A stretch of 64,000 nucleotides of DNA from Neoechinorhynchus agilis (lineage: Eukaryota > Animalia > Acanthocephala): contig CM121342.1 of the NCBI GenBank assembly GCA_051530055.1, forward strand, positions 9,129,480-9,193,479, read 5' to 3'. The translations under genes were made by a program, and so were the position numbers. Shown one piece after another: positions 1 to 64,000 of this stretch (within the stretch, counting starts at the first letter, position 1; each line of letters opens with the position of its first letter). The notes beneath the pieces were generated by a model, which was given only the letters and a program-made list of their open reading frames with translations, was not told the DNA's origin and did no database searches.

Positions 1-1645
1 TTATTTTAATGTTCCAAATAAAAAAATTCAAATCCCAAAATAACTAACAGATTCTATAAAACCCAAAATAGTAGCAGTGTAAACACTTTTCAAATGCAAG
101 ATAAATCATACTTACGATCGAAATTACGTTAGGCTAAATAATTTTATGAAAAATTGATTTCACCTCGCTTCTCCTTTGGCTTGGGACTTATTTTAATGTT
201 CCAAATAAAAAAATTCAAATCCCAAAATAACTAACAGATTCTATAAAACCCAAAATAGTAGCAGTGTAAACACTTTTCAAATGCAAGATAAATCATACTT
301 ACGATCGAAATTACGTTAGGCTAAATAATTTTATGAAAAATTGATTTCACCTCGCTTCTCCTTTGGCTTGGGACTTATTTTAATGTTCCAAATAAAAAAA
401 TTCAAATCCCAAATAACTAACAGTTATAACCCAAAATAGTAGCAGTGTAAACACTTTTCAAATGCAAGATAAATCATACTTACGATCGAAATTACGTTAG
501 GCTAAATAATTTTATGAAAAATTGATTTCACCTCGCTTCTCCTTTGGCTTGGGACTTATTTTAATGTTCCAAATAAAAAAATTCAAATCCCAAAATAACT
601 AACAGATTCTATAAAACCCAAAATAGTAGCAGTGTAAACACTTTTCAAATGCAAGATAAATCATACTTACGATCGAAATTACGTTAGGCTAAATAATTTT
701 ATGAAAAATTGATTTCACCTCGCTTCTCCTTTGGCTTGGGACTTATTTTAATGTTCCAAATAAAAAAATTCAAATCCCAAAATAACTAACAGATTCTATA
801 AAACCCAAAATAGTAGCAGTGTAAACACTTTTCAAATGCAAGATAAATCATACTTACGATCGAAATTACGTTAGGCTAAATAATTTTATGAAAAATTGAT
901 TTCACCTCGCTTCTCCTTTGGCTTGGGACTTATTTTAATGTTCCAAATAAAAAAATTCAAATCCCAAAATAACTAACAGATTCTATAAAACCCAAAATAG
1001 TAGCAGTGTAAACACTTTTCAAATGCAAGATAAATCATACTTACGATCGAAATTACGTTAGGCTAAATAATTTTATGAAAAATTGATTTCACCTCGCTTC
1101 TCCTTTGGCTTGGGACTTATTTTAATGTTCCAAATAAAAAAATTCAAATCCCAAAATAACTAACAGATTCTATAAAACCCAAAATAGTAGCAGTGTAAAC
1201 ACTTTTCAAATGCAAGATAAATCATACTTACGATCGAAATTACGTTAGGCTAAATAATTTTATGAAAAATTGATTTCACCTCGCTTCTCCTTTGGCTTGG
1301 GACTTATTTTAATGTTCCAAATAAAAAAATTCAAATCCCAAAATAACTAACAGATTCTATAAAACCCAAAATAGTAGCAGTGTAAACACTTTTCAAATGC
1401 AAGATAAATCATACTTACGATCGAAATTACGTTAGGCTAAATAATTTTATGAAAAATTGATTTCACCTCGTTCTCCTTTGGCTTGGGACTTTAATGTTCC
1501 AAATAAAAAAATTCAAATCCCAAAATAACTAACAGATTCTATAAAACCCAAAATAGTAGCAGTGTAAACACTTTTCAAATGCAAGATAAATCATACTTAC
1601 GATCGAAATTACGTTAGGCTAAATAATTTTATGAAAAATTGATTG
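1..1645. repeat. 187-bp tandem satellite, about 8.8 near-identical units, continues beyond the window start
   Basis: The unit start TTATTTTAATGTTCC recurs at 1, 188, 375, 556 (third unit is 6 bp short), 743, 930, 1117, 1304 and about 1490. The array decays at about 1645. Confidence 0.97.
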
Positions 1646-1989
1646 AGCCCCGTTCTCACTTTGGTCTCGTAGGTTACTGTATTTAAGGATCCTAAAATCA
1701 TAAATAAAGTCAATAAATAAAAAACCGTTTTAAAAAACAATTTTTTCCATGTTTCGTAGAATAACTAGGTGACATTACTGCCATTCAAACATTTAAAAAT
1801 CATGCCGGCATCGAATTAATTCAGATTTTCGAAAAAGAGAACAAGGTTCACCTTTTAAGGAAAACTGCGAACAAACCCAACTTCTATAAATACTCATGAA
1901 TGGCCTTCGCAATGTCAACACCTCTTATTTATTTCGCACATTTTAGTACCACAAAAAAACGTTTTTTTCAGCTAAACATTTCGGTCACA

Positions 1990-2388
1990 CTATTCAACTT
2001 TTGCGGCTGCGAACAATACGGCACAATAGACCCAATCATTTACAAAATCGACTTTAAAGCTAATATCCGAATTTTTCGGATAAACAAAGTTACATGCACA
2101 AGCGAATGATGCATCATTGATTCGCTTATTTCGTTCAGTGCAACAAACTTGAAAAAAACAGTCATATTGTTCGATTCCGTTGATTTCGTTGATAATCGCT
2201 TCTCCGATCGCATGTTCAATTTTGTTCACAACATCACAAATGCCACCATAATCGTTCGCACCTCCAACAGCCTGGAATGATCCGAAATGCGATTTGAGCG
2301 TTCGCTCAATGACACCCTCCATTAGATTAATGTTAAGATTATCTTCAAGAAAGCGGGTGGTAATTGTATGAGAGTTAAAAGTGCTCAT
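1990..2388 (-). CDS. 132-aa ORF, possibly a divergent Tctex-1-type dynein light chain; the true 5' end may be spliced
   Basis: The C-terminal pattern FFQVCCTE...ASFACACNFVYPKNSD...FVNDWVYCAVLFA resembles the Tctex1 beta-strand order. A CAG|GTGAGT donor lies just upstream of the ATG, so the ATG may be intronic. Confidence 0.4.
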   Translation of the reverse strand: MSTFNSHTITTRFLEDNLNINLMEGVIERTLKSHFGSFQAVGGANDYGGICDVVNKIEHAIGEAIINEINGIEQYDCFFQVCCTERNKRINDASFACACNFVYPKNSDISFKVDFVNDWVYCAVLFAAAKVE

Positions 2389-2602
2389 TTTTACTCACCT
2401 GGCATTGCTCAATGCCCAATCAAAACCATTCTGCTCATAATGAAGCGTTACCATGACAACGATCTTTGTGCTCTCTTGGCATTGGTGATTTAGCGTGAAT
2501 TGTGGCGAGACATTCCGAGGGCACCTTGAGTGTACTGCTCTCTATGTTTCACCCAACGTATAACTTGTAAAATAAGGAACACAAGTTTTGAGTTCTACGC
2601 TA

Positions 2603-3398
2603 ATGACTGATGATACGAATGTCGACGTGAAGAAAAACCTGAGCCAAAGTTTTAGCGGTCGAACTACTGCTTTTCCTCGAATTAATATTTCTAAAGTGAA
2701 TCACAACGATCCGGGTAAGGGTTAGAAGGCTGCGAGCGCTCTTTTTTGAGTGTAATTCCAGAGAAAAAGAGCAATAGCCTATCGAGAACACGAAACTGTC
2801 AAAATCAGAAAGATTTCATCAAGTTGAACATTGCCACGATTGGTAGAGGATGCGATAAAACGTCGTCGTTCAACCCAAGGTATGTCAAGTTCATTTGAAA
2901 TGTTTTTATGAAAAAAGCGAATGTATAGGTCATTAAAGCAAGGAACCAGTGGATCGTTGAACATTCTATGTAGGTTAGTTAAAAGTTGGCTTAAGGCAGT
3001 AATGTTTCACAGAACTTTTATGTACTCAGGAGTCCGAGTTTAACTTCTCAGAAATTCATGGCAGATTGGCTTCGAGCTCGACAGGATCTTCTTAGAGAAA
3101 ATGATGTACAGGTAAAGGTATTATTCGCGCAAAACGCGAATTATATTGTCCTATTTTATTTAGGAGTTAACGCATAACGGTGCATCTCAGTCATCGGGAG
3201 CCGATTCCAATGAATCAAATAATTCCTATAAGAAATTTGCTAGATCAAAACGTTTCAGAGAAGTAATTTTACGCGAATAAAGACATTGCGCTCACATTTT
3301 TTCCAAAGATTCCAGCGGTAGTACAGTCGTTCAGGAGTGAACAGGAAAAACAAAAGGCAATTCGCTATGCTACCAAAGGACGAGTGGCATTTATATGA
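2603..3398 (+). CDS. Multi-exon gene of unknown function with very short GT-AG introns
   Basis: Removing 2880-2928, 2970-2995, 3112-3163 and 3263-3308 (all GT..AG) gives one open frame, ...KDFIKLNIATIGRG...ADWLRARQDLL...EQEKQKAIRYATKGRVAFI*. The link to the 5' exon (ATG 2603) is not resolved. Confidence 0.45.
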
Positions 3399-3419
3399 GA
3401 ATACTAACAAGTTTTTGTT

Positions 3420-3872
3420 TTAGTAGTCCGAATCGGATTCATAGGTTATTGTTTCCACGTATAGAATTTTCGAGTCTTTACCTCCGATATCAGGATCGCA
3501 CATTTTTCCATATTCATCGTATTCAAAACAACCTTTGTAACGATCAATTTGATCCGCAGATTTACAATAAGGAGATGAACTATAATATCGCACATCTCCA
3601 TTATATCGTTTGTCTCGTCTTTTTTCCAAAAGATATTCTGCTTCTTCGGCTAAATCCATTTCTCTGCAGTCCATATAATCGTGTTCAATGTTTCGATTGT
3701 ATATTTCATCAACTGAACTTGCATAGCATCTGCTGGATTGACGATGATGTTTATACATTTGTTCATTTATATTATTTGAGCTAAGGTGCCGCCGTTCGTG
3801 TTTTAGAGCATAGTTTTCAGACTTCAACTTTTCGCCCATACCGAAGACATTATCTATTTTAAAGGAATTCAT
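3420..3872 (-). CDS. 150-aa hydrophilic ORF, unknown function
   Basis: ATG-started ORF in AT-rich DNA; no recognisable domain. Confidence 0.4.
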   Translation of the reverse strand: MNSFKIDNVFGMGEKLKSENYALKHERRHLSSNNINEQMYKHHRQSSRCYASSVDEIYNRNIEHDYMDCREMDLAEEAEYLLEKRRDKRYNGDVRYYSSSPYCKSADQIDRYKGCFEYDEYGKMCDPDIGGKDSKILYVETITYESDSDY

Positions 3873-3880
3873 TGAGGCGC

Positions 3881-4110
3881 CGGATTTCGTAATAAATAGA
3901 AGTTTTTAGTCATGATTAAGAATAAGACAATTGCAAAAATCGAGGTCTCTACTTTAACTCTGTTCACTAAAGAGCTTCTTAGACGACTTTTCAACGGTGT
4001 AATGGCTTTTGTCGATATGTGAGGACAGTCCTGGAATTCTTTTTTTTCGATTAAAGACGCTCTGCGAACTTCGTCGGGTACTGGTAATGAACCCGATGAG
4101 GTTCGAAACG
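3881..4110 (+). repeat. 196-bp block that is inverted-identical to 25195-25390, followed by a degenerate hammerhead-like motif
   Basis: 3881-4076 is the reverse complement of 25195-25390. 4081-4108 reads CTGGTAA-T-GAACC-CGATGA-GGTTC-GAAA, with a perfect helix II and a mutated CUGAUGA. Confidence 0.85.
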
Positions 4111-4151
4111 AAATTGTAATGGCTTTTGACGTTTAAATGGGAAACAGGTGA

Positions 4152-5138
4152 CTAAATGTGATATATTTTGGTGAATAATATCAGTTCTTTGATTCTAAAA
4201 TGTGACTTTTTCAAAAAAATCCGTACAGCACGAAAAAAAGGCCCATCAACGGTCCATAGATAATATCTAGAGTCTACATGGTAATAATGCCGATCATCGT
4301 GAGTTTTATGAACGGACAATGGTCGTTGCTTCGATAGAGGAGGTAAGATTTTGGTTATTCGGATTGGTTTTTGGCTTGGCATTGGAGGCGGACGTTCTCT
4401 TATGAAGATTGGAGGAGGTGTAGGTGGTTGTGGTGGTCGTACAAATACTCGCAACGGATCCTGTTCTTTTTCTTGTGGTAGTCTAACTTCCTTTACGATA
4501 ATGGGAACTGGTGGAGGGGTCGGCGGTTTTAGATACAGCACGGATATATTTTGTTGATAGTTGATGCTTGGAGCTGTTCTGTCAATTGTCTCCAATTCAG
4601 AGTGTTGAAACGGTTGATTCGCATAATTTTGGATGCCGTTCGCGAAATTATTTTCCGCCGTAGAAAACCGAAGTGAACTCTGAATGGGCCCCGATTGGGG
4701 AAACGGTTGATTCGGATAATTTTTGATGCTGTTCGTGAAATTGTTATCCGCCGTAGAAAACCGAAGTGGTCTCTTAATAGGTTCCGGTTGGGCTACTAAA
4801 TGTCTTGAATTATTGACGTTTGCTGCATGTAATGCTTGATTGGAAGATTTTGTTCGGTAGCGTCCAATGTTTTGATATATTGGCTCAGATTGATTTTGTT
4901 CACTGTCGTCGGACGTACGAATTAATGTCATTTTAGAACCTCTCGATGCACTACCGATGGAGTTTTCATTTGTTCTATGTTGTGAACTTCTTCGAGAAGG
5001 ACGTGAATCATATCCATTTTTTAGCTTAAACGCTTTTTCGTCGTCGTTATCATCGTCGAGAATTCGAACTGGTGTGAACAATATTTCGGATGTTGATGCA
5101 AACGCCTCGCTGGAATAATATGGCAGCGAGTAGTGCAT
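4152..5138 (-). CDS. 328-aa protein with an internal 29-aa duplication and a proline-rich PPTPPP/IIVKE/IRERPP block
   Basis: Long ATG ORF. The repeat LRFSTA.NNF.N.I.NY.NQPF occurs twice (87-bp period). Contains YLKPPTPPPVPIIVKE...RPPQPPTPPPIFIRERPP. Confidence 0.65.
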   Translation of the reverse strand: MHYSLPYYSSEAFASTSEILFTPVRILDDDNDDEKAFKLKNGYDSRPSRRSSQHRTNENSIGSASRGSKMTLIRTSDDSEQNQSEPIYQNIGRYRTKSSNQALHAANVNNSRHLVAQPEPIKRPLRFSTADNNFTNSIKNYPNQPFPQSGPIQSSLRFSTAENNFANGIQNYANQPFQHSELETIDRTAPSINYQQNISVLYLKPPTPPPVPIIVKEVRLPQEKEQDPLRVFVRPPQPPTPPPIFIRERPPPMPSQKPIRITKILPPLSKQRPLSVHKTHDDRHYYHVDSRYYLWTVDGPFFRAVRIFLKKSHFRIKELILFTKIYHI

Positions 5139-6509
5139 TCTCGCTAAACAAAAATTGAGCTATATTATTTACTATGAGAAATTTTTATTTTCGTGTTTAT
5201 CCTGAAGTTTGGTCGAAGTTTTATTCCCAAGCTTCGATCTTGAAAATCATCACCTTAACAATTTTATTAAAGGATAAAACGCCCATTGAGTGCGAATGGC
5301 CTTCGTTAACACTTTAATTGAACTTTTTTTTAAAATATTTATCCCGAAAATTTGATAGTACCCTAAGAAATTTTAATAAAATTTGGAGTTGCATTTTTTT
5401 CTAAAGTCTGATTGTAACTATTTAAAGAGTAAATAAAAAAAACCGACTTTGCTTTTCTAATCGCTGTTATTATCCCGAATATATTGACGAGAAGCACTTG
5501 AGTTTCACAAGAAATCCTTTCTGGAATGTCACATTTTAAACATTAAAAATCGATAACTAATTAAAACATTTTCCTAAATATTTCTTCAGAAAATTTTTGA
5601 AATTGGTATTTAGTTCAAATAAGGTGAAGATCAACAAATTTAGCATAATCATCGTGAGCTTAAAGATTCGGTGACCGAATTCAATAAATTCTCCCATTAT
5701 TTCAGTTTAGGGCTCACTAAAAAGTCTAAAACCCTACCAAAATAGCTTTAAATGGCTACTTCTTTGGACTAATGAATGAACGAATGTTTCTTAAAAACTT
5801 TCAAATGAAAGTGCTTTAAAAAGTAAAGATCTTCGAGGTTTCCCTCTGTGATAGAACTACAAAGGAAACTCAATAGGGTGACAGAGGTCCTACACATTAC
5901 CGTTTGACTGTTTTACACGAAGCTGAGAAATTCAAGGTTTGCACCTTTGTTAACTCAGAGGACACACTGGATAAATAGTGGAAAATATTCGAAAAAAAAG
6001 CTTACTCATATACCGAACTGGTTATTCTTAAAACGAGCATTTCATACGCAATGTCACTTTGAGAAGTCCATTTACTACACGACGCACAAATTCTAAATCC
6101 TCGACAATGAGTTTTGAATATTAACGGTATACGTTTAAAAAGCTTTAAGCAAGATCGAAGAAATTGAATCTTAGAAGATTCAATAAATGTAATTTGCTCG
6201 AATTCAACGCGATACAAAAATTCGTTGCTCCAAGTGAATTTTCATTGTCACACTCGAAATAAAAAAATGAAGATTTATACCATCTACTTACGAAGCCACG
6301 TGAAAAATATATTCTTCGATTTATTAATCCAGTTTTTACGTAAACATCAATAACTTCAAAAAGTTCAATCACAATCTCTTTTAACTATTTTTTATGAGAA
6401 GATGTCAGACACAAAATTTTAGTGAAATCGATTTTTAACGATGATTCAAGGCATGATACAGATCTCATTGTTCTTGAAGGTTGAATAATTCATGTTTGTT
6501 AATGGCATT

Positions 6510-7920
6510 GACCAATTGAAGGAATTTTCGTTAAATCCGATTGTTTTCGGAACCACAATCTTGAACGCTTTTTTTATCAAGGTTACTTTTATTAAATATC
6601 AAGCCGATGTTTTCGATCGGATAAAAATAAGAAAAATTTATATGTTCAGATCAACTGTGAAGAAAGGAACGCTGAATTTAACTCTAAATGCATTTTTGGG
6701 CTTTTGGCATTGAAAAATTGAAGGTATTTTATTAAATCCGATTGTTTCCGGAATCATAATCTTGAACGCTTTTTTATCAAGGTTACTTTTATTAATATCT
6801 CTAACCGACGTTTTTCATCCAATCAAAATGGGAATTAGCACAGAATTTAACTCTAAATACATTTTTGTATTTATGGCGGTGAAAAATTGAAGGAATTTTA
6901 TTAAATCTGATTATTTTTCGGAACCACAATTTTGAACGCTTTTTTATCAAGGTTTCTTTTATTAATATATCAAGCCGACGTTTTCGATCGGATAAAAATA
7001 AGAAAAATCTATATATGTTTAGATCAACTGTAAAGAAAGGAACGCTGAATTTAACTCTAAATACATTTTTGGGTTTTTGGCATTGAAAAATTAAAGGTAT
7101 TTTATTAAATCTGATTTTTTTCGGAACCACAATTTTGAACGCTTTTTTATCAAGGTTTCTTTTATTAATATATCAAGCCGACGTTTTTCATTAAAATCAC
7201 AATGGGAATTAGCACAGAATTTAACTCTAAATACATTTTTGTATTTATGGCGGTGAAAAATTGAATGAATTTTGTTAAATCCGATTGTTTCCGAAAACAC
7301 AATCTTGAACAATTTTTATCAAGGTAACTTTTATTAATATATCAAGCCGATGTTTTCGATCGGATAAAGATAAGAAAAATGTATAGTTTAGATCAACTGT
7401 GAAGAAAGGAACGCTGAATTTAACTCCAAATATATTTTTGGGTTTATTGCATTGAAAAATTGAAGGAATTTTCGTTAAATCCGATTGTTTTCGGAACCAC
7501 AATCTTGAACGCTTTTTTATCAAGGTTTCTTTTATTAATATATCAAGCCGATGTTTTCGATCGGATGAAAATAAGAAAAATGTATATGTTTAGATCAACT
7601 GTGAAGAAAGGAACGCTGAATTTAACTCCAAATATATTTTTGGGTTTATTGCATTGAAAAATTGAAGGAATTTTATTAAATCGGATTGTTTTCGGAACCT
7701 CAATCTTGAACACTTTTTTATCAAGGTTTCTTTTATTAATATATCAAGCCGGCGTTTTCGATCGGATAAAAATAAGAAAAAATTATATGTTTTGATCAAC
7801 TGTGAAGAAAGGAAAGCTGAATTTAACTCCAAATACATTTTTGGGTTTATTGCATTGAAAAATTGAAGGAATTTTCGTTAAATCCGATTGTTTTCGGAAC
7901 CACAATCTTGAATGCCTCTT
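6510..7920. repeat. Satellite of about 200-bp (X) and about 169-bp (Y) units in the order X Y X Y X X X, abutting the Ran 3' end
   Basis: AAATC(C/T)GATT..TTCGGAACCACAAT recurs at about 6535, 6735, 6903, 7108, 7277, 7477, 7677 and 7879, with two alternative unit interiors. Confidence 0.93.
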
Positions 7921-8102
7921 TATTAAGGTTGTTTGTGATTTTTGTTTTATATGAACAAACATAGCGGGCAAAAATAAGTTATTATGGAGACGTTCTAAGA
8001 ACCTAGTCTCTTGTATCAAAAACAGATTGATGAAGAGAAAACCCGCGCTGAATTTTAACTCTTTATTTGCTTCTCGCCTAATCATGCGCTCTCTTAGGAC
8101 GT

Positions 8103-8762
8103 TCAAATGTCTTCATCGTCGTCTGGAAGGCTGACTTCATTTGCTTCTCTGATTTCGCGTTCATAAGTTTCTGCGAGTGCGGCATCCATTTGGACATCCG
8201 GTGGTTCCATTGCAGGCATTGCAGTGAACTCGAGATTAGCATCACCGGTCAATCTACGAGCAAGCCATAAAAACGGCTTTTCGAAGTTGTAATTGCTTTT
8301 AGCACTGATATCATAGTACTGAAGGTTTTTTTTCCGATGGAACACGATAGCTTTAGCTTTGACTTTACGATCTTTCACGTCCACTTTGTTTCCACATAAA
8401 ACCATAGGGATGTTCTCGCAAACCCTGAAGAGATCCTTATGCCAGTTTGGAACGTTTTTATAAGTAATCCGAGCAGTGACGTCAAACATTATGATTGCAC
8501 ATTGACCTTGAATGTAGTAGCCGTCTCGGAGACCACCGAATTTCTCTTGACCGGCAGTATCCCACACATTGAACGTTATCATCCCACGATTCGTATTGAA
8601 CTTTAAAGGATGAACCTCAACTCCCAGTGTAGCAACATAACGCTTCTCGAACTCGCCAGTTAAATGACGCTTCACAAACGTCGTTTTACCAACTCCACCG
8701 TCGCCAACCAATAACATCTTCACTGTAACACCATCGTCGTGATTGGCCGAATGAGCTGACAT
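8103..8762 (-). CDS. ran: Ran GTPase, CDS intronless
   Basis: [47 protein letters not shown] and an acidic tail DDDEDI. Confidence 0.99.
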
Positions 8763-9734
8763 CTACAACAACAAAAAGAAGGACTAATAAGAAATTATTA
8801 AAAATGTTGGAACGAACGAGAACGAACGTGAGGTAACGAGTCTTTTGGTTTCTTCCGTATCTACTAAAATAATTGCGTCGAACACATAATCCCGAAAATG
8901 CGATTTGGGTGCTTGGTAAAAAACGATTCTCCCCCTTAGATAGTCATATCCACACAGAACGAAATATTAAATTCCTTTCCTTTGTTTCTCCGTCATAAAA
9001 ATAATCTATAAACTAAATTTTCGTCATAATAATGATCTAAGTTTGTTTATTTAAAACGATAACGTCGAAATGGCAATTTTTTAAACCATGACGTTTCAAA
9101 AAAATCAACATTCTTCCGTCATTCAATTATATTCGCTGGATTCTTCCAGATCCTTAAGGATAAAAATCTCGTCCCATCGTTGAAAATTGAGAGGTTTTTA
9201 GTTGGAGTAAACTTTTCTTTAGAATAATCAAGCGGTTAGGTTGAGTGCGTGGAGGGTCATTTTTATTCATCTTTTCTATTGCATTTTTCCGAACTACCTT
9301 CCTTCAGGTCCCAAACTTATGTTAAAATCTCCTCTATTTCTTCACAGTAATCGAGCGGTGATGATGGTCAGACACGCAAATTTCTTGAAATTTTATTTAT
9401 TTTACGAATATTTTAAAAATCTAATACCAATTTTGTTTTACGGATTATCTGTAAAAAATCGCAGACTTAAAAAGATTGAATTTCTTTCAGTTATTATGTT
9501 TCGTTTACTTATTTAAATTTTTTTCCATTTGTTGAAATGTTTATATCAAAAATATTATGTGGGTTCGTTAAAATGCAGTTTATGATTCGCGTCTATGAAT
9601 TTTTTCGATGGCGTTTTATATTGAAATTTGGATATGAACCGAAATTATGGTGTTTTCAATTGCATCTCTGAAACAAAAGCTCTGTATCAATATATTTAAA
9701 AAGAAATGGCGAATTTATAGAATTGGCGGAAGTT

Positions 9735-10031
9735 TTACTGTTGCCATTGCTCCTCGTCTTCCTCTGAGGTATTGTCTTCTTGTAGCTCATTGAAAAGGCT
9801 TCTAAGTCCTTGATAAAATTCTCCAAGAGCTGGTGGAACGTATTCATCATCAGGGGTCCCGCTTATAACTGCAGAAATGATTTCATCGATAACAGCTATG
9901 TGATTAGCTACTTCCATTTGTTCTGTTGTATTGTCCGGTTCATTATCCTCGTTAAAAGTGAAATCCTCCTCATCAGAAGAGTCGCTAGGCCATTCATTGT
10001 TTGGTTGCTTTGGTATTGCTCTATCGCGCAT
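9735..10031 (-). CDS. 98-aa acidic protein, multi-copy cassette A (copy 1)
   Basis: Same 297-nt frame in 7 intact copies in the window. Upstream on the minus strand there is TATAAA (about 10160) and a CCAATCAG box (about 10235). Confidence 0.6.
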   Translation of the reverse strand: MRDRAIPKQPNNEWPSDSSDEEDFTFNEDNEPDNTTEQMEVANHIAVIDEIISAVISGTPDDEYVPPALGEFYQGLRSLFNELQEDNTSEEDEEQWQQ

Positions 10032-10389
10032 CGTAGAATTGAAGAAAATGTTTGCTTGATTTGTTGGCTGCTGTAGAAAGATTGATGGTTGTATACTGCG
10101 CGATTTGTTTCACATACACGCGAAATAGGGGGTCCATTGATTCTCTTCATATAAATTATTTATAGATCAGCGAGAGATCGGCGGCCATTTGATCTATTGT
10201 TTTTAATTTCATATCCTGTTTTCTTAGGGGAACCAATCAGCGTGCGCCGTTCGATGATATCTACGGGAGGGGGGATTAAATTTCATTCTTAATTAAAACG
10301 AGGTGTTTTATCAAATCATTTGCGCTTGTGACCGTAATCATGGCAGAAATTTAGAATTACAGGTGGAATAATTCATTGACAATAAAAAT

Positions 10390-10651
10390 CCATTTTATAC
10401 TCAAAGGCAAAGAAGATGTTCTGCAGCGTAGGAACTACCGCGGCATCAAACTCATGTCTCACACAATTAAACTATGGGAACGAATGATCGATCACAGGAT
10501 CAGAGAAGAGATCCGAATCAGCGAGGATCAACGAGGATTTGTGCCCGGCAAAAGCACAATCGACGCAATATTCGTGCTCAGGCAGCTGTATGAGAGTTCA
10601 GTGAGATGCGTTGCTCGTTGGACAGTGTGTTCGTCGATTTGGAAGGGGCGT
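10390..10651 (+). mobile_element. RTE-clade non-LTR RT fragment
   Basis: NYRGIKLMSHTIKLWERMID...QRGFVPGKSTIDAIFVLRQL. Confidence 0.9.
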
Positions 10652-11583
10652 ACAACACGTTATGCGCTTCAGGATAGCGTCGTAGTCGGAAGTGTGTCTA
10701 ATGGTTTTAAGCGAGAAGGATCCGGTTAGAAACTCTAACAGATATATTCATGTATTTTTTAATGAGGCAACCATTTTTGAACGAGTGAATGTTTCGTGAC
10801 ACATTAGGAAACGAGGGGAAATGTTGTTAAATGAATATTATATTAATTAGTAAAATCCTTAAAAGCATTTAATGATCTAGAGTTAGTCTCCGACAATCAC
10901 ATCAGGGGACCATTCCCGGAACCATTGTTAGTAATCTCTTGAAAATTTATTAACTTTTCTAGGTGGTATGTAAATATTACATAAAATTATACGCTGTATT
11001 AATCGATAAAAATCATTGATACAAAATAATTGGATGGCAAGCTTTTCATTTTTATTTTGATATAAAAGTTTGGGATAATGTTCTTTTTCAATAAAAGTTC
11101 GTAACCCTCCCGAAAATCCGATATGTTTAATCGATGGGTTCGTAAAAGTTGGAGGTAAAATATAGGGTTCAAAAATCGAATATGATATGGCAGCTGAAGT
11201 GTCCGATTCCTGTATTCAGATAACATCCCTTTCTTATATATTACCCTGTTCAATGACCTCACAAGAAATATGGCTATCCTTCGATATATTGTATAATATA
11301 ATACTTTTATTTTTTGTCATAATGCAAAGGGTGAAGAGCAATTTCGTCCCTTAGGAAAAATTTATTGGTCGAGCTTTCTTTTAAATGGGGTAGGGTCTGT
11401 AACATGATCTACAATCATCTATTCGTCGCACTCTGGTGTACCAGTCTCCTTGTTTTCTTTTACATAATTTTTTAGCAGATTAATTTCTTCATCTTTCCCA
11501 TCGACTTTTTTTAGAATTTTTATCTGTTCTTGTAAGGAATTAAGTTGAGACATTAAAGATTTAATTATATTACTTTCTGATGA

Positions 11584-12346
11584 ACATAATAAAGTACAAA
11601 ACGTGCAATCACCACCGTCCGCAAAATTGGAGCTTCTCTTCTTCCTCGGCTGTCGCTATCACGCTAGCCGAATTGCCTCGTTGTACTGCGAGAAGATATT
11701 TTGTCGCAGGAATACACCTGCTCGTCCGTCGATGGTCGTTTCTCTCAATTTCTTCGAGAGATCTTGGAGCAGAGAGAGTGCTGAGCTGCCAAGCGCTCCA
11801 TACGTCTCTACTCCGAAGGGGACAAAATAGTGGACCTTGCTAATTCTCTATATTTTCGTACCTTCCTCCCTTCCGCTGCACTGGCTGCACCTCCAGCGAT
11901 TTCGAGAAAGTAGGGGATGTTGCTTACTGCGAGGGGCGTGGCGTCTTCAAGAAGGCATTTGCCCTCCCGCCACGGAAAGACCGGGATTTCGTCTGGTCGA
12001 TGACCGTCTAGTCGACAAAGATGGGCGGGTTCCAAGATGTTGAGGAAGTTCGCCGTTTTCAACGCCCGAGAAATTACGCTATTGATCTCAGAATTGCGGG
12101 AGAACCTTCCTCCTGACTTTCGGAAAAGGAGACCGTGTCGCCCGAGAGCATCAACCAAAGACCCACATCGACAGCGATGGGGCGTGCATATCAGGAGACC
12201 AACTCATAAGGACACTGAGACCCTCGTTACCTCATCATTGAGAAGAGTTCCCACAGATGCCAGAGGAACAGCCTCCAACCACACCCCGATTCTCGTGTCA
12301 AAACTGCCAACAATCTAGCCCGGACGATCCCATCGCGAGAACCTGA
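11584..12346 (-). mobile_element. 5'-truncated CRE-like non-LTR copy (RLE end) with a 12-bp TSD
   Basis: GRHGL...EINSVISRAL..LEPAHLCRLDG.RPD..PWREGK. ACTTTCTGATGA at 11572-11583 and 12347-12358. Confidence 0.9.
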
Positions 12347-12645
12347 ACTTTCTGATGATTGAATTATTTGATTTTGATGGGGATAGGAGCGAGTTGGGTA
12401 ATTTTTATTGGCCCATACGTTAGATTTTTGCCCGCTGAGATGTTCACTGGATTTGAAATATTTAGCCGCGGCGGGGCAGAACCTTTTATAGGCCTTATGA
12501 TCTCCACAGCAGTTACAGCAAATTACTTTATTATTTTTTTGTGCCATCAGAAGACTTGATTCTCGGCGCAAATTCCGCATTTCAGCTCATTTCTACATTG
12601 CGAAAGTGTGTCCCCCCCCAATGATTGCATTTGGGCATTGCGTTA

Positions 12646-15100
12646 AGATGTAATCATAATTAGAGTTATTCCTTGCTCCCATTCATCGGCGCTGGCCAAA
12701 ATGCTAGCCCCATTGCCCCGCTGCACCGCAATGCTTATTTTTTGCGCCAAGAACGACGTCGATCTTGGCTCTCCAGTCGCTGCGTAAATTCGTTTCCCCA
12801 AGTCCTTCAGGAGGGCTAGTGCCGACCCTCCCAAGGCCCCATACGTTTCTACACCGAAGAAGACAAAATGGTAATTTCGGATTAGCTCCCTGTATTTTGA
12901 GCATTCCCGATCCTCTGCAGCCGTCGCCGCTCCTCCTGGACCTTTTTTCGAGTGGCTGATGTTGGAGTTTGCCAACGTGTCCACACACGTTGCATCCCAC
13001 AACAATCATTTTCCCTCCCGCCAAGGAAGGGCGTCTTCCATCTAATCTACAAAGATTTGTGGGTTCTAGAATGTTTGGGAGGGAAAGCGTTTTTCGAGTT
13101 CTACTCAGAATGGCATTGATTTCAGCATGCCTTGGAAATCGTCCCGCTGACGTCTTGCATATGAGACCGTTTCTCCCCGAAGCATCCACTATAATGCCGC
13201 AGCGGCAGCGATGGGGGATGCAAATCGGTAGGCCTAATCTCAAGAATACTGCGATCCTGACGACTGAGTCAGCAATGAGCGTTCCAAGTTTCCCTACAGG
13301 GAGAGCATTCAGCCACGCTCCCGACTCCTTCGTGGAACAGGCTACCAGCCGGACCTGAGACACCTTACCCAGAAGATCTTTGAAAGAGTTGTGAATCTTC
13401 TGAACAAGAGGAATGTCCCAAGACGACTGTTTGCACTCATTTGCGGGGAGCTGGTTGATGCCTGTCAATTGATGCCATTGAGATAATCCCGTGGCAAAGA
13501 TCAAATCCTTCACTGGTGTGCCTAAAATGGCATCGACATAGACTTTACTTGCCCGGCAAGAGGAGAGGAAGGCAGGTAAAGCGACGTTTGAAGTGGTGCG
13601 AACTCCCAAACAACCATAAGCCGTGGGAAAAGTAGCCTGTCACCAACCTGTGTCAGAAAATTTGACATTCAATATATGTCCCAGCTGCTTACGAATTACC
13701 CCGTCGAGCTCTCCTAACAATTTGTCTTCTCCGAAACATGGAGCTGCTCTTAGCTTATGAAGCAATTTCGGCATATAGAGGCAATTCTTGATCAAGAAGA
13801 GACCCTCATGTGCCGAAAGCTCAGAAGTTCGGCCGCAGAGCAACTCCATTTTCAAGATTTGTGCGCGCAGGTCCTTCGCAACATTCTCAGCAAGAACGCA
13901 GCTCCCGAGGAGTGTGAGCTGGTCAAGCGTGATCAAACCTAGACCAGGAGCAACTGATTCAAAATCGCTAGAGATTTGAGAGCGCTCGTTTTCAGTTGCG
14001 TTCAGGATGAGAAGTTCGCATTTTTGGGGATTTATTTCTGTTCCCAAGCGGTCCGCTTCATTCACGATCCTTTGAAGGTCGCTCAAAACTATACTTGGAT
14101 CACCACCGAGTGTGGCATCGTCCAAGTACCAAGCGTTGAAAGAAGAAACCATTGAATGGGCAAGATCATTTACTGCGACGGAGAAACCTATGGGGCCGAG
14201 TGGATCTCCCTATTGTACACCGCTCTGCGACTAAATTATTTTGTCATTTTATAGCAGTGGCGTATGGTTAGCATATGCTCTCCAGAAATAACGATAAGCC
14301 TCTGGGACGACATCCTCAATTGCTTTTAACATTATTTCCATTTTTAAGGTATTGAAAGCATATTTAAAATCTACTTTCAGAATTGCTGTTGGCTTTGTTC
14401 TTTGGGGGGTAAATTTTCGCAGAGCACGCACGACCGCTTCAACTCCACGAGAAGTGCAGCAACCTAACTGACGGGGTCTTAAAAGTTCTCCCGTTTTATC
14501 GGAGATTCTCCTGCATAAAACTTTCGCGGCTAACCTACGCAAAGTGCAGCCAATGGCGATGGGACGAATCCCACCATCTTTCTTGGACAAAGCACACAAA
14601 GAGGCGCCGAAGAAAAGATGTGTAGCTAAATTGCCAATGGAGCCCTCGATGAAAATATGAACTATTGTAAGCAAAGCAGTTCCGATGGCTATTCCCGAAG
14701 CACCTGTAGAAAAAAGACATCAGGTCTTTGAGGTGCTGTGGACGCAAGCCATTTGGCCCGTGTCCTGAGCCATTGGCGAAGGAATACACAGCTTTTCTTA
14801 TTTCTAAAATATTTGCTCGAAAAGCCTGAGCAATTGGTGTAAAATTGGTGGAATTGGACTTCGATGACGGATGCAACTTTAATAGAGCCTCAAAAGTTGT
14901 GCCATGATTCGGCGCAAAATCTTCAGTTGAGGCTAGAAGCCGAACCGCACCGCGAACATCCCCGTCTGCGAGCTTCGCCGAAACGCGTTGACCCAGTGGC
15001 CGAACTGTGCCTTGTTCACGGCTTTTACTAGACGAATTTTCGGGAGTCGCTGAGGATTCTGTCATTCTCTTAAAATTCGCGTCGAACTCCACTAGCCTAT
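12646..15100 (-). mobile_element. Degraded CRE-like RT/RLE retrotransposon
   Basis: LADGDVRGAVRLL, GGIRPIAIG, DFKYAFN, WYLDDATLGG, LWDATCVDT; stops and frameshifts present. Confidence 0.92.
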
Positions 15101-15103
15101 TTC

Positions 15104-15247
15104 TCGACGTCGTTCTTGGCGCAAAAAATAAGCATTGCGGTGCAGCGGGGCAATGCGGCTAGCATTTTAGCCAGCGCCGATGAATAGGAGCGTTGATACA
15201 ACTATAAATTATGTATGTTCGAAAAAAATATGTTTTTTTAAAAAAAA
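15104..15247 (+). mobile_element. Short CRE 3'-end copy with an A-rich tail, head-to-head with the 12646-15100 copy
   Basis: Inverted, about 90% similar to about 12655-12765; ends in an A-run at 15240-15247. Confidence 0.8.
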
Positions 15248-16350
15248 GTTATTCCTTGGAAATGAAAAATTTATCCAATGAGCTAAGAATCCGACTGAGG
15301 TTCCCTTTAATTTCTCAATGACTTTCACTGGAAATTGAGCTATTACAGCATATGCAGGTTTTTCCGGATTTTGATATAGTAATTTTATTGGTTCAACATG
15401 AAATTTCCGTTCAAAGAGTTGGAAGTCTTCCTTCTTCAAGTTGGGAATATTTTAGACCAGAAGAGAACATTTTCGTGAAATATTACTGAAATCCAATTTG
15501 GTTATCCTTTAACATTTTTGAAAATAAGTATAATCCTTCATAACTTAGAAAGGCGATGATATGGGTTCATTTTGTGGAGAAGTGTTTCTTAATCTGATAT
15601 ATTTTAGCATTTTCACAATTTTTTGGAGTTAGTTGACAAACTGGTTCTTAATGACATTATTTATGGTTGCGTTTTTAATACTTTCTTTTGTAAGACGCAA
15701 AGTCTAGGCAGTTTCGGAATGAAACCATTATTTTCACTTTTTGGTAAATGGGATGCCCGTTATATTCAACCTTCTTAACCGAGGCAACGAAACCAACGTT
15801 AGAATTTATCATATTTTTGTTAGGGAAAGATAATCCTTCATTATCAACAACCATAATTGGAATTTGGTCATTCGCAAATAAACTGTGGGAAGATAACAAC
15901 ACATCTTTAACCTTCATTCTTCTTCTTTACACGTTCTTCAACGAGAACGGAAGACGTTCCTTTAAGCTCCAATCTTGATTACATCGGAGGACTAAACAAT
16001 TAATTGCTCTGTCTTTCAAAGCATGCATTTTGGATTGAAAGAATAATACCAAATTTGTTTTACAAATCATCTGAAAAAAAATTGTAGACGATTGAATTTC
16101 TTTCAGTTATTATGTTTCGTTTACTTATTTAAATTTTTTTCCATTTGTTGAAATGTTTATATCAAAAATATTATGTGGGTTCGTTAAAATGCAGTTTATG
16201 ATTCGTGTCTATGAATTTTTTCGATGGCGTTTTATATTGAAATTTGGATATGAACCGAAATTATGGTGTTTTCAATTGCATCTCTGAAACAAAAGCTCTG
16301 TATCAATATATTTAAAAAGAAATGGCGAATTTATAGAATTGGCGGAAGTT

Positions 16351-16647
16351 TTACTGTTGCCATTGCTCCTCGTCTTCCTCTGAGGTATTGTCTTCTTGTA
16401 GCTCATTGAAAAGGCTTCTAAGTCCTTGATAAAATTCTCCAAGAGCTGGTGGAACGTATTCATCATCAGGGGTCCCGCTTATAACTGCAGAAATGATTTC
16501 ATCGATAACAGCTATGTGATTAGCTACTTCCATTTGTTCTGTTGTATTGTCCGGTTCATTATCCTCGTTAAAAGTGAAATCCTCCTCATCAGAAGAGTCG
16601 CTAGGCCATTCATTGTTTGGTTGCTTTGGTATTGCTCTATCGCGCAT
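16351..16647 (-). CDS. 98-aa acidic protein, cassette A (copy 2)
   Basis: Protein identical to copy 1; part of the direct duplication 9474-10651 = 16090-17267. Confidence 0.6.
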   Translation of the reverse strand: MRDRAIPKQPNNEWPSDSSDEEDFTFNEDNEPDNTTEQMEVANHIAVIDEIISAVISGTPDDEYVPPALGEFYQGLRSLFNELQEDNTSEEDEEQWQQ

Positions 16648-17004
16648 CGTAGAATTGAAGAAAATGTTTGCTTGATTTGTTGGCTGCTGTAGAAAGATTG
16701 ATGGTTGTATACTGCGCGATTTGTTTCACATACACGCGAAATAGGGGGTCCATTGATTCTCTTCATATAAATTATTTATAGATCAGCGAGAGATCGGCGG
16801 CCATTTGATCTATTGTTTTTAATTTCATATCCTGTTTTCTTAGGGGAACCAATCAGCGTGCGCCGTTCGATGATATCTACGGGAGGGGGGATTAAATTTC
16901 ATTCTTAATTAAAACGAGGTGTTTTATCAAATCATTTGCGCTTGTGACCGTAATCATGGCAGAAATTTAGAATTACAGGTGGAATAATTCATTGACAATA
17001 AAAA

Positions 17005-18890
17005 TCCATTTTATACTCAAAGGCAAAGAAGATGTTATGCAGCGTAGGAACTACCGCGGCATCAAACTCATGTCTCACACAATTAAACTATGGGAACGAA
17101 TGATCGATCACAGGATCAGAGAAGAGATCCGAATCAGCGAGGATCAACGAGGATTTGTGCCCGGCAAAAGCACAATCGACGCAATATTCGTACTCAGGCA
17201 GCTGTATGAGAGTTCAGTGAGATGCGTTGCTCGTTGGACAGTGTGTTCGTCGATTTGGAAGGGGCGTTACGATACGGTCCCTCGAGATCTGGTGTGGGCA
17301 TGCCTCAGGAAAAGGAATTGTCCCGAACATTAAGCGATGTTTCGAGAATGCGATGGCACAGCGGAACGATGGACTTTTTCCGAGTCTCAGTCGGTCTGCA
17401 AATGGGGTTCGGCTCTTAGCCCATTCTTGTTCACGATCGTGTTAGACGTCCTCGTCAGCTGTGGAGCGTAAAGCTGTCGCATCTCTTCAAGAAGATTGGA
17501 CCATCAGAAAGATTTGTAGCAAGGAAGTGGACACGCTCAGAAATTTGCTGGAGAGTTGGCGACAGCGATTAGAGAGCAACGGATTGAGAGTGAGCAGGTG
17601 AAAAAATGATCAACCAACTGATTTGGGTACGAGATGCAACGGAGACGACCACTGGCTATTTGAGCGTCTAATGATTCCAAGATCCTCCATATTTTTGAAT
17701 TCGGATTTAGTAATAGCGAGTTTATCGAGCGGGAGGTGTCGCGGTCTAGCATGGAGTGGTTGTCCGTGTGTCTCAATAATGTGCTCCACTGCATGTTTGG
17801 TCAAAACGTCCGAAAAGGTAGGTCTCGTTATATCGGGGAAATCTGCGAGAATTTTACTAAATTCGTCGTTCTTCGATCTGCGAAAATCGACGCTGAGGGC
17901 TTCGATCGATACAGGAACGGAGGCTAATGGTATCGTTGCGAAAGTTTCTGCACTAACCAACTGCTTATTCCTTACGTCGACCAGTAAAACTGAGTGTCGG
18001 AGGAAATCAGCGCCTAGGATAGGGTGGTAAACCGCGGCAATAGTGAGCATCCATTCCGTGTGAGTTTTAGCGAAATTCAACTGCAGTAGCTTATTGCCGA
18101 ATGTTGGGATTATTGAACCGTTTGCAGCTGTAAGTGCTCTGCCAGGGTGTTTGGTCGGTTTATCGAGTGTTGTGGCTGGAAGGACGCTGATTTCGGCACC
18201 AGTATCCACTAGGAACCGTCGTAAAGTTTGGCGTTCGTTTAGGAAAAAGAGGCTATTGACAGAGGGACCGATCATCATTGCCTCTACTAATGATCGGTCA
18301 ATTCGTTACTTCGATATGCAAGGAATTCAGATCGAAAAGATCTTCAAATATTTGGGCAGCACGTTGAGCATGCAATGTGAGCTCACACCAGAGATCGGAC
18401 AAAGAGTTCAATGCGTGTGGAACAACTGGAGGAAGACAACAGGCATCCTTTGCGATAAGCTTCTCCCGAACAAGCTCAAAGGGCGGGTGTACAAGGCAGT
18501 AGTGCGACCCGCAATGCTTTACGGAGCAGAGACGTGGGCTACGAAGGAGGAAGACGTTCAACGATTAGCCGTCAACGAAATGGGGATGCTGAGATGGTCT
18601 GCAGGATTGACACGCAAGGATCGAGTGAACAATGAGGAGGTGCGAAAGCTGCTTGCTGTCGAGCCGATCGAGGAGGCAATCGCTAGGAGGCGGATGCGAT
18701 AGTATCTGCATGTGACCGCCTGGGTAAAGAGCGCATGGATAATCGAGCTCGAGGGGAAAAGGAGAAAAGGGAGACCCAAAAAGAGGTGGGACGACAATAT
18801 GAGCGGAGATTTCAAGACGCTGGGAAAGGCGAAGAACAAAGACGAAAGCCGACAATGCTGGAAAAACCACTTCTCAAGTGAGAGAAAAGT
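17005..18890 (+). mobile_element. RTE-clade non-LTR relic interrupted by a gypsy fragment
   Basis: RT motifs as at 10390, then FKYLGS..NKLKGRVYKAVVRPAMLYGAETWA..EMGMLRWSAG..RGRPKKRW. Confidence 0.9.
17612..18288 (-). mobile_element. Internal gypsy fragment (protease plus RT start), no LTRs
   Basis: FLVDTGAEISVLP, ILGADFL, WSSPLHLVPK; AATGATC direct repeats at 17605-17611 and 18289-18295. Confidence 0.88.
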
Positions 18891-20058
18891 TCAAAAAAAT
18901 GTTGTTGTTTATACTTGAATTGCTGTAAAAGATGAAGAGAATGTAGTTATTTATATATAAACCTTAGTAATTTCCATTAATTTAGTGTTTATTAATCAAT
19001 TCTGATTTTATAACTTATTAATTTCGCCTTTTAGAAATTCACATGTTATCAGCGAGAATATTCGAGAATTTTTCTTTAGTTTTACTGCAATCTTCTTTTT
19101 CTCTCAGAGATTGTAATTAGTAACCAAGTCGCATTCTAAAAGGAAATAAGTTCGATCGTGTTTTAATCGGAAATATCGCCCAGAAAAATATTCACACTCT
19201 ACGAAGAAGGTTTACTTGAACAGTCCCTTGTTTTGTTTTCTCTTTTATAACCATCAAAATCATCGGGAGCACTTGTATATCGCACAATCTCTTTATTTGG
19301 GTTGCCCATCCTCTGATATTGCAAAATTTGAAGATAAACTTATCGAAAGCGTTCTTAAATGTGTACGCGAATTTATATCACTGTTCAGGAGGACGATATC
19401 TCACGGCGAAGACCAGGCCCAAGATCGCTCAAGTACCTTAGGCTCTCTTAGCGGCCTTTTGTTCCAGGACCATCATGAGGTTTTTTATTTGTTTAGGTCC
19501 TTAAAGCCCGAGAACCCCGAGGTAAAAGTACAGTCCATTGTGAAAAGTTTTCTATCCATTGGTAGTTGGCCTTGGTAAAAAAATTCTTGTTTGAGCACCT
19601 TGTTTTCGTTGAGTTTAGAGCAAATCGCATGGATAGGAGAGTCATATCACGGAACATGGGGAGATCCAATAGTTTGCGACGGTCTGTTATGTCGTCGGCT
19701 CAACCTGTATGGGACTTATTAATTTTGCAATTCTGAATAAAGAACCGAGAAACGATGCCGAACAAAATAAGTTGCAAGGGTGAGCATTGAAGAAAGGTCC
19801 TCTTCGGGCGTCGAGAAAGATAGTTACACTGGATCAAAAGATATACCGCTTTTAATAATCAATCGAAGATGGGAGGAATATGTTCTCGTTTTAAGTGCTC
19901 CTGTGACGTATAACCCTCCAATGAAATAGTGCTTGAAGACTTTTTAACACTTGGAAACACTGCTCGCATTTTGCGGCCCATATTTCAGGCTCTCTTGATT
20001 CCACTTGTGAGAAAGGAGGAATTCTCGGCCTCCATTTACTTGTTCCTAAAAAAATGTT

Positions 20059-20780
20059 TTGAAAGTAGAGGGAGGATTTAGAAAAATACTGCTTTCAGCA
20101 ACATTTCGAAGCGACCAAAAAGTAACCAACCCGAGCGACTATGAGATTAGGAGAGCCATCAACGCTCAATTCAATATTCTGATTGTATTCAGCATGAACA
20201 TCAAGTTTTTCTATTTTAATCGTACAGTAAGTTTTCTAATGTTTAACGCTCCAGCAGCTTTGAACAAGGATGAATTTCGTGAACTAGACCTAAATCATGG
20301 GTTTAAACCAATCGAATATTTGTTTCGGAAAGGGGACAAGGATCCTTGTGTTATTCTATGTTTAACTAAAATTGACGACGTTCTCAAATTCTTCGACAGG
20401 TATTTCGGAATACTTTCAAATTTGCTGACAGTTCCCGCAATGTTGCCAATGGGGATACATGAAAAGAGATTGTTTTTTTGGATAGAAGGTGCATAATTTT
20501 CTCTGGAATAAAGACATTCCGATTATAGCATTCTTATGAGTGGATCAGCCGGTAGTCTTTTTATGGATATGTTTTATTTTTTCCATACACGGCCGAATGG
20601 GCACACAGTCCACCGATTTCGGTCTGGGAAGCGCTGGTCTGCGCTCAATGCCTCGAAACCGTACGGTTATAAGTTTGTACTTCCCTCTGGGTTCTCCGAT
20701 ATCTCGAAGAGGTGGGGGGACGAAGTACTGCTGAAGGGAAGAAACTATAATCTCTTTAGCGCCATCTCCTCCTGGTATTC
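20059..20780 (+). mobile_element. Degraded LINE ORF1-like relic
   Basis: RRM-like GFKPIEYLFRKGDKDPCVILCL followed by a decayed knuckle region (..NGHTVHRFRSGKRWS..). Confidence 0.45.
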
Positions 20781-20829
20781 ATAAGCGACCTAAATAACAA
20801 ACCACTCGACCGAATGCAATCCTCTCAAT

Positions 20830-21690
20830 ATAAAATGAGAACTGCATTCGGGTTTCGTGGCCGTAGATACTGAAAAGTATACCGATGCGGTCCACAGTCT
20901 GCTGGACTCTGGCGAGTTCGTCAAATTCAATTCCAATCCAACAGAAAAACGGGAGACACAACTAAATGCATTCTTGAGGACTCTACGGAAAAATAATTCG
21001 ATCAGTGAGCACTTTCATCAACAGACGAGGTCTTCTACAGCCAGGGCTTCCTTCTTGTATCTTTCCCCAAAAATACACAAACCAACGATACAATACCGAC
21101 CAATAATAGCCAACTACAATGCCTTCAATCATCGTTTGGCCCGTAGAATCAATGCACTAATAAGGAGCGTCATGCCGAACACTCCGTCATACATAGCTGA
21201 CGGCCCATCCTTTGCAACCCGAATGTGACTGGAAAAGTATGAACAATGCAAATTCTTCACGGCCGACGTAACGTCCTTATTTACGAACATTCCACTCCAA
21301 GAGACAATTTCCATAGCAGCTGAACTTCTACACAATCAATGCGAAGAACCGCGCCTTGATCATAAAACGTGGATAACTCTACTGCAGTGGTGCACATGCA
21401 AGACGGTTTTTGAATTCGATCAAGTTTTCTATGAACAACGCGACGGAGTAGCAATTGGTTCACCTCTGGCATCCACTCTAGCAGATCTGAAGCAACCCAA
21501 CATCAAAAAGTGGTATTGCTATGTTGACGACGTGTTCATAGTCACTGATGATGAAACAAACATGGGAGACCTAAGCATTCCATTCAACATGGAGGATCCA
21601 AGCATCCAGTGGTCAATGACTCAGGAAGATGAAGAGGGGACTATCTCCTTTTTGGACGTAAAGATAAAACACGATGATAAAGGCAACTAA
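20830..21690 (+). mobile_element. Penelope-like RT relic
   Basis: FLYLSPKIHKPTIQYRPII, DVTSLFTNIP, EQRDGVAIGSPLASTLA, YVDDVF; contains stops. Confidence 0.88.
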
Positions 21691-21699
21691 AGAATTAAA

Positions 21700-21750
21700 G
21701 ATTAATTTAATTAATTTTCGGCCTGAGCGCGGGCCTTCTTCAGATATCTA
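21700..21750 (-). ncRNA. Minimal hammerhead ribozyme candidate (Penelope-type)
   Basis: Minus strand CTGAAGA-A-GGCC-CGCGCTCA-GGCC-GAAA-ATTAATT-A: intact core, perfect helix II, palindromic helix III; helix I is imperfect. Confidence 0.6.
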
Positions 21751-23780
21751 AAACACGTCATTTTACAACCATTTGTCCTTTAGGACGTATATCAGGTGGA
21801 AGGCGCAGGTGGAGTTTGTAATCCGCTTTATTGTGCGTTAATGTACGCGTTGTTTGTTCTAAAATGGCCTCCACCGTTGTTCTGTCTCTACGGTTGTTAC
21901 ATTTTGCTAGAATCTCAGTGGCATCAAAATTGATCTGATGCTATTGTGGTTAAAGTTGTGATGATCTTAACCCTCCAGATGAAAAATCAACTATAGCCTT
22001 TTTAGACGACTTATGAGACTCCCTCACTCGAAGTATCTCAAAATGTTTGAATTGTTGTTTAGGTCTTCACCCGCGGTAAATGATTATTTATTAAAGACGT
22101 TCTTTGAACCTCGCCGGGTTCATCATCAGTTCTTAAATACAAGAGGTTAAATGGTTATTCTGCTCTCACACGCGCTTATGGCTGATAGTAGTGCTTCATT
22201 TTGTTAGCCATGACGACAGTGTTTGCAACCTTGTCCGGTTTCTGTTCTTTGATTAAGAAAACTTCCTTAATTAAGCGTCGAAAGTTATTGTGTTCATTTG
22301 CTTTGATCACTGGCCACTTTGCACCTCGTGTAGTGCAATATTCGACGATACCACCTTCTGGGTTTTGGACCGCTTATGTTTCGTCAATCTAATCTTTGGT
22401 TTTCGGCCTTTTTGTCCAATGTAATTGCGTTTGCATTTTTCTACAAGAAACTTTGTAGACAACAGCCCTTTTTTCTAGTTCCTGGTATTTCCGGGAAATG
22501 AAATTTCCTATCAGCACAAAGGTTATCCTTGAAATTTTGTTACGCCAAGCAGTGTTATGTGGGCCTATGTCCGGCAATCTAATTTGCGGATCTATTCGAT
22601 TTGGGCCCATGACTGTATCTTTTGACTGGATGTTCCTCGCACGGTCCGCATGCGGGTAAATTCGTTTCAATTGTTGGATTTTATCTATGAGGCAATCCTC
22701 ACTGAAGATCTTATAGGTACGATGCAGAAAACCTTTGAATATCCAAAGTATATAACTATTTGTTTCATTTGGCTTTCTATAGACCGATGTAGTAATTCGT
22801 GATCCGTTAGTTCGCGGTTAGATATCCCACGAACTCGTTAGCACTCTGTTCATCATCGGGTCAAATCACGAATATACCATCTACATATCTTTTGTAGAAA
22901 ACCGGTTTAATCGCATACGATTCCATTGTGGTTTTTCCCACTTCACATTGGTAGCTACTTGTTATGTTTCCTCTGTCAAGCACTTAACCAAGAACTTTCC
23001 CAAAGTGTAATTGGAACTGGCATTCATTGATACGATTGGTCTCAGAAGACATCTTTCATTGTGTATTTTTGGCAGACCATACATCTTCTGAATCCTTGGA
23101 TCAGTTGGATATATCTGTTTATATCTTTGCTTGCTTAGCCATCCATCCTCTTTGCCTGCTTCAGAAGTTTTATAAGCTTGTTCGTCAGCTTATTCACAGA
23201 CGGATTATCTTTTTCAGTAAAGGAATCTGTGTCCGAAATAGAATTGCACCCATTTTCTGGTTGTAATCCTCTTTCTCAAAGAGCTACCGTTATATTTCCC
23301 TTGTCCGCTTTTAGGGAAACAATTTCTATTGTCATAAGTTACTATGATGCATTCTACGACCAACGTCCGGTAATTTTGTTTCCCGATAAACTGTTGAGAG
23401 ACCATTTCTCCAAAAGTCGTGACTATTCGGGATTCGTCGCTAAGTCCAATCTGATCTCTTCTTTGTCGGCGCATAGTGGAGGCCTAAGTTCAACACTTCC
23501 TTTTGCTCACTAATAAACGACCTCTTCTTTTTGCTAATAAAGCTATTCTGTATTTTCTCATCTCTCCCTGCTCAACGCTGCCAATCTCTGTACGATATGT
23601 CCTTGAGTTTTCTGATTTTGCGATCCAAACATTCAACTTTCACCGCCAGCCTTTTCCTTGCGGTTTCTTTGCATCGAATGATTAGCCAACTGAACTCATT
23701 GCCATCGATCGTTTGCCTAATTTCTTGTAGCCTCATAATCGTCGCCTTCTACATTTTTTCAATTTGACAGTATCTGTACC
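21750..23780 (-). mobile_element. Penelope-like relic(s) with a GIY-YIG C-terminus, upstream of hammerhead motifs
   Basis: VVYKVSCRK..(GIY-YIG), RRLIKEVFLI, KGFLHRTYKIFSE thumb region; a second C-terminal EAILEQ tail near 21900. Confidence 0.72.
22090..22135 (-). ncRNA. Degenerate hammerhead motif
   Basis: CTGATGA-T-GAACC-CGGCGA-GGTTC-AAAG (G12 mutated), followed by AATAAA. Confidence 0.45.
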
Positions 23781-23964
23781 TGATTTCCCCTCGATACTTT
23801 ATTGTTTAGAAATGCAGACTCAGATTTAATCGATTACATTCCTCAGGAAATTTTAAATCAATCCTGTAAAGCATGATACGCGCGATATTTCCTTCCACTT
23901 GTTTGATTGTTTGTTTTATGGCGAATTTTTTTTGAAAGATGATCTTTTTTTATTTTTTCTAGGT

Positions 23965-24290
23965 TTTACAATAATAGAACACAAAACATGTAATCACCAC
24001 CGTCCGCGCTGAAGTGCAGCCAGTGCAGCGGAAGGGGGGGAGGTACGAAAATATAGGGATTTAGCAAGGGCCCACTATTTTGTCCCCTTCGGAGTAGAGA
24101 CGCATTTAGCGCTTTCTCAGCTCGGCACTCTCTGCTCCAAGATCTCTCGAAGAAATGGAGAGAAACGACCATCGACGGACGAGCAGGCGTATTCCTTCGA
24201 CAAAATATCTCGCTTGCAGTACAACGAGGCAATTCGGCTAGCGTGATAGCGACAGCTGAGGAAGGAGAGAAGCTAAGATTTTGCGGACGA
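23965..24290 (-). mobile_element. CRE 3' fragment inserted within a MITE/foldback structure
   Basis: Homologous to 11590-11900. Flanked by TIR-family motifs and by inverted repeats at about 23780-23860 and 24530-24590. Confidence 0.8.
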
Positions 24291-24687
24291 TGGTGAAGAA
24301 AAATTAAAATGATTTTATTTTTAAAATCCGATATTTCGAAGGCACAATCTTGTAGGTTTTTTTGATCAGAATTGTTCGTAAGTTTTTAAATATGTGAGTA
24401 ACCTTGATAAAGGCACAAAATTAATTTCTTCACCATAAAACAATCATAAAGAACAGTTCAATCTTCAAACACTTGTTTGATTGTTTGCTTTATTCGTTGA
24501 CCTTAAATACCGACATTTTGATATAACATTAATTTAAAATTTCTGAAGGAATGAAATCGATTACAATAAAGTATCGAGGCAATGCTCAAGGAAATTAATC
24601 AAATTGGAAGTTGATTATGTTGCTACATTTTGTTAGCTTTAAGCGCATGTGAGAGTAGAATAACAATTTCATCACTTGTTTTTTTTG

Positions 24688-24728
24688 GAACTGATGATGA
24701 ACCCACAATGAGGATCGAAAAAAAAGAT
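24688..24728 (+). ncRNA. Degenerate hammerhead motif
   Basis: CTGATGA-T-GAACC-CACAATGA-GGATC-GAAA (one helix II mismatch). Confidence 0.45.
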
Positions 24729-25147
24729 TTACTGAATGAAGACTTCTAAACAATAACTTTCTAATCATTTATCCCGGTACTTCCTCATGTACAGAGAACT
24801 TTTTAAAATTTCTTATCCGGGATATTATGATCATCACATTTCCAATTCAACCAGTCGAAATTTGAGATGTTGGTATTTGCAATCCTCGCCCCCAGCGCAT
24901 TAAACGTATTTTGGATTTAAAGATATTTCGAAAAAGGAAGCCTCGTCTCATCAATCATTGTTTATAGATAAAGGTTTATTGTCACATAGCTTTCCAAACA
25001 TCGAAATAGCTAATCAGCTTAACTTATTCTGTGATTTTAAGCGAAGAGTTCTAAGAATTTCGGTTTCTAGCAGAAAAAGTAATTTAAATTCTAAAAAAAA
25101 TATTCATTTTTCTGATTCTGTTTGAAGATCGAATCGTTCATGTTTGT

Positions 25148-25190
25148 TTCTGGCGGGCGGCCCTCGCCGAGGGCTCATCATCAGTTCTAA
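25148..25190 (-). ncRNA. Rearranged hammerhead-like motif adjoining the 196-bp duplicated block
   Basis: AGAA-CTGATGA-TGA-GCCCTC-GGC-GAGGGC...GAAAC; same left flank as the 22130 motif. Confidence 0.35.
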
Positions 25191-25561
25191 AATACGACGA
25201 AGTTCGCAGAGCGTCTTTAATCGAAAAAAAAGAATTCCAGGACTGTCCTCACATATCGACAAAAGCCATTACACCGTTGAAAAGTCGTCTAAGAAGCTCT
25301 TTAGTGAACAGAGTTAAAGTAGAGACCTCGATTTTTGCAATTGTCTTATTCTTAATCATGACTAAAAACTTCTATTTATTACGAAATCCGAATTTTTCGG
25401 CCAGAAACGAACATTTCTGAGCATCCTTCAAATTAAGGCAAATAACTTAACTCATTCAATAGAAAATTTTTGGTCGATTGAATCGTTGTCCGTTGCATGA
25501 TAGAAAAAAGAGGTTCTCTAGTTAACACAAATTCGGAAATCACTTGGTCTTTTCTATTCTG

Positions 25562-25614
25562 TGACGTCATCTAATTAACTTTTAATGCACGGGCGCGCCT
25601 CCCAAATGACGTCA
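25562..25614. promoter_or_regulatory. Pair of TGACGTCA (CRE/ATF) palindromes flanking GGGCGCGCC
   Basis: TGACGTCA at 25562-25569 and 25607-25614, about 580 bp upstream of Aurora. Confidence 0.45.
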
Positions 25615-25939
25615 CACCGCGCAGCGGCACTCAATTATTCGTCTGAGTCGGCAACGGCCATTAAAATTGTAGTTTTATCGAGCGTTATAAAATCACATTT
25701 TCAGTGTAATTGTTCAATTTATTTCACACGCTAATTTTGATCCTAATCAAATATGGTTCTGTGGCAAATAAATCATCGATTTTTTAATTTAGATTCTATG
25801 TTTTTCAATCAATCGGAACACAAACCTCACCTTTTAGAAAACGCGGTCTCAATAAAATCGCTCGTTCTAAAACCAAACATGCATTTAAGATAGGCGGAAA
25901 TCCAATAGTCACTAAAGTTGTCTGGAATTCTTGGACAAT

Positions 25940-26160
25940 ATCCGGCTTCATTGATATCGTTTTCTGGATCTTCCTTGATATCGATTTCTGGATCTTCCTT
26001 GATATCGATTTCTGGATCCCCTCTTTACATCTTTTTCTGGATTCTCCTTGATATCGACTTCTTTATTCTCCTTTATATCGTTTTCTTTATTCTCCTTGAT
26101 ATCGTTTTCTGGATTCTCCTTTATATCGATTTCTGGATCTTCCTTGATATCGTTTTCTTA
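25940..26160. repeat. 21-bp minisatellite; the minus strand reads as (DIKE[N/D]PE[N/I]) heptads
   Basis: About 9-10 units of CCTTGATATCGATTTCTGGAT-like sequence. Confidence 0.85.
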
Positions 26161-26194
26161 TTAATTTAGATTCGGTAAATTTACGAAGCGACTA

Positions 26195-27222
26195 ATGACC
26201 AAGGTGATTCGTGAACTAAAGGCCGGAATCGATCGAAATTGGGTTATTGAAGACTTTGAGATTGGGCGTCCGATTGGTAAAGGAAAATTCGGTCGTGTGT
26301 ACCTTGCTCGGACCAAAGTGGGTCATTTGATTGTAGCTCTTAAAATTTTGTTCAAATCGGAGCTTCTCAAAGGACAAGTCACTCGCCAATTGGAACGTGA
26401 AATCGAAATTCAGTCCCATTTAAAACACCCAAACATTCTTAAAATGCTTGGATGGTTTCACGATGAACGGCGTATATACCTTATCCTCGAGTACGCAGAG
26501 AAAGGTGAACTATACAAAATTCTAAAGGCTCAGAAACGAATGGACGACGTTTTCACTTCAAGATGCATCTATCAAGTGGCTCAAGCTCTTCATTGCTGTC
26601 ATTTAGCGGATAGATAAGATTAAGGCTCGTTTGAGTGGGTTTTTTTGAAATTTTAGAGTTTTTTAGATGATATTCCACAAAATATCTGTCTCAATAATCA
26701 TTTTCAATTAACGTCAAAAACTTGCAATCTAATAGTTCTCATCAACTAAAGTCATAATCCTATCTCGTAAATAAGGTCATTCACCGTGATCTCAAACCTG
26801 AGAATATCCTTCTCGATCATGAAGGTAACATAAAAATCAGTGATTTCGGATGGTCGGTTCACGCGCCTTCGAATAAGCGGAGAACGATGTGTGGTACAAC
26901 CGACTATCTAGCTCCTGAAATGGTCAGACATCTCGAGTACACCGACAAAATCGACGTATGGACGGTTGGCGTTTTGACCTATGAACTTCTGGTTGGAAAT
27001 GCGCCCTTTGATTCGCATTCCATTCATGCGACACAGAGTAAGATCGCCTCCGTCGATTTTGAAATACCCTCATATGTGTCTCCTATGGCTACAAAATTCA
27101 TTAAGTGGCTTTTGCAGAAGGATCCTGCGAAAAGACCGAATTTATCCGAAGTCCTAAGATCAGAGTTTGCGAGACATCATCTAAAGTTTGCGGTAAAGGA
27201 GTCTACGGAGGACGATGGATGA
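26195..27222 (+). CDS. AURK: Aurora kinase, interrupted by a 164-nt non-GT-AG insert (26606-26769)
   Basis: DFEIGRPIGKGKFGRVYLAR, REIEIQSHLKHPNIL, HRDLKPEN, DFGWSVHAPS, CGTTDYLAPEM. Removing the insert restores CHLNKVIHRD in frame. Confidence 0.9.
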
Positions 27223-27708
27223 ATAACTCGGTCCTGAAAAGGAAATCGAAACTTAATAAAATCGCTTATTCTCAATGTGCGCAATGGAAATAGAATTCAA
27301 TTATTCCAATAAGGGTGTCAACCAATTTGTCAAAAAATAGAAATTTCAGTAAGAAATTAAAAATAACAATTTTTTTACAACTCGAAAGTTGCTTTTAATC
27401 ACAAAAAGTACACTTTTTATAAATTCAACCATTTGGTTCTTATAAATAACTGGCGATAGTAATGTTTTAGTGACAAAGAAGATTATCCCGAAATAACGCT
27501 CTGAAAAGAATAATACACACTGGATTATCCGTTTCAAACACACACAAATAATAGTACGTTTTTAGGTTTGAAGCTTTCAATGTTTTCTAGAAAACCAAAG
27601 CATTATAATGTTGGTTTTCAAAACAATCCAGACTATATGAGCGATCGTTATCGAATAGCTCCACTTGAGCTATATTTTTGATACCCGCAATTAATCACAT
27701 CGATCGCG

Positions 27709-28122
27709 ATGGCTTCTCGTCGCAACGATAACACTGACATCAATGAGGCCATAAACGGTTTTATACCTGATGAAGTCAATACACTTGAGGAACTGTTCAA
27801 AAAGGAACCAATGCCTACGACTCTAGATTTGACAAGTATAGCTGCTGAAATGAGGAGAACTCTACTTTCGATTGAATCCTGGTTTCGATACCGGCGACGT
27901 CAACAAATAAGAGAAATTTATAGGTCGATTGGCGCTCGTGCTGAATCTGCGGTGCCTACTGTGCAGGATAGAAGCAGAGTGGACCGTTTGGATGGTACTG
28001 CAAATCCATATCGCTTGTATTATCCATTAAGTCCGGATAGACGGAGAACGATTCAACCTGGACAACTGTTTCAGCAATATGAAGGAGGTCAGATGGATGA
28101 TAGTGAATCTGAAGATGATTAG
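27709..28122 (+). CDS. 137-aa divergent homeodomain protein with an acidic tail
   Basis: F8, L16, F20, P26, I34-A35, I45, W48-F49 and R52-R53 have exact homeodomain spacing in FIPDEVNTLEELFKKEPMP...IESWFRYRRRQQ. Confidence 0.8.
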   Translation: MASRRNDNTDINEAINGFIPDEVNTLEELFKKEPMPTTLDLTSIAAEMRRTLLSIESWFRYRRRQQIREIYRSIGARAESAVPTVQDRSRVDRLDGTANPYRLYYPLSPDRRRTIQPGQLFQQYEGGQMDDSESEDD

Positions 28123-28804
28123 TGACTACAGAAATCGTATTTAGTTTTGCTAAGAAAGGCGAACAGCTTTTCGATTTGTTTCTGAAAGTTAAACACCGGA
28201 ACGTTAGTCTTTTAAGAAAACCGACTTGGGCATAAGACCAGCACACCAAGAACAGTCACAGGTATGAATTTCTCCAGCATTGGAATCCCAAAACGAATCG
28301 AGTGCGATGGTTTCGGTGACTAAACTTTAAATGAACAAACAACTTGATCTAAAAGGTCCTCAGCACGTATCGCATGACCCATATTTTTATAAGGAAGCTT
28401 TACGGATTTTTTTAAAAATGTTATCCATTTGAAGCGACTAATTTTTTAAGTAGCTCAAATGTTTTCGAAAGTCAGAATGGAACTCAGTGTAAAGCTGCGA
28501 AAAAATAAGAAAATCAGTTAACACTCGGCACTACCTTAAGAATAAGGACAAAAGCATGACGATAACTGCCAAAATATGTAAAAATAAGTGGAAAAAATCG
28601 CTTAATCGTCTCGGCAGTCTTTCAATAGTCCGTAATCGATTTTTTTTTCAAGAATACCGAAATCATAAGTTTCAATAGCGTTCTGCTTTTTAAATTTTAT
28701 TTCGTTGACGAAAAGATAAATCATCGATAGAAAATCGTTCGGGTTAGTCAAAGCATAATTTTGGTGAACGTACTCCCGGTCATGACCTATTTGATTTTGA
28801 TTTA

Positions 28805-28845
28805 TTGGAAATATTTCGCAAGGTAACCTCGAATCATCAGTTATC
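28805..28845 (-). ncRNA. Hammerhead motif at the 3' end of a Penelope relic
   Basis: CTGATGA-T-TCGAGG-TTA-CCTTGC-GAAA-TATTTC, then CAATAAA. Confidence 0.5.
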
Positions 28846-28949
28846 TAAAAATGAGTTTTACACATTAAGATTTTAAGCTCGAGTGCGCGGGATCGCCAAA
28901 CCCGAAGTTCGGGGACTAATTATCCGCCACTGCGCTGTACTACGTTTTT

Positions 28950-29860
28950 CCCATGATTTTAGCATTGATTTTTAACACATCGATGGCTGGAAGTTTCAAG
29001 CTAATATTAGCTTTATTTCCTTCCATTGTGTTAGACACAACGATATGTAAAGCCTCCAAAACAAGCCGTCTTTTTAAGTTTTGCTCTATTTCTATAAAGT
29101 GGGTGCCACCAAAATCCGCTCGATGCTTACATGTCGTTTGATGATTAGAGATTATCGACGAATGCTCAAATCGACTACAAACTTGCTTAAGTTGAGCGAA
29201 CCACTTCTCAATGCCTTGCATCGTTTGTCCGATAGACTAGTCGGCTCAATTTTACCCTTCTTCTTGAAAATGCTTCCGAGAGCGATTCCTTTAGTATTGT
29301 ATAGACGAATTCCAGCCTTCTCATTCATAATGGAGTAAATCATTTGATTCCTGTCATCATCAATGAAGTGCACTCTTTCGAAGCATACAGGCTCTGCAGA
29401 AGATTTGTTGTTGTTATGCGGATGGTACTTACTGCCTCTGATTTCCCGGTCTATAATCCATTTGGGATGTACCCTCATTTTCAGCTTCTGTACTATCCTC
29501 TCCCTTTCCCTAATCTATGCAAATCGAGTAGATGAGATAAGAGTAGCTCTTCGGAACCTCATCGGTTGGTGACTTGACCAGTGTGGTGGTCCCTATGGCA
29601 AGTTCTCCTTGCGATAAAGTGAAGTGCTAACTTTGCCTTGTGCAGAACGCTTGACAAGGACGTCCAGGAACGAGACTTCATCATTTATGTCCTCTTCATT
29701 GACTGTAAACTGTATGTGTGGATCTTGACTGTTAAGTTCACCATTTAGAGAATCTCTGTTGTTGTTTGAATCAGTCAGAATCAGTCAGAATGAATACATC
29801 GTCCACATCTCAATTTTACCCTTCTTGAATGTGCTTCTGAGAGCGATTGTGCTAATAACG
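28950..29860 (-). mobile_element. Penelope-like relic (RT thumb plus GIY-YIG C-terminus)
   Basis: DPHIQFTVNEED..VSFLDVLVKR, and HRADF..EQNLKRRLVLEALHI. Confidence 0.85.
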
Positions 29861-30283
29861 GGATTATTTTTACCAAAATTATAAAAGATAAATGGTTGAT
29901 ACAGAAATGGACAATAAGCTAATGATTACAATTATCTCGGTAATGTAATTCTGCATTTTGGATTTAAACTATAATACCGATTTTGTTTTACGGATTATCT
30001 GTAAAAAATCGCAGACTTAAAAAGATTGAATTTCTTTCAGTTATTATGTTTCGTTTACATATTCAAATTTTTTTGCATTTGTTGAAATGTTTATATCAAA
30101 AATATTATGTGGGTTCGTTAAAATGCAGTTTATGATTCGCGTCTATGAATTTTTCGATGGCGTTTTATATTGAAATTACGATATGAACCGAAATTATGGT
30201 GTTTTCAATTGCATCTCTGAAACAAAAGCTCTGTATCAATATATTTAAAAAGAAATGGCGAATTTATAGAATTGGCGGAAATT

Positions 30284-30580
30284 TTACTGTTGCCATTGCT
30301 CCTCGTCTTCCTCTGAGGTACTGTCTTCTTGTAGCTCATTGAAAAGGCTTCTAAGTCCTTGATAAAATTCTCCAAGAGCTGGTGGAACGTATTCATCATC
30401 AGGGGTCCCACTTATAACTGCAGAAATGATTTCATCGATAACAGCTATGTGATTAGCTACTTCCATTTGTTCTGTTGTATTGTCCGGTTCATTATCCTCG
30501 TTAAAAGTGAAATCCTCCTCATCAGAAGAGTCGCTAGGCCATTCATTGTTTGGTTGCTTTGGTATTGCTCTATCGCGCAT
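30284..30580 (-). CDS. 98-aa acidic protein, cassette A (copy 3)
   Basis: Intact 297-nt frame. Confidence 0.6.
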   Translation of the reverse strand: MRDRAIPKQPNNEWPSDSSDEEDFTFNEDNEPDNTTEQMEVANHIAVIDEIISAVISGTPDDEYVPPALGEFYQGLRSLFNELQEDSTSEEDEEQWQQ

Positions 30581-31424
30581 CTCAGAATTGTAGAAAATGT
30601 TTGCTTGATTTGTTGGCTGCTGTAGAAAGATTGATGGTTGTATACTGCGCGATTTGTTTCACATACACGCGAAATAGGGGGTCCATTGATTCTCTTTATA
30701 TAAATTATTTATAGATCAGCGAGAGATCGGCGGTCATTTTATCTATTGTTTTTAATTTCATATCCTGTTTTCTTAGGGGAACCAATCAGCGTGCGCCGTT
30801 CGATGATATCTACGGGAACGGAGATTAAATTTCATTCTTTATCAAATAATTTGCGCTATTGACCGTAATCATGGCAGAAATTTAGAATTACAGGTCGAAT
30901 AATTCATAGACAATCAAAATCCTTTGTAACCAATGACCTAGTCGAATTCCAATAGAAAATCTGCCTAATGGGTTAAATTGACATTTGAATATTTCGTTCA
31001 AGTTTTGTTTAATTTAAAATGATCTTAAAAAAACTCGTTCCAAAATTGAAACTCACATTTTTGGATTAATTAAAGGTAGCCATTGAAATTAACAATATTA
31101 ACAGGTTTTTGTTGATGTTCAACAGATAAACCGACTGTGTGTATGTTTTTCCTTAACGTTCATCACAAACTTAAAATCAAATCATGTTCATTTTTTTGTC
31201 CATGACAATTAGTTATTCAAGAAATTCGTTGTCTTTGCAGAATCGCTAATTCGAAAATTTCAAATATGGAATTCGACGTCAAACAGATTTTTGTTGTTTT
31301 TTCAGCATTTATTTTTAAAATTTGTTGTTAAAAAGTTCGCGTAGAACGAATTTATGTCGTTCTGGGACTACTTGAAGCAGAATTCAAATTAGAGGACCAA
31401 TTGATATTATTAAAAATTACAATT

Positions 31425-31591
31425 ATGATAAGTTTTACACTTAAAGCGGTTGTAGAATCCAATGGTTTCCAATTTTTTTTAACAACGCCAACAAAAATTG
31501 TTACGCTGGATCAAAAGATGTTCCGTTGGCGATAATGAATCAAAGATGGAAGCAATATGTTCTCGTTTCTAGTGATCCCGTGACGTATTAA
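31425..31591 (+). pseudogene. Frameshifted copy of the 54-aa ORF C
   Basis: 8 T instead of 6 in the CAA-TTT-TTT-AAC run; this could also be a homopolymer read error. Confidence 0.4.
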
Positions 31592-31794
31592 ATTTGTTTA
31601 AAATTGACCTAATCGATTAGCGCTTCAAAATCAAATATTACTGCCATGCGCTAATTTGATTGATATTAAAATTCATTTGTTGTTTTTTAAATGATTGAAT
31701 AGCGACATTGACAAAAATTGAGGTTTAAAGTAGCAAAAGCTCTGTATCAATATATTTAAAACGAAATGGCAAATTTATAGAATTGGCAAAAATT

Positions 31795-32091
31795 TTACTG
31801 TTGCCATTGCTCCTCGTCTTCCTCTGAGGTATTGTCTTCTTGTAGCTCATTGAAAAGGCTTCTAAGTCCTTGATAAAATTCTCCAAGAGCTGGTGGAACG
31901 TATTCATCATCAGGGGTCCCGCTTATAACTGCAGAAATGATTTCATCGATAACAGCTATGTGATTAGCTACTTCCAGTTGTTCTGTTGTATTGTCCGGTT
32001 CATTATCCTCGTTAAAAGTTAAATCCTCCTCATCAGAAGATTCGCTGGGCCATTCATTGTTTGGTTGCTTTGGAATTGCTCTATCGCGCAT
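31795..32091 (-). CDS. 98-aa acidic protein, cassette A (copy 4)
   Basis: Intact frame with D17E, F24L and M39L relative to copy 1. Confidence 0.6.
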   Translation of the reverse strand: MRDRAIPKQPNNEWPSESSDEEDLTFNEDNEPDNTTEQLEVANHIAVIDEIISAVISGTPDDEYVPPALGEFYQGLRSLFNELQEDNTSEEDEEQWQQ

Positions 32092-32435
32092 CGTAGAATT
32101 GCAGAAAATTTTTGCTTGATTTGTTGGCTGCTGTAGAAAGATTGATGGTTGTATACTGCGCGATTTGTTTCACATACACGCGAAATAGGGGGTCCATTGA
32201 TTCTCTTTATATAAATTATTTATAGATCAGCGAGAGATCGGCGGTCATTTTATCTATTGTTTTTAATTTCATATCCTGTTTTCTTAGGGGAACCAATCAG
32301 CGTGCGCCGTTCGATGATATCTACGGGAACGCAGATTAAATTTCATTCTTTATCAAATAATTTGCGCTATTGACCGTAATCATGGCAGAAATTTAGAATT
32401 ACAGGTCGAATAATTCATTGACAATAAAAATCCTT

Positions 32436-32600
32436 ATGATAAGTTTTACACTTAAAGCGGTTGTAGAATCCAATGGTTTCCAATTTTTTAACAACGCCAA
32501 CAAAAATTGTTACGCTGGATCAAAAGATGTTCCGTTGGCAATAATCAATCAAAGATGGGAGCAATATGTTCTCGTTTCTAGTGATCCCGTGACGTATTAA
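32436..32600 (+). CDS. 54-aa ORF C (MISFTLKAVVESNG...RWEQYVLVSSDPVTY)
   Basis: Repeated in the array with synonymous differences; a diverged in-frame homolog lies at 19822-19929. Confidence 0.4.
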   Translation: MISFTLKAVVESNGFQFFNNANKNCYAGSKDVPLAIINQRWEQYVLVSSDPVTY

Positions 32601-32802
32601 ATTTGTTTAAAATTGACCTAATCGATTAGCGCTTCAAAATCAAATATTACTGCCATGCGCTAATTTGATTGATATTAAATTCATTTGTTGTTTTTTAAAT
32701 GATTGAATAGCGACATTGACAAAAATTGAGGTTTAAAGTAGCAAAAGCTCTGTATCAATATATTTAAAACGAAATGGCAAATTTATAGAATTGGCAAAAA
32801 TT

Positions 32803-33099
32803 TTACTGTTGCCATTGCTCCTCGTCTTCCTCTGAGGTATTGTCTTCTTGTAGCTCATTGAAAAGGCTTCTAAGTCCTTGATAAAATTCTCCAAGAGCTG
32901 GTGGAACGTATTCATCATCAGGGGTCCCGCTTATAACTGCAGAAATGATTTCATCGATAACAGCTATGTGATTAGCTACTTCCAGTTGTTCTGTTGTATT
33001 GTCCGGTTCATTATCCTCGTTAAAAGTTAAATCCTCCTCATCAGAAGATTCGCTGGGCCATTCATTGTTTGGTTGCTTTGGAATTGCTCTATCGCGCAT
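32803..33099 (-). CDS. 98-aa acidic protein, cassette A (copy 5)
   Basis: Intact frame. Confidence 0.6.
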   Translation of the reverse strand: MRDRAIPKQPNNEWPSESSDEEDLTFNEDNEPDNTTEQLEVANHIAVIDEIISAVISGTPDDEYVPPALGEFYQGLRSLFNELQEDNTSEEDEEQWQQ

Positions 33100-33952
33100 C
33101 GTAGAATTGCAGAAAATTTTTGCTTGATTTGTTGGCTGCTGTAGAAAGATTGATGGTTGTATACTGCGCGATTTGTTTCACATACACGCGAAATAGGGGG
33201 TCCATTGATTCTCTTTATATAAATTATTTATAGATCAGCGAGAGATCGGCGGTCATTTGATCTATTGTTTTTAATTTCATATCCTGTTTTCTTAGGGGAA
33301 CCAATCAGCGTGCGCCGTTCGATGATATCTACGGGAACGTAGATTAAATTTCATTCTTTATCAAATAATTTGCGCTATTGACCGTAATCATGGCAGAAAT
33401 TTAGAATTACAGGTCGAATAATTCATTGACAATCAAAATCCTTTGTAACCAATGACTTAGTCGAATTCCAATAGAAAATCTGCCTAATGGGTTAAATTGA
33501 CATTTGAATATTTCGTTCAAGTTTTGTTTAATTTAAAATGATCTTAAAAAAACTCGTTCCAAAATTGAAAGTCACATTTTTTGAATTAATTAAAGGTAGC
33601 CATTGAAATTAACAATATTTACAGGCTTTTATTGATGTTTATCAAGTTCAACAGATAAATCGACTGTGCATATGTTTTTCCTTAACGTTCATCACAAACT
33701 TAAAATCAAATCATGTTCATTTTTTGTCCATGACAATTAGTTATTCAAGAAATTCGTTGTCTTTGCAGAATCGCTAATTCGAAAATTCCAAATATGGGAT
33801 TCGACGTCAAACAGATTTTTGTTGTTTTTTCAGCATTTATTTTTAAAATTTGTTGTTGAAAAGTTCGCGTAGAACGAATTTATGTCGTTCTGGGACTACT
33901 TGAAGCAGAATTCAAATTAGAGGACCAATTGATATTATTAAAAATTACAATT

Positions 33953-34117
33953 ATGATAAGTTTTACACTTAAAGCGGTTGTAGAATCCAATGGTTTCCAA
34001 TTTTTTAACAACGCCAACAAAAATTGTTACGTTGGATCAAAAGATGTTCCGCTGGCGATAATCAATCAAAGATGGGAGCAATATGTTCTCGTTTCTAGTG
34101 ATCCCGTGACGTATTAA
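33953..34117 (+). CDS. 54-aa ORF C copy
   Basis: Intact frame. Confidence 0.4.
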   Translation: MISFTLKAVVESNGFQFFNNANKNCYVGSKDVPLAIINQRWEQYVLVSSDPVTY

Positions 34118-34320
34118 ATTTGTTTAAAATTGACCTAATCGATTAGCGCTTCAAAATCAAATATTACTGCCATGCGCTAATTTGATTGATATTAAAATTC
34201 ATTTGTTGTTTTTTAAATGATTGAATAGCGACATTGACAAAAATTGAGGTTTAAAGTAGCAAAAGCTCTGTATCAATATATTTAAAACGAAATGGCAAAT
34301 TTATAGAATTGGCGGAAATT

Positions 34321-34617
34321 TTACTGTTGCCATTGCTCCTCGTCTTCCTCTGAGGTATTGTCTTCTTGTAGCTCATTGAAAAGGCTTCTAAGTCCTTGAT
34401 AAAATTCTCCAAGAGCTGGTGGAACGTATTCATCATCAGGGGTCCCGCTTATAACTGCAGAAATGATTTCATCGATAACAGCTATGTGATTAGCTACTTC
34501 CATTTGTTCTGTTGTATTGTCCGGTTCATTATCCTCGTTAAAAGTTAAATCCTCCTCATCAGAAGATTCGCTGGGCCATTCATTGTTTGGTTGCTTTGGA
34601 ATTGCTCTATCGCGCAT
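34321..34617 (-). CDS. 98-aa acidic protein, cassette A (copy 6)
   Basis: Intact frame. Confidence 0.6.
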   Translation of the reverse strand: MRDRAIPKQPNNEWPSESSDEEDLTFNEDNEPDNTTEQMEVANHIAVIDEIISAVISGTPDDEYVPPALGEFYQGLRSLFNELQEDNTSEEDEEQWQQ

Positions 34618-34961
34618 CGTAGAATTGCAGAAAATTTTTGCTTGATTTGTTGGCTGCTGCTGAAAGATTGATTGTTGTATACTGCGCGATTTGTTTCACA
34701 TACACGCGAAATAGGGGGTCTATTGATTCTCTCTATATAAATTATTTATAGATCAGCGAAAGATCGGCGGTCATTTGATCTATTGTTTTTAATTTCATAT
34801 CCTGTTTTCTTAGGGGAACCAATCAGCGCGCGCCGTTCGATGATATCTACGGGAACGGAGATTAAATTTCATTCTTTATCAAATCATTTGCGCTTTTGAC
34901 CCTAATCATAGCAGAAATTTAGAATTACAGGTCGAATAATTCATTGACAATAAAAATCCTT

Positions 34962-35126
34962 ATGATAAGTTTTACACTTAAAGCGGTTGTAGAATCCAAT
35001 GGTTTCCAATTTTTTAATAACGCCAACAAAAATTGTTACGCTGGATCAAAAGATGTTCCGTTGGCAATAATCAATCAAAGATGGGAGCAATATGTTCTCG
35101 TTTCTAGTGATCCCGTGACGTATTAA
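34962..35126 (+). CDS. 54-aa ORF C copy
   Basis: Intact frame. Confidence 0.4.
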   Translation: MISFTLKAVVESNGFQFFNNANKNCYAGSKDVPLAIINQRWEQYVLVSSDPVTY

Positions 35127-35329
35127 ATTTGTTTAAAATTGACCTAATCGATTAGCGCTTCAAAATCAAATATTACTGCCATGCGCTAATTTGATTGATA
35201 TTAAAATTCATTTGTTGTTTTTTAAATGATTGAATAGCGACATTGACCAAAATTGAGGTTTAAAGTAGCAAAAGCTCTGTATCAATATATTTAAAAAGAA
35301 ATGGCAAATTTATAGAATTGGCGGAAATT

Positions 35330-35626
35330 TTGCTGTTGCCATTGCTCCTCGTCTTCCTCTGAGGTATTGTCTTCTTGTAGCTCATTGAAAAGGCTTCTAA
35401 GTCCTTGATAAAATTCTCCAAGAGCTGGTGGAACGTATTCATCATCAGGGGTCCCGCTTATAACTGCAGAAATGATTTCATCGATAACAGCTATGTGATT
35501 AGCTACTTCCATTTGTTCTGTTGTATTGTCCGGTTCATTATCCTCGTTAAAAGTTAAATCCTCCTCATCAGAAGATTCGCTGGGTCATTCATTGTTTGGT
35601 TGCTTTGGAATTGCTCTATCGCGCAT
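35330..35626 (-). pseudogene. Disrupted cassette A copy (copy 7)
   Basis: W14 TGG changed to TGA at 35585-35587, and the terminal TAA changed to CAA. Confidence 0.65.
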
Positions 35627-36487
35627 CGTAGAATTGCAGAAAATTTTTGCTTGATTTGTTGGCTGCTGCTGAAAGATTGATGGTTGTATACTGCGCGATT
35701 TGTTTCACATACACGCGAAATAGGGGGTCCATTGATTCTCTTTATATAAATTATTTATAGATCAGCGAGAGATCGGCGGTCATTTGATCTATTGTTTTTA
35801 ATTTCATATCCTGTTTTCTTAGGGGAACCAATCAGCGTGCGCAGTTCGATGATATCTACGTGAAGGGGGGGGATTAAATTTCATTCGTTATTAAAACGAG
35901 ATATTTAATCATATCAATAGCGCTTGTGACCTTAATCATGGCAGAAATTTAAACTCTCAGGTGGAATAATTCATTGACAATAAAAATCATTCGTAACTAG
36001 TGGTCTAGTCGAATTCCAAGGGGAAATCTGCCTAATGGGTGAAATTGAAATTTGAATAATTCGTTCTATTTTGTTTAATTTAAAATGATCTTGAAAAAAC
36101 TCGTTTTAAAATTGAAACTCACATTTTTTGGATTAATTAAAGGTAGCCATTGAAATTAACAATATTTACATTTATCAAGTTCAACAGATAAATCGACTGT
36201 GCATATGTTTTTCCTTAACGTTCATCAAAAACTTAAAATCAAATCATGTTCATTTTTTTTGTCCATGACAATTAGTTATTCAAGAAATTCGTAGTCTTTA
36301 CGGAATCGTTAGTACGAAAATTCCAAGTATGGAATTCGACGTCAAACGGATTTTTGTTGTTTTTTCAGCATTTATTTTTAAAATTTGTTATTAAAAAGTT
36401 CGCGTAGAACGAATTTATGTCGTCCTGGGACTACTTGAAGCAGAATTCAAATTAGAGGACCAATTAATATTATTGAAAATTACAATT

Positions 36488-36673
36488 ATGATAAGTTTTA
36501 CACTTAAAGCGGTTGTAGAATCCAATGGTTTCCAATTTTTAAATAACGCCAACAAAAATTGTTACGTTGGATCAAAAGATGTTCCGCTGGCAATAATCAA
36601 TCAAAGATGGGAGCAATATGTTCTCGTTTCTAGTGATCCCGTGACGTATTATGTTTGCTTAAAAATGACCTAA
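36488..36673 (+). CDS. ORF C copy with a lost stop and a short extension
   Basis: ..DPVTYYVCLKMT*. Confidence 0.35.
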   Translation: MISFTLKAVVESNGFQFLNNANKNCYVGSKDVPLAIINQRWEQYVLVSSDPVTYYVCLKMT

Positions 36674-37943
36674 TCGATTAGCGCTTCAAAATCAAATATT
36701 ACTGCCATGCGCTAATTTGATTGATATTAAAATTCATTTGTTGCTTTTTAAATGATTGAATAGCGACATTGACAAAAATTAAGGTTTGAAGAAACAAGAA
36801 CTCATAAATTTTCTGTTACCTCTGAATAAAACGCGGAACTCGGACGATGCATGGTGGAAGCCACCCATTAGACAAACACGATTAAACGCATTCCCTCGAC
36901 GATTGAACGGGTATCACTAATCAATTGAATTTGTCTAAAAATTGAAAGACGAATAACTCAGAAGATAGATTTAGAATCAGCACGTTGAGATGACTAAATG
37001 AACATAATCAATTTTTGCTAGATTTCGTATCAAAGTGGTACATCGCGTATTTTTGCTCGGATTTCGCACCTAGAGCCTTTATCCCGCATCGAAGGCGACT
37101 CGGCATTTGCTAATCCCTTCCTCCATTTTTCGATGTAAAAGGCTTTGTGGTGGGTGCAACCTCGAAACCGGAGGTTTGAGTGTAACGTATCGGAGGAAAT
37201 GTTGTTTCGGCAGGCCTTTAGGATGCTTCAGCCCTTCACCGGGAATTACTCGCTCGTAACTCGTGGCCATATTAACTTAAGCGAACCCCTCGCTTTTTGT
37301 CCCTGATCCGGACTGCACAAATATCTGTTCCGTATATAGTCATTATTTTTCCGGTCAAGCATGGTTGTGTCATTTATCCAACTCAACGTTTTCGTCTCCA
37401 TCGTCTATGGTCGCCATCGGCTGATAGTATTTAAAATGTTCAACGAGTGATAGGTCGATGTTGTTTATCGTGAGCGGATCTCTCTCTCTTTATTACCTGT
37501 TGTGAGACTCGAAACTCCTACAAAACAAAAGTCTGGTTGTGCAACGGGGGAACGCTGAATCCGTCCTGATTCAAAGCGCTGGTGTGAATGCTGGTAAGAT
37601 TTGGCCGAGAAAATAAATTTTTCAAAGCTCCTCACCGACAAAGTGAACCGACTTTTGCGGATATTTTTGTGTGTACCCAACCTTCTAATTTCATTTTTTC
37701 TATTTTGCAAAATCTGTCTTCTAGCGTCAAAAAGGCTGAGCGTTTGCGTTCCATATATCGTAATTTCCTGCGCAAACTGTCTCAGCAATTCTTGACAGCG
37801 TTCTTTACTTACGGACCGATAAGCTAGCTGAGAATTCGTTGTGTGGTCTCGGTCGGTCTTTTTTGAGGTCTTTCTTTACACAATGCAGCCGAACGTTGTC
37901 CTCTCGGATTCTGCCGTGCCGACTGTGACGTCATCAATTGTAG

Positions 37944-40919
37944 TTGGATTACCCTGTGCCCATCACACGACAACTGGACGACGTCGAGTTCAATGATGAT
38001 GACGCAAAGGCTTTACAACAACAGGCCGAGGTATCGAACCTCCGGGCCACTTCTTCTCCGAAAGGTTTTTGTTCGGAATGCGGTGGTTGTTTTTGCCTTA
38101 ACAAATCCTTGTTAGTTCGGATACACGGTCCCTTCAGATCCCGCTGTTCCGGTTCCTCCCGACCCCCAAGATCTGTCATCCCGAACCCACTACCTCCTCG
38201 GAATGTCCCAGCGCCTCAGGTCATTCCCACGAAATTCCCTGATATCTTGCGCGTTCTGCCCAGGAACGTCCTGAAACGGATCCCAAAGGGCCCTCGGTAT
38301 CAGATGACGAAGTCATTTAGTGCTTTGCTAAGGGATTGCTTAGAAAACGGGTCTGACATTGCATGGACACGTCTCTTCGCTTTCCCCAGGCTGGTTCTTC
38401 GTGCTGGTAACCGTTCGGAGGGGTCGTTGGTCAGTTCAATCAAAGAAAGAATCGCTTCCTTCGATCAACTCTTTTCGGACGCAATTCGAGCTGTCGATCG
38501 CGGACCTACAGAACAACCTACACACAGTAATTTTTCGGCTAGATCCATAGGGGAACGTGCTTCCTCCAAAATTGCGGATGGTGACATTCGGGGAGCTGTT
38601 CGCATCCTTTCCTCCTCTGAAGTTTTTACCCAGGTTAACGAGGAAACTCTCAAAACCTTGAACCAAAAACATCCTCCATCGGAACCACCGAAAATTCCGA
38701 CTTGCCTCGCGGCTGCCTCGAAGTCTCCCTGCTCTGTAAAGGAACTCAATTCAGCGATATCCTCCTTTGCTAGTGGATCCGGTCATGGGCTAGAAGGGCT
38801 TAGGCCTCAACACCTCAAGGACATGTTGTCCTTCTCCGTCGGTGAATCCGCTCAGAGCCTTTTGAATGGATTGTCACGCCTCGTTGATCTGTTCGTTGGT
38901 GACGAATTGCCTCCCGTCGCAATTCAGTTGTTCTTCGGCGCTTCACTCTGTGCCCCAAAAAAGAAAGACGGTGGGATTCGTCCCATCGCTATAGGATCGA
39001 CACTTCGGCGTCTTGCAGCAAAGATTCTTTGCAAACGTCTTGCAGTTGATCTTGGCGAACTTTTCCGCCCGGTACAACTCGGTTGCTGTGCGCCTTGCGG
39101 AGCCGAAGCTGTCGTGCACGCACTACGCTCCTTTTTCACAAACAGTTCAGAGTCCTGTGTTGTGCTCAAGTGCGACTTCCGAAACGCCTTCAACTGTGTT
39201 GATCGCAGTGTGCTCCTAGAAGCTGTCGTAACTTACGCACCGGAAGCATACCAGTATTTCCTCAACGCCTATGGGACTGAGACTCCTCTTGTTTTCAATG
39301 ACCGTACCATCTGGTCTCAACGAGGTGTCCAACAAGGTGATCCTCTCGGTCCTATCGGTTTCTCTCTTGCCGTCAACCGGATCGCTCATTCGCTCCAATC
39401 CAAGTTTAATGCTTGGTATTTGGACGATGCAACACTCGGTGGGTCTCCCTCCGTGGTGTTGCGAGATTTGGAGGTCGTCATGAGGGAAGCTGCCAAGCTC
39501 GGCGTTGAGCTTAATACCTCGAAATGTGAGCTGTTTGTGATGAATGCAGAAAACGCCGCTAGTCAAACTGAGATCCTCAACAGCTTTACGCAGCTAGCAC
39601 CTAACATCAAAATAATTTCGCGTGCTCAACTGTCTCTTTTGGGTAGCTGCGTTTTTAATGAAAATATACCTCAGGAGATCCTCCAAATAGCGCCGAGAGT
39701 CGAATTGCTCTGCGAGCGTACGAAGGAACTTCTATCCCATCAGGCATTATTTTTAATAAAGAGTGCCCTGTTCCTTCCGAAGTTGCTGTACAAGTTGCGT
39801 ACAACGCCCTTCTTCAAACATCGACACTCCTTGACGAAAATTGATGATAATTTAAGAAGGTGTCTCGAAGGGATTTTAAATATCCAACTGTCGGATGAGG
39901 CATGGAGACAAGCTTCCTTGCCTGTATCTTCCGGCAGTTTGGGTATTCGAAAAACAGCCGATGTTGCGATTCCGGCCTTTTTAGGTTCCTATGAGAGCAG
40001 CCGAAAGTTGGTAGCTAAATTGCTCGAAAAAGAGTTTTTACTTGATGAAAATTTTAAAGAGGCGGTCTTCGAGTTTTGCCGCATTACGCAGTGCGATGAA
40101 GTTACTTTGAGAGACAAAAGACGGTCAGTTTGGGGTAAACCTTTAATCACTCGAGTTCATGGCTCAATGCTTTCCGACGCGCGTGATGAGGTGACCCGAG
40201 CTAGATTGTTGGCAGTCTCTTCGAAGGAATCTGGTGCCTGGCTGAACGCCGTTCCGATTCCTTCTCTCGGAAATTCACTCAGAGACGAAACAGTAAAGAT
40301 CGGATTGTCCTTACGACTAGGTCTCCCGATTTGTGCCCCACACTACTGTCGTTGTGGGGCCCTTGTGGATTCTTTGGGTAGACACGGTCTCGTCTGTCGC
40401 CAGTCCGGTGGCAGGTATGCTCGCCACGCTGAGATTAACTCGGTTATTAGTCGGGCCTTAAACACGATACACGCACCGAATCTGCTCGAACCGAGTCACC
40501 TCTGCAGACTCGACGGTCGAAGACCGGATGGGGTAACAGTGTTCCCGTGGCGAGAAGGGAAATCCCTTCTCTGGGACGCTACTTGTGTGGACACCCTTGC
40601 TCTGTCCAATCTAAGACATTCCTCAAGGCGCGAAGGAGGTGCTGCAATTGCTGTAGAGGAACGCAGGTGCGGGAAGTACGCGGAGCTCTTGAGAGCACAT
40701 CACTTCGTCCCTTTCGGCGTTGAGACGCTCGGTGCCTTCGGTGCTGAGGCCAAGAACTTTACGGCGGATCTTTCAAGGAAGATGAGGATCGCAACCGGAG
40801 ACCCAAGAGCAGGAACGTTCTTCCTGCAAAACATAGGTCTCGCGATCCAGCGCGGCAACGCTGTAAGTGTCCTTGCGACGGTTCCGAATGGTAAAGAGAT
40901 GAATCTGGAAGGCTGGTAG
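37944..40919 (+). mobile_element. CRE-clade-like non-LTR retrotransposon, open 991-codon frame: N-terminal Zn finger, RT, CCHC-like motif, restriction-like endonuclease
   Basis: CSEC..IHGP..C, GIRPIAIG, DFRNAFN, GVQQGDPLGP, WYLDD, CRC..GRHGLVC..RHAEIN, RRPDG..WDATCVDT; A-run at about 40979-40987. Confidence 0.96.
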
Positions 40920-41774
40920 ATACATGAGACTTGATTTGCTGTGAGCTTAGTTTTTGCATGAATTAAATCTGACTAAGGAAAAAAAAGTTAAAGGCAATTT
41001 TATTTCTGTGGTGATACTTTTTGTTTAATTTTCCACCAGATTGAAAAACCTTCCTCAATTTTTACTATGATCTCATGTAGATTTTGATTTCAGAATCACG
41101 TATTGCATTTGTTCCCAGTTGTATGCAGACAATCTTTTATGATTGTTCGTATCCCAAAGTTCGAACTTACTTTTAAGTAAATTTTCAAGAATTCTGAGAA
41201 TGCAAATAGTCGTCCGTAGCCTCCTTTCGCCGTTTCCTTTTATTAAGGAAGAGAAAATTGCTGTGTTCCGATCAAATTTCGAATAAAAGCCGCCAATCCT
41301 TTTAATTCAACATCCGCAATCAAATTCGAACTAAATTTTCCATAAGTGGATTTCAGACTAGACTTGATTTGCTGTGAGTATATTTTCAATAAAGATTTGC
41401 AAATTAAAAAAAATGTGACAAAAACTATAAACATTGAGTGATTAATTTCTCAAAATGGTCATGTGAGTGTTATATCCACAAATATGGTGCCATCTTGGTC
41501 CCTCGAAAGCTATTTGACAATAAACATTGTCTAAAATGCAATAGTCTGCAAGCCGCAGAGTTACTTCAATTAAACGTTCATTTTTACAGCACAATTCCAA
41601 CACTTTTTACCTCCTAAACAAAGCCATCATAGGATGAAGGCAATGAGAATATCAAAATAAAGAAACCACAAACGATTTTTTTGCGAAAAGTGCGTTCAAA
41701 AAATCGGACATCATTCGCAAATGCGGGATTTAATGCGCTGACGGTGTTGCTCAAAAATAAACTCAAATCCGAGA

Positions 41775-42473
41775 TTAACGTAAACGATCATTTTCAGTAT
41801 TAACGGACCTTTGTTCAGTGTCATCCTCGTCGCTGGAAAGATTTGAAGTAAAGGTTACACCCATGTCTCTTATTGGTTTCGTCGATATACCACGTCCTTT
41901 TCTTAAATTCATCAAAATGGCCCTTCTCTCAGCATCTTCGGCATTGGAATCAATAAGATTATGGTCTTCTAATCGAGTCACCAAATTTTCTATAAAAATT
42001 CGTGTATGCTCGATCGAGCGAAACTCACATTTCATAGGGCCTATTATCCTTGTATTTAGGATCGCAACTATGCAAGCACAATCGTCCATGAGCAATTTCT
42101 TCGATAAGAATGGGAATTTGAGCAGATCTGCCCGAAGGAACTTTGTTTCTGGGTGGTCTTTTGCTATTTTAGCCATCTTCGTCAAAATCATATCACTTGT
42201 TGTAGGATTCTGATCTGTCCAAAAGAAGCACACGGACCGGCTGTTTTGTTTACAGTGTTCAAAGAAATCGTGTTCTCGTTCAAGAACACATAACTTCCCG
42301 CGTCCTTGTTCTAACCATTTTTCTCTATCCGCCTGACGTCTTTTTAATTCATTTATTCTTTGTTGACGAATAATACCGAGCTCGTTATCGTCAAGGTTTT
42401 TCATTCGTTCAATTTCGTTATCAATCTCATTTTCAACCAACTGCATAACAATTTTATCCACGGGAGCACTCAT
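41775..42473 (-). CDS. TXNDC9: Phosducin-like protein 3 / TXNDC9 family, copy 1
   Basis: LDDNELGIIRQQRINELKR..WLEQGRG..EHDFFEHCK..IAKDHPETKFLR..FPFL. Likely ATG at 42473; the track's longer start is GTG. Confidence 0.8.
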   Translation of the reverse strand: MSAPVDKIVMQLVENEIDNEIERMKNLDDNELGIIRQQRINELKRRQADREKWLEQGRGKLCVLEREHDFFEHCKQNSRSVCFFWTDQNPTTSDMILTKMAKIAKDHPETKFLRADLLKFPFLSKKLLMDDCACIVAILNTRIIGPMKCEFRSIEHTRIFIENLVTRLEDHNLIDSNAEDAERRAILMNLRKGRGISTKPIRDMGVTFTSNLSSDEDDTEQRSVNTENDRLR

Positions 42474-42954
42474 TATCCAGCAATTTCCTAAAAAAGAATT
42501 TAGCAAATACATCTTCCAATCGGCCGTGTTCACGTAATCAAAATCTCCGGAAGAAAGCTCATTTTAGTAACCAATGACGTCACAAGAAAATGTCGTCACT
42601 GCTATTGCGCATCACCAAATCGGTTGTTGTGTCTCGAAACGTGTTAAAATGCTTCCAGTTGACAATCACTCATCTCTTCTTGAGCTTAATCAGTGACGTT
42701 GTTAAAGTTTCATCCTCAATCACAATAAAATCTTTTTTCTATTTGAAGATCCTGAATTATTCATATTAAAATAAAGAAATAAAGTCGTTTGCTAAGAGTC
42801 GTACTGAGAAATTGAATTCTAGAATACATACCTGGAGGATTCATGCATAAAACTTCGATTTTAATATTTATCTAAATTTCTTCCACTTTTCTGTATTGGA
42901 AACGCTGAGATGCCTCGGAAAAGAAGTCGATTATTTCCTGCCCCATATCCCTGT

Positions 42955-43140
42955 TTCAGGGTCAAAGGGTTCGAATCCACGATCGCCAATGACGCACAAC
43001 CAAAGGGGACGAAATACCGCTGAAGGGAGGAAACTCACTGATGAGTCCCGCCTCCTGGAGGTATCTGAGGATCCGGAGAGATGTACGAACTCTTAACGTT
43101 TCATCCGAGTTTAAGTGGTTGCATCACTTCTCTGATGTAA
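42955..43140 (+). mobile_element. tRNA-derived SINE (5'-truncated) with a hammerhead-like core
   Basis: GGTTCGAATCC B box, CGCCA, then GGGGAC-GAAA...CTGATGA-GTCCC; homologous to 52311-52530. Confidence 0.65.
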
Positions 43141-43159
43141 AACAAAGTTTCTCTGATCG

Positions 43160-43620
43160 CCGAAAGTGCTAATTCACATCAATATACTCACGAACAAGAC
43201 CGAAATCAATCAAATGGATTATTTGTTGCGAATTTAATCGACATCCACTAACGAAATTCTCCGGTTTTATGTCACGGTGCACAGGAAATTTCTAATGCAG
43301 CGATTTTAGCCGTTGAAGGAATTAAAAAGCTAACATAAGAACTGGTTTCAACGTAGTGTAACGATTGTTGACCATTTGTAAAGTACTCAACTTTAGGTCA
43401 GCAACAGTTGCTTAAATGTTCGACTGTACAATTTAAAGATCATTTCTATGTTGTCTACCAATAAATAACCAATCATTGTTTTGAACAAGCCTTCACTAGT
43501 ATATTTGTAGATATTGCACTCGTGGAAGATGGTCTGAAATTTGCGATCCGCATCCTCAACAGTGATTGCCACTTCATTGTTTGTCTCCGAACTTCCTACT
43601 GCGAATAATCGTAGTTAAAT
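43160..43620 (-). pseudogene. Casein kinase 1-like pseudogene fragment
   Basis: [40 protein letters not shown], with stops and frameshifts. Confidence 0.75.
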
Positions 43621-44399
43621 CGTATTCTTCAACAAGCTCGAGAATCGTATCCATTCCGTCTTACGCCTTTTGAATTTGTGCCTATTTTAGCATCCCAAAT
43701 TTCTTGTGCTATTCTGGGCTCGACTCACTATTGACATGTTGGATTGCATACATCACGTAATCCAAATCGGTCAATCGGGATTTCATATAGTTCATGCTGG
43801 TAAATCAGCAAAAAACAGTTTGCGTCTTGTCTTTTTCCGAATATTCATTATTTGCTTCTTCCTCGGTCTTTGGCAAATCCCAAATCTTCATCTAAGGTTC
43901 CTTAACTGTAGTATTATACTTTGAGATCTTTTTCGCTGTCTGGCGTGGTAGGGCGGGGAGAGGGGACTTCCCCGAAGTATAGAAAGATCGTCATTTTTAC
44001 TCCCGCGAATCCCTTGGAGGCCGCTTCAAAATAAATATTGCCATCAACTAATTGAACTCCTAATATTGTGATGGAGCGTATAATTTATAAGAAAATAAGG
44101 CGTGGTAGATATAATACCTAAGTACCGAACGGCGTACAAGATTGTAGCTCCGAAAATAATCGGATTTAATAAAATTCCTTCAATTTTTCACCGCCGTAAA
44201 AACATTGTTGATTGTTCTATCAATGTCGAATTGTAACACACTCGAGCTATACTGAAATCTTCATTGCGAATTTTCAAGGCCTCCGCCTCCTTCTCAAACA
44301 TCGAAAAATGGTACCTAAGTTGGTAGCCTTGACTCGGGTGCGTGGGGACCGTCGATTCCCGAGGTGATGTTTCACCCCTGCGTAAAAGACCCATGGAGA

Positions 44400-45000
44400 T
44401 TCCTCGTCGTAAGTCTTAGAGCAACATGCGGCCTTAAAATCGATCCAAGAAGCGATCCAAAATAAGTCGCTGACAAAGGTGGCGAATTGGTTGTGATCGG
44501 ACGAAGTTTAGAGAAAAGGATGATGTCGCCATTATTAGGAGAGTTGACAGAGAAGGATAATAGCAGGGAACGTCGTAAGGAAACGAATTCCGTCCTTTCC
44601 AAAATTTGATTGCTAGGGGCCAATTAAGAGGGTTTAGCGCTTACATCCGAGGACCACTGCATACGCCTGTAATGTATCCAATGACTAAAACGCATAAGAT
44701 GCCCACGGTTCCCATCACATTGACAACTGGATCATTGTAGTGAAGGCCGATCATCTCTACATTAAACGGCCCTAGGTATTTGGTCTCAAAACTGCTGGTT
44801 ATGATTCTCAGTCCACTCTTACAAACGACAAGGGCACATATTAAAAATGCGGAGGGACTGATTGAGTCCTTACATTGCCGGCGAGAGGATTTGGTTAGCT
44901 GCCGACTAGTCTTTTGATTTCGAAGCCGGAGAAATCATGGTATTGAGATAACGGATCTCATATGGCTCATACAAAAAAAACCGGAGCACTTAAAAGAGTA
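44400..45000 (-). mobile_element. Decayed LTR-element integrase C-terminus (homolog at about 50480-50800)
   Basis: FETKYLGPFNV (GPY/F-like); nucleotide similarity between about 44710-44870 and 50590-50740. Confidence 0.5.
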
Positions 45001-45181
45001 ATCGATCGATTTATTAACAGTGATGATTTTCTAGTAATGATTAAAGTGAAATTTTAAAGTACAACTCTAATTCTTCTCCTAATTTGTACTGGAGAAAGGA
45101 TCATCGTCGCTTATAGCCGGATGAAGAGAAAACGTGCGTAATGAAGAGCTGATCGCATGCGCATTAATAGACTGTACCGTC

Positions 45182-48100
45182 TGACGTAACAATTATACGC
45201 GACTAATTCTTCGTCGCCATAATTCAGCCGCTTACTAATCCGCACGCACGTACGCATTCACGCATACCGTTATTTTTCAAGTTGAATAAAACTGTTTGTG
45301 TCCACCACAATTAATTCAACTTGAAAAAATCCCGTCTCATGGAAAGAGTTCTTTGTCCGGAAAAAAACTAACGATCGAACCGACTGCTCCTTCGTCTGAA
45401 CGTGAATACAAATATTGGAAGAAAACGTTTGACAATTTCGTAGCTGCATGTGGAAATCAATGTCCAGGCAAACTTCAATGTTTGATACGTTTCGTCAGTC
45501 CAAACGTATATGAAATGATAGCGGAGCAACCCGATTTTGATAAGGCGATTGCGATCTTGGACAAAGCATACATTAAGGAGGCGAATTCAATTCTTTCCAG
45601 ACATGTGTTGGCTACGTACCAGCAGCAACCATCTCAGTCAATCGACGAGTTCGTCCGAGAACTAAACTGCATAAGCCGAAACTGTCAGTTAACGGACGTG
45701 ACCGCTGAGCAATACCGACTAGAACTCATTCGCGATGCTTTTGTTAGTGGGATTTCATCCCCATAATTCGTCAACACCTTCTGGAACATCATGCTCTAAG
45801 TTTGACCCAGGCGATCGACATAGCGAAGTCTCTAGATACAGCTCAGCGAAACGCTGAAATTTATGACCGTCAAGCGCCGCCTATTGCAGCTTTTGTCGAA
45901 GCTCCTCCATCGATTTCGCACCAGAAGCCTGAAACCGAGGATATGGAAATAGTAACTGCCATAAAGTCAAAAAAGTGCTGGTTTTGCGGTTTTGATTTGC
46001 TTCCAAGATCTCGTTGTCCTGCCAGAAAGTCTAAGTGTTCGAAATGCGGAAAAATAGGCCATTGGGGTAAAGTATGTCGATCCAAGCCATTAGAAAAGCA
46101 GCCGGAGGGCACCTCCGCTACTATGTTTTTATGTGCCAGCGACGAGCTTGCAGATCTAAACAATCGAATGTTCCTTATCGACGTGGTCATTGAGGGACTA
46201 CCGTTATCTGCTATGATCGATACAGGTAGTTCGAGCAACTTTATTAGTGATAAGGTTGCCATGAATCTGGGACTAAAAACGATTGCATCGGAAGGTATAG
46301 TCAAGCTGGCTACAACAAGTCAACAGATTCGAATCAAGGGCAAATGTCTCGTCGACATTCTTGTGGAAAATCGAACTCATCATGCTGTCAAATTCAGCGT
46401 GTTGGAGGACCTTTATACGGACGTCATACTCGGTCTAGAATTTCAAAAACTCCACAGAAGCATTCGTTTTGTCTATAATGGTTCCAAAGATGAATTGACA
46501 ATCAAGCCCCTATCAGACTGTAGCAACATGATCAAAGCTGATATGTTGGAAACCCCATTGTTTGACTCGATCCCTCGGAATATTAAGCCTGTTGTGACCA
46601 AATCGCGAATGTTTAGTGTTCAAGACCGTTCGTTTATCGATGGTGAAGTAAAAAAGTTACTTTATGCAGGCGTGATAGAACCTAGTCGATCTCCGTGGAG
46701 ATCACAGATTGTAGCCGTCAAAAACGACTCGAATTCAGGCAAGAAGCGACTAATTATTGATTATTCGCAGACTATCGATAGATTTACTTCGTTAGATGCT
46801 TACCCATTGCCTAACCTTCACCAGCTTATTAATACCATCGCTCAATACCGCGCATTTTCGACCTTCGACTTAAAAAGTGCATATCATCAAATCGGCATAC
46901 CTGCTTCCAAAAGACGGTACACCGCTTTCGAAGAGAATGGTAATCTTTACCAATTTACGCGTATACCTTTTGGCGTTACAAACGGTGTCGCCGCATTTCA
47001 AAGGGCGATGGATAATATGATTAAGGAAAAGAATTTGGAGTGTACGATTTCATATCTAGATGATGTTACTGTAGCAGGTAAATCGCAGGAGGAACACGAC
47101 TCGAATGTAAAGCTCTTTATGGAAGCTGTCGAGAAACGGAAGTTGAATTTAAATCATTCCAAAACTATATCGTCGGTCCGATCTATCAATCTAATGGGTT
47201 ACAACATCTGCAATGGAAAGATTCGGCCCGATCCGGAAAAACTACGCCCCTTATTTGAAATGCCTATTCCTTGTGATTCAAAAAGTCTAGCTCGAGTGCT
47301 CGGAATGTTGGCCTATTACTCAAAGTGGATCCAGGACTTTTCGTCGAAAGCTCAAATACTCCATAAATGTAGTAAATTTCCGATGGAAACCGATGAGATC
47401 AGAGTTCTCAAAGAATTGAAGGAAGAGTTGGGAAACGCATCCTTGGGTGCTATCGACGTGGATAGCCCATTCACCGTCGAATGCTACGCGTCTGATGTTG
47501 CTGTTTCGGCCACACTGAACCAAAACGGAATACCTGTGGCCTTCATGTCCAGGACGCTCAACAAGTGCGGGATGCGATATCCTGCCGTCGAAAAGGAGCC
47601 GATGGCAATCGTCGAAGCTGCCAGAAAGTGGCGACCTCTACTGAATGGGAGACGTTTTCAGCTTATTACTGACCAACGATCGGTAGCTTTTATGATGGAC
47701 GGTCGCTGACGAACCAAAATTAAGAACGACAAGATTCTAGGCTGGAGAATTGAGCTCTCTGACCTCTGCTATGAAATTCCTTATCGCCCTGGCAAAGATA
47801 ATATCGCTGCGGATGCGTTATCGAGGGCCAATGCAATCGACCTGACTGACTTAGAAGAGGTTCACAAGCAGCTCTGCCACCCTGGAGTCAGTAGGTTACT
47901 TCATTTTGTCAGATCGAAGAACTTACCATTCTCTACATCCGAGGTCAGGTCGATATGCTCGAAATGCAGAACGTGCGCTTTTGTCAAACCGCAGTTTTAC
48001 AGACCCTCCGTGGACTCCCAACTGATACAGGCATTAAAGCCGATGTATAGGGTATCGATTGACTTTAAAGGCCCACTTCCGTCCCGTTCTTCCAACAAGT

Positions 48101-49055
48101 ACTTATTTACGGCAATCGGTGAATACCCTAGGTTCCCGTTTGCCATTCCCTGTGAAAATATCAATAGTCAGACGGTAATTCGATGCCTTACTTCAATCTT
48201 TTCACTGTGTGGTACTTCTGGATATGTCCATAGCGATCGAGGAGCGCCTTTCCTGAGCAGCGAAGTAAGTCAGTTCTTGAGGGCGAACGGAATAGCAAGC
48301 AGCCGCACTACTCCGTATCACCGTACAGGCAACGCTCAGATAGAGCGATTCAATGGCACGATTTGGAGATCTGTGAGCTTAACTATTTATTCACGCGGTT
48401 TGCGCATATCGGATTGGGAGGAGGTATTACCTCAAGCCTTGCACGCCGCTCGGTCTCTAATCGTACGAACAACCAACTTTACTCTCCACGACCGATTTTT
48501 CAGCTTTGCGAGGCGATCGTCTTATGGCTCGTCACTTCCGTCCTGGTTATTGTCTCCAGGTCGAGTATTATTACGCAATTTCGTGAAGTTGAATTAATAG
48601 AAGCGAATTCAACACATACAAGAATACGATATGAAGATGGTACGGAAAGTTAAGTTTCGACCAAGGACCTTGCCAAATTTCCAGCACTCGATAGCACTAA
48701 CGATAATTTCATCGAGTGCCCAGACGAAAACAGTCGAATACCGGGTTCCGGTGATCCAAACGATTGCGAAACGAAGGTCCCACTAGAAGACAAAAAAACT
48801 GTACCACTGATTGCCGTACTGAGATATTCCCGAGTCAAGCTTCTACGAGTGCCCCGGAACTCCGCAGATCTATACGAATACGACGAAGACCAGAACGATA
48901 TCGGTGAAAACTATAAGAGAGCGAGAATGACGTAATAATTATACGCGACTAATTCTTCGTCGCCATAATTCAGCCGCTTACTAATCCGCACGCACGTACG
49001 CATTCACGCATACCGTTATTTTTCAAGTTGAATAAAACTGTTTGTGTCCACCACA
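45182..49055 (+). mobile_element. Structurally complete gypsy LTR retrotransposon (gag, PR, RT, RH, INT), inactivated by a few lesions
   Basis: 128-bp TG..CA LTRs at 45182-45309 and 48928-49055 (1 mismatch seen); CCGTC TSD; purine tract before the 3' LTR; IDTGSS, YLDD, SIDFKGP/HSDRG/QIERFN; gag frameshift at about 45764 and TGA at 47707. Confidence 0.96.
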
Positions 49056-49059
49056 CCGT

Positions 49060-49490
49060 CAAAGTTGTCTTTTCTGTTACTTTGAAATTGTTCCTTAACC
49101 TCTACGGTGCGATGCCAGTGAATAAGGGTACGGTGCTGTGCTCCTGCAACAGTACGAAAACGAGTGGAAACCATTGGCATACGCATCAAGAACCTTATCA
49201 AGAGCTGAACAGAATTATGCAACGATTGACAAGGAAGCAGCTGCGATTTTATTTGATGTGAAGAAATTTCACCATATCATATTTAGAAAGAGATTCCTTT
49301 TAAGGACCGATCATAAACCTCTGATTCACATTTTTGGCACGGGAAGAGAACTGAGCAGGATATTAAGCAATCCGCTACGAAGATGGGCCATTGCCATGAT
49401 GCAATACGACTATGAGATCGAGTTCTTCAGGGGAAACGAAAATGTGATTGTCGAGAATGCCGGAACCGCTAGATGGAACGCGAGCCAATA
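49060..49490 (+). mobile_element. RNase H fragment of a different gypsy element
   Basis: KPLAYASRTLSRAEQNYATIDKEAAAI..TDHKPL..RRWAI. Confidence 0.85.
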
Positions 49491-49831
49491 ATGTTACGTT
49501 TGGTGTATAGAGTTGACGGCTACGATGCGAATCATAAAATAACGGATACTATCGATTGGGACCGGAAAATAGAGAATTTCGAGATGGATCCTTCCTCCCG
49601 TACCACACCGAGCGAATGGGCAACGTAATTCCGCTCAAGAATTCGTACGTTATGAGCTTAAGAAACACAATAAAAGCAGCGCGACTTTCAAATTCAACAA
49701 CAGCGATAAACAGTCCGCACATCACGCGCGTTTAATAAGCAAACAACAGCATCGCGACTTATCCAACAACTGCGATAAAGAGTTCGCACGTTACGCTCGC
49801 AAACACTGACGACGAAGTGCCGTAATGCCAG

Positions 49832-50413
49832 CTATAAAGATATATCGGCTGAAGTGAAACGGTTTGACGAAACGGGCAACGAATATACTTTAAAGCGTAT
49901 TAAATGAAGCAACTCTGCTAAGGAATCAACCCACGAACGCTTCCGGAATAAAGTGTTAGCAGACACGAGGTCATGTCGCTCCAGCGCCTCGACCAAGTAC
50001 CGGCTGTTCCGATTCTCGCCTTTCAACACATATAGCGATCTTTCGGAATGCAGTAAAATCGCATTGGAGTCACCGGCTATTAGGAGGGTGTCTCTTTTCG
50101 GTACATCATCTAATGCTCCGGCTAGATTTCGATAAAATCCTTCAACCGCCTCTTCATCCGACGAGGAGGTCGGTGAATGTACGACAAAAGCACTGAGATT
50201 TTTCAAGCGAAGCTTTATGCTGACACGAAGAGCAAAAAATTTTAAGCAAAATAGGAAGGACGGCAGAAAGATAAAAGTGAGCAAGGTGTTTAGGGGATAC
50301 GCCGATACGCCGGAGGAGTTCGAGCAGGTAAAGACGAGGGTCGAATTTCCACCCTCCGCAATGTAACTGCTAGGCGCTAATTTAAAAGGTTCTGCGCCTA
50401 TATCCGAGGACAT
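49832..50413 (-). mobile_element. RTE-type AP endonuclease fragment
   Basis: HSPTSSSDEEAVEGFY..LLIAGDSNA..LVSANTLFRKR. Confidence 0.8.
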
Positions 50414-50799
50414 TGCGTACGCCAGTAATGTACAAAATTATCAAAACGCATAAGAAATGGACTGCCGCCGTTCCTAATAATAACCGAAAGGGTCTCAAGT
50501 TCGGTTGAGTCCTCGAGCTTTGGTGTTTCCTTTTTAGAGCATTTTAATGTGTAGAAATCGTTAAACTCGTGCCCTTCCGCAATTATTGTGTAGGGGCAAC
50601 TGGATCATTGTTGAGGTGCAAGACGATCATCTCTACGGTGAGCGGCTCTGGGTATCGGGTCCTAAAGCTGTTAGCTATGACCCTAAGCCAACTCCTAAAA
50701 ACGACAAGGACATACAAAATGCAGAGGGACTGATTTAATACTTGCATTTCCGGAGAGAGAATTTCAATAACTGCCGACTAATGCCTTTTTATTTTGACA

Positions 50800-51000
50800 C
50801 CTTGATGACAACCGAAAAGATATACCGAGGAAACAATATCTCATGCAATATAACCAATCGATATGGAAAGGTACAATAGTCACAAACGTTTGAAGTTATT
50901 TTGTGTGATAAGTGCGCAATGGCACACAACAAATCCCTTCAGGCGCTTGATTCGACGTTGAAGGACCAAAGTTCATACAAAACGTCCTTTTGCCGATTGT
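50800..51000 (+). mobile_element. PIF1/Helitron helicase fragment
   Basis: VILCDKCAMAHNKSLQALDSTLKD resembles the IIWDE.TM.HK.SLEALD.TL motif. Confidence 0.55.
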
Positions 51001-51924
51001 TCGATTCGCCCGGTCGTTAACTCGATAAAAAAATTTAATTTTAAGCACTAAAATGAAACAAGTAAACATTCCGGGAATTAATTTTTTCGCATCGCTCAAA
51101 ATGATCATTTCTATAGTATGAGTCTCAATCTTCTGCATCAAGAGAAGGACCCTCCAAATTCACAAACATTATTCAGGGTCCGAGATTTTAAATGTCTGAA
51201 ACACGAATTAAAAGACGTTCTTAGTGCAAAATCGGAATGCAGAGCAGGTGGTGAAGAACGATGAGAAATCCACCGCAAGAGGTTTTGAGAACTTTGCTTA
51301 CCGGTTGTCATGGAGACAGACATTTTCGTTCGGACCACAATGCTATGATGATCGGTGTTTTTATTCAATTGAAGAAGCAACGAAAGAGGTAAAATAAAAG
51401 ATGGATCAATGAGATTTTGTAAATCACGTACAAAAATGCCCTTTGGTTGGAATGCCATAAAAGCGATGGATAAGATCAAATCAATAAAATGGTGAACAGA
51501 ATGAGAAGGAATATATTAATTGCTTCTTTTATTTTTGAGTTTGACTGTTTTCACATAAAGTTCTAGCGATTCTCGCTGCTTTGAACGGCACGAAAAAATG
51601 TTGTCCGTCGAGTCTTGCGAAATCAGGCCACCATTTACACGTAAACAACCTTTTCTGCATTTTATCTTTTATTCTTAAACGCCCTCTGAGCTACCAAAAG
51701 CAGCATCGATCGTCATCGGGCTTCGACCTTCAGTCGATACTTACTGTCAGCAGAGGAAAATACAAGAAAGCTTTGTATCCACCGAAAGGGTTCCCTTCTT
51801 TTTAACATCTCATTCCTTCCCTGCATAAAAACCTCCTCATCTGAAACGTCGATGTCGCTTCTACGTCTCTCTTTCGATGAAAGCGATTCTGAAATCTGTT
51901 TGAAGATTGAACTGTCCATATTGT

Positions 51925-52050
51925 TTGTTTTATGGCGACGAAATTAAAATTACTTTCAATTTGATGTAGAAACAATTTACAGCATTGATAAAGGAAAAAA
52001 GATTGTGCCGATATATCGGATTTTAAAATAAATTCATTTTAATTTCTTTT
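51925..52050. mobile_element. Tiny MITE-like element of the GGCG..GAAATTAAAATG TIR family
   Basis: Plus-strand TIR copy at about 51930 and minus-strand copy at about 52001-52046. Confidence 0.55.
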
Positions 52051-52310
52051 CCATTAAACAAATATTCTTAAAATCTAAGAAATCCGCCAGTAGAATTGCC
52101 GGATAATCTTCTTAATTGTGAATATTTGCATAAACAACATTTTTGTTTGCTGGTTTCAGATCTTTGATCGAAAACTTCCAATATCTTATTTATTAATTAA
52201 GAATAGGTCAAAACATTTTACTTGATGTCCGACCCTTCCACGACCGTTTGGCCTTGAATTAACAAAATCAAAAACTTGCTGAGTTTGACATTTCGTAGTT
52301 GCGTCGAGGT

Positions 52311-52530
52311 GGTCAAGTGGGCCAATGCCCTTGATCGCAGTTAGGGTTCAACTGGTTCGAATCCGTTACCGCCAATGATGCACAACCAAAGGAAACGAAA
52401 TATCGCTGAAGAGAGGAAACTCACGGATGAGTCCCGCCCCTTGGAGGTATCTGAGAATCCGGGGCAATGTTCAAACTCCTTACCGTACACATCAGAGTCT
52501 AAGTATTTCAATCACTTCTCTGATGCAGGA
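52311..52530 (+). mobile_element. tRNA-derived SINE with a full head (A and B boxes) and a mutated hammerhead-like core
   Basis: TGGTCAAGTGG (A box), GGTTCGAATCC (B box), CGCCA, then a tail shared with 42955-43140. Confidence 0.7.
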
Positions 52531-52559
52531 GGTCGGCGGGCCGTGTGCCCAATGAAAAT

Positions 52560-53715
52560 TATCAGCAGCGGAAAAAAGGCCACACATAGACACTTAATAA
52601 AAATTATTTGTATGAAACGTCTTTCTTACAATGCATAAATTGTTCGTGTACCAATTGTTTTTGGTTGACCACTATAAAAAAGATACGATATGCAGAGAAG
52701 GGTGCGCCAGAATTCATATTTATGGGCCCAAGAAAGCTAGATTTGATGATGGTTTCTTTTAGGGGTTTCTTGGCCAAGGAAGAGCATTGGGCCAAGAATT
52801 GTTTAGCAGCTTGACATGATCTGGCGAAAGCAGGGTGAGGAAAAATGCAATTGGTGCATTTGACTTTTTTGGGGTCCGGACATTTATCCTTGCAGTGGTC
52901 TCCAGCGTAGAAAATACACCTATGAGTGATTTTTCATCCATGAGCCTGATGACCCCAGTGGGAGCAGTTCTGGCAAATAGTGAGATTGAAATCGTAGATC
53001 GAATCCCTATAATTGGTGAAGGATACCAAATGCGAGAACACATTTTTTTTGGAACCACATAAGCAATCAGCTACATCAATTGGGGCGGGGGGAGCTACTG
53101 TTTTTGCGGAATAGGTATTTTATGAGTTTGATTTTGAGATCGCTCTCAACAATTTTTTGTTCTTCAATCGGGAGATCAAGAGGAGGACCTTTCTGGAAAG
53201 ATCATCATGTTTTATTTTCATATCTGTAACCATATCTGAGAATATGGATTTTCCCTTGTTGTCGACAAAGGCAAAGAGAAAGCTGAACTTGTTGTCGAAA
53301 ATTCTTTTGAAACTATAAGTGGGAAGGTTACTTTGGTGTGATGAGAGAGTATGTTTGTTGTATTTTTCCAAAATATTGTATTTGGAGTGGAAGCCCATAT
53401 TTTCTTTGTGAATGCGAAGGATATAATCCTCCTTTTTGAGGGGAAGTTTGGTTATGGGAACTTGGATGGACGAATCAGAGGGAAGGAGAGGGCAGGGAGT
53501 GAAGACACAAATACCTCATCAGTCCGAAAACCTCCGCCTTCATCTCGAAGTGGAGGATGATCAACGGCGTCCATCCGAGAGTCCGACAAGACTGAGCGAT
53601 CACTTAGATCTTTAAAAACTAGCTGAGCGCAATCAATTCCTCGATCTTTAGACTCGTTTGTCGGTGCGCAGTTTTTAACCAAAAAAATTGCGCGACGACA
53701 TATTTTTCCCCTCAT
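52560..53715 (-). mobile_element. I/Jockey-like LINE ORF1 relic
   Basis: ICQNCSHWGH..AGDHCKDKC..KCTNCIFPHPAFARSC (three knuckles). Confidence 0.7.
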
Positions 53716-53875
53716 TTGCAGTTTATGATTCGCGTCTTTAAATTTTTTCGATGGCGCTTTATATTGAAATTACGATATGAACCGAAATTATGGTTTTCAA
53801 TCGCATTGTAGAAACAAAAGCTCTGTATCAATTTATTTAAAAAGAAATAGCGAATTTATAGAATTCGCGGGAATT

Positions 53876-54172
53876 TTACTGTTGCCATTGGTCCTCGTCT
53901 TCACCTGAGGTATTGTCTTCTTGTAGCTCATTGAAATGACTTCTAATTCGTTGATAAAATTCTCCAAGAGCTCCTGGAATGTATTCATCATCAGGGGCCC
54001 CACTTATAACTGCAGAAATGATTTCATCGATAACAGCTATGTGATTAGCTACTTCCATTTGTTCTGTTGTATTGTCCGGTTCATTATCCTCGTTAAAAGT
54101 GAAATCCTCCTCATCAGAAGATTCGCTGGGCCATTCATTGTTTGGTTGCTTTGGAATTGCTCTATCGCGCAT
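53876..54172 (-). CDS. Diverged 98-aa cassette A copy (copy 8)
   Basis: Same length, about 9 aa changes, upstream CCAATCAG retained (about 54385). Confidence 0.6.
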   Translation of the reverse strand: MRDRAIPKQPNNEWPSESSDEEDFTFNEDNEPDNTTEQMEVANHIAVIDEIISAVISGAPDDEYIPGALGEFYQRIRSHFNELQEDNTSGEDEDQWQQ

Positions 54173-54732
54173 CGTAGAATTGTTGAAAATGGGTTTTTTT
54201 GTTTTGTTGGCTGCTGTTGAAAGATTGAAAGTTGTATACTTCGTGATTAGTTTTATATACACACGAAATAGAGGGCCCACTGATTCTTGATATATAAATT
54301 ATCTACAGATCATTGAAAGATCGGCGGTCATTTGACCTGTTGTTTTTATTTTTAATTTCATATCCTGTTTTCTCAGGGGAACCAATCAGCGTGCACCGTT
54401 TGATGATATGTACGGGAACGGAGATTAAATTTGCTTCTTTATCAAATCATTAGCGCTTGTGACCGTAATCATGGCTGAAATTTAGAATTACAGGAGGAAT
54501 AATTCATTGACACTCAAATCAGTCGCTTGTTGGGCGCGTTTCTTCGAAGCTCGCAGGTGTAGATGTCAGAGGAGCAGTTCTTTTTTTATCATCAATGGAC
54601 AGTCTCGCCAAAGATAACGAAGAAACTTTACGAACTCTTCGTTTCTAACATCCCAGTGGCGGCGGTCGGCAATTTTTCGTTAAATCCTCCTAGTTCGATA
54701 CGGTCCCTTATGTTTTATCATCGAAATCAGAA

Positions 54733-56400
54733 TTGAAGATGGCAGTCTCTTCTTGTGCTAGCAGATCAGCTCACGAGCTTGACGGTTTGGGGCCCCAACA
54801 CCCAAAGGATATGACTTCCCTTTCGGTAGGTGATGCTGCCCAGTCGCTTGAAGATGCATTGGCACTCCTAGTCTACCAATTTGCAAGGGAAGAGTTGATT
54901 CCGAAAGCAATTGAGTTATTTTTCGGGGCATCTTTGTGTGCCCTCGCGCGAAAAGAAGGTGATATTCGTCCCATTGCAATTGGAACAACTGTGCGCCGCT
55001 TAACAGCAAAAAAATAAAAAAAAGGATCGCGGAAAAAGTAGGGATGCTGCTTCGCGCTACTCAGTTGGGCTGCTGTTCACCTTGTGGCGCAGAGGCGATT
55101 GTTTATTCACTGCGCACGTTCATCACCGGAAGCTCATAGCCGTGCGTGATCTTGAAATGTGATTTCGAAAATGCATTCAACACAGTTCACCGAGCAGATT
55201 TGCTCGAAGTAGTTAGAGATCACGCACCAGAAGCATTTCGCTATTTCGTTAATGCCTATGGGATTCCGACACCCTTGTTCTTCAATAACCAGGTTTTGTG
55301 CTCAGAAAGAGGAGTTCAATAATTGGATCCTTTGGGCCCTAGGCCTTCTCACTCACAGTCAATCTCGTCGCGCACTCTCTCCAGTCCAGCCTTAACGGCT
55401 GGTACCTGGACGATGTCACGCTCGGAGGTAACCTTTCTGTTGTACTGCGCGATTTGGAGACACTCGTGAAGTCGAGGGCGAAAATTGGCATTGAATGCTG
55501 CGAAATGCGAGATTTTAGTGATGAACGTGGAAGATAAAGCGTCCAGATAAACTATCGTGAAACATTTTCAAAATCTGACTCCCGGGATAGAATTAACCAC
55601 TCTAGACAGCTTGAGTCATCTCGGAAGCTGCATTTTTGGTTCTAATGTTGAAGCATAGATTGCCAATGTTCAAGTGCAAATTTCGGTGCTGTGCGAACGA
55701 GTTGATGGTTCCTGATTATGAGCACCCTCTTCACCTTAAAACTGCTGTATAAGCTGCGCACAGCACCTTTTTAGACATAAGGATAAGCTGGCAAAATTAG
55801 ATTGCCTGGGTCTTCCGGCGGTTTAGGTATCCGAAAAGCAACCGATATTTCTCTGCCAGCTTATTTTGGATCGGTGAAGCAAGTCGTAAAATAGTTAAAT
55901 CCGTTCTTGGCGAAAATTACACTTTGGATGAAGATTTCGTTGAGGCGCTTAATGTTTGGTATGGAGATTCAGGCATCGAGCAGGTACCCGTCAATCGTTG
56001 CAAACAATCAGTTTTGGACACCCCTGGTAACGAGAATTCATAACTCTTTAATTTCAGATTCTCGTGACCTGGTGAACCGAAATCCATTGGCGGCAGTCTC
56101 CACAAGAGAAACGGGTGCTTTGCTCAACGCTAACCTAATCGCTTTTGTAGGTACCCCTCTCTTTGACGAGACCGTAAGAGTTCCAGTGCCCCTGAGACTT
56201 GGGGTACCGATGTGCACATCCCATCGCTGCCGTTGCGGAGCGACCGTGGAACCATCGGTACGCCATGGTCTCGTCTGTCGGCAATCTGGCGGAAGGTACT
56301 TTCGACACGCCGAAGTGAACGCAATTCTTAGCCGTGCCCCGAATACTGTGAATGCGCCCAACATCTTAGAGCCGAGCAATCTTTGACGACTCAATGGCCG
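54733..56400 (+). mobile_element. Degraded CRE-like copy
   Basis: GDIRPIAIG, DFENAFN, WYLDD, RHAEVNAIL; many lesions. Confidence 0.9.
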
Positions 56401-56462
56401 TCATAAATGCAAAGTAGGGCATCGGTTGCAGAAAATCTATTGACGTCCAGAAAGATGCTAGA

Positions 56463-58894
56463 TGGATATTCGGAAAAAGTCAAGACGCAAACTGTTTTTT
56501 GCTGATTTACCAGCATGAACTATATGAAATCCCGATTGACTGATTTGGATTACGTGATGTATGCAATCCAACATGTCAATAGTGAGTCGAGCCCAGAATA
56601 GCACAAGAAATTTGGGATGCTAAAATAGGCACAAATTCAAAAGGCGTAAGACGGAATGGATACGATTCTCGAGCTTGTTGAAGAATACGATTTAACTACG
56701 ATTATTCGCAGTAGGAAGTTCGGAGACAAACAATGAAGTGGCAATCACTGTTGAGGATGCGGATCGCAAATTTCGGACCATCTTCCACGAGTGCAATATC
56801 TACAAATATACTAGTGAAGGCTTGTTCAAAACAATGATTGGTTATTTATTGGTAGACAACATAGAAATGATCTTTAAATTGTACAGTCGAACATTTAAGC
56901 AACTGTTGCTGACCTAAAGTTGAGTACTTTACAAATGGTCAACAATCGTTACACTACGTTGAAACCAGTTCTTATGTTAGCTTTTTAATTCCTTCAACGG
57001 CTAAAATCGCTGCATTAGAAATTTCCTGTGCACCGTGACATAAAACCGGAGAATTTCGTTAGTGGATGTCGATTAAATTCGCAACAAATAATCCATTTGA
57101 TTGATTTCGGTCTTGTTCGTGAGTATATTGATGTGAATTAGCACTTTCGGCGATCAGAGAAACTTTGTTTTACATCAGAGAAGTGATGCAACCACTTAAA
57201 CTCGGATGAAACGTTAAGAGTTCGTACATCTCTCCGGATCCTCAGATACCTCCAGGAGGCGGGACTCATCAGTGAGTTTCCTCCCTTCAGCGGTATTTCG
57301 TCCCCTTTGGTTGTGCGTCATTGGCGATCGTGGATTCGAACCCTTTGACCCTGAAACAGGGATATGGGGCAGGAAATAATCGACTTCTTTTCCGAGGCAT
57401 CTCAGCGTTTCCAATACAGAAAAGTGGAAGAAATTTAGATAAATATTAAAATCGAAGTTTTATGCATGAATCCTCCAGGTATGTATTCTAGAATTCAATT
57501 TCTCAGTACGACTCTTAGCAAACGACTTTATTTCTTTATTTTAATATGAATAATTCAGGATCTTCAAATAGAAAAAAGATTTTATTGTGATTGAGGATGA
57601 AACTTTAACAACGTCACTGATTAAGCTCAAGAAGAGATGAGTGATTGTCAACTGGAAGCATTTTAACACGTTTCGAGACACAACAACCGATTTGGTGATG
57701 CGCAATAGCAGTGACGACATTTTCTTGTGACGTCATTGGTTACTAAAATGAGCTTTCTTCCGGAGATTTTGATTACGTGAACACGGCCGATTGGAAGATG
57801 TATTTGCTAAATTCTTTTTTAGGAAATTGCTGGATAATGAGTGCTCCCGTGGATAAAATTGTTATGCAGTTGGTTGAAAATGAGATTGATAACGAAATTG
57901 AACGAATGAAAAACCTTGACGATAACGAGCTCGGTATTATTCGTCAACAAAGAATAAATGAATTAAAAAGACGTCAGGCGGATAGAGAAAAATGGTTAGA
58001 ACAAGGACGCGGGAAGTTATGTGTTCTTGAACGAGAACACGATTTCTTTGAACACTGTAAACAAAACAGCCGGTCCGTGTGCTTCTTTTGGACAGATCAG
58101 AATCCTACAACAAGTGATATGATTTTGACGAAGATGGCTAAAATAGCAAAAGACCACCCAGAAACAAAGTTCCTTCGGGCAGATCTGCTCAAATTCCCAT
58201 TCTTATCGAAGAAATTGCTCATGGACGATTGTGCTTGCATAGTTGCGATCCTAAATACAAGGATAATAGGCCCTATGAAATGTGAGTTTCGCTCGATCGA
58301 GCATACACGAATTTTTATAGAAAATTTGGTGACTCGATTAGAAGACCATAATCTTATTGATTCCAATGCCGAAGATGCTGAGAGAAGGGCCATTTTGATG
58401 AATTTAAGAAAAGGACGTGGTATATCGACGAAACCAATAAGAGACATGGGTGTAACCTTTACTTCAAATCTTTCCAGCGACGAGGATGACACTGAACAAA
58501 GGTCCGTTAATACTGAAAATGATCGTTTACGTTAATCTCGGATTTGAGTTTATTTTTGAGCAACACCGTCAGCGCATTAAATCCCGCATTTGCGAATGAT
58601 GTCCGATTTTTTGAACGCACTTTTCGCAAAAAAATCGTTTGTGGTTTCTTTATTTTGATATTCTCATTGCCTTCATCCTATGATGACTTTGTTTAGGAGG
58701 TAAAAAGTGTTGGAATTGTGCTGTAAAAATGAACGTTTAATTGAAGTAACTCTGCGGCTTGCAGACTATTGCATTTTAGACAATGTTTATTGTCAAATAG
58801 CTTTCGAGGGACCAAGATGGCACCATATTTGTGGATATAACACTCACATGACCATTTTGAGAAATTAATCACTCAATGTTTATAGTTTTTGTCA
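56463..58894. repeat. 2432-bp inverted, near-identical duplicate of 41416-43847 (CK1 pseudogene, SINE, TXNDC9)
   Basis: Paired coordinates sum to 100310 at both ends and at the ORFs, so there is no net indel; only scattered substitutions. Confidence 0.97.
57837..58535 (+). CDS. TXNDC9: PhLP3/TXNDC9 family, copy 2
   Basis: Protein identical to copy 1. Confidence 0.8.
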   Translation: MSAPVDKIVMQLVENEIDNEIERMKNLDDNELGIIRQQRINELKRRQADREKWLEQGRGKLCVLEREHDFFEHCKQNSRSVCFFWTDQNPTTSDMILTKMAKIAKDHPETKFLRADLLKFPFLSKKLLMDDCACIVAILNTRIIGPMKCEFRSIEHTRIFIENLVTRLEDHNLIDSNAEDAERRAILMNLRKGRGISTKPIRDMGVTFTSNLSSDEDDTEQRSVNTENDRLR

Positions 58895-59049
58895 GTATTT
58901 TGTCTTTATGCGGCCCTCAGCGGCGGTTGTTGCTCCCCTTTCGGTTTAAAAGTTGCGAATTTTATGTTGTTTGAAGATTGAATTGTTCATATAGGTTTTT
59001 TTCTGGCGTAGAAATTAAAATTATTTTATTTTTTAAATCCGATATTTGG

Positions 59050-60800
59050 GTACACTCTTGGGCCTTTATCAAGGTCTAAAAATTACGTGTGGAATGGATC
59101 AATATTCGCTGTCCTAAGATTGAGTCTAAAGTCCGCGATGAATAGGGCCTCCAAAATTACACGGTATCATTTTGTTTCACTGCGTGCCAAAATGGTAGCG
59201 TTGCCAATGTCCATTAAGTGGCCCTGTTGTGCGAAATAGTTGAGTATTGCGGAACTGGCATCGGTACCTCTCCTATGAGCGCATATTTGTGTTCTTTAAT
59301 TCTTCTTTGTAAATTGTTGGTTTGACCCACATATGAGTTTTCACATTCGGTGCATGGAATTTTGTACACCACTCCTTTGCATTGATGTTCTTCACGTTTC
59401 TTCGCCATGGAACTTAATTAGTTTACTTCTCTTAGTGTAGATACAACACTGGACATCTTTTGATACGCCTCCTTTGATCAGGCTGCTAATTGTAGTGAAG
59501 AACTCGTCGACGAATGGTGCTTCTATTAAGGCTTTTTGTTTTGAATCCTGATACATAATTTTCTTTGCAGATTGGAAAGCACTTTCCTTTTAATATGCTC
59601 CACAGAAATTCAAGTTCCGCGCTAAGTGAATCTTAGATTGAGTAATAGTTATGGGCCCGGTCAAATAGCGAGTTAATCCTCGCTATCTTGTATTTAATTC
59701 GTGCCATTGCAATGAAAGGTGAAATGTCAGTCGGTATACCAATCTTGCCGTTTAAAAGATAATTCATTGTTATTTGTTGATAGGAGAGATAAATGAAATT
59801 AATATTTTATTGGATATTTCGATCCACTATCTCGGATCTTCTTCAGCGATTGTTTGCAAGTTTTTTTTAACTGAATGAAATATTAATTTCATTTATCTCT
59901 CCTATCAACAAATAATCTTGCTGTATACACTAGTCTCTAACTCAGCTCCTTTTCGCGTTATCGAAACGTCCTAAAAGAGATCGCATTATGATTTTCCGAG
60001 TCTACTGTCAATTGGATGTTGCTGTGCTTGGAATTCAGCATGTGAGCCAACGTTTCCGGTTCTGCGGTTTCATGAACTAAGATAAAAGTGTCATCTACGT
60101 ATCTCTGCCAGAATTTCACACCCGGTAGACCTGAAACTTTCTTAGCCTCGCAATCGCGCATGAACAATTCGGCTTGAACTGGGACAAGTGGACTGCCCAT
60201 GGACAGTCCATCTACTTGATCATAGCTCTTTCCTTCGAATTTAAAATTCGTGGTCCTTAAGAGTTACATCTTCGGTGTAAGTCCGTTGATGGGACGGTGT
60301 TTTTGGTATATTTAGTCATCAATCCTTCTATGCTTCTTTAGTGTAAGTAGATATTGGTTGAACATATTTTCTCGTTGTAATCTTTCAGCGGTTGCAAACA
60401 AATAAGCTTCGTAGAATCTAAAGACAAAATCAAGCCGAAGCTGGCAGCTTATGAAACCTTTTGTATGTCACCTTCAATCCCCTGGAAACAGGTAAATCAC
60501 CGGGCCTATGGAACTCTGGACCCGATAGGATATGCACAGCCAATCTATGGTAATGTTCTTCATCTACAATACAGAATCCTCTGCCTTTGCCCAACTTGAT
60601 GATACGTATCTCCTTAATTCGGTTAAAGTTATTCATCGCTAGGATCAGTCGTTAGGGCAAGTTAGTACGTTTAATTCTGTTTCCTTTATGTAGCAATTTT
60701 CAATAATGGAATTGTAATTCCAGCAAATTCGGAGTTAGATATCATCTTCTCAATTTCAAGGGTTAATCACATGTTATTGAGTTTGCCAAAAGGAATGAAG
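59050..60800 (-). mobile_element. Penelope-like relic (RT plus GIY-YIG) enclosed by a TIR pair
   Basis: MGSPL..YVDDTF, GVVYKIPCTECENSYVGQT..RIKEH, ILEALFI. Confidence 0.9.
59770..59915 (-). ncRNA. Hammerhead core inside a perfect 38-bp inverted repeat
   Basis: Arms at 59770-59807 and 59878-59915; the loop contains CTGAAGA-A-GATCC-GAGATAGT-GGATC-GAAA-TA-TC. Confidence 0.6.
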
Positions 60801-60894
60801 TCCTGTCCATACTTCGATAAAGGCACAAGATCTTGCGGAAATATCTGATTTTTAAAATAAAATCATTTTAATTTCTACGCCAGAAAACAAAATT

Positions 60895-61580
60895 TTATGT
60901 TTCTGGCTGCGAGCGTATCCACGAGCGTCGCGTTCCAGCGAAGACACTTGCCTTCCCTCGCCACGGGAATACTGTGACACCGTCCGGTCTACTGCCATCG
61001 AGTCGGCAAAGATTTCTCGGCTCTAGGATGTTGGACGCATTCACAGTATTTAGGACACAGCTAAGAGAATTGCGTTCACCTCGGCGTGTCGAAAGTACCC
61101 TCCGCGAGATTGCCGACAGACGAGACCATGGCGTCCCGACGGTTAGACGGTCGCTCTGCAACGGCAGCGATGGGATGTGCACATCGGTACCCCAAGTCTC
61201 AGGGGCATTGCAATCCTTACTGTGTCGTCGGAGAGAAGGATAACTATGGAAACGATTGGGATAGCGTTGAGCCAAGCACCTGATTCTCCCATAGAGACTG
61301 TCGCCAATCAAGTTAGGTTCACCAGGTCACGAGAATCTGAAATTAAAGAGTTATGAATTCTCACTACCAGGGGTGAGTCTCAAACTGATTGTTTGCAACG
61401 ATTGACGGGTACCTACTCGCTGACCAAGGATTAAGAGCCTCCACGAAATCTTCATGTAAAGTGTAATTCTCGTCAAGAAAAGCTGGGCTATTTTGCTGCT
61501 CGCTTCTGCTTTTCGAATACCCAAACCGCCGGACGACACAGGCAGGGACGCTTGACGCCCGGCCTGGACCGACTGCTGAA
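60895..61580 (-). mobile_element. Degraded CRE 3' part, closely related to 55800-56400
   Basis: Shared reverse-complement segments; LEPRNLCRLDGSRPDGVTVFPW. Confidence 0.88.
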
Positions 61581-61639
61581 TATTTAAAATTTTCTCGAGA
61601 GAGGCCAATTGAATAGCCCAAGGAGAACACTGAACATTC

Positions 61640-61900
61640 TCGAAGGGAAAGAGGCTCCTAAAAATTGCCTGTCAATGTCTAACCTTTCCAGACCACCGCA
61701 GTGTATTTCCCTTGGATTTTCGAGCAGGTGACGTGTACCCTTTTGGACCGAAACAACCACGAACGCTCTCATTGAAGAACTCGTAGCCTCAAAACTAGAC
61801 AGATACAGAATTGACATCGCAGCTCTATGCGAAACAGGACTTCCAGACGAAGGATCGCTCATTGGAATCGGATACCTTTTCGAAAGAAGTGCCTCCAACG
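61640..61900 (+). mobile_element. RTE-type APE N-terminal fragment
   Basis: KLDRYRIDIAALCETGLPDEGSL. Confidence 0.6.
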
Positions 61901-62009
61901 GGAAAACTCATACATCTGATGAGTATCATCATTATTAACGAACTTTTAAAAAAGCTTGAAATTTCACTTACATCGGTTTGAGTAGCGATTACGGGACGAT
62001 TCCGGGATT

Positions 62010-64000
62010 CGGTACAATAAAATTTTTTTGATCCCTACTTTTATTAATCTTCATCTCTCGACAATTAACACACTCACCACCTCCCGCCGAATTCCAGCTT
62101 TTGTCCTTCCTCGACCGTCGCCATCACGCTGGCAGTATTGCCTCGTTGTACTGCCAGCGAGATATTTTGTCGAAGGAATACGCCTGCTCTTGAGTCTCCG
62201 GTTGCCTCTCTCAATTTCTTCGAGAGATCCTGGAGCAGAGAGGGTGCCGAGCTGCCGAGCGCTGCATACGTCTCTACCCCAAAGGGGACAAAATAGTGAG
62301 CCCTCGATAAGTGAAGATATTTCCGTATTTTCCTCCCTTCCGCTGCACTGGCGGCACCACCGGCGATTTCGAGGGAGTAGGAGATGTTGCTGGCTGCAAG
62401 GGTATCCACACACGTGGCGTCCCGGAGAAGGCATTTGCCCTCCCGCCACGGGAAGATCGAAATTCCATCGGGCCTACGGCCGTCTAGTCTAGAGAGGTGG
62501 GCGGGTTCCAGGATGTTCGAGAAGTTCGCCGTTCTCAACGCCCGAGAAATTGCGTTATTGATTTCAGAATGGCGTGAGAACCTTCCTGCTGACCTTCTGC
62601 AGACGAGATCGTGTCGCCCGAGAGCATCAACCAAAGACCCACATCGACAGCGATGGGGCGTGCATATCGGGAGACCAAGTCTTAAGGATACTGCGATCCT
62701 CGTTACCTCGTCAGTAAGAAGAGTTCCCACTGATGCCAGAGGAACAGCTTCAAACCACGCCCCAGATTCTCGTGTTGAAACTGCCAACAGTCTAGCTCGG
62801 AGGACCCCATCGCGAGAACCGGAAAGTAGAGAGCTGTGAGCTCTCGCGACAAGAGGTCCGTCCCAGATCGACTGTCTGAGGCCATTCACGGGAACATGGT
62901 TAGCGCCTTTCTGCTGGCACCATTCCTCAACCGCCACCACGAAATCCCGGTCAAGACAGAACTTTTCCTTCAAAATTTTCTTCGATACTGGTAGGCTCCC
63001 CTCAAACGAAGGTCGACTAGTGCCCGAATTCCCAATCCCCCAGATGACACAGGCAAAGAAGCTTGTCGCCACGCCTCATCTGAGAGCTGGACATTTAAAA
63101 TACGATCGATGCATGCCCTCACCTTATCGTCCAGCTTTGCCAATCCTTTTTTGTGTTTGAAAAATGTTGCTGTGCGAACCTTGTACAATAATTTGGGGAT
63201 GAAGAGCGCGTTCCTTATGAGAAACAAGGCTTCATGAGCCGAGAGAGCGCACACTCTATCGCACAGCAACGAAAGCTTCGGTATGATATGGCCGATCTCA
63301 TCTTCCACATTTGAATCGAAGACGCAACTGTCCTGGAGGCTGAGTTGTTCCCGAGTCACGAGTTTCAGGCCTGGAGCTACGGCCTCGAACCCAGCCATTA
63401 GTTCTTTGACTTTGGCGGCGTCTCCAATATTCAGTACAAGGAGCTCACATTTTCCAGCATTAAGCTCAATGCCCATCTTCGAGGTCTCCCTAATCAGCGT
63501 ATCCAAATCGCGCAGTACAACGGAGGGATCACCTCCGAGCGTAGCGTCATCCAAATACCAAGCGTTGAAGCTGGAATGGAGAGAATGCGCTATTGGATTT
63601 ACTGTTAGGGAGAATGCGATTGGACCGAGGGGATCTCCTTGCTGCACTCCTCTTTCGGACCAAATGAGGTGGTCTTCGAAAAGCAAAGGAGTCGCCGTCC
63701 CGTAGGCATTGAGAAAATACTGGAAGGCTTCTGGTGCGTGATCCCTAATTGCGCAGAACATGCTTTCTCTATTGAGAGTTAAAGGCGTTCCGAAAATCGC
63801 ACTTAAGAATCACGCACGGCTCTGAGCTTCTCGTAGCAAAGTTTCGGAGCGAGTGGACAATAGCTTCCGCCCCGCAGGATGTGCAGCAGCCCAGTTGGAC
63901 TCGACGAAGTTGCTGTCCGTTTTTCGCTGTAATACGTTTGCAGAGAATTTTTCCTGCGAGTCGGCGTATCGTCGAAGATACGGCGATGGGACGGATCCCA
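62010..64000 (-). mobile_element. CRE-like retrotransposon, 3' part; its 5' part lies beyond the window end
   Basis: GVQQGDPLGP, WYLDD, RHSEINNAISRAL, RRPDG, DATCVDT; A-run at about 62020-62027 on the minus strand. Confidence 0.95.

Follow-up and report, generated by a model that had tools for sequence, protein, structure and literature searches.

A probable amplified orphan gene for a 98-residue acidic protein in the acanthocephalan Neoechinorhynchus agilis

DSS1/Sem1, a small acidic protein that partners BRCA2, the proteasome lid and TREX-2, wraps basic surfaces; it is single-copy and conserved throughout eukaryotes. Prothymosin alpha and parathymosin are histone-binding proteins of approximately 100-110 residues, about half of them acidic, and their gene family has numerous additional copies in mammals; prothymosin is disordered throughout, has neither aromatic residues nor hydrophobic helices, and carries a C-terminal nuclear localisation signal. 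In the H2A-H2B chaperones Spt16, Chz1, YL1, ANP32E and Swr1, an acidic stretch is combined with an aromatic anchor motif. Neoechinorhynchus agilis is a thorny-headed worm (Acanthocephala) that parasitizes fish, and to our knowledge little is known about the lineage-specific genes of acanthocephalans. Acanthocephalan genomes are very small and fast-evolving, and that of N. agilis comprises 46 Mb (PMC12690905).

The stretch of N. agilis DNA analysed here (the window; 64,000 nt, positions 9,129,480 to 9,193,479 of contig CM121342.1) contains eight copies of a unit of approximately 711 bp, all on the minus strand, each consisting of about 350 bp of upstream DNA, a leader of about 120 nt, a 297-nt open reading frame (ORF) and a trailer of about 60 nt. 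Three further copies (I, J and K) were found 73-84 kb beyond the end of the window, giving a family of at least 11 copies, and all 11, counting annotated members, span approximately 140 kb of this one chromosome. Because the window copies are 88-99% identical across about 700 bp, their similarity is far above chance. We consider it likely that the unit is a real, taxonomically restricted and amplified orphan protein-coding gene, so far recorded in N. agilis alone. A selectively maintained orphan gene with about ten working copies would be a candidate for parasite-specific biology. The features of the window are as follows, where S denotes a 308-bp spacer and X a 506-bp segment.

9674-10395, minus strand: gene unit A; ORF 9735-10031, 98 aa
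10233-10240, minus strand: inverted CCAAT box of unit A
10182-10190, minus strand: YY1-like site of unit A
10157-10164, minus strand: TATAAATA box of unit A
10071-10117, minus strand: possible 47-nt leader intron of unit A
about 10395: upstream boundary of unit A, adjoining a 5'-truncated RTE-like LINE fragment (RVT_1 match 10376-10729)
16290-17011, minus strand: gene unit B; ORF 16351-16647, protein identical to that of A; within a 1.23-kb duplicate of 9422-10651 (98.5% identity)
30223-36791, minus strand: tandem array, order C-X-S-D-S-E-X-S-F-S-G-X-S
30223-30924, minus strand: gene unit C, the first unit of the array; ORF 30284-30580, N87S
31734-32433, minus strand: gene unit D; ORF 31795-32091, D17E, F24L and M39L
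32742-33444, minus strand: gene unit E; ORF 32803-33099, coding sequence identical to that of D
34260-34959, minus strand: gene unit F; ORF 34321-34617
35269-35991, minus strand: gene unit G, a pseudogene; ORF-equivalent 35330-35626, no indel
53815-54520, minus strand: gene unit H, the most diverged copy in the window; ORF 53876-54172; part of a segmental duplication spanning at least 9 kb, with its upstream boundary adjoining a CRE-like LINE that is truncated at its 5' end and begins at residue 194 of the LINE ORF

The 98-codon ORF is intact in seven of the eight window copies, and the coding part is free of indels in all eight. The initial annotation had counted seven intact 297-nt copies and one disrupted copy, which is upheld; the disruption, in copy G, is due to base changes and not to an indel, with codon 14 changed from TGG to TGA and the stop codon from TAA to CAA. 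Copy H differs from A at nine residues, all within residues 17-94. Of the copies outside the window, J is truncated and lacks the putative promoter, and K no longer has a CCAAT box. Ten of the 11 copies keep their start and stop codons. Deposited BRAKER gene models cover ten copies, and their N-terminal extensions are inconsistent from one model to another.

The product has a mass of 11 kDa and contains 27 D/E against 4 K/R residues, exactly the composition first reported, with a net charge of about -23. As it contains no signal peptide or membrane segment, it is probably intracellular. An AlphaFold model of only moderate confidence (mean pLDDT 61, pTM 0.28) predicts two helices, at residues 34-56 and 67-87, with an acidic head, an acidic tail and the remainder disordered; the two amphipathic segments noted earlier both fall inside these helices. 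The helices are heptad-patterned, and they would probably pack as a hairpin or mediate dimerisation. The acidic head carries casein-kinase-2-type serines, and aromatic residues are set among the acidic ones, as in the motif-like strings DEEDFTF, DDEYVPP and EEQWQQ. These strings recall the anchor motifs of the H2A-H2B chaperones, although the likeness is that of a short motif in a low-complexity setting, with no domain homology. The protein resembles DSS1/Sem1 in its very small size, strong acidity, aromatics (W, F) among acidic runs and helical segment; however, it is encoded by multiple copies, has two long helices and gave no match in Pfam (E up to 10) or HMMER. Prothymosin and parathymosin likewise showed no sequence match in these searches. 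Moreover, the extra copies of prothymosin are processed pseudogenes, whereas those of the N. agilis gene carry putative promoter DNA and were duplicated at the DNA level. Judging from composition and motif resemblance, the product may, as a tentative and rather doubtful possibility, act as a stoichiometric polyanionic binder or chaperone of basic proteins such as histones and other nucleic-acid-binding proteins, in which case extra gene copies would raise its dosage. The roles put forward in the initial annotation, as a DNA or histone mimic, chaperone, transactivator or conflict antidote, are likewise speculative.

Searches for relatives were made in collections that hold no genomes of sister species (N. 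buttnerae). Pfam (E up to 10) returned no family for either the whole protein or its helical core, and a PDB sequence search with the 98-aa protein gave no match. A word search of 5.8 billion proteins retrieved only 'hypothetical proteins' of N. agilis, and a full HMMER scan of 1.84 billion representatives yielded the protein's own cluster and one foreign match (P0010, E = 6.5e-4). The latter is a bacterial-type, internally repeated protein of 326 aa matched in three short stretches, and was rejected as spurious. No relative was present in viral and metagenome contigs. Foldseek found no structural match in the PDB, and VIA-align, run wide, found only generic helical hairpins, whose Z scores (at most 5.7) fall short of the stated noise level for helical models. 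Rfam showed no family at threshold across the window, a query for the exact 98-aa product retrieved no record from public assemblies (transcript contigs), and the literature on acanthocephalan orphan genes and the histone-anchor motif offered nothing usable. The proposal of a lineage-specific amplified gene is supported by the lack of any relative outside N. agilis together with the signs of purifying selection described below.

Each selection test rests on few changes, because divergences are small. No indel occurs in the 11 ORFs, compared with at least seven events in the flanking parts of the unit, which total about 420 bp; from these counts, the chance of an indel-free ORF under uniform placement is approximately 0.02. 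The ORF is two to three times less diverged than the adjacent non-coding parts. Relative to the flanking non-coding DNA, nonsynonymous sites evolve three to eight times more slowly and synonymous sites equally fast: between A and K the nonsynonymous and flank rates are 0.013 and 0.098 (p = 1e-5), and the nonsynonymous rate is also below that of the flanks between D and K (p = 5e-5) and between A and H (p = 0.002). Pairwise dN/dS, which the initial annotation had suggested examining across all copies, falls at 0.12-0.36 when the A/B/C, D-G and K lineages are compared and at approximately 0.55-1.2 for the H/I lineage, and indels do not accumulate in the ORFs. Only one change is found in codons 26-55 across the 11 copies, and replacements are concentrated in residues 56-94, where about 16 nonsynonymous changes stand against 3 synonymous ones. 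Stop-creating changes show no depletion, with two among about 30 changes against about 1.3 expected (4.3% of possible changes create stops). An intact antisense ORF is present only in copies A-C and H. These data show purifying selection on the protein sequence, strongest in residues 1-55; gene conversion could also have contributed to the low divergence of the ORF.

The tandem array was resolved by self-BLAST; Tandem Repeats Finder missed it because its period exceeds 500 bp. The basic period of approximately 1010 bp consists of a gene unit and spacer S, and segment X at the gene/S junction of every second unit creates a higher-order repeat of 2.52 kb. Elsewhere, the copies were also duplicated along with their flanks, over 1.2 kb for A/B and at least 9 kb for H/I, in addition to the 1.0/2.5-kb periods of the array. 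The four-gamete test was failed by 29 of 120 informative site pairs, indicating exchange between copies. Thus, the family multiplied through tandem and larger segmental duplication, with gene conversion or unequal crossing-over between copies; transposon insertions came later, and copies are being lost individually by birth and death, as exemplified by the dead copy G. In these respects the locus resembles the histone repeats and Drosophila hsp70: the unit is compact, may contain few introns and bears CCAAT and TATA elements, the head-to-tail period is about 1 kb, homology breaks off abruptly at the limits of the functional unit, and gene conversion homogenises the copies. The N. agilis unit differs from the histone repeat, however, in lacking the histone 3' stem-loop (no Rfam match) and in encoding an orphan product that is acidic and not basic. 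On a small scale, the family neatly illustrates birth-and-death together with concerted evolution, and overturns nothing by itself.

The initial annotation had also raised the possibility of a mobile non-autonomous cassette, in which the 711-bp unit moves as a defined entity with its own promoter and ORF. The unit boundaries lend this some weight: in each of four unrelated contexts (spacer S, segment X, the RTE-like LINE and the CRE-like LINE), the upstream end lies within about 10 bp of one point, and on the downstream side the stretch present in every copy also ends abruptly, about 62 nt past the stop codon, with two unrelated continuations. The idea that X, S and the class-1 flanks are diverged homologues was rejected, as local alignments between them were no better than those of shuffled sequences. 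However, the unit has no terminal inverted repeats, and inspection of the junctions by eye revealed no target-site duplication, poly-A or Helitron-type termini. The annotated members are clustered within the same 140 kb or so of one chromosome, long flanks common to copies were co-duplicated with them, and no transposon protein was matched in Pfam or HMMER. In addition, an S-like remnant (19809-19911) lies beyond the LINE next to copy B, which fits insertion of the LINE into an S-type flank better than insertion of a cassette. Since neither terminal repeats nor target duplications were found, nor any dispersal among the annotated members, the evidence does not support a mobile cassette, and we regard it as quite unlikely, although the common upstream boundary is odd.

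An alternative hypothesis is that the unit is non-functional, a young segmental duplicate with a chance open frame in GA-rich DNA whose similarity is kept by youth and gene conversion. No homologue was found, stops arise at a nearly neutral rate, dN/dS is close to 1 in the H/I lineage and gene conversion is clear, all of which speak in its favour; but since gene conversion is blind to the nonsynonymous or synonymous class of a change, the slowing of nonsynonymous sites alone counts against it, as do the frame free of indels beside flanks that carry them, the retention of the sense ORF and not of the antisense one, and the kept start and stop codons. This alternative therefore appears unlikely. 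A genetic conflict, in which the amplification is driven by a role as drive element, suppressor or antidote, with copy number and helix 2 in an arms race, might account for a young, lineage-restricted and locally amplified family in a transposon-rich region, for the replacements clustered in residues 56-94 and for dN/dS of about 1 or more when H/I are compared with D-G. However, the array has no conserved partner gene: a 54-aa spacer ORF considered for that role contains a frameshift in one array copy, continues beyond its stop in a second, ends early where X replaces S and is missing from the other flanks. Positive selection between H and I was also rejected, the three replacements being equal to the 1.5% background divergence of the duplicate, and the numbers are too small to tell relaxed from positive selection. 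We thus judge a genetic conflict to be very unlikely. Equally improbable in our view is its more specific form, in which the product would be a dosage-amplified polyanionic decoy, for instance one that mimics DNA or histone-binding surfaces to neutralise a selfish factor of basic charge, be it a transposon, viral or drive protein; if this were true, helix 2 would be expected to diversify while the acidic head stays fixed. An amplified orphan gene under purifying selection thus remains our preferred reading.

The DNA upstream of the ORF is conserved along with it. The window contains exactly eight instances each of CCAATCAG and of the YY1-like site CGG(C/T)CATTT, one to a copy, as had been claimed for all the upstream elements; the claim does not hold in full for the TATAAATA box, which is intact in seven of the eight copies and reads TGTAGATA in the 54-kb copy (H). 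Copy H has a second TATA-like run 8 bp past this altered box. Given this conservation, the DNA can reasonably be taken for a putative promoter belonging to the unit itself. The boundary string GAATAATTCAT(T/A)GACA likewise has exactly eight instances in the window, one to a copy, and the flanks beyond it are unrelated in the four contexts, confirming the earlier description of a shared end followed by differing flanks.

The hyper-acidic protein described in the initial annotation is encoded by eight minus-strand copies in the window (A to H), seven of which harbor the intact 297-nt ORF of 98 codons, and three further copies (I, J and K) were found beyond its end on the stretches L001 and L002.

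Copy A: 9735-10031
Copy B: 16351-16647
Copy C: 30284-30580
Copy D: 31795-32091
Copy E: 32803-33099
Copy F: 34321-34617
Copy G: 35330-35626
Copy H: 53876-54172
Copy I: L001:10301-10597, outside the window
Copy J: L002:8773-9069, outside the window
Copy K: L002:10279-10575, outside the window

The disrupted copy is G, in which codon 14 has changed from TGG to TGA and the stop codon has been lost. In J, codon 95 is a stop, a deletion removes 36 bp of the leader and upstream homology ends at the TATA region, and K lacks 47 bp, the CCAAT box included. Decay seems to be under way in G, J and K.

Several observations point to selection on the encoded protein. Divergence of the ORF is 2-3 times below that of the non-coding parts of the unit (A-H, 5.1% versus ~8-16%; A-K, 2.7% versus 7-17%), and nonsynonymous changes are much slower than flank changes (A-K, 0.013 versus 0.098, p=1e-5; D-K, p=5e-5; A-H, p=0.002), while the synonymous rate is indistinguishable from that of the flanks. 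Pairwise dN/dS, the check that had been proposed, ranges from 0.12 to 0.36 in comparisons between lineages A/B/C, D-G and K, although the value for the H/I lineage (0.55-1.2) counts against constraint. No indels occur in the ORFs, either in the window or among all 11 copies, versus at least seven events in the flanks. Codons 26-55 show one change across the 11 copies, and replacements dominate in residues 56-94 (~16 to 3). An antisense ORF is kept in some copies only. On the other side, the two nonsense changes among ~30 changes equal the neutral prediction, as 4.3% of possible changes give stops. Database matches were confined to N. agilis "hypothetical proteins" (ACOME3_006731 to _006760), all on chromosome CM121342.1 (16.4 Mb) in assembly GCA_051530055.1, where the window is estimated to occupy ~9.13-9.19 Mb; the genome is 46 Mb (PMC12690905). 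Together with the constraint on the ORF relative to its flanks, this distribution supports, at the sequence level, the proposal of an amplified lineage-specific gene.

The anatomy of the unit is best described from copy A, in gene orientation on the minus strand:

~10395: upstream boundary
10240-10233: inverted CCAAT
10190-10182: YY1-like AAATGGCCG
10164-10157: TATAAATA
10117-10071: possible 47-nt intron (GTATGT...ACAG), used by one deposited model
10031: ATG of the ORF
9737-9735: TAA

Homology among all copies ends ~62 nt past the stop. CCAATCAG, CGG(C/T)CATTT and the conserved string at the upstream boundary each occur exactly eight times, once per copy. H has a changed TATAAATA box, which the other seven copies keep intact. 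The second element, AAATGGCCG in copy A, with ATGACC in most copies, fits poorly to the YY1 consensus. The N-terminal extensions in the BRAKER models (ACOME3_006731-006760; P0001-P0009) are of five kinds across the family, built through predicted introns from upstream ATGs not conserved between copies. Thus, the conserved product is the 98-aa ORF, beginning at the methionine of MRDR.

The genomic behavior of the family is that of ordinary tandem multigene families, with concerted and birth-and-death evolution. The array at 30.2-36.8 kb is ordered C-X-S-D-S-E-X-S-F-S-G-X-S, where S is a 308-bp spacer and X a 506-bp segment, giving a period of ~1010 bp and a higher-order repeat of 2.52 kb; the array recurs on a small scale in J and K. 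A and B share 1.23 kb, a LINE fragment included, and H and I are embedded in duplicated segments of at least 9 kb (52690-62020 versus L001:2607-11784; 98.5-99.4% identity; ~73-85 kb apart), which may represent a genuine duplication or a haplotype that the assembly has kept. Within the ORF, 29 of 120 informative site pairs fail the four-gamete test, and K is mosaic (5' end A-like, codons 75-78 H-like), indicating that the copies exchange sequence.

A mobile cassette, the other origin proposed, would account for an upstream homology edge that stays within ~10 bp although the sequence beyond it is of four unrelated kinds: spacer S, segment X, a 5'-truncated RTE-like LINE (A/B) and a 5'-truncated CRE-like LINE starting from residue 194 of its ORF (H/I). 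However, inverted termini, target duplications, tails and Helitron ends were looked for at the unit ends and junctions and none was found, and we consider mobility of the 711-bp unit improbable. An S-like remnant beyond the LINE of B (19809-19911; 82% identical to S) suggests that S flanked the unit first, the LINEs and X being later insertions at the junction. In our reading, the edges are sharp because selection and conversion reach only to the end of the unit and because the AT-rich junction there is prone to insertions. S itself (32434-32741 and copies) may be a transposon fragment; it contains a 54-aa ATG ORF, diverging from the gene's upstream edge, which is frameshifted in one copy, read through in another and probably not a gene.

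The annotated composition (27 D/E versus 4 K/R) was exact, corresponding to a net charge of ~-23 and a mass of 11.3 kDa. Searches of Pfam, PDB, HMMER, Foldseek and viral/metagenome contigs returned no family, structure or relative. The AlphaFold2 model (mean pLDDT 61) predicts two helices (34-56 and 67-87) that follow a disordered head (1-33) and precede a short tail, and by eye hydrophobic residues recur at 3-4 spacing in both helices (V41, I45, I48, I52, V55; L69, F72, L76, L79, L83). Casein-kinase-2-type sites are grouped at S18, S19, T88 and S89, the acidic runs contain aromatic residues, and no signal peptide or membrane segment was read in the sequence. From the predicted structure, this composition and the lack of signal or membrane segments, we infer that the product may be an intracellular polyanion binding basic partners, whose dosage would be raised by copy number. 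It is similar in style to DSS1/Sem1 and prothymosin, and to the acidic anchors that histone chaperones carry; no profile test for membership, those for DSS1/Sem1 and prothymosin included, gave a match.

The surroundings of the family are eukaryotic, with satellites, Ran GTPase and homeodomain-like ORFs, and ORFs of LINE and LTR retrotransposons:

1-1664: satellite array at the window start, 187-bp period, 97-98% identity
6487-7930: satellite array, units of ~200 and ~370 bp, 88-93% identity
8103-8762, minus strand: uninterrupted Ran-type GTPase ORF, 219 aa (Pfam Ras, E=2.6e-47), ~1 kb downstream of copy A
27709-28122: homeodomain-like ORF, 137 aa, acidic tail (weak homeodomain match, E=2e-5)
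37944-40919: intact CRE-like LINE ORF, 991 aa
11612-15008, 24016-24287, 54511-56401, 60893-63999: truncated relatives of this LINE

In addition, the two arms of an inverted duplicate (41410-43848 and 56462-58901) agree at 99.7% of positions over 2.44 kb and each contain an intact 252-aa ORF without a Pfam match (41775-42533, minus strand; 57777-58535, plus strand), and a third copy of this sequence is present in L001/L002 at 99.4%.

Follow-up and report, generated by a model that had tools for sequence, protein, structure and literature searches.

A young tandem array of an acidic-protein gene with two alternating unit lengths in the acanthocephalan Neoechinorhynchus agilis

The window analysed in this study is a 64,000-nucleotide stretch of contig CM121342.1 (assembly GCA_051530055.1) of Neoechinorhynchus agilis, and all coordinates given here are positions within this window. 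It holds a tandem array built from three blocks, here called A, B and C, which was delimited from repeat families and their spacings together with block-by-block BLAST. Block A carries a 98-codon reading frame on the minus strand, block C a 54-codon reading frame on the plus strand, and block B is a spacer present in some of the units. The features of the array are as follows.

30223..36791, no strand assigned: whole tandem array, in the order A1-B-C1-A2-C2-A3-B-C3-A4-C4-A5-B-C5
29950..30222, minus strand: ancestral 3' flank (probable 3' UTR) of A, retained within the array only by its leftmost copy, A1
30284..30580, minus strand: A1 coding sequence, 98 aa, intact
31795..32091, minus strand: A2 coding sequence, 98 aa, intact; protein the same as that of A3; core of the NCBI model ACOME3_006737
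32092..32435, minus strand: conserved 5' region of A in unit 2, with a TATA-like stretch at 32207-32225 and an inverted CCAAT at 32293-32297
32803..33099, minus strand: A3 coding sequence, 98 aa, intact; probable RNA contigs over 32731-33310
33444..33950, no strand assigned: B spacer, which naturally lies upstream of A; the two short units have lost it by deletion; further copies at 30925-31422 and 35992-36485
33951..34259, no strand assigned to the block: C block with the 54-codon frame on the plus strand (C3 frame 33953-34117); further C blocks at 31423-31733, 32434-32741, 34960-35268 and 36486-36791
31425, 32436, 33953, 34962 and 36488, plus strand: ATGs of C1 to C5
34321..34617, minus strand: A4 coding sequence, 98 aa, intact; the variants of probable RNA contig X2-9 fit this copy
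35330..35626, minus strand: A5, a pseudogene copy in which codon 14 (35585-35587) has changed from TGG to TGA and the normal stop has been lost as well

The array consists of five units in which a 1.5 kb type (A-B-C) alternates with a 1.0 kb type (A-C), as had been described in a sequence-only reading of this locus. Start-to-start spacings of the direct repeats are 1511, 1008, 1518 and 1009, followed by 1526 for the register on the C side, and the blocks measure about 702 bp (A), 498-507 bp (B) and about 309 bp (C) when aligned by BLAST. The frames of A and C point away from each other around the CCAAT region and towards each other where one unit meets the next; from the CCAAT box at 32293-32297 to the ATG of C2 the distance is 139 bp, so that the earlier figure of about 140 bp holds. 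The decay reported for the edge copies was found as well: C1 is frameshifted (+2 in a run of T), A5 carries the stop listed above, and C5 reads through to 61 codons. For the claimed recurrence of variants with a 2.5-kb period the outcome is divided. The structure bears it out, as the head-to-tail pattern is of higher order, with a super-period of two units and a B-deletion junction that is identical in the two short units (A2/C2 and A4/C4). Sequence similarity does not follow it cleanly, and units one super-period apart are not more alike than neighbours. Per 702 positions of the A block, A2 and A3 differ at 3, A4 differs from both of these at 16, A3 and A5 differ at 28, and the values are 18 for A1 and 25-36 for A5; among C blocks one super-period apart, C2 and C4 differ at 2 positions and C3 and C5 at 10. 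The GCT/GTT codon of C is only partly periodic, reading GTT in C3 and C5 and GCT in C1, C2 and C4. Differences between units are unit-specific, with B5 being 90% identical to B3 and A5 carrying a 21-bp indel.

Gene A also occurs outside the array. The family comprises at least 14 matches, all of them on one contig and within 240 kb (9.037-9.277 Mb), and the dispersed copies include the following.

9735..10031, minus strand: intact A copy outside the array, with neither B nor C; a twin lies at 16351-16647 (98.5% over 1.2 kb)
53876..54172, minus strand: dispersed A copy that lacks B and C and has diverged further (90% protein identity)

The frame is intact in 10 of the 14 copies, three have premature stops and one is truncated, and the birth-and-death features previously attributed to the amplified array are thereby upheld. 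As an open frame it extends over 124 codons and has been kept in the ten copies despite flank divergence of up to 10%. The coding sequence is 95% identical between copies, whereas the flanks reach 85-87%, and pN/pS is below 1 in most pairs (0.1-0.6) and near 1 for the array against the clade of the copy at 53879. The variable sites (n=27) are distributed 10/5/12 over the three codon positions, a spread that gives selection on the protein no statistical support. Since the synonymous sites of A are also more alike than the flanks, gene conversion may explain part of the conservation. The 5' region is kept in all copies, and homology between copies stops near 32430-32435. On the other side, the 3' flank of A1 is 92-99% identical to that of the dispersed copies at 9413 and 16024 and of three others (L024, L026 and L027) and is not found in A2-A5. 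Models of A are annotated in the deposited genome under NCBI names of N. agilis, and this annotation used mRNA-seq (PMC12690905); 74 mRNA-seq libraries from this species have been published (PMC12690905). That the A unit is a transposon was considered and rejected, as the copies share flanks of differing extent and no terminal repeats were seen.

The predicted protein of A has 98 residues, 27 of them acidic and 4 basic. Disorder is predicted for its N-terminal third, which has runs of Ser, Asp and Glu and is followed by two amphipathic helices, which span residues 34-57 and 67-87 in a structure model of low mean pLDDT (60). A word search with A matched only proteins of N. agilis, and an exhaustive profile HMMER search of 1.84 billion representatives returned no relatives beyond the family itself and two weak matches (P0010 and P0011). 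Both of the latter are repeat proteins and were rejected; the hhalign probability for the one tested was 6%. Searches of Pfam and the ESM atlas and a profile search of the PDB gave no usable match for A, no contigs encoding A, C or P0001 were found on record, and an Rfam search over the whole window returned nothing. Judged from these searches, A appears to be a species-restricted orphan gene of N. agilis, in databases that hold few acanthocephalan genomes. Its composition and predicted structure, which are the only basis for any functional guess, would suit a small intracellular binding protein whose helix pair and acidic, probably phosphorylated tails engage basic partners.

Three sequencing runs that are only guessed to be RNA provided read contigs, which are strandless and derive from individuals that differ from the reference. 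These probable RNA contigs cover A at 32731-33310, and A is likely transcribed, in agreement with the earlier reading. At 32742 the contigs have loose ends, 113 and 208 nt long, that start with 30 letters found at 30195-30222, in the 3' flank of A1, and other contig ends are equivalent to positions -86, -184 and -211 from the ATG of A. Reading the contig breaks at 33141 and 33148 as the acceptor of a putative 47-nt 5' intron (GTATGT..ACAG), which the NCBI model P0002 uses, was rejected, since the contigs yielded no spliced joint and a paralogue variant (ctacag vs cagcag) falls at the break positions. The C block is weakly covered (33951-34238, in two of the three runs), with one probable RNA fragment beginning 3 nt before the ATG of C, and no probable RNA contigs were found on B. 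The whole stretch from the CCAAT region to C (33332-33941) is free of them and therefore lends no support to C being driven from a shared promoter, although a gap in strandless contigs proves little.

The frame of C had been taken for a second protein-coding gene, and the array for a co-amplified two-gene module. Our data support neither claim. Copies C2-C4 have the C frame intact and C5 has it open, and two of six copies share a frameshift. Its length is no more than expected by chance, as an ATG-initiated frame of at least 54 codons occurred in 66% of 2000 dinucleotide shuffles. Apart from the array, the C block was found only in an inverted two-copy duplicate and in one short patch, its sole older relative:

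19809..19911, plus strand: 103-bp patch with 82% identity to C, matching codons 20-54, with its end at the last sense codon

Between this patch and a dispersed A copy 2.8 kb to its left lies a retrotransposon fragment with a protease-like open reading frame. The differences of the patch from C (7/6/6 by codon position, pN/pS 0.91) indicate neutral divergence. Its end falls exactly at the last C codon, at GTAT, and is readable as an old exon end. For at least 7 of the 14 A copies, 1.5 to about 9 kb of flank contained no C block. Searched against the database in which the NCBI models of A are found, C matched no protein of comparable length, and neither Pfam nor the ESM atlas gave a usable match for it. 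The 54-codon frame is thus most likely non-coding flanking DNA and not a partner gene. None of the tests made here pointed to toxin-antidote or drive biology, and no evidence for a second gene was obtained.

That C is nevertheless a real small protein gene, perhaps of de novo origin, which was co-amplified with A, is transcribed divergently from the shared CCAAT region and became more tightly coupled through the loss of B, is quite unlikely. The intact frames of C2-C4, the open frame in C5 and in the 19809-19911 patch, the ATTAAA motifs downstream of the C stop and the probable RNA contigs on C, including the fragment that starts just before the ATG, would be in its favour. Against this stand the chance length of the frame, its neutral divergence, the frameshifts in two of six copies, the lack of a database match of similar length, the many A copies without C and the uncovered stretch between promoter region and C; moreover, a leader of 3 nt would not support normal translation initiation. 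An alternative that leaves C non-coding assumes a plus-strand C RNA running into the 3' end of the A transcript that follows, so that dsRNA and small RNAs arise that damp the family. The convergent geometry, in which the C stop and the stop of the following A are about 200 bp apart, the probable RNA contigs on both A and C, and the transposon-rich surroundings are all compatible with such a scenario, but C gives only a weak signal, which one of the three runs lacks altogether, and one minus-strand transcript explains the same cover; we regard it as unlikely. A more speculative variant, in which the deletion of B in the two short units brought the chance frame of C to within 140 bp of the CCAAT box and so gave rise to a newborn, divergently transcribed small gene or RNA, whose transcript overlaps the next A 3' end and feeds back on the family through dsRNA, is a long shot.

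Two further explanations concern the array itself and the status of A. The genome comes from pooled worms and was built as a hybrid assembly of Nanopore and Illumina data (PMC12690905), and A2 and A3 are nearly identical (3/702), so that the array or its copy number might be an assembly artefact of a repeated region. This is very improbable given the unit-specific substitutions and indels, such as the divergence of B5 from B3 and the 21-bp indel of A5, and given short-read DNA contigs that hold both the A/C and the B/C junctions. In the DNA run, which may derive from the sample used for assembly, one contig carries the short-unit junction (33441>33951, skipping 509) and others run across B and the B/C junction; the depth of these contigs, which is uncalibrated for copy number and can be used for ranking only, decreases in the order A > C > B, as the assembly predicts. 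Alternatively, A could be a transcribed, untranslated and decaying sequence family. Values of pN/pS near 1 in some pairs, four of 14 copies broken or truncated, the absence of relatives wherever we searched and the low fold confidence are what one would then expect. We consider this unlikely, however, as the 124-codon frame has outlasted considerable flank divergence in ten copies, the coding sequence is more conserved than either flank with low pN/pS in most pairs, and a conserved 5' region with TATA and CCAAT elements travels with the frame. On these sequence comparisons A is probably a protein-coding gene and not a mere decaying family.

Our favoured reading of the locus is that the single gene A expanded locally and recently, by ordinary tandem duplication, into the present array. 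The B block adjoins A in dispersed copies too (L025, L026 and L028) and was found genome-wide only beside A copies; the idea that B is a mobile element was rejected, since it is confined to such sites. Dispersed A blocks have B as one neighbour and a 270-bp 3' flank as the other, and the array can therefore be explained by segment duplication, deletion of B and pair duplication. The process would have started with a head-to-tail duplication of a 1.5-kb segment, comprising A from 61 bp past its stop, the 5' region of about 340 bp, B and C. A single 509-bp deletion would then have removed B from one unit, and unequal crossing-over would have copied the resulting short-plus-long pair, giving the order long-short-long-short-long. 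Gene conversion or recent exchange would have kept the central copies alike, leaving the edge copies to drift and break. Under this scenario C would be upstream flank that came to lie behind the next A copy through the duplication, where it replaced the original A 3' flank, so that the weak RNA signal on C would most likely represent the new 3' end of array-internal A transcripts. One observation fits this 3' UTR interpretation poorly, even if the sequenced individuals differ from the reference: in run X2 the C-block contig has the variant pattern of C4, and the A contig fits A4, whose 3' side is C3.

The array has an ordinary architecture, for which no new mechanism is needed. It matches tandem, taxonomically restricted birth-and-death families in its head-to-tail and inverted duplicates within 240 kb, its mixture of intact and broken copies, its homogenised centre with diverged edges and its lack of relatives outside the species. 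There is no essential difference from such families, as the alternating unit length would follow from one internal deletion and a subsequent duplication of the unit pair. Systems such as peel-1/zeel-1, wtf and Stellate/Su(Ste), that is, toxin-antidote, drive or germline clusters, resemble the locus in being multicopy, fast-evolving and species-restricted in transposon-rich surroundings. In contrast to these, the array offers no evidence for a second gene, C is missing beside at least 7 of 14 A copies, and no membrane, toxin or known domain was found. Our results document, in a parasite genome that has received little study, a young and probably transcribed gene family restricted to its species, and the uncharacterised acidic protein of A could merit a study of its expression and localisation. 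The array also illustrates how a tandem array with two unit lengths may arise stepwise through duplication, one deletion, pair duplication and conversion. Like the higher-order repeats that unequal crossing-over produces in satellite DNA, it has a two-unit super-period of 2.5 kb and a common deletion junction in its short units; unlike satellite arrays, it comprises only five gene-bearing units, and their similarity ignores the super-period, A2 being nearest to A3 and not to A4.

The array consists of five direct-repeat copies with start-to-start distances of 1511, 1008, 1518 and 1009 (repeat finding); between 30223 and about 36791, block-wise BLAST resolved them as A1-B-C1-A2-C2-A3-B-C3-A4-C4-A5-B-C5. 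Blocks measure about 702 bp (A), 500 bp (B) and 309 bp (C); each A block carries a 98-codon ORF on the minus strand and each C block a 54-codon ORF on the plus strand. Spacings, BLAST order and ORF positions thus confirm the array as seen in the sequence-only reading, including the distance from the CCAAT box to the C start codon in the unit lacking B (139 bp, from 32293-32297 to the C2 ATG at 32436) and the decay of the edge copies. A two-base insertion within a T run shifts the frame of C1. In A5, codon 14 is a TGA and the normal stop is missing; C5, likewise missing its stop, reads seven extra codons. In a DNA run that may derive from the assembled material, one contig joins 33441 to 33951, i.e. 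the short-unit (A-C) junction, and further contigs cross B and the B|C boundary; long (A-B-C) and short units are therefore both present in short-read data, which may be the assembly's own.

About 270 bp to the left of A1 (29950-30222) are common to dispersed copies at 92-99% identity. A2-A5 lack this flank, and their homology to A1 ends 61 bp past the stop, at the point where they meet the tail of the C block before them. This is the trace expected if a single segment comprising A, B and C had been duplicated in tandem, with the left breakpoint 61 bp beyond the A stop and the right one where the C block ends; the original 3' flank would have stayed with the first copy, and the last C would continue into the original right flank. 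The A|C junction is exactly identical in both short units, which suggests that B was lost a single time and that the short unit would then have been copied along with its long neighbour, producing the 2.5-kb period. That period, proposed before from recurring variants, holds for structure, given the common junction, but not for similarity, which departs from it: over 702 positions A2 and A3 differ at 3, so that A2 is nearest to A3 and not to A4, which differs from either at 16 (A1 at 18). The A5 block shows 25-36 differences and a 21-bp indel, and B5 and C5 are likewise the most diverged of their kind. Arrays whose units exchange sequence usually look like this, homogenised in the centre and drifting at the edges. 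The proposed amplification with birth-and-death evolution is upheld: the locus behaves like tandemly duplicated, taxonomically restricted gene families evolving by birth-and-death and conversion, in which unequal exchange made a two-unit super-period.

A six-frame search of the assembly of this acanthocephalan fish parasite (46.2 Mb, 102 contigs) recovered 14 copies of the A ORF, every one of them within 9.037-9.277 Mb of contig 2, which holds the window at 9129480-9193479. Eight lie inside the window, five in the array and three at 9735-10031, 16351-16647 and 53876-54172. Most A copies have no C. The C block was found in three kinds of place only: the five units of the array, an inverted A-B-C-A duplicate of two copies at 9275.7-9277.5 kb, which also has the frameshift of C1, and a 103-bp patch. 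B is present only beside A copies, including dispersed ones without C (stretches L026 and L025 of the contig), so by its distribution it is the natural upstream flank of A and not an insertion. Within the second mini-array (L028:7441-9538, about 9.2754-9.2775 Mb), one A copy is missing most of the 5' region and reads TAA at codon 96; identity is 99% between its B and B3 and 86-95% between its A blocks and A3, pointing to a mosaic history of this mini-array. About 120 kb from the array, 960 bp at L024:9016-9975 (about 9.0365-9.0375 Mb) are 98.75% identical to the left flank of the array plus the 3' part of A1; this copy, truncated at codon 8 of A, is a recent partial segmental duplicate.

A is likely a working gene. 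Its frame is kept in 10 of the 14 copies, and identity among the more diverged ones is 95% in the coding sequence, against 85-87% in the 5' region and 87.5% in the 3' 64 bp. Most pairs have pN/pS values of 0.1-0.6. Some features temper this: pN/pS is near 1 for the array against the 53879 clade, variable sites fall 10/5/12 over the codon positions, and synonymous sites resemble one another more than the flanks do, so that the conservation may in part reflect conversion. Selection on the protein is likely. Every copy brings along a 340-bp 5' region, in which the ATG is preceded by a TATA-like stretch (at 109-128 nt) and an inverted CCAAT (at about 200 nt). In three runs resembling N. agilis mRNA-seq (a single study, about 20 million letters of contigs each), contigs cover 32731-33310 and leave the spacer at 33332-33941 uncovered, which does not favor the suggested promoter shared with C. 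In two of these runs contigs go 113 and 208 nt past the block boundary, and the extensions start with the 30 letters of 30195-30222, the left flank of A1, showing an A1-type copy with the ancestral 3' UTR.

The predicted protein is acidic (27 Asp+Glu, 4 Lys+Arg) and 90-100% identical to hypothetical proteins of N. agilis at NCBI (ACOME3_006731, 006737, 006742 and others). Nanopore, Illumina and Hi-C data and a small amount of HiFi went into the draft genome, which BRAKER annotated with mRNA-seq (PMC12690905). Searches of Pfam, the atlas and PDB with A gave no match, and a word-based protein search returned N. agilis proteins only. When 1.84 billion representatives were searched exhaustively by profile, only the family itself and two repeat proteins (E about 3e-4) came up, one of which was tested by profile comparison and reached 6% probability. 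From the paralogue alignment, AlphaFold2 gives a low-confidence model (mean pLDDT 60) in which residues 1-33 are unstructured and helices span 34-57 and 67-87. One kb from a dispersed A copy lies an intact 219-aa ORF of a Ras-family small GTPase (8103-8762, minus strand; Pfam Ras, E 2.6e-47).

In three independent contexts, the A copies cease to be homologous within some 8 bp of block position 700, roughly 340 bp ahead of the ATG:
32435, short-unit junction
10391, 9674/16290 pair, abutted by a 5'-truncated reverse-transcriptase sequence
54512 and L027:9445 (a stretch around another A copy), 53815/L027 pair
We prefer to read this limit as the upstream extent that a copy needs to survive, i.e. 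a functional promoter limit; a fragile site is possible. At 10390-10460 and 17006-17075 a 5'-truncated non-LTR retrotransposon frame (...NYRGIKLM) meets the upstream end of two dispersed A copies exactly where A-block homology stops.

The evidence is against C being a gene. When the 1221 non-coding bp of a long unit were shuffled 2000 times with dinucleotides preserved, an ATG ORF of 54 codons or longer arose in 66% of the shuffles, and 82% held an open frame of 67 codons or longer. The 9 variable sites in the 165 bp of the ORF are about as frequent as elsewhere in the C block, and the frameshift is common to two of six copies. In the only older comparison, C3 against the patch (19809-19911), 19 differences in 103 bp are spread 7/6/6 over the codon positions (pN/pS 0.91). 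No C-like protein of 30-94 residues was found in a collection of 5.8 billion proteins, which includes the NCBI A models from the same annotation; the tags of A models in the cluster listing are consecutive (006735-006738), suggesting that the annotation has no gene model in between. The patch is isolated, 82% identical to C codons 20-54 and unalignable in its flanks. It stops exactly with the last C codon, where a GTAT stands, and its substitution pattern is neutral. A relic exon end is one possibility, a short tract of conversion or repair another. The two-gene module of A and C put forward earlier thus loses its second member, given the chance ORF length, neutral divergence and shared frameshift. 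The analogy to toxin-antidote or drive-like modules fails with it, because C is unsupported as a gene and is no constant companion of A.

Low-depth contigs do occur on the C block (33951-34238) in two of the three probable RNA runs. Since the duplication set a C block right behind each internal A, the simplest reading is a replacement 3' end of the minus-strand A2-A5 transcripts. In one run (X2) the tail of C is entered by the A contig over 11 nt. The C contig stops at 34238, beside a site that varies between copies and would break a de Bruijn contig. Three observations fit this reading poorly: one short fragment begins 3 nt ahead of the C ATG, the C contig of X2 has the C4 variant pattern while its A contig fits A4, and ATTAAA motifs follow the C stop on the plus strand. 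The contigs are strandless and compatible with either strand; we regard a separate plus-strand RNA from the C block as improbable, and its convergent overlap with the A transcript as equally so.

Further repeats were recorded in the window. Positions 1-1664 hold a satellite-like array (period about 187 bp, copies 97-98% identical), and at 25951-26158 a 24-bp unit (TTGATATCGTTTTCTGGATCCTCC) is repeated in tandem 8.6 times, staying in frame as 8 codons. Retroelement frames surround the array (17610-18278, 37944-40919, 45802-47709, 62970-63761): directly to its right lies a 991-aa frame with an RT domain only, and others nearby comprise an LTR-type pol (protease, RT, RNase H) and RT and protease fragments. 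The inverted pair at 41410-43848 and 56462-58901 (2.4 kb, 99.7% identity) presumably represents two recent copies of one mobile element.
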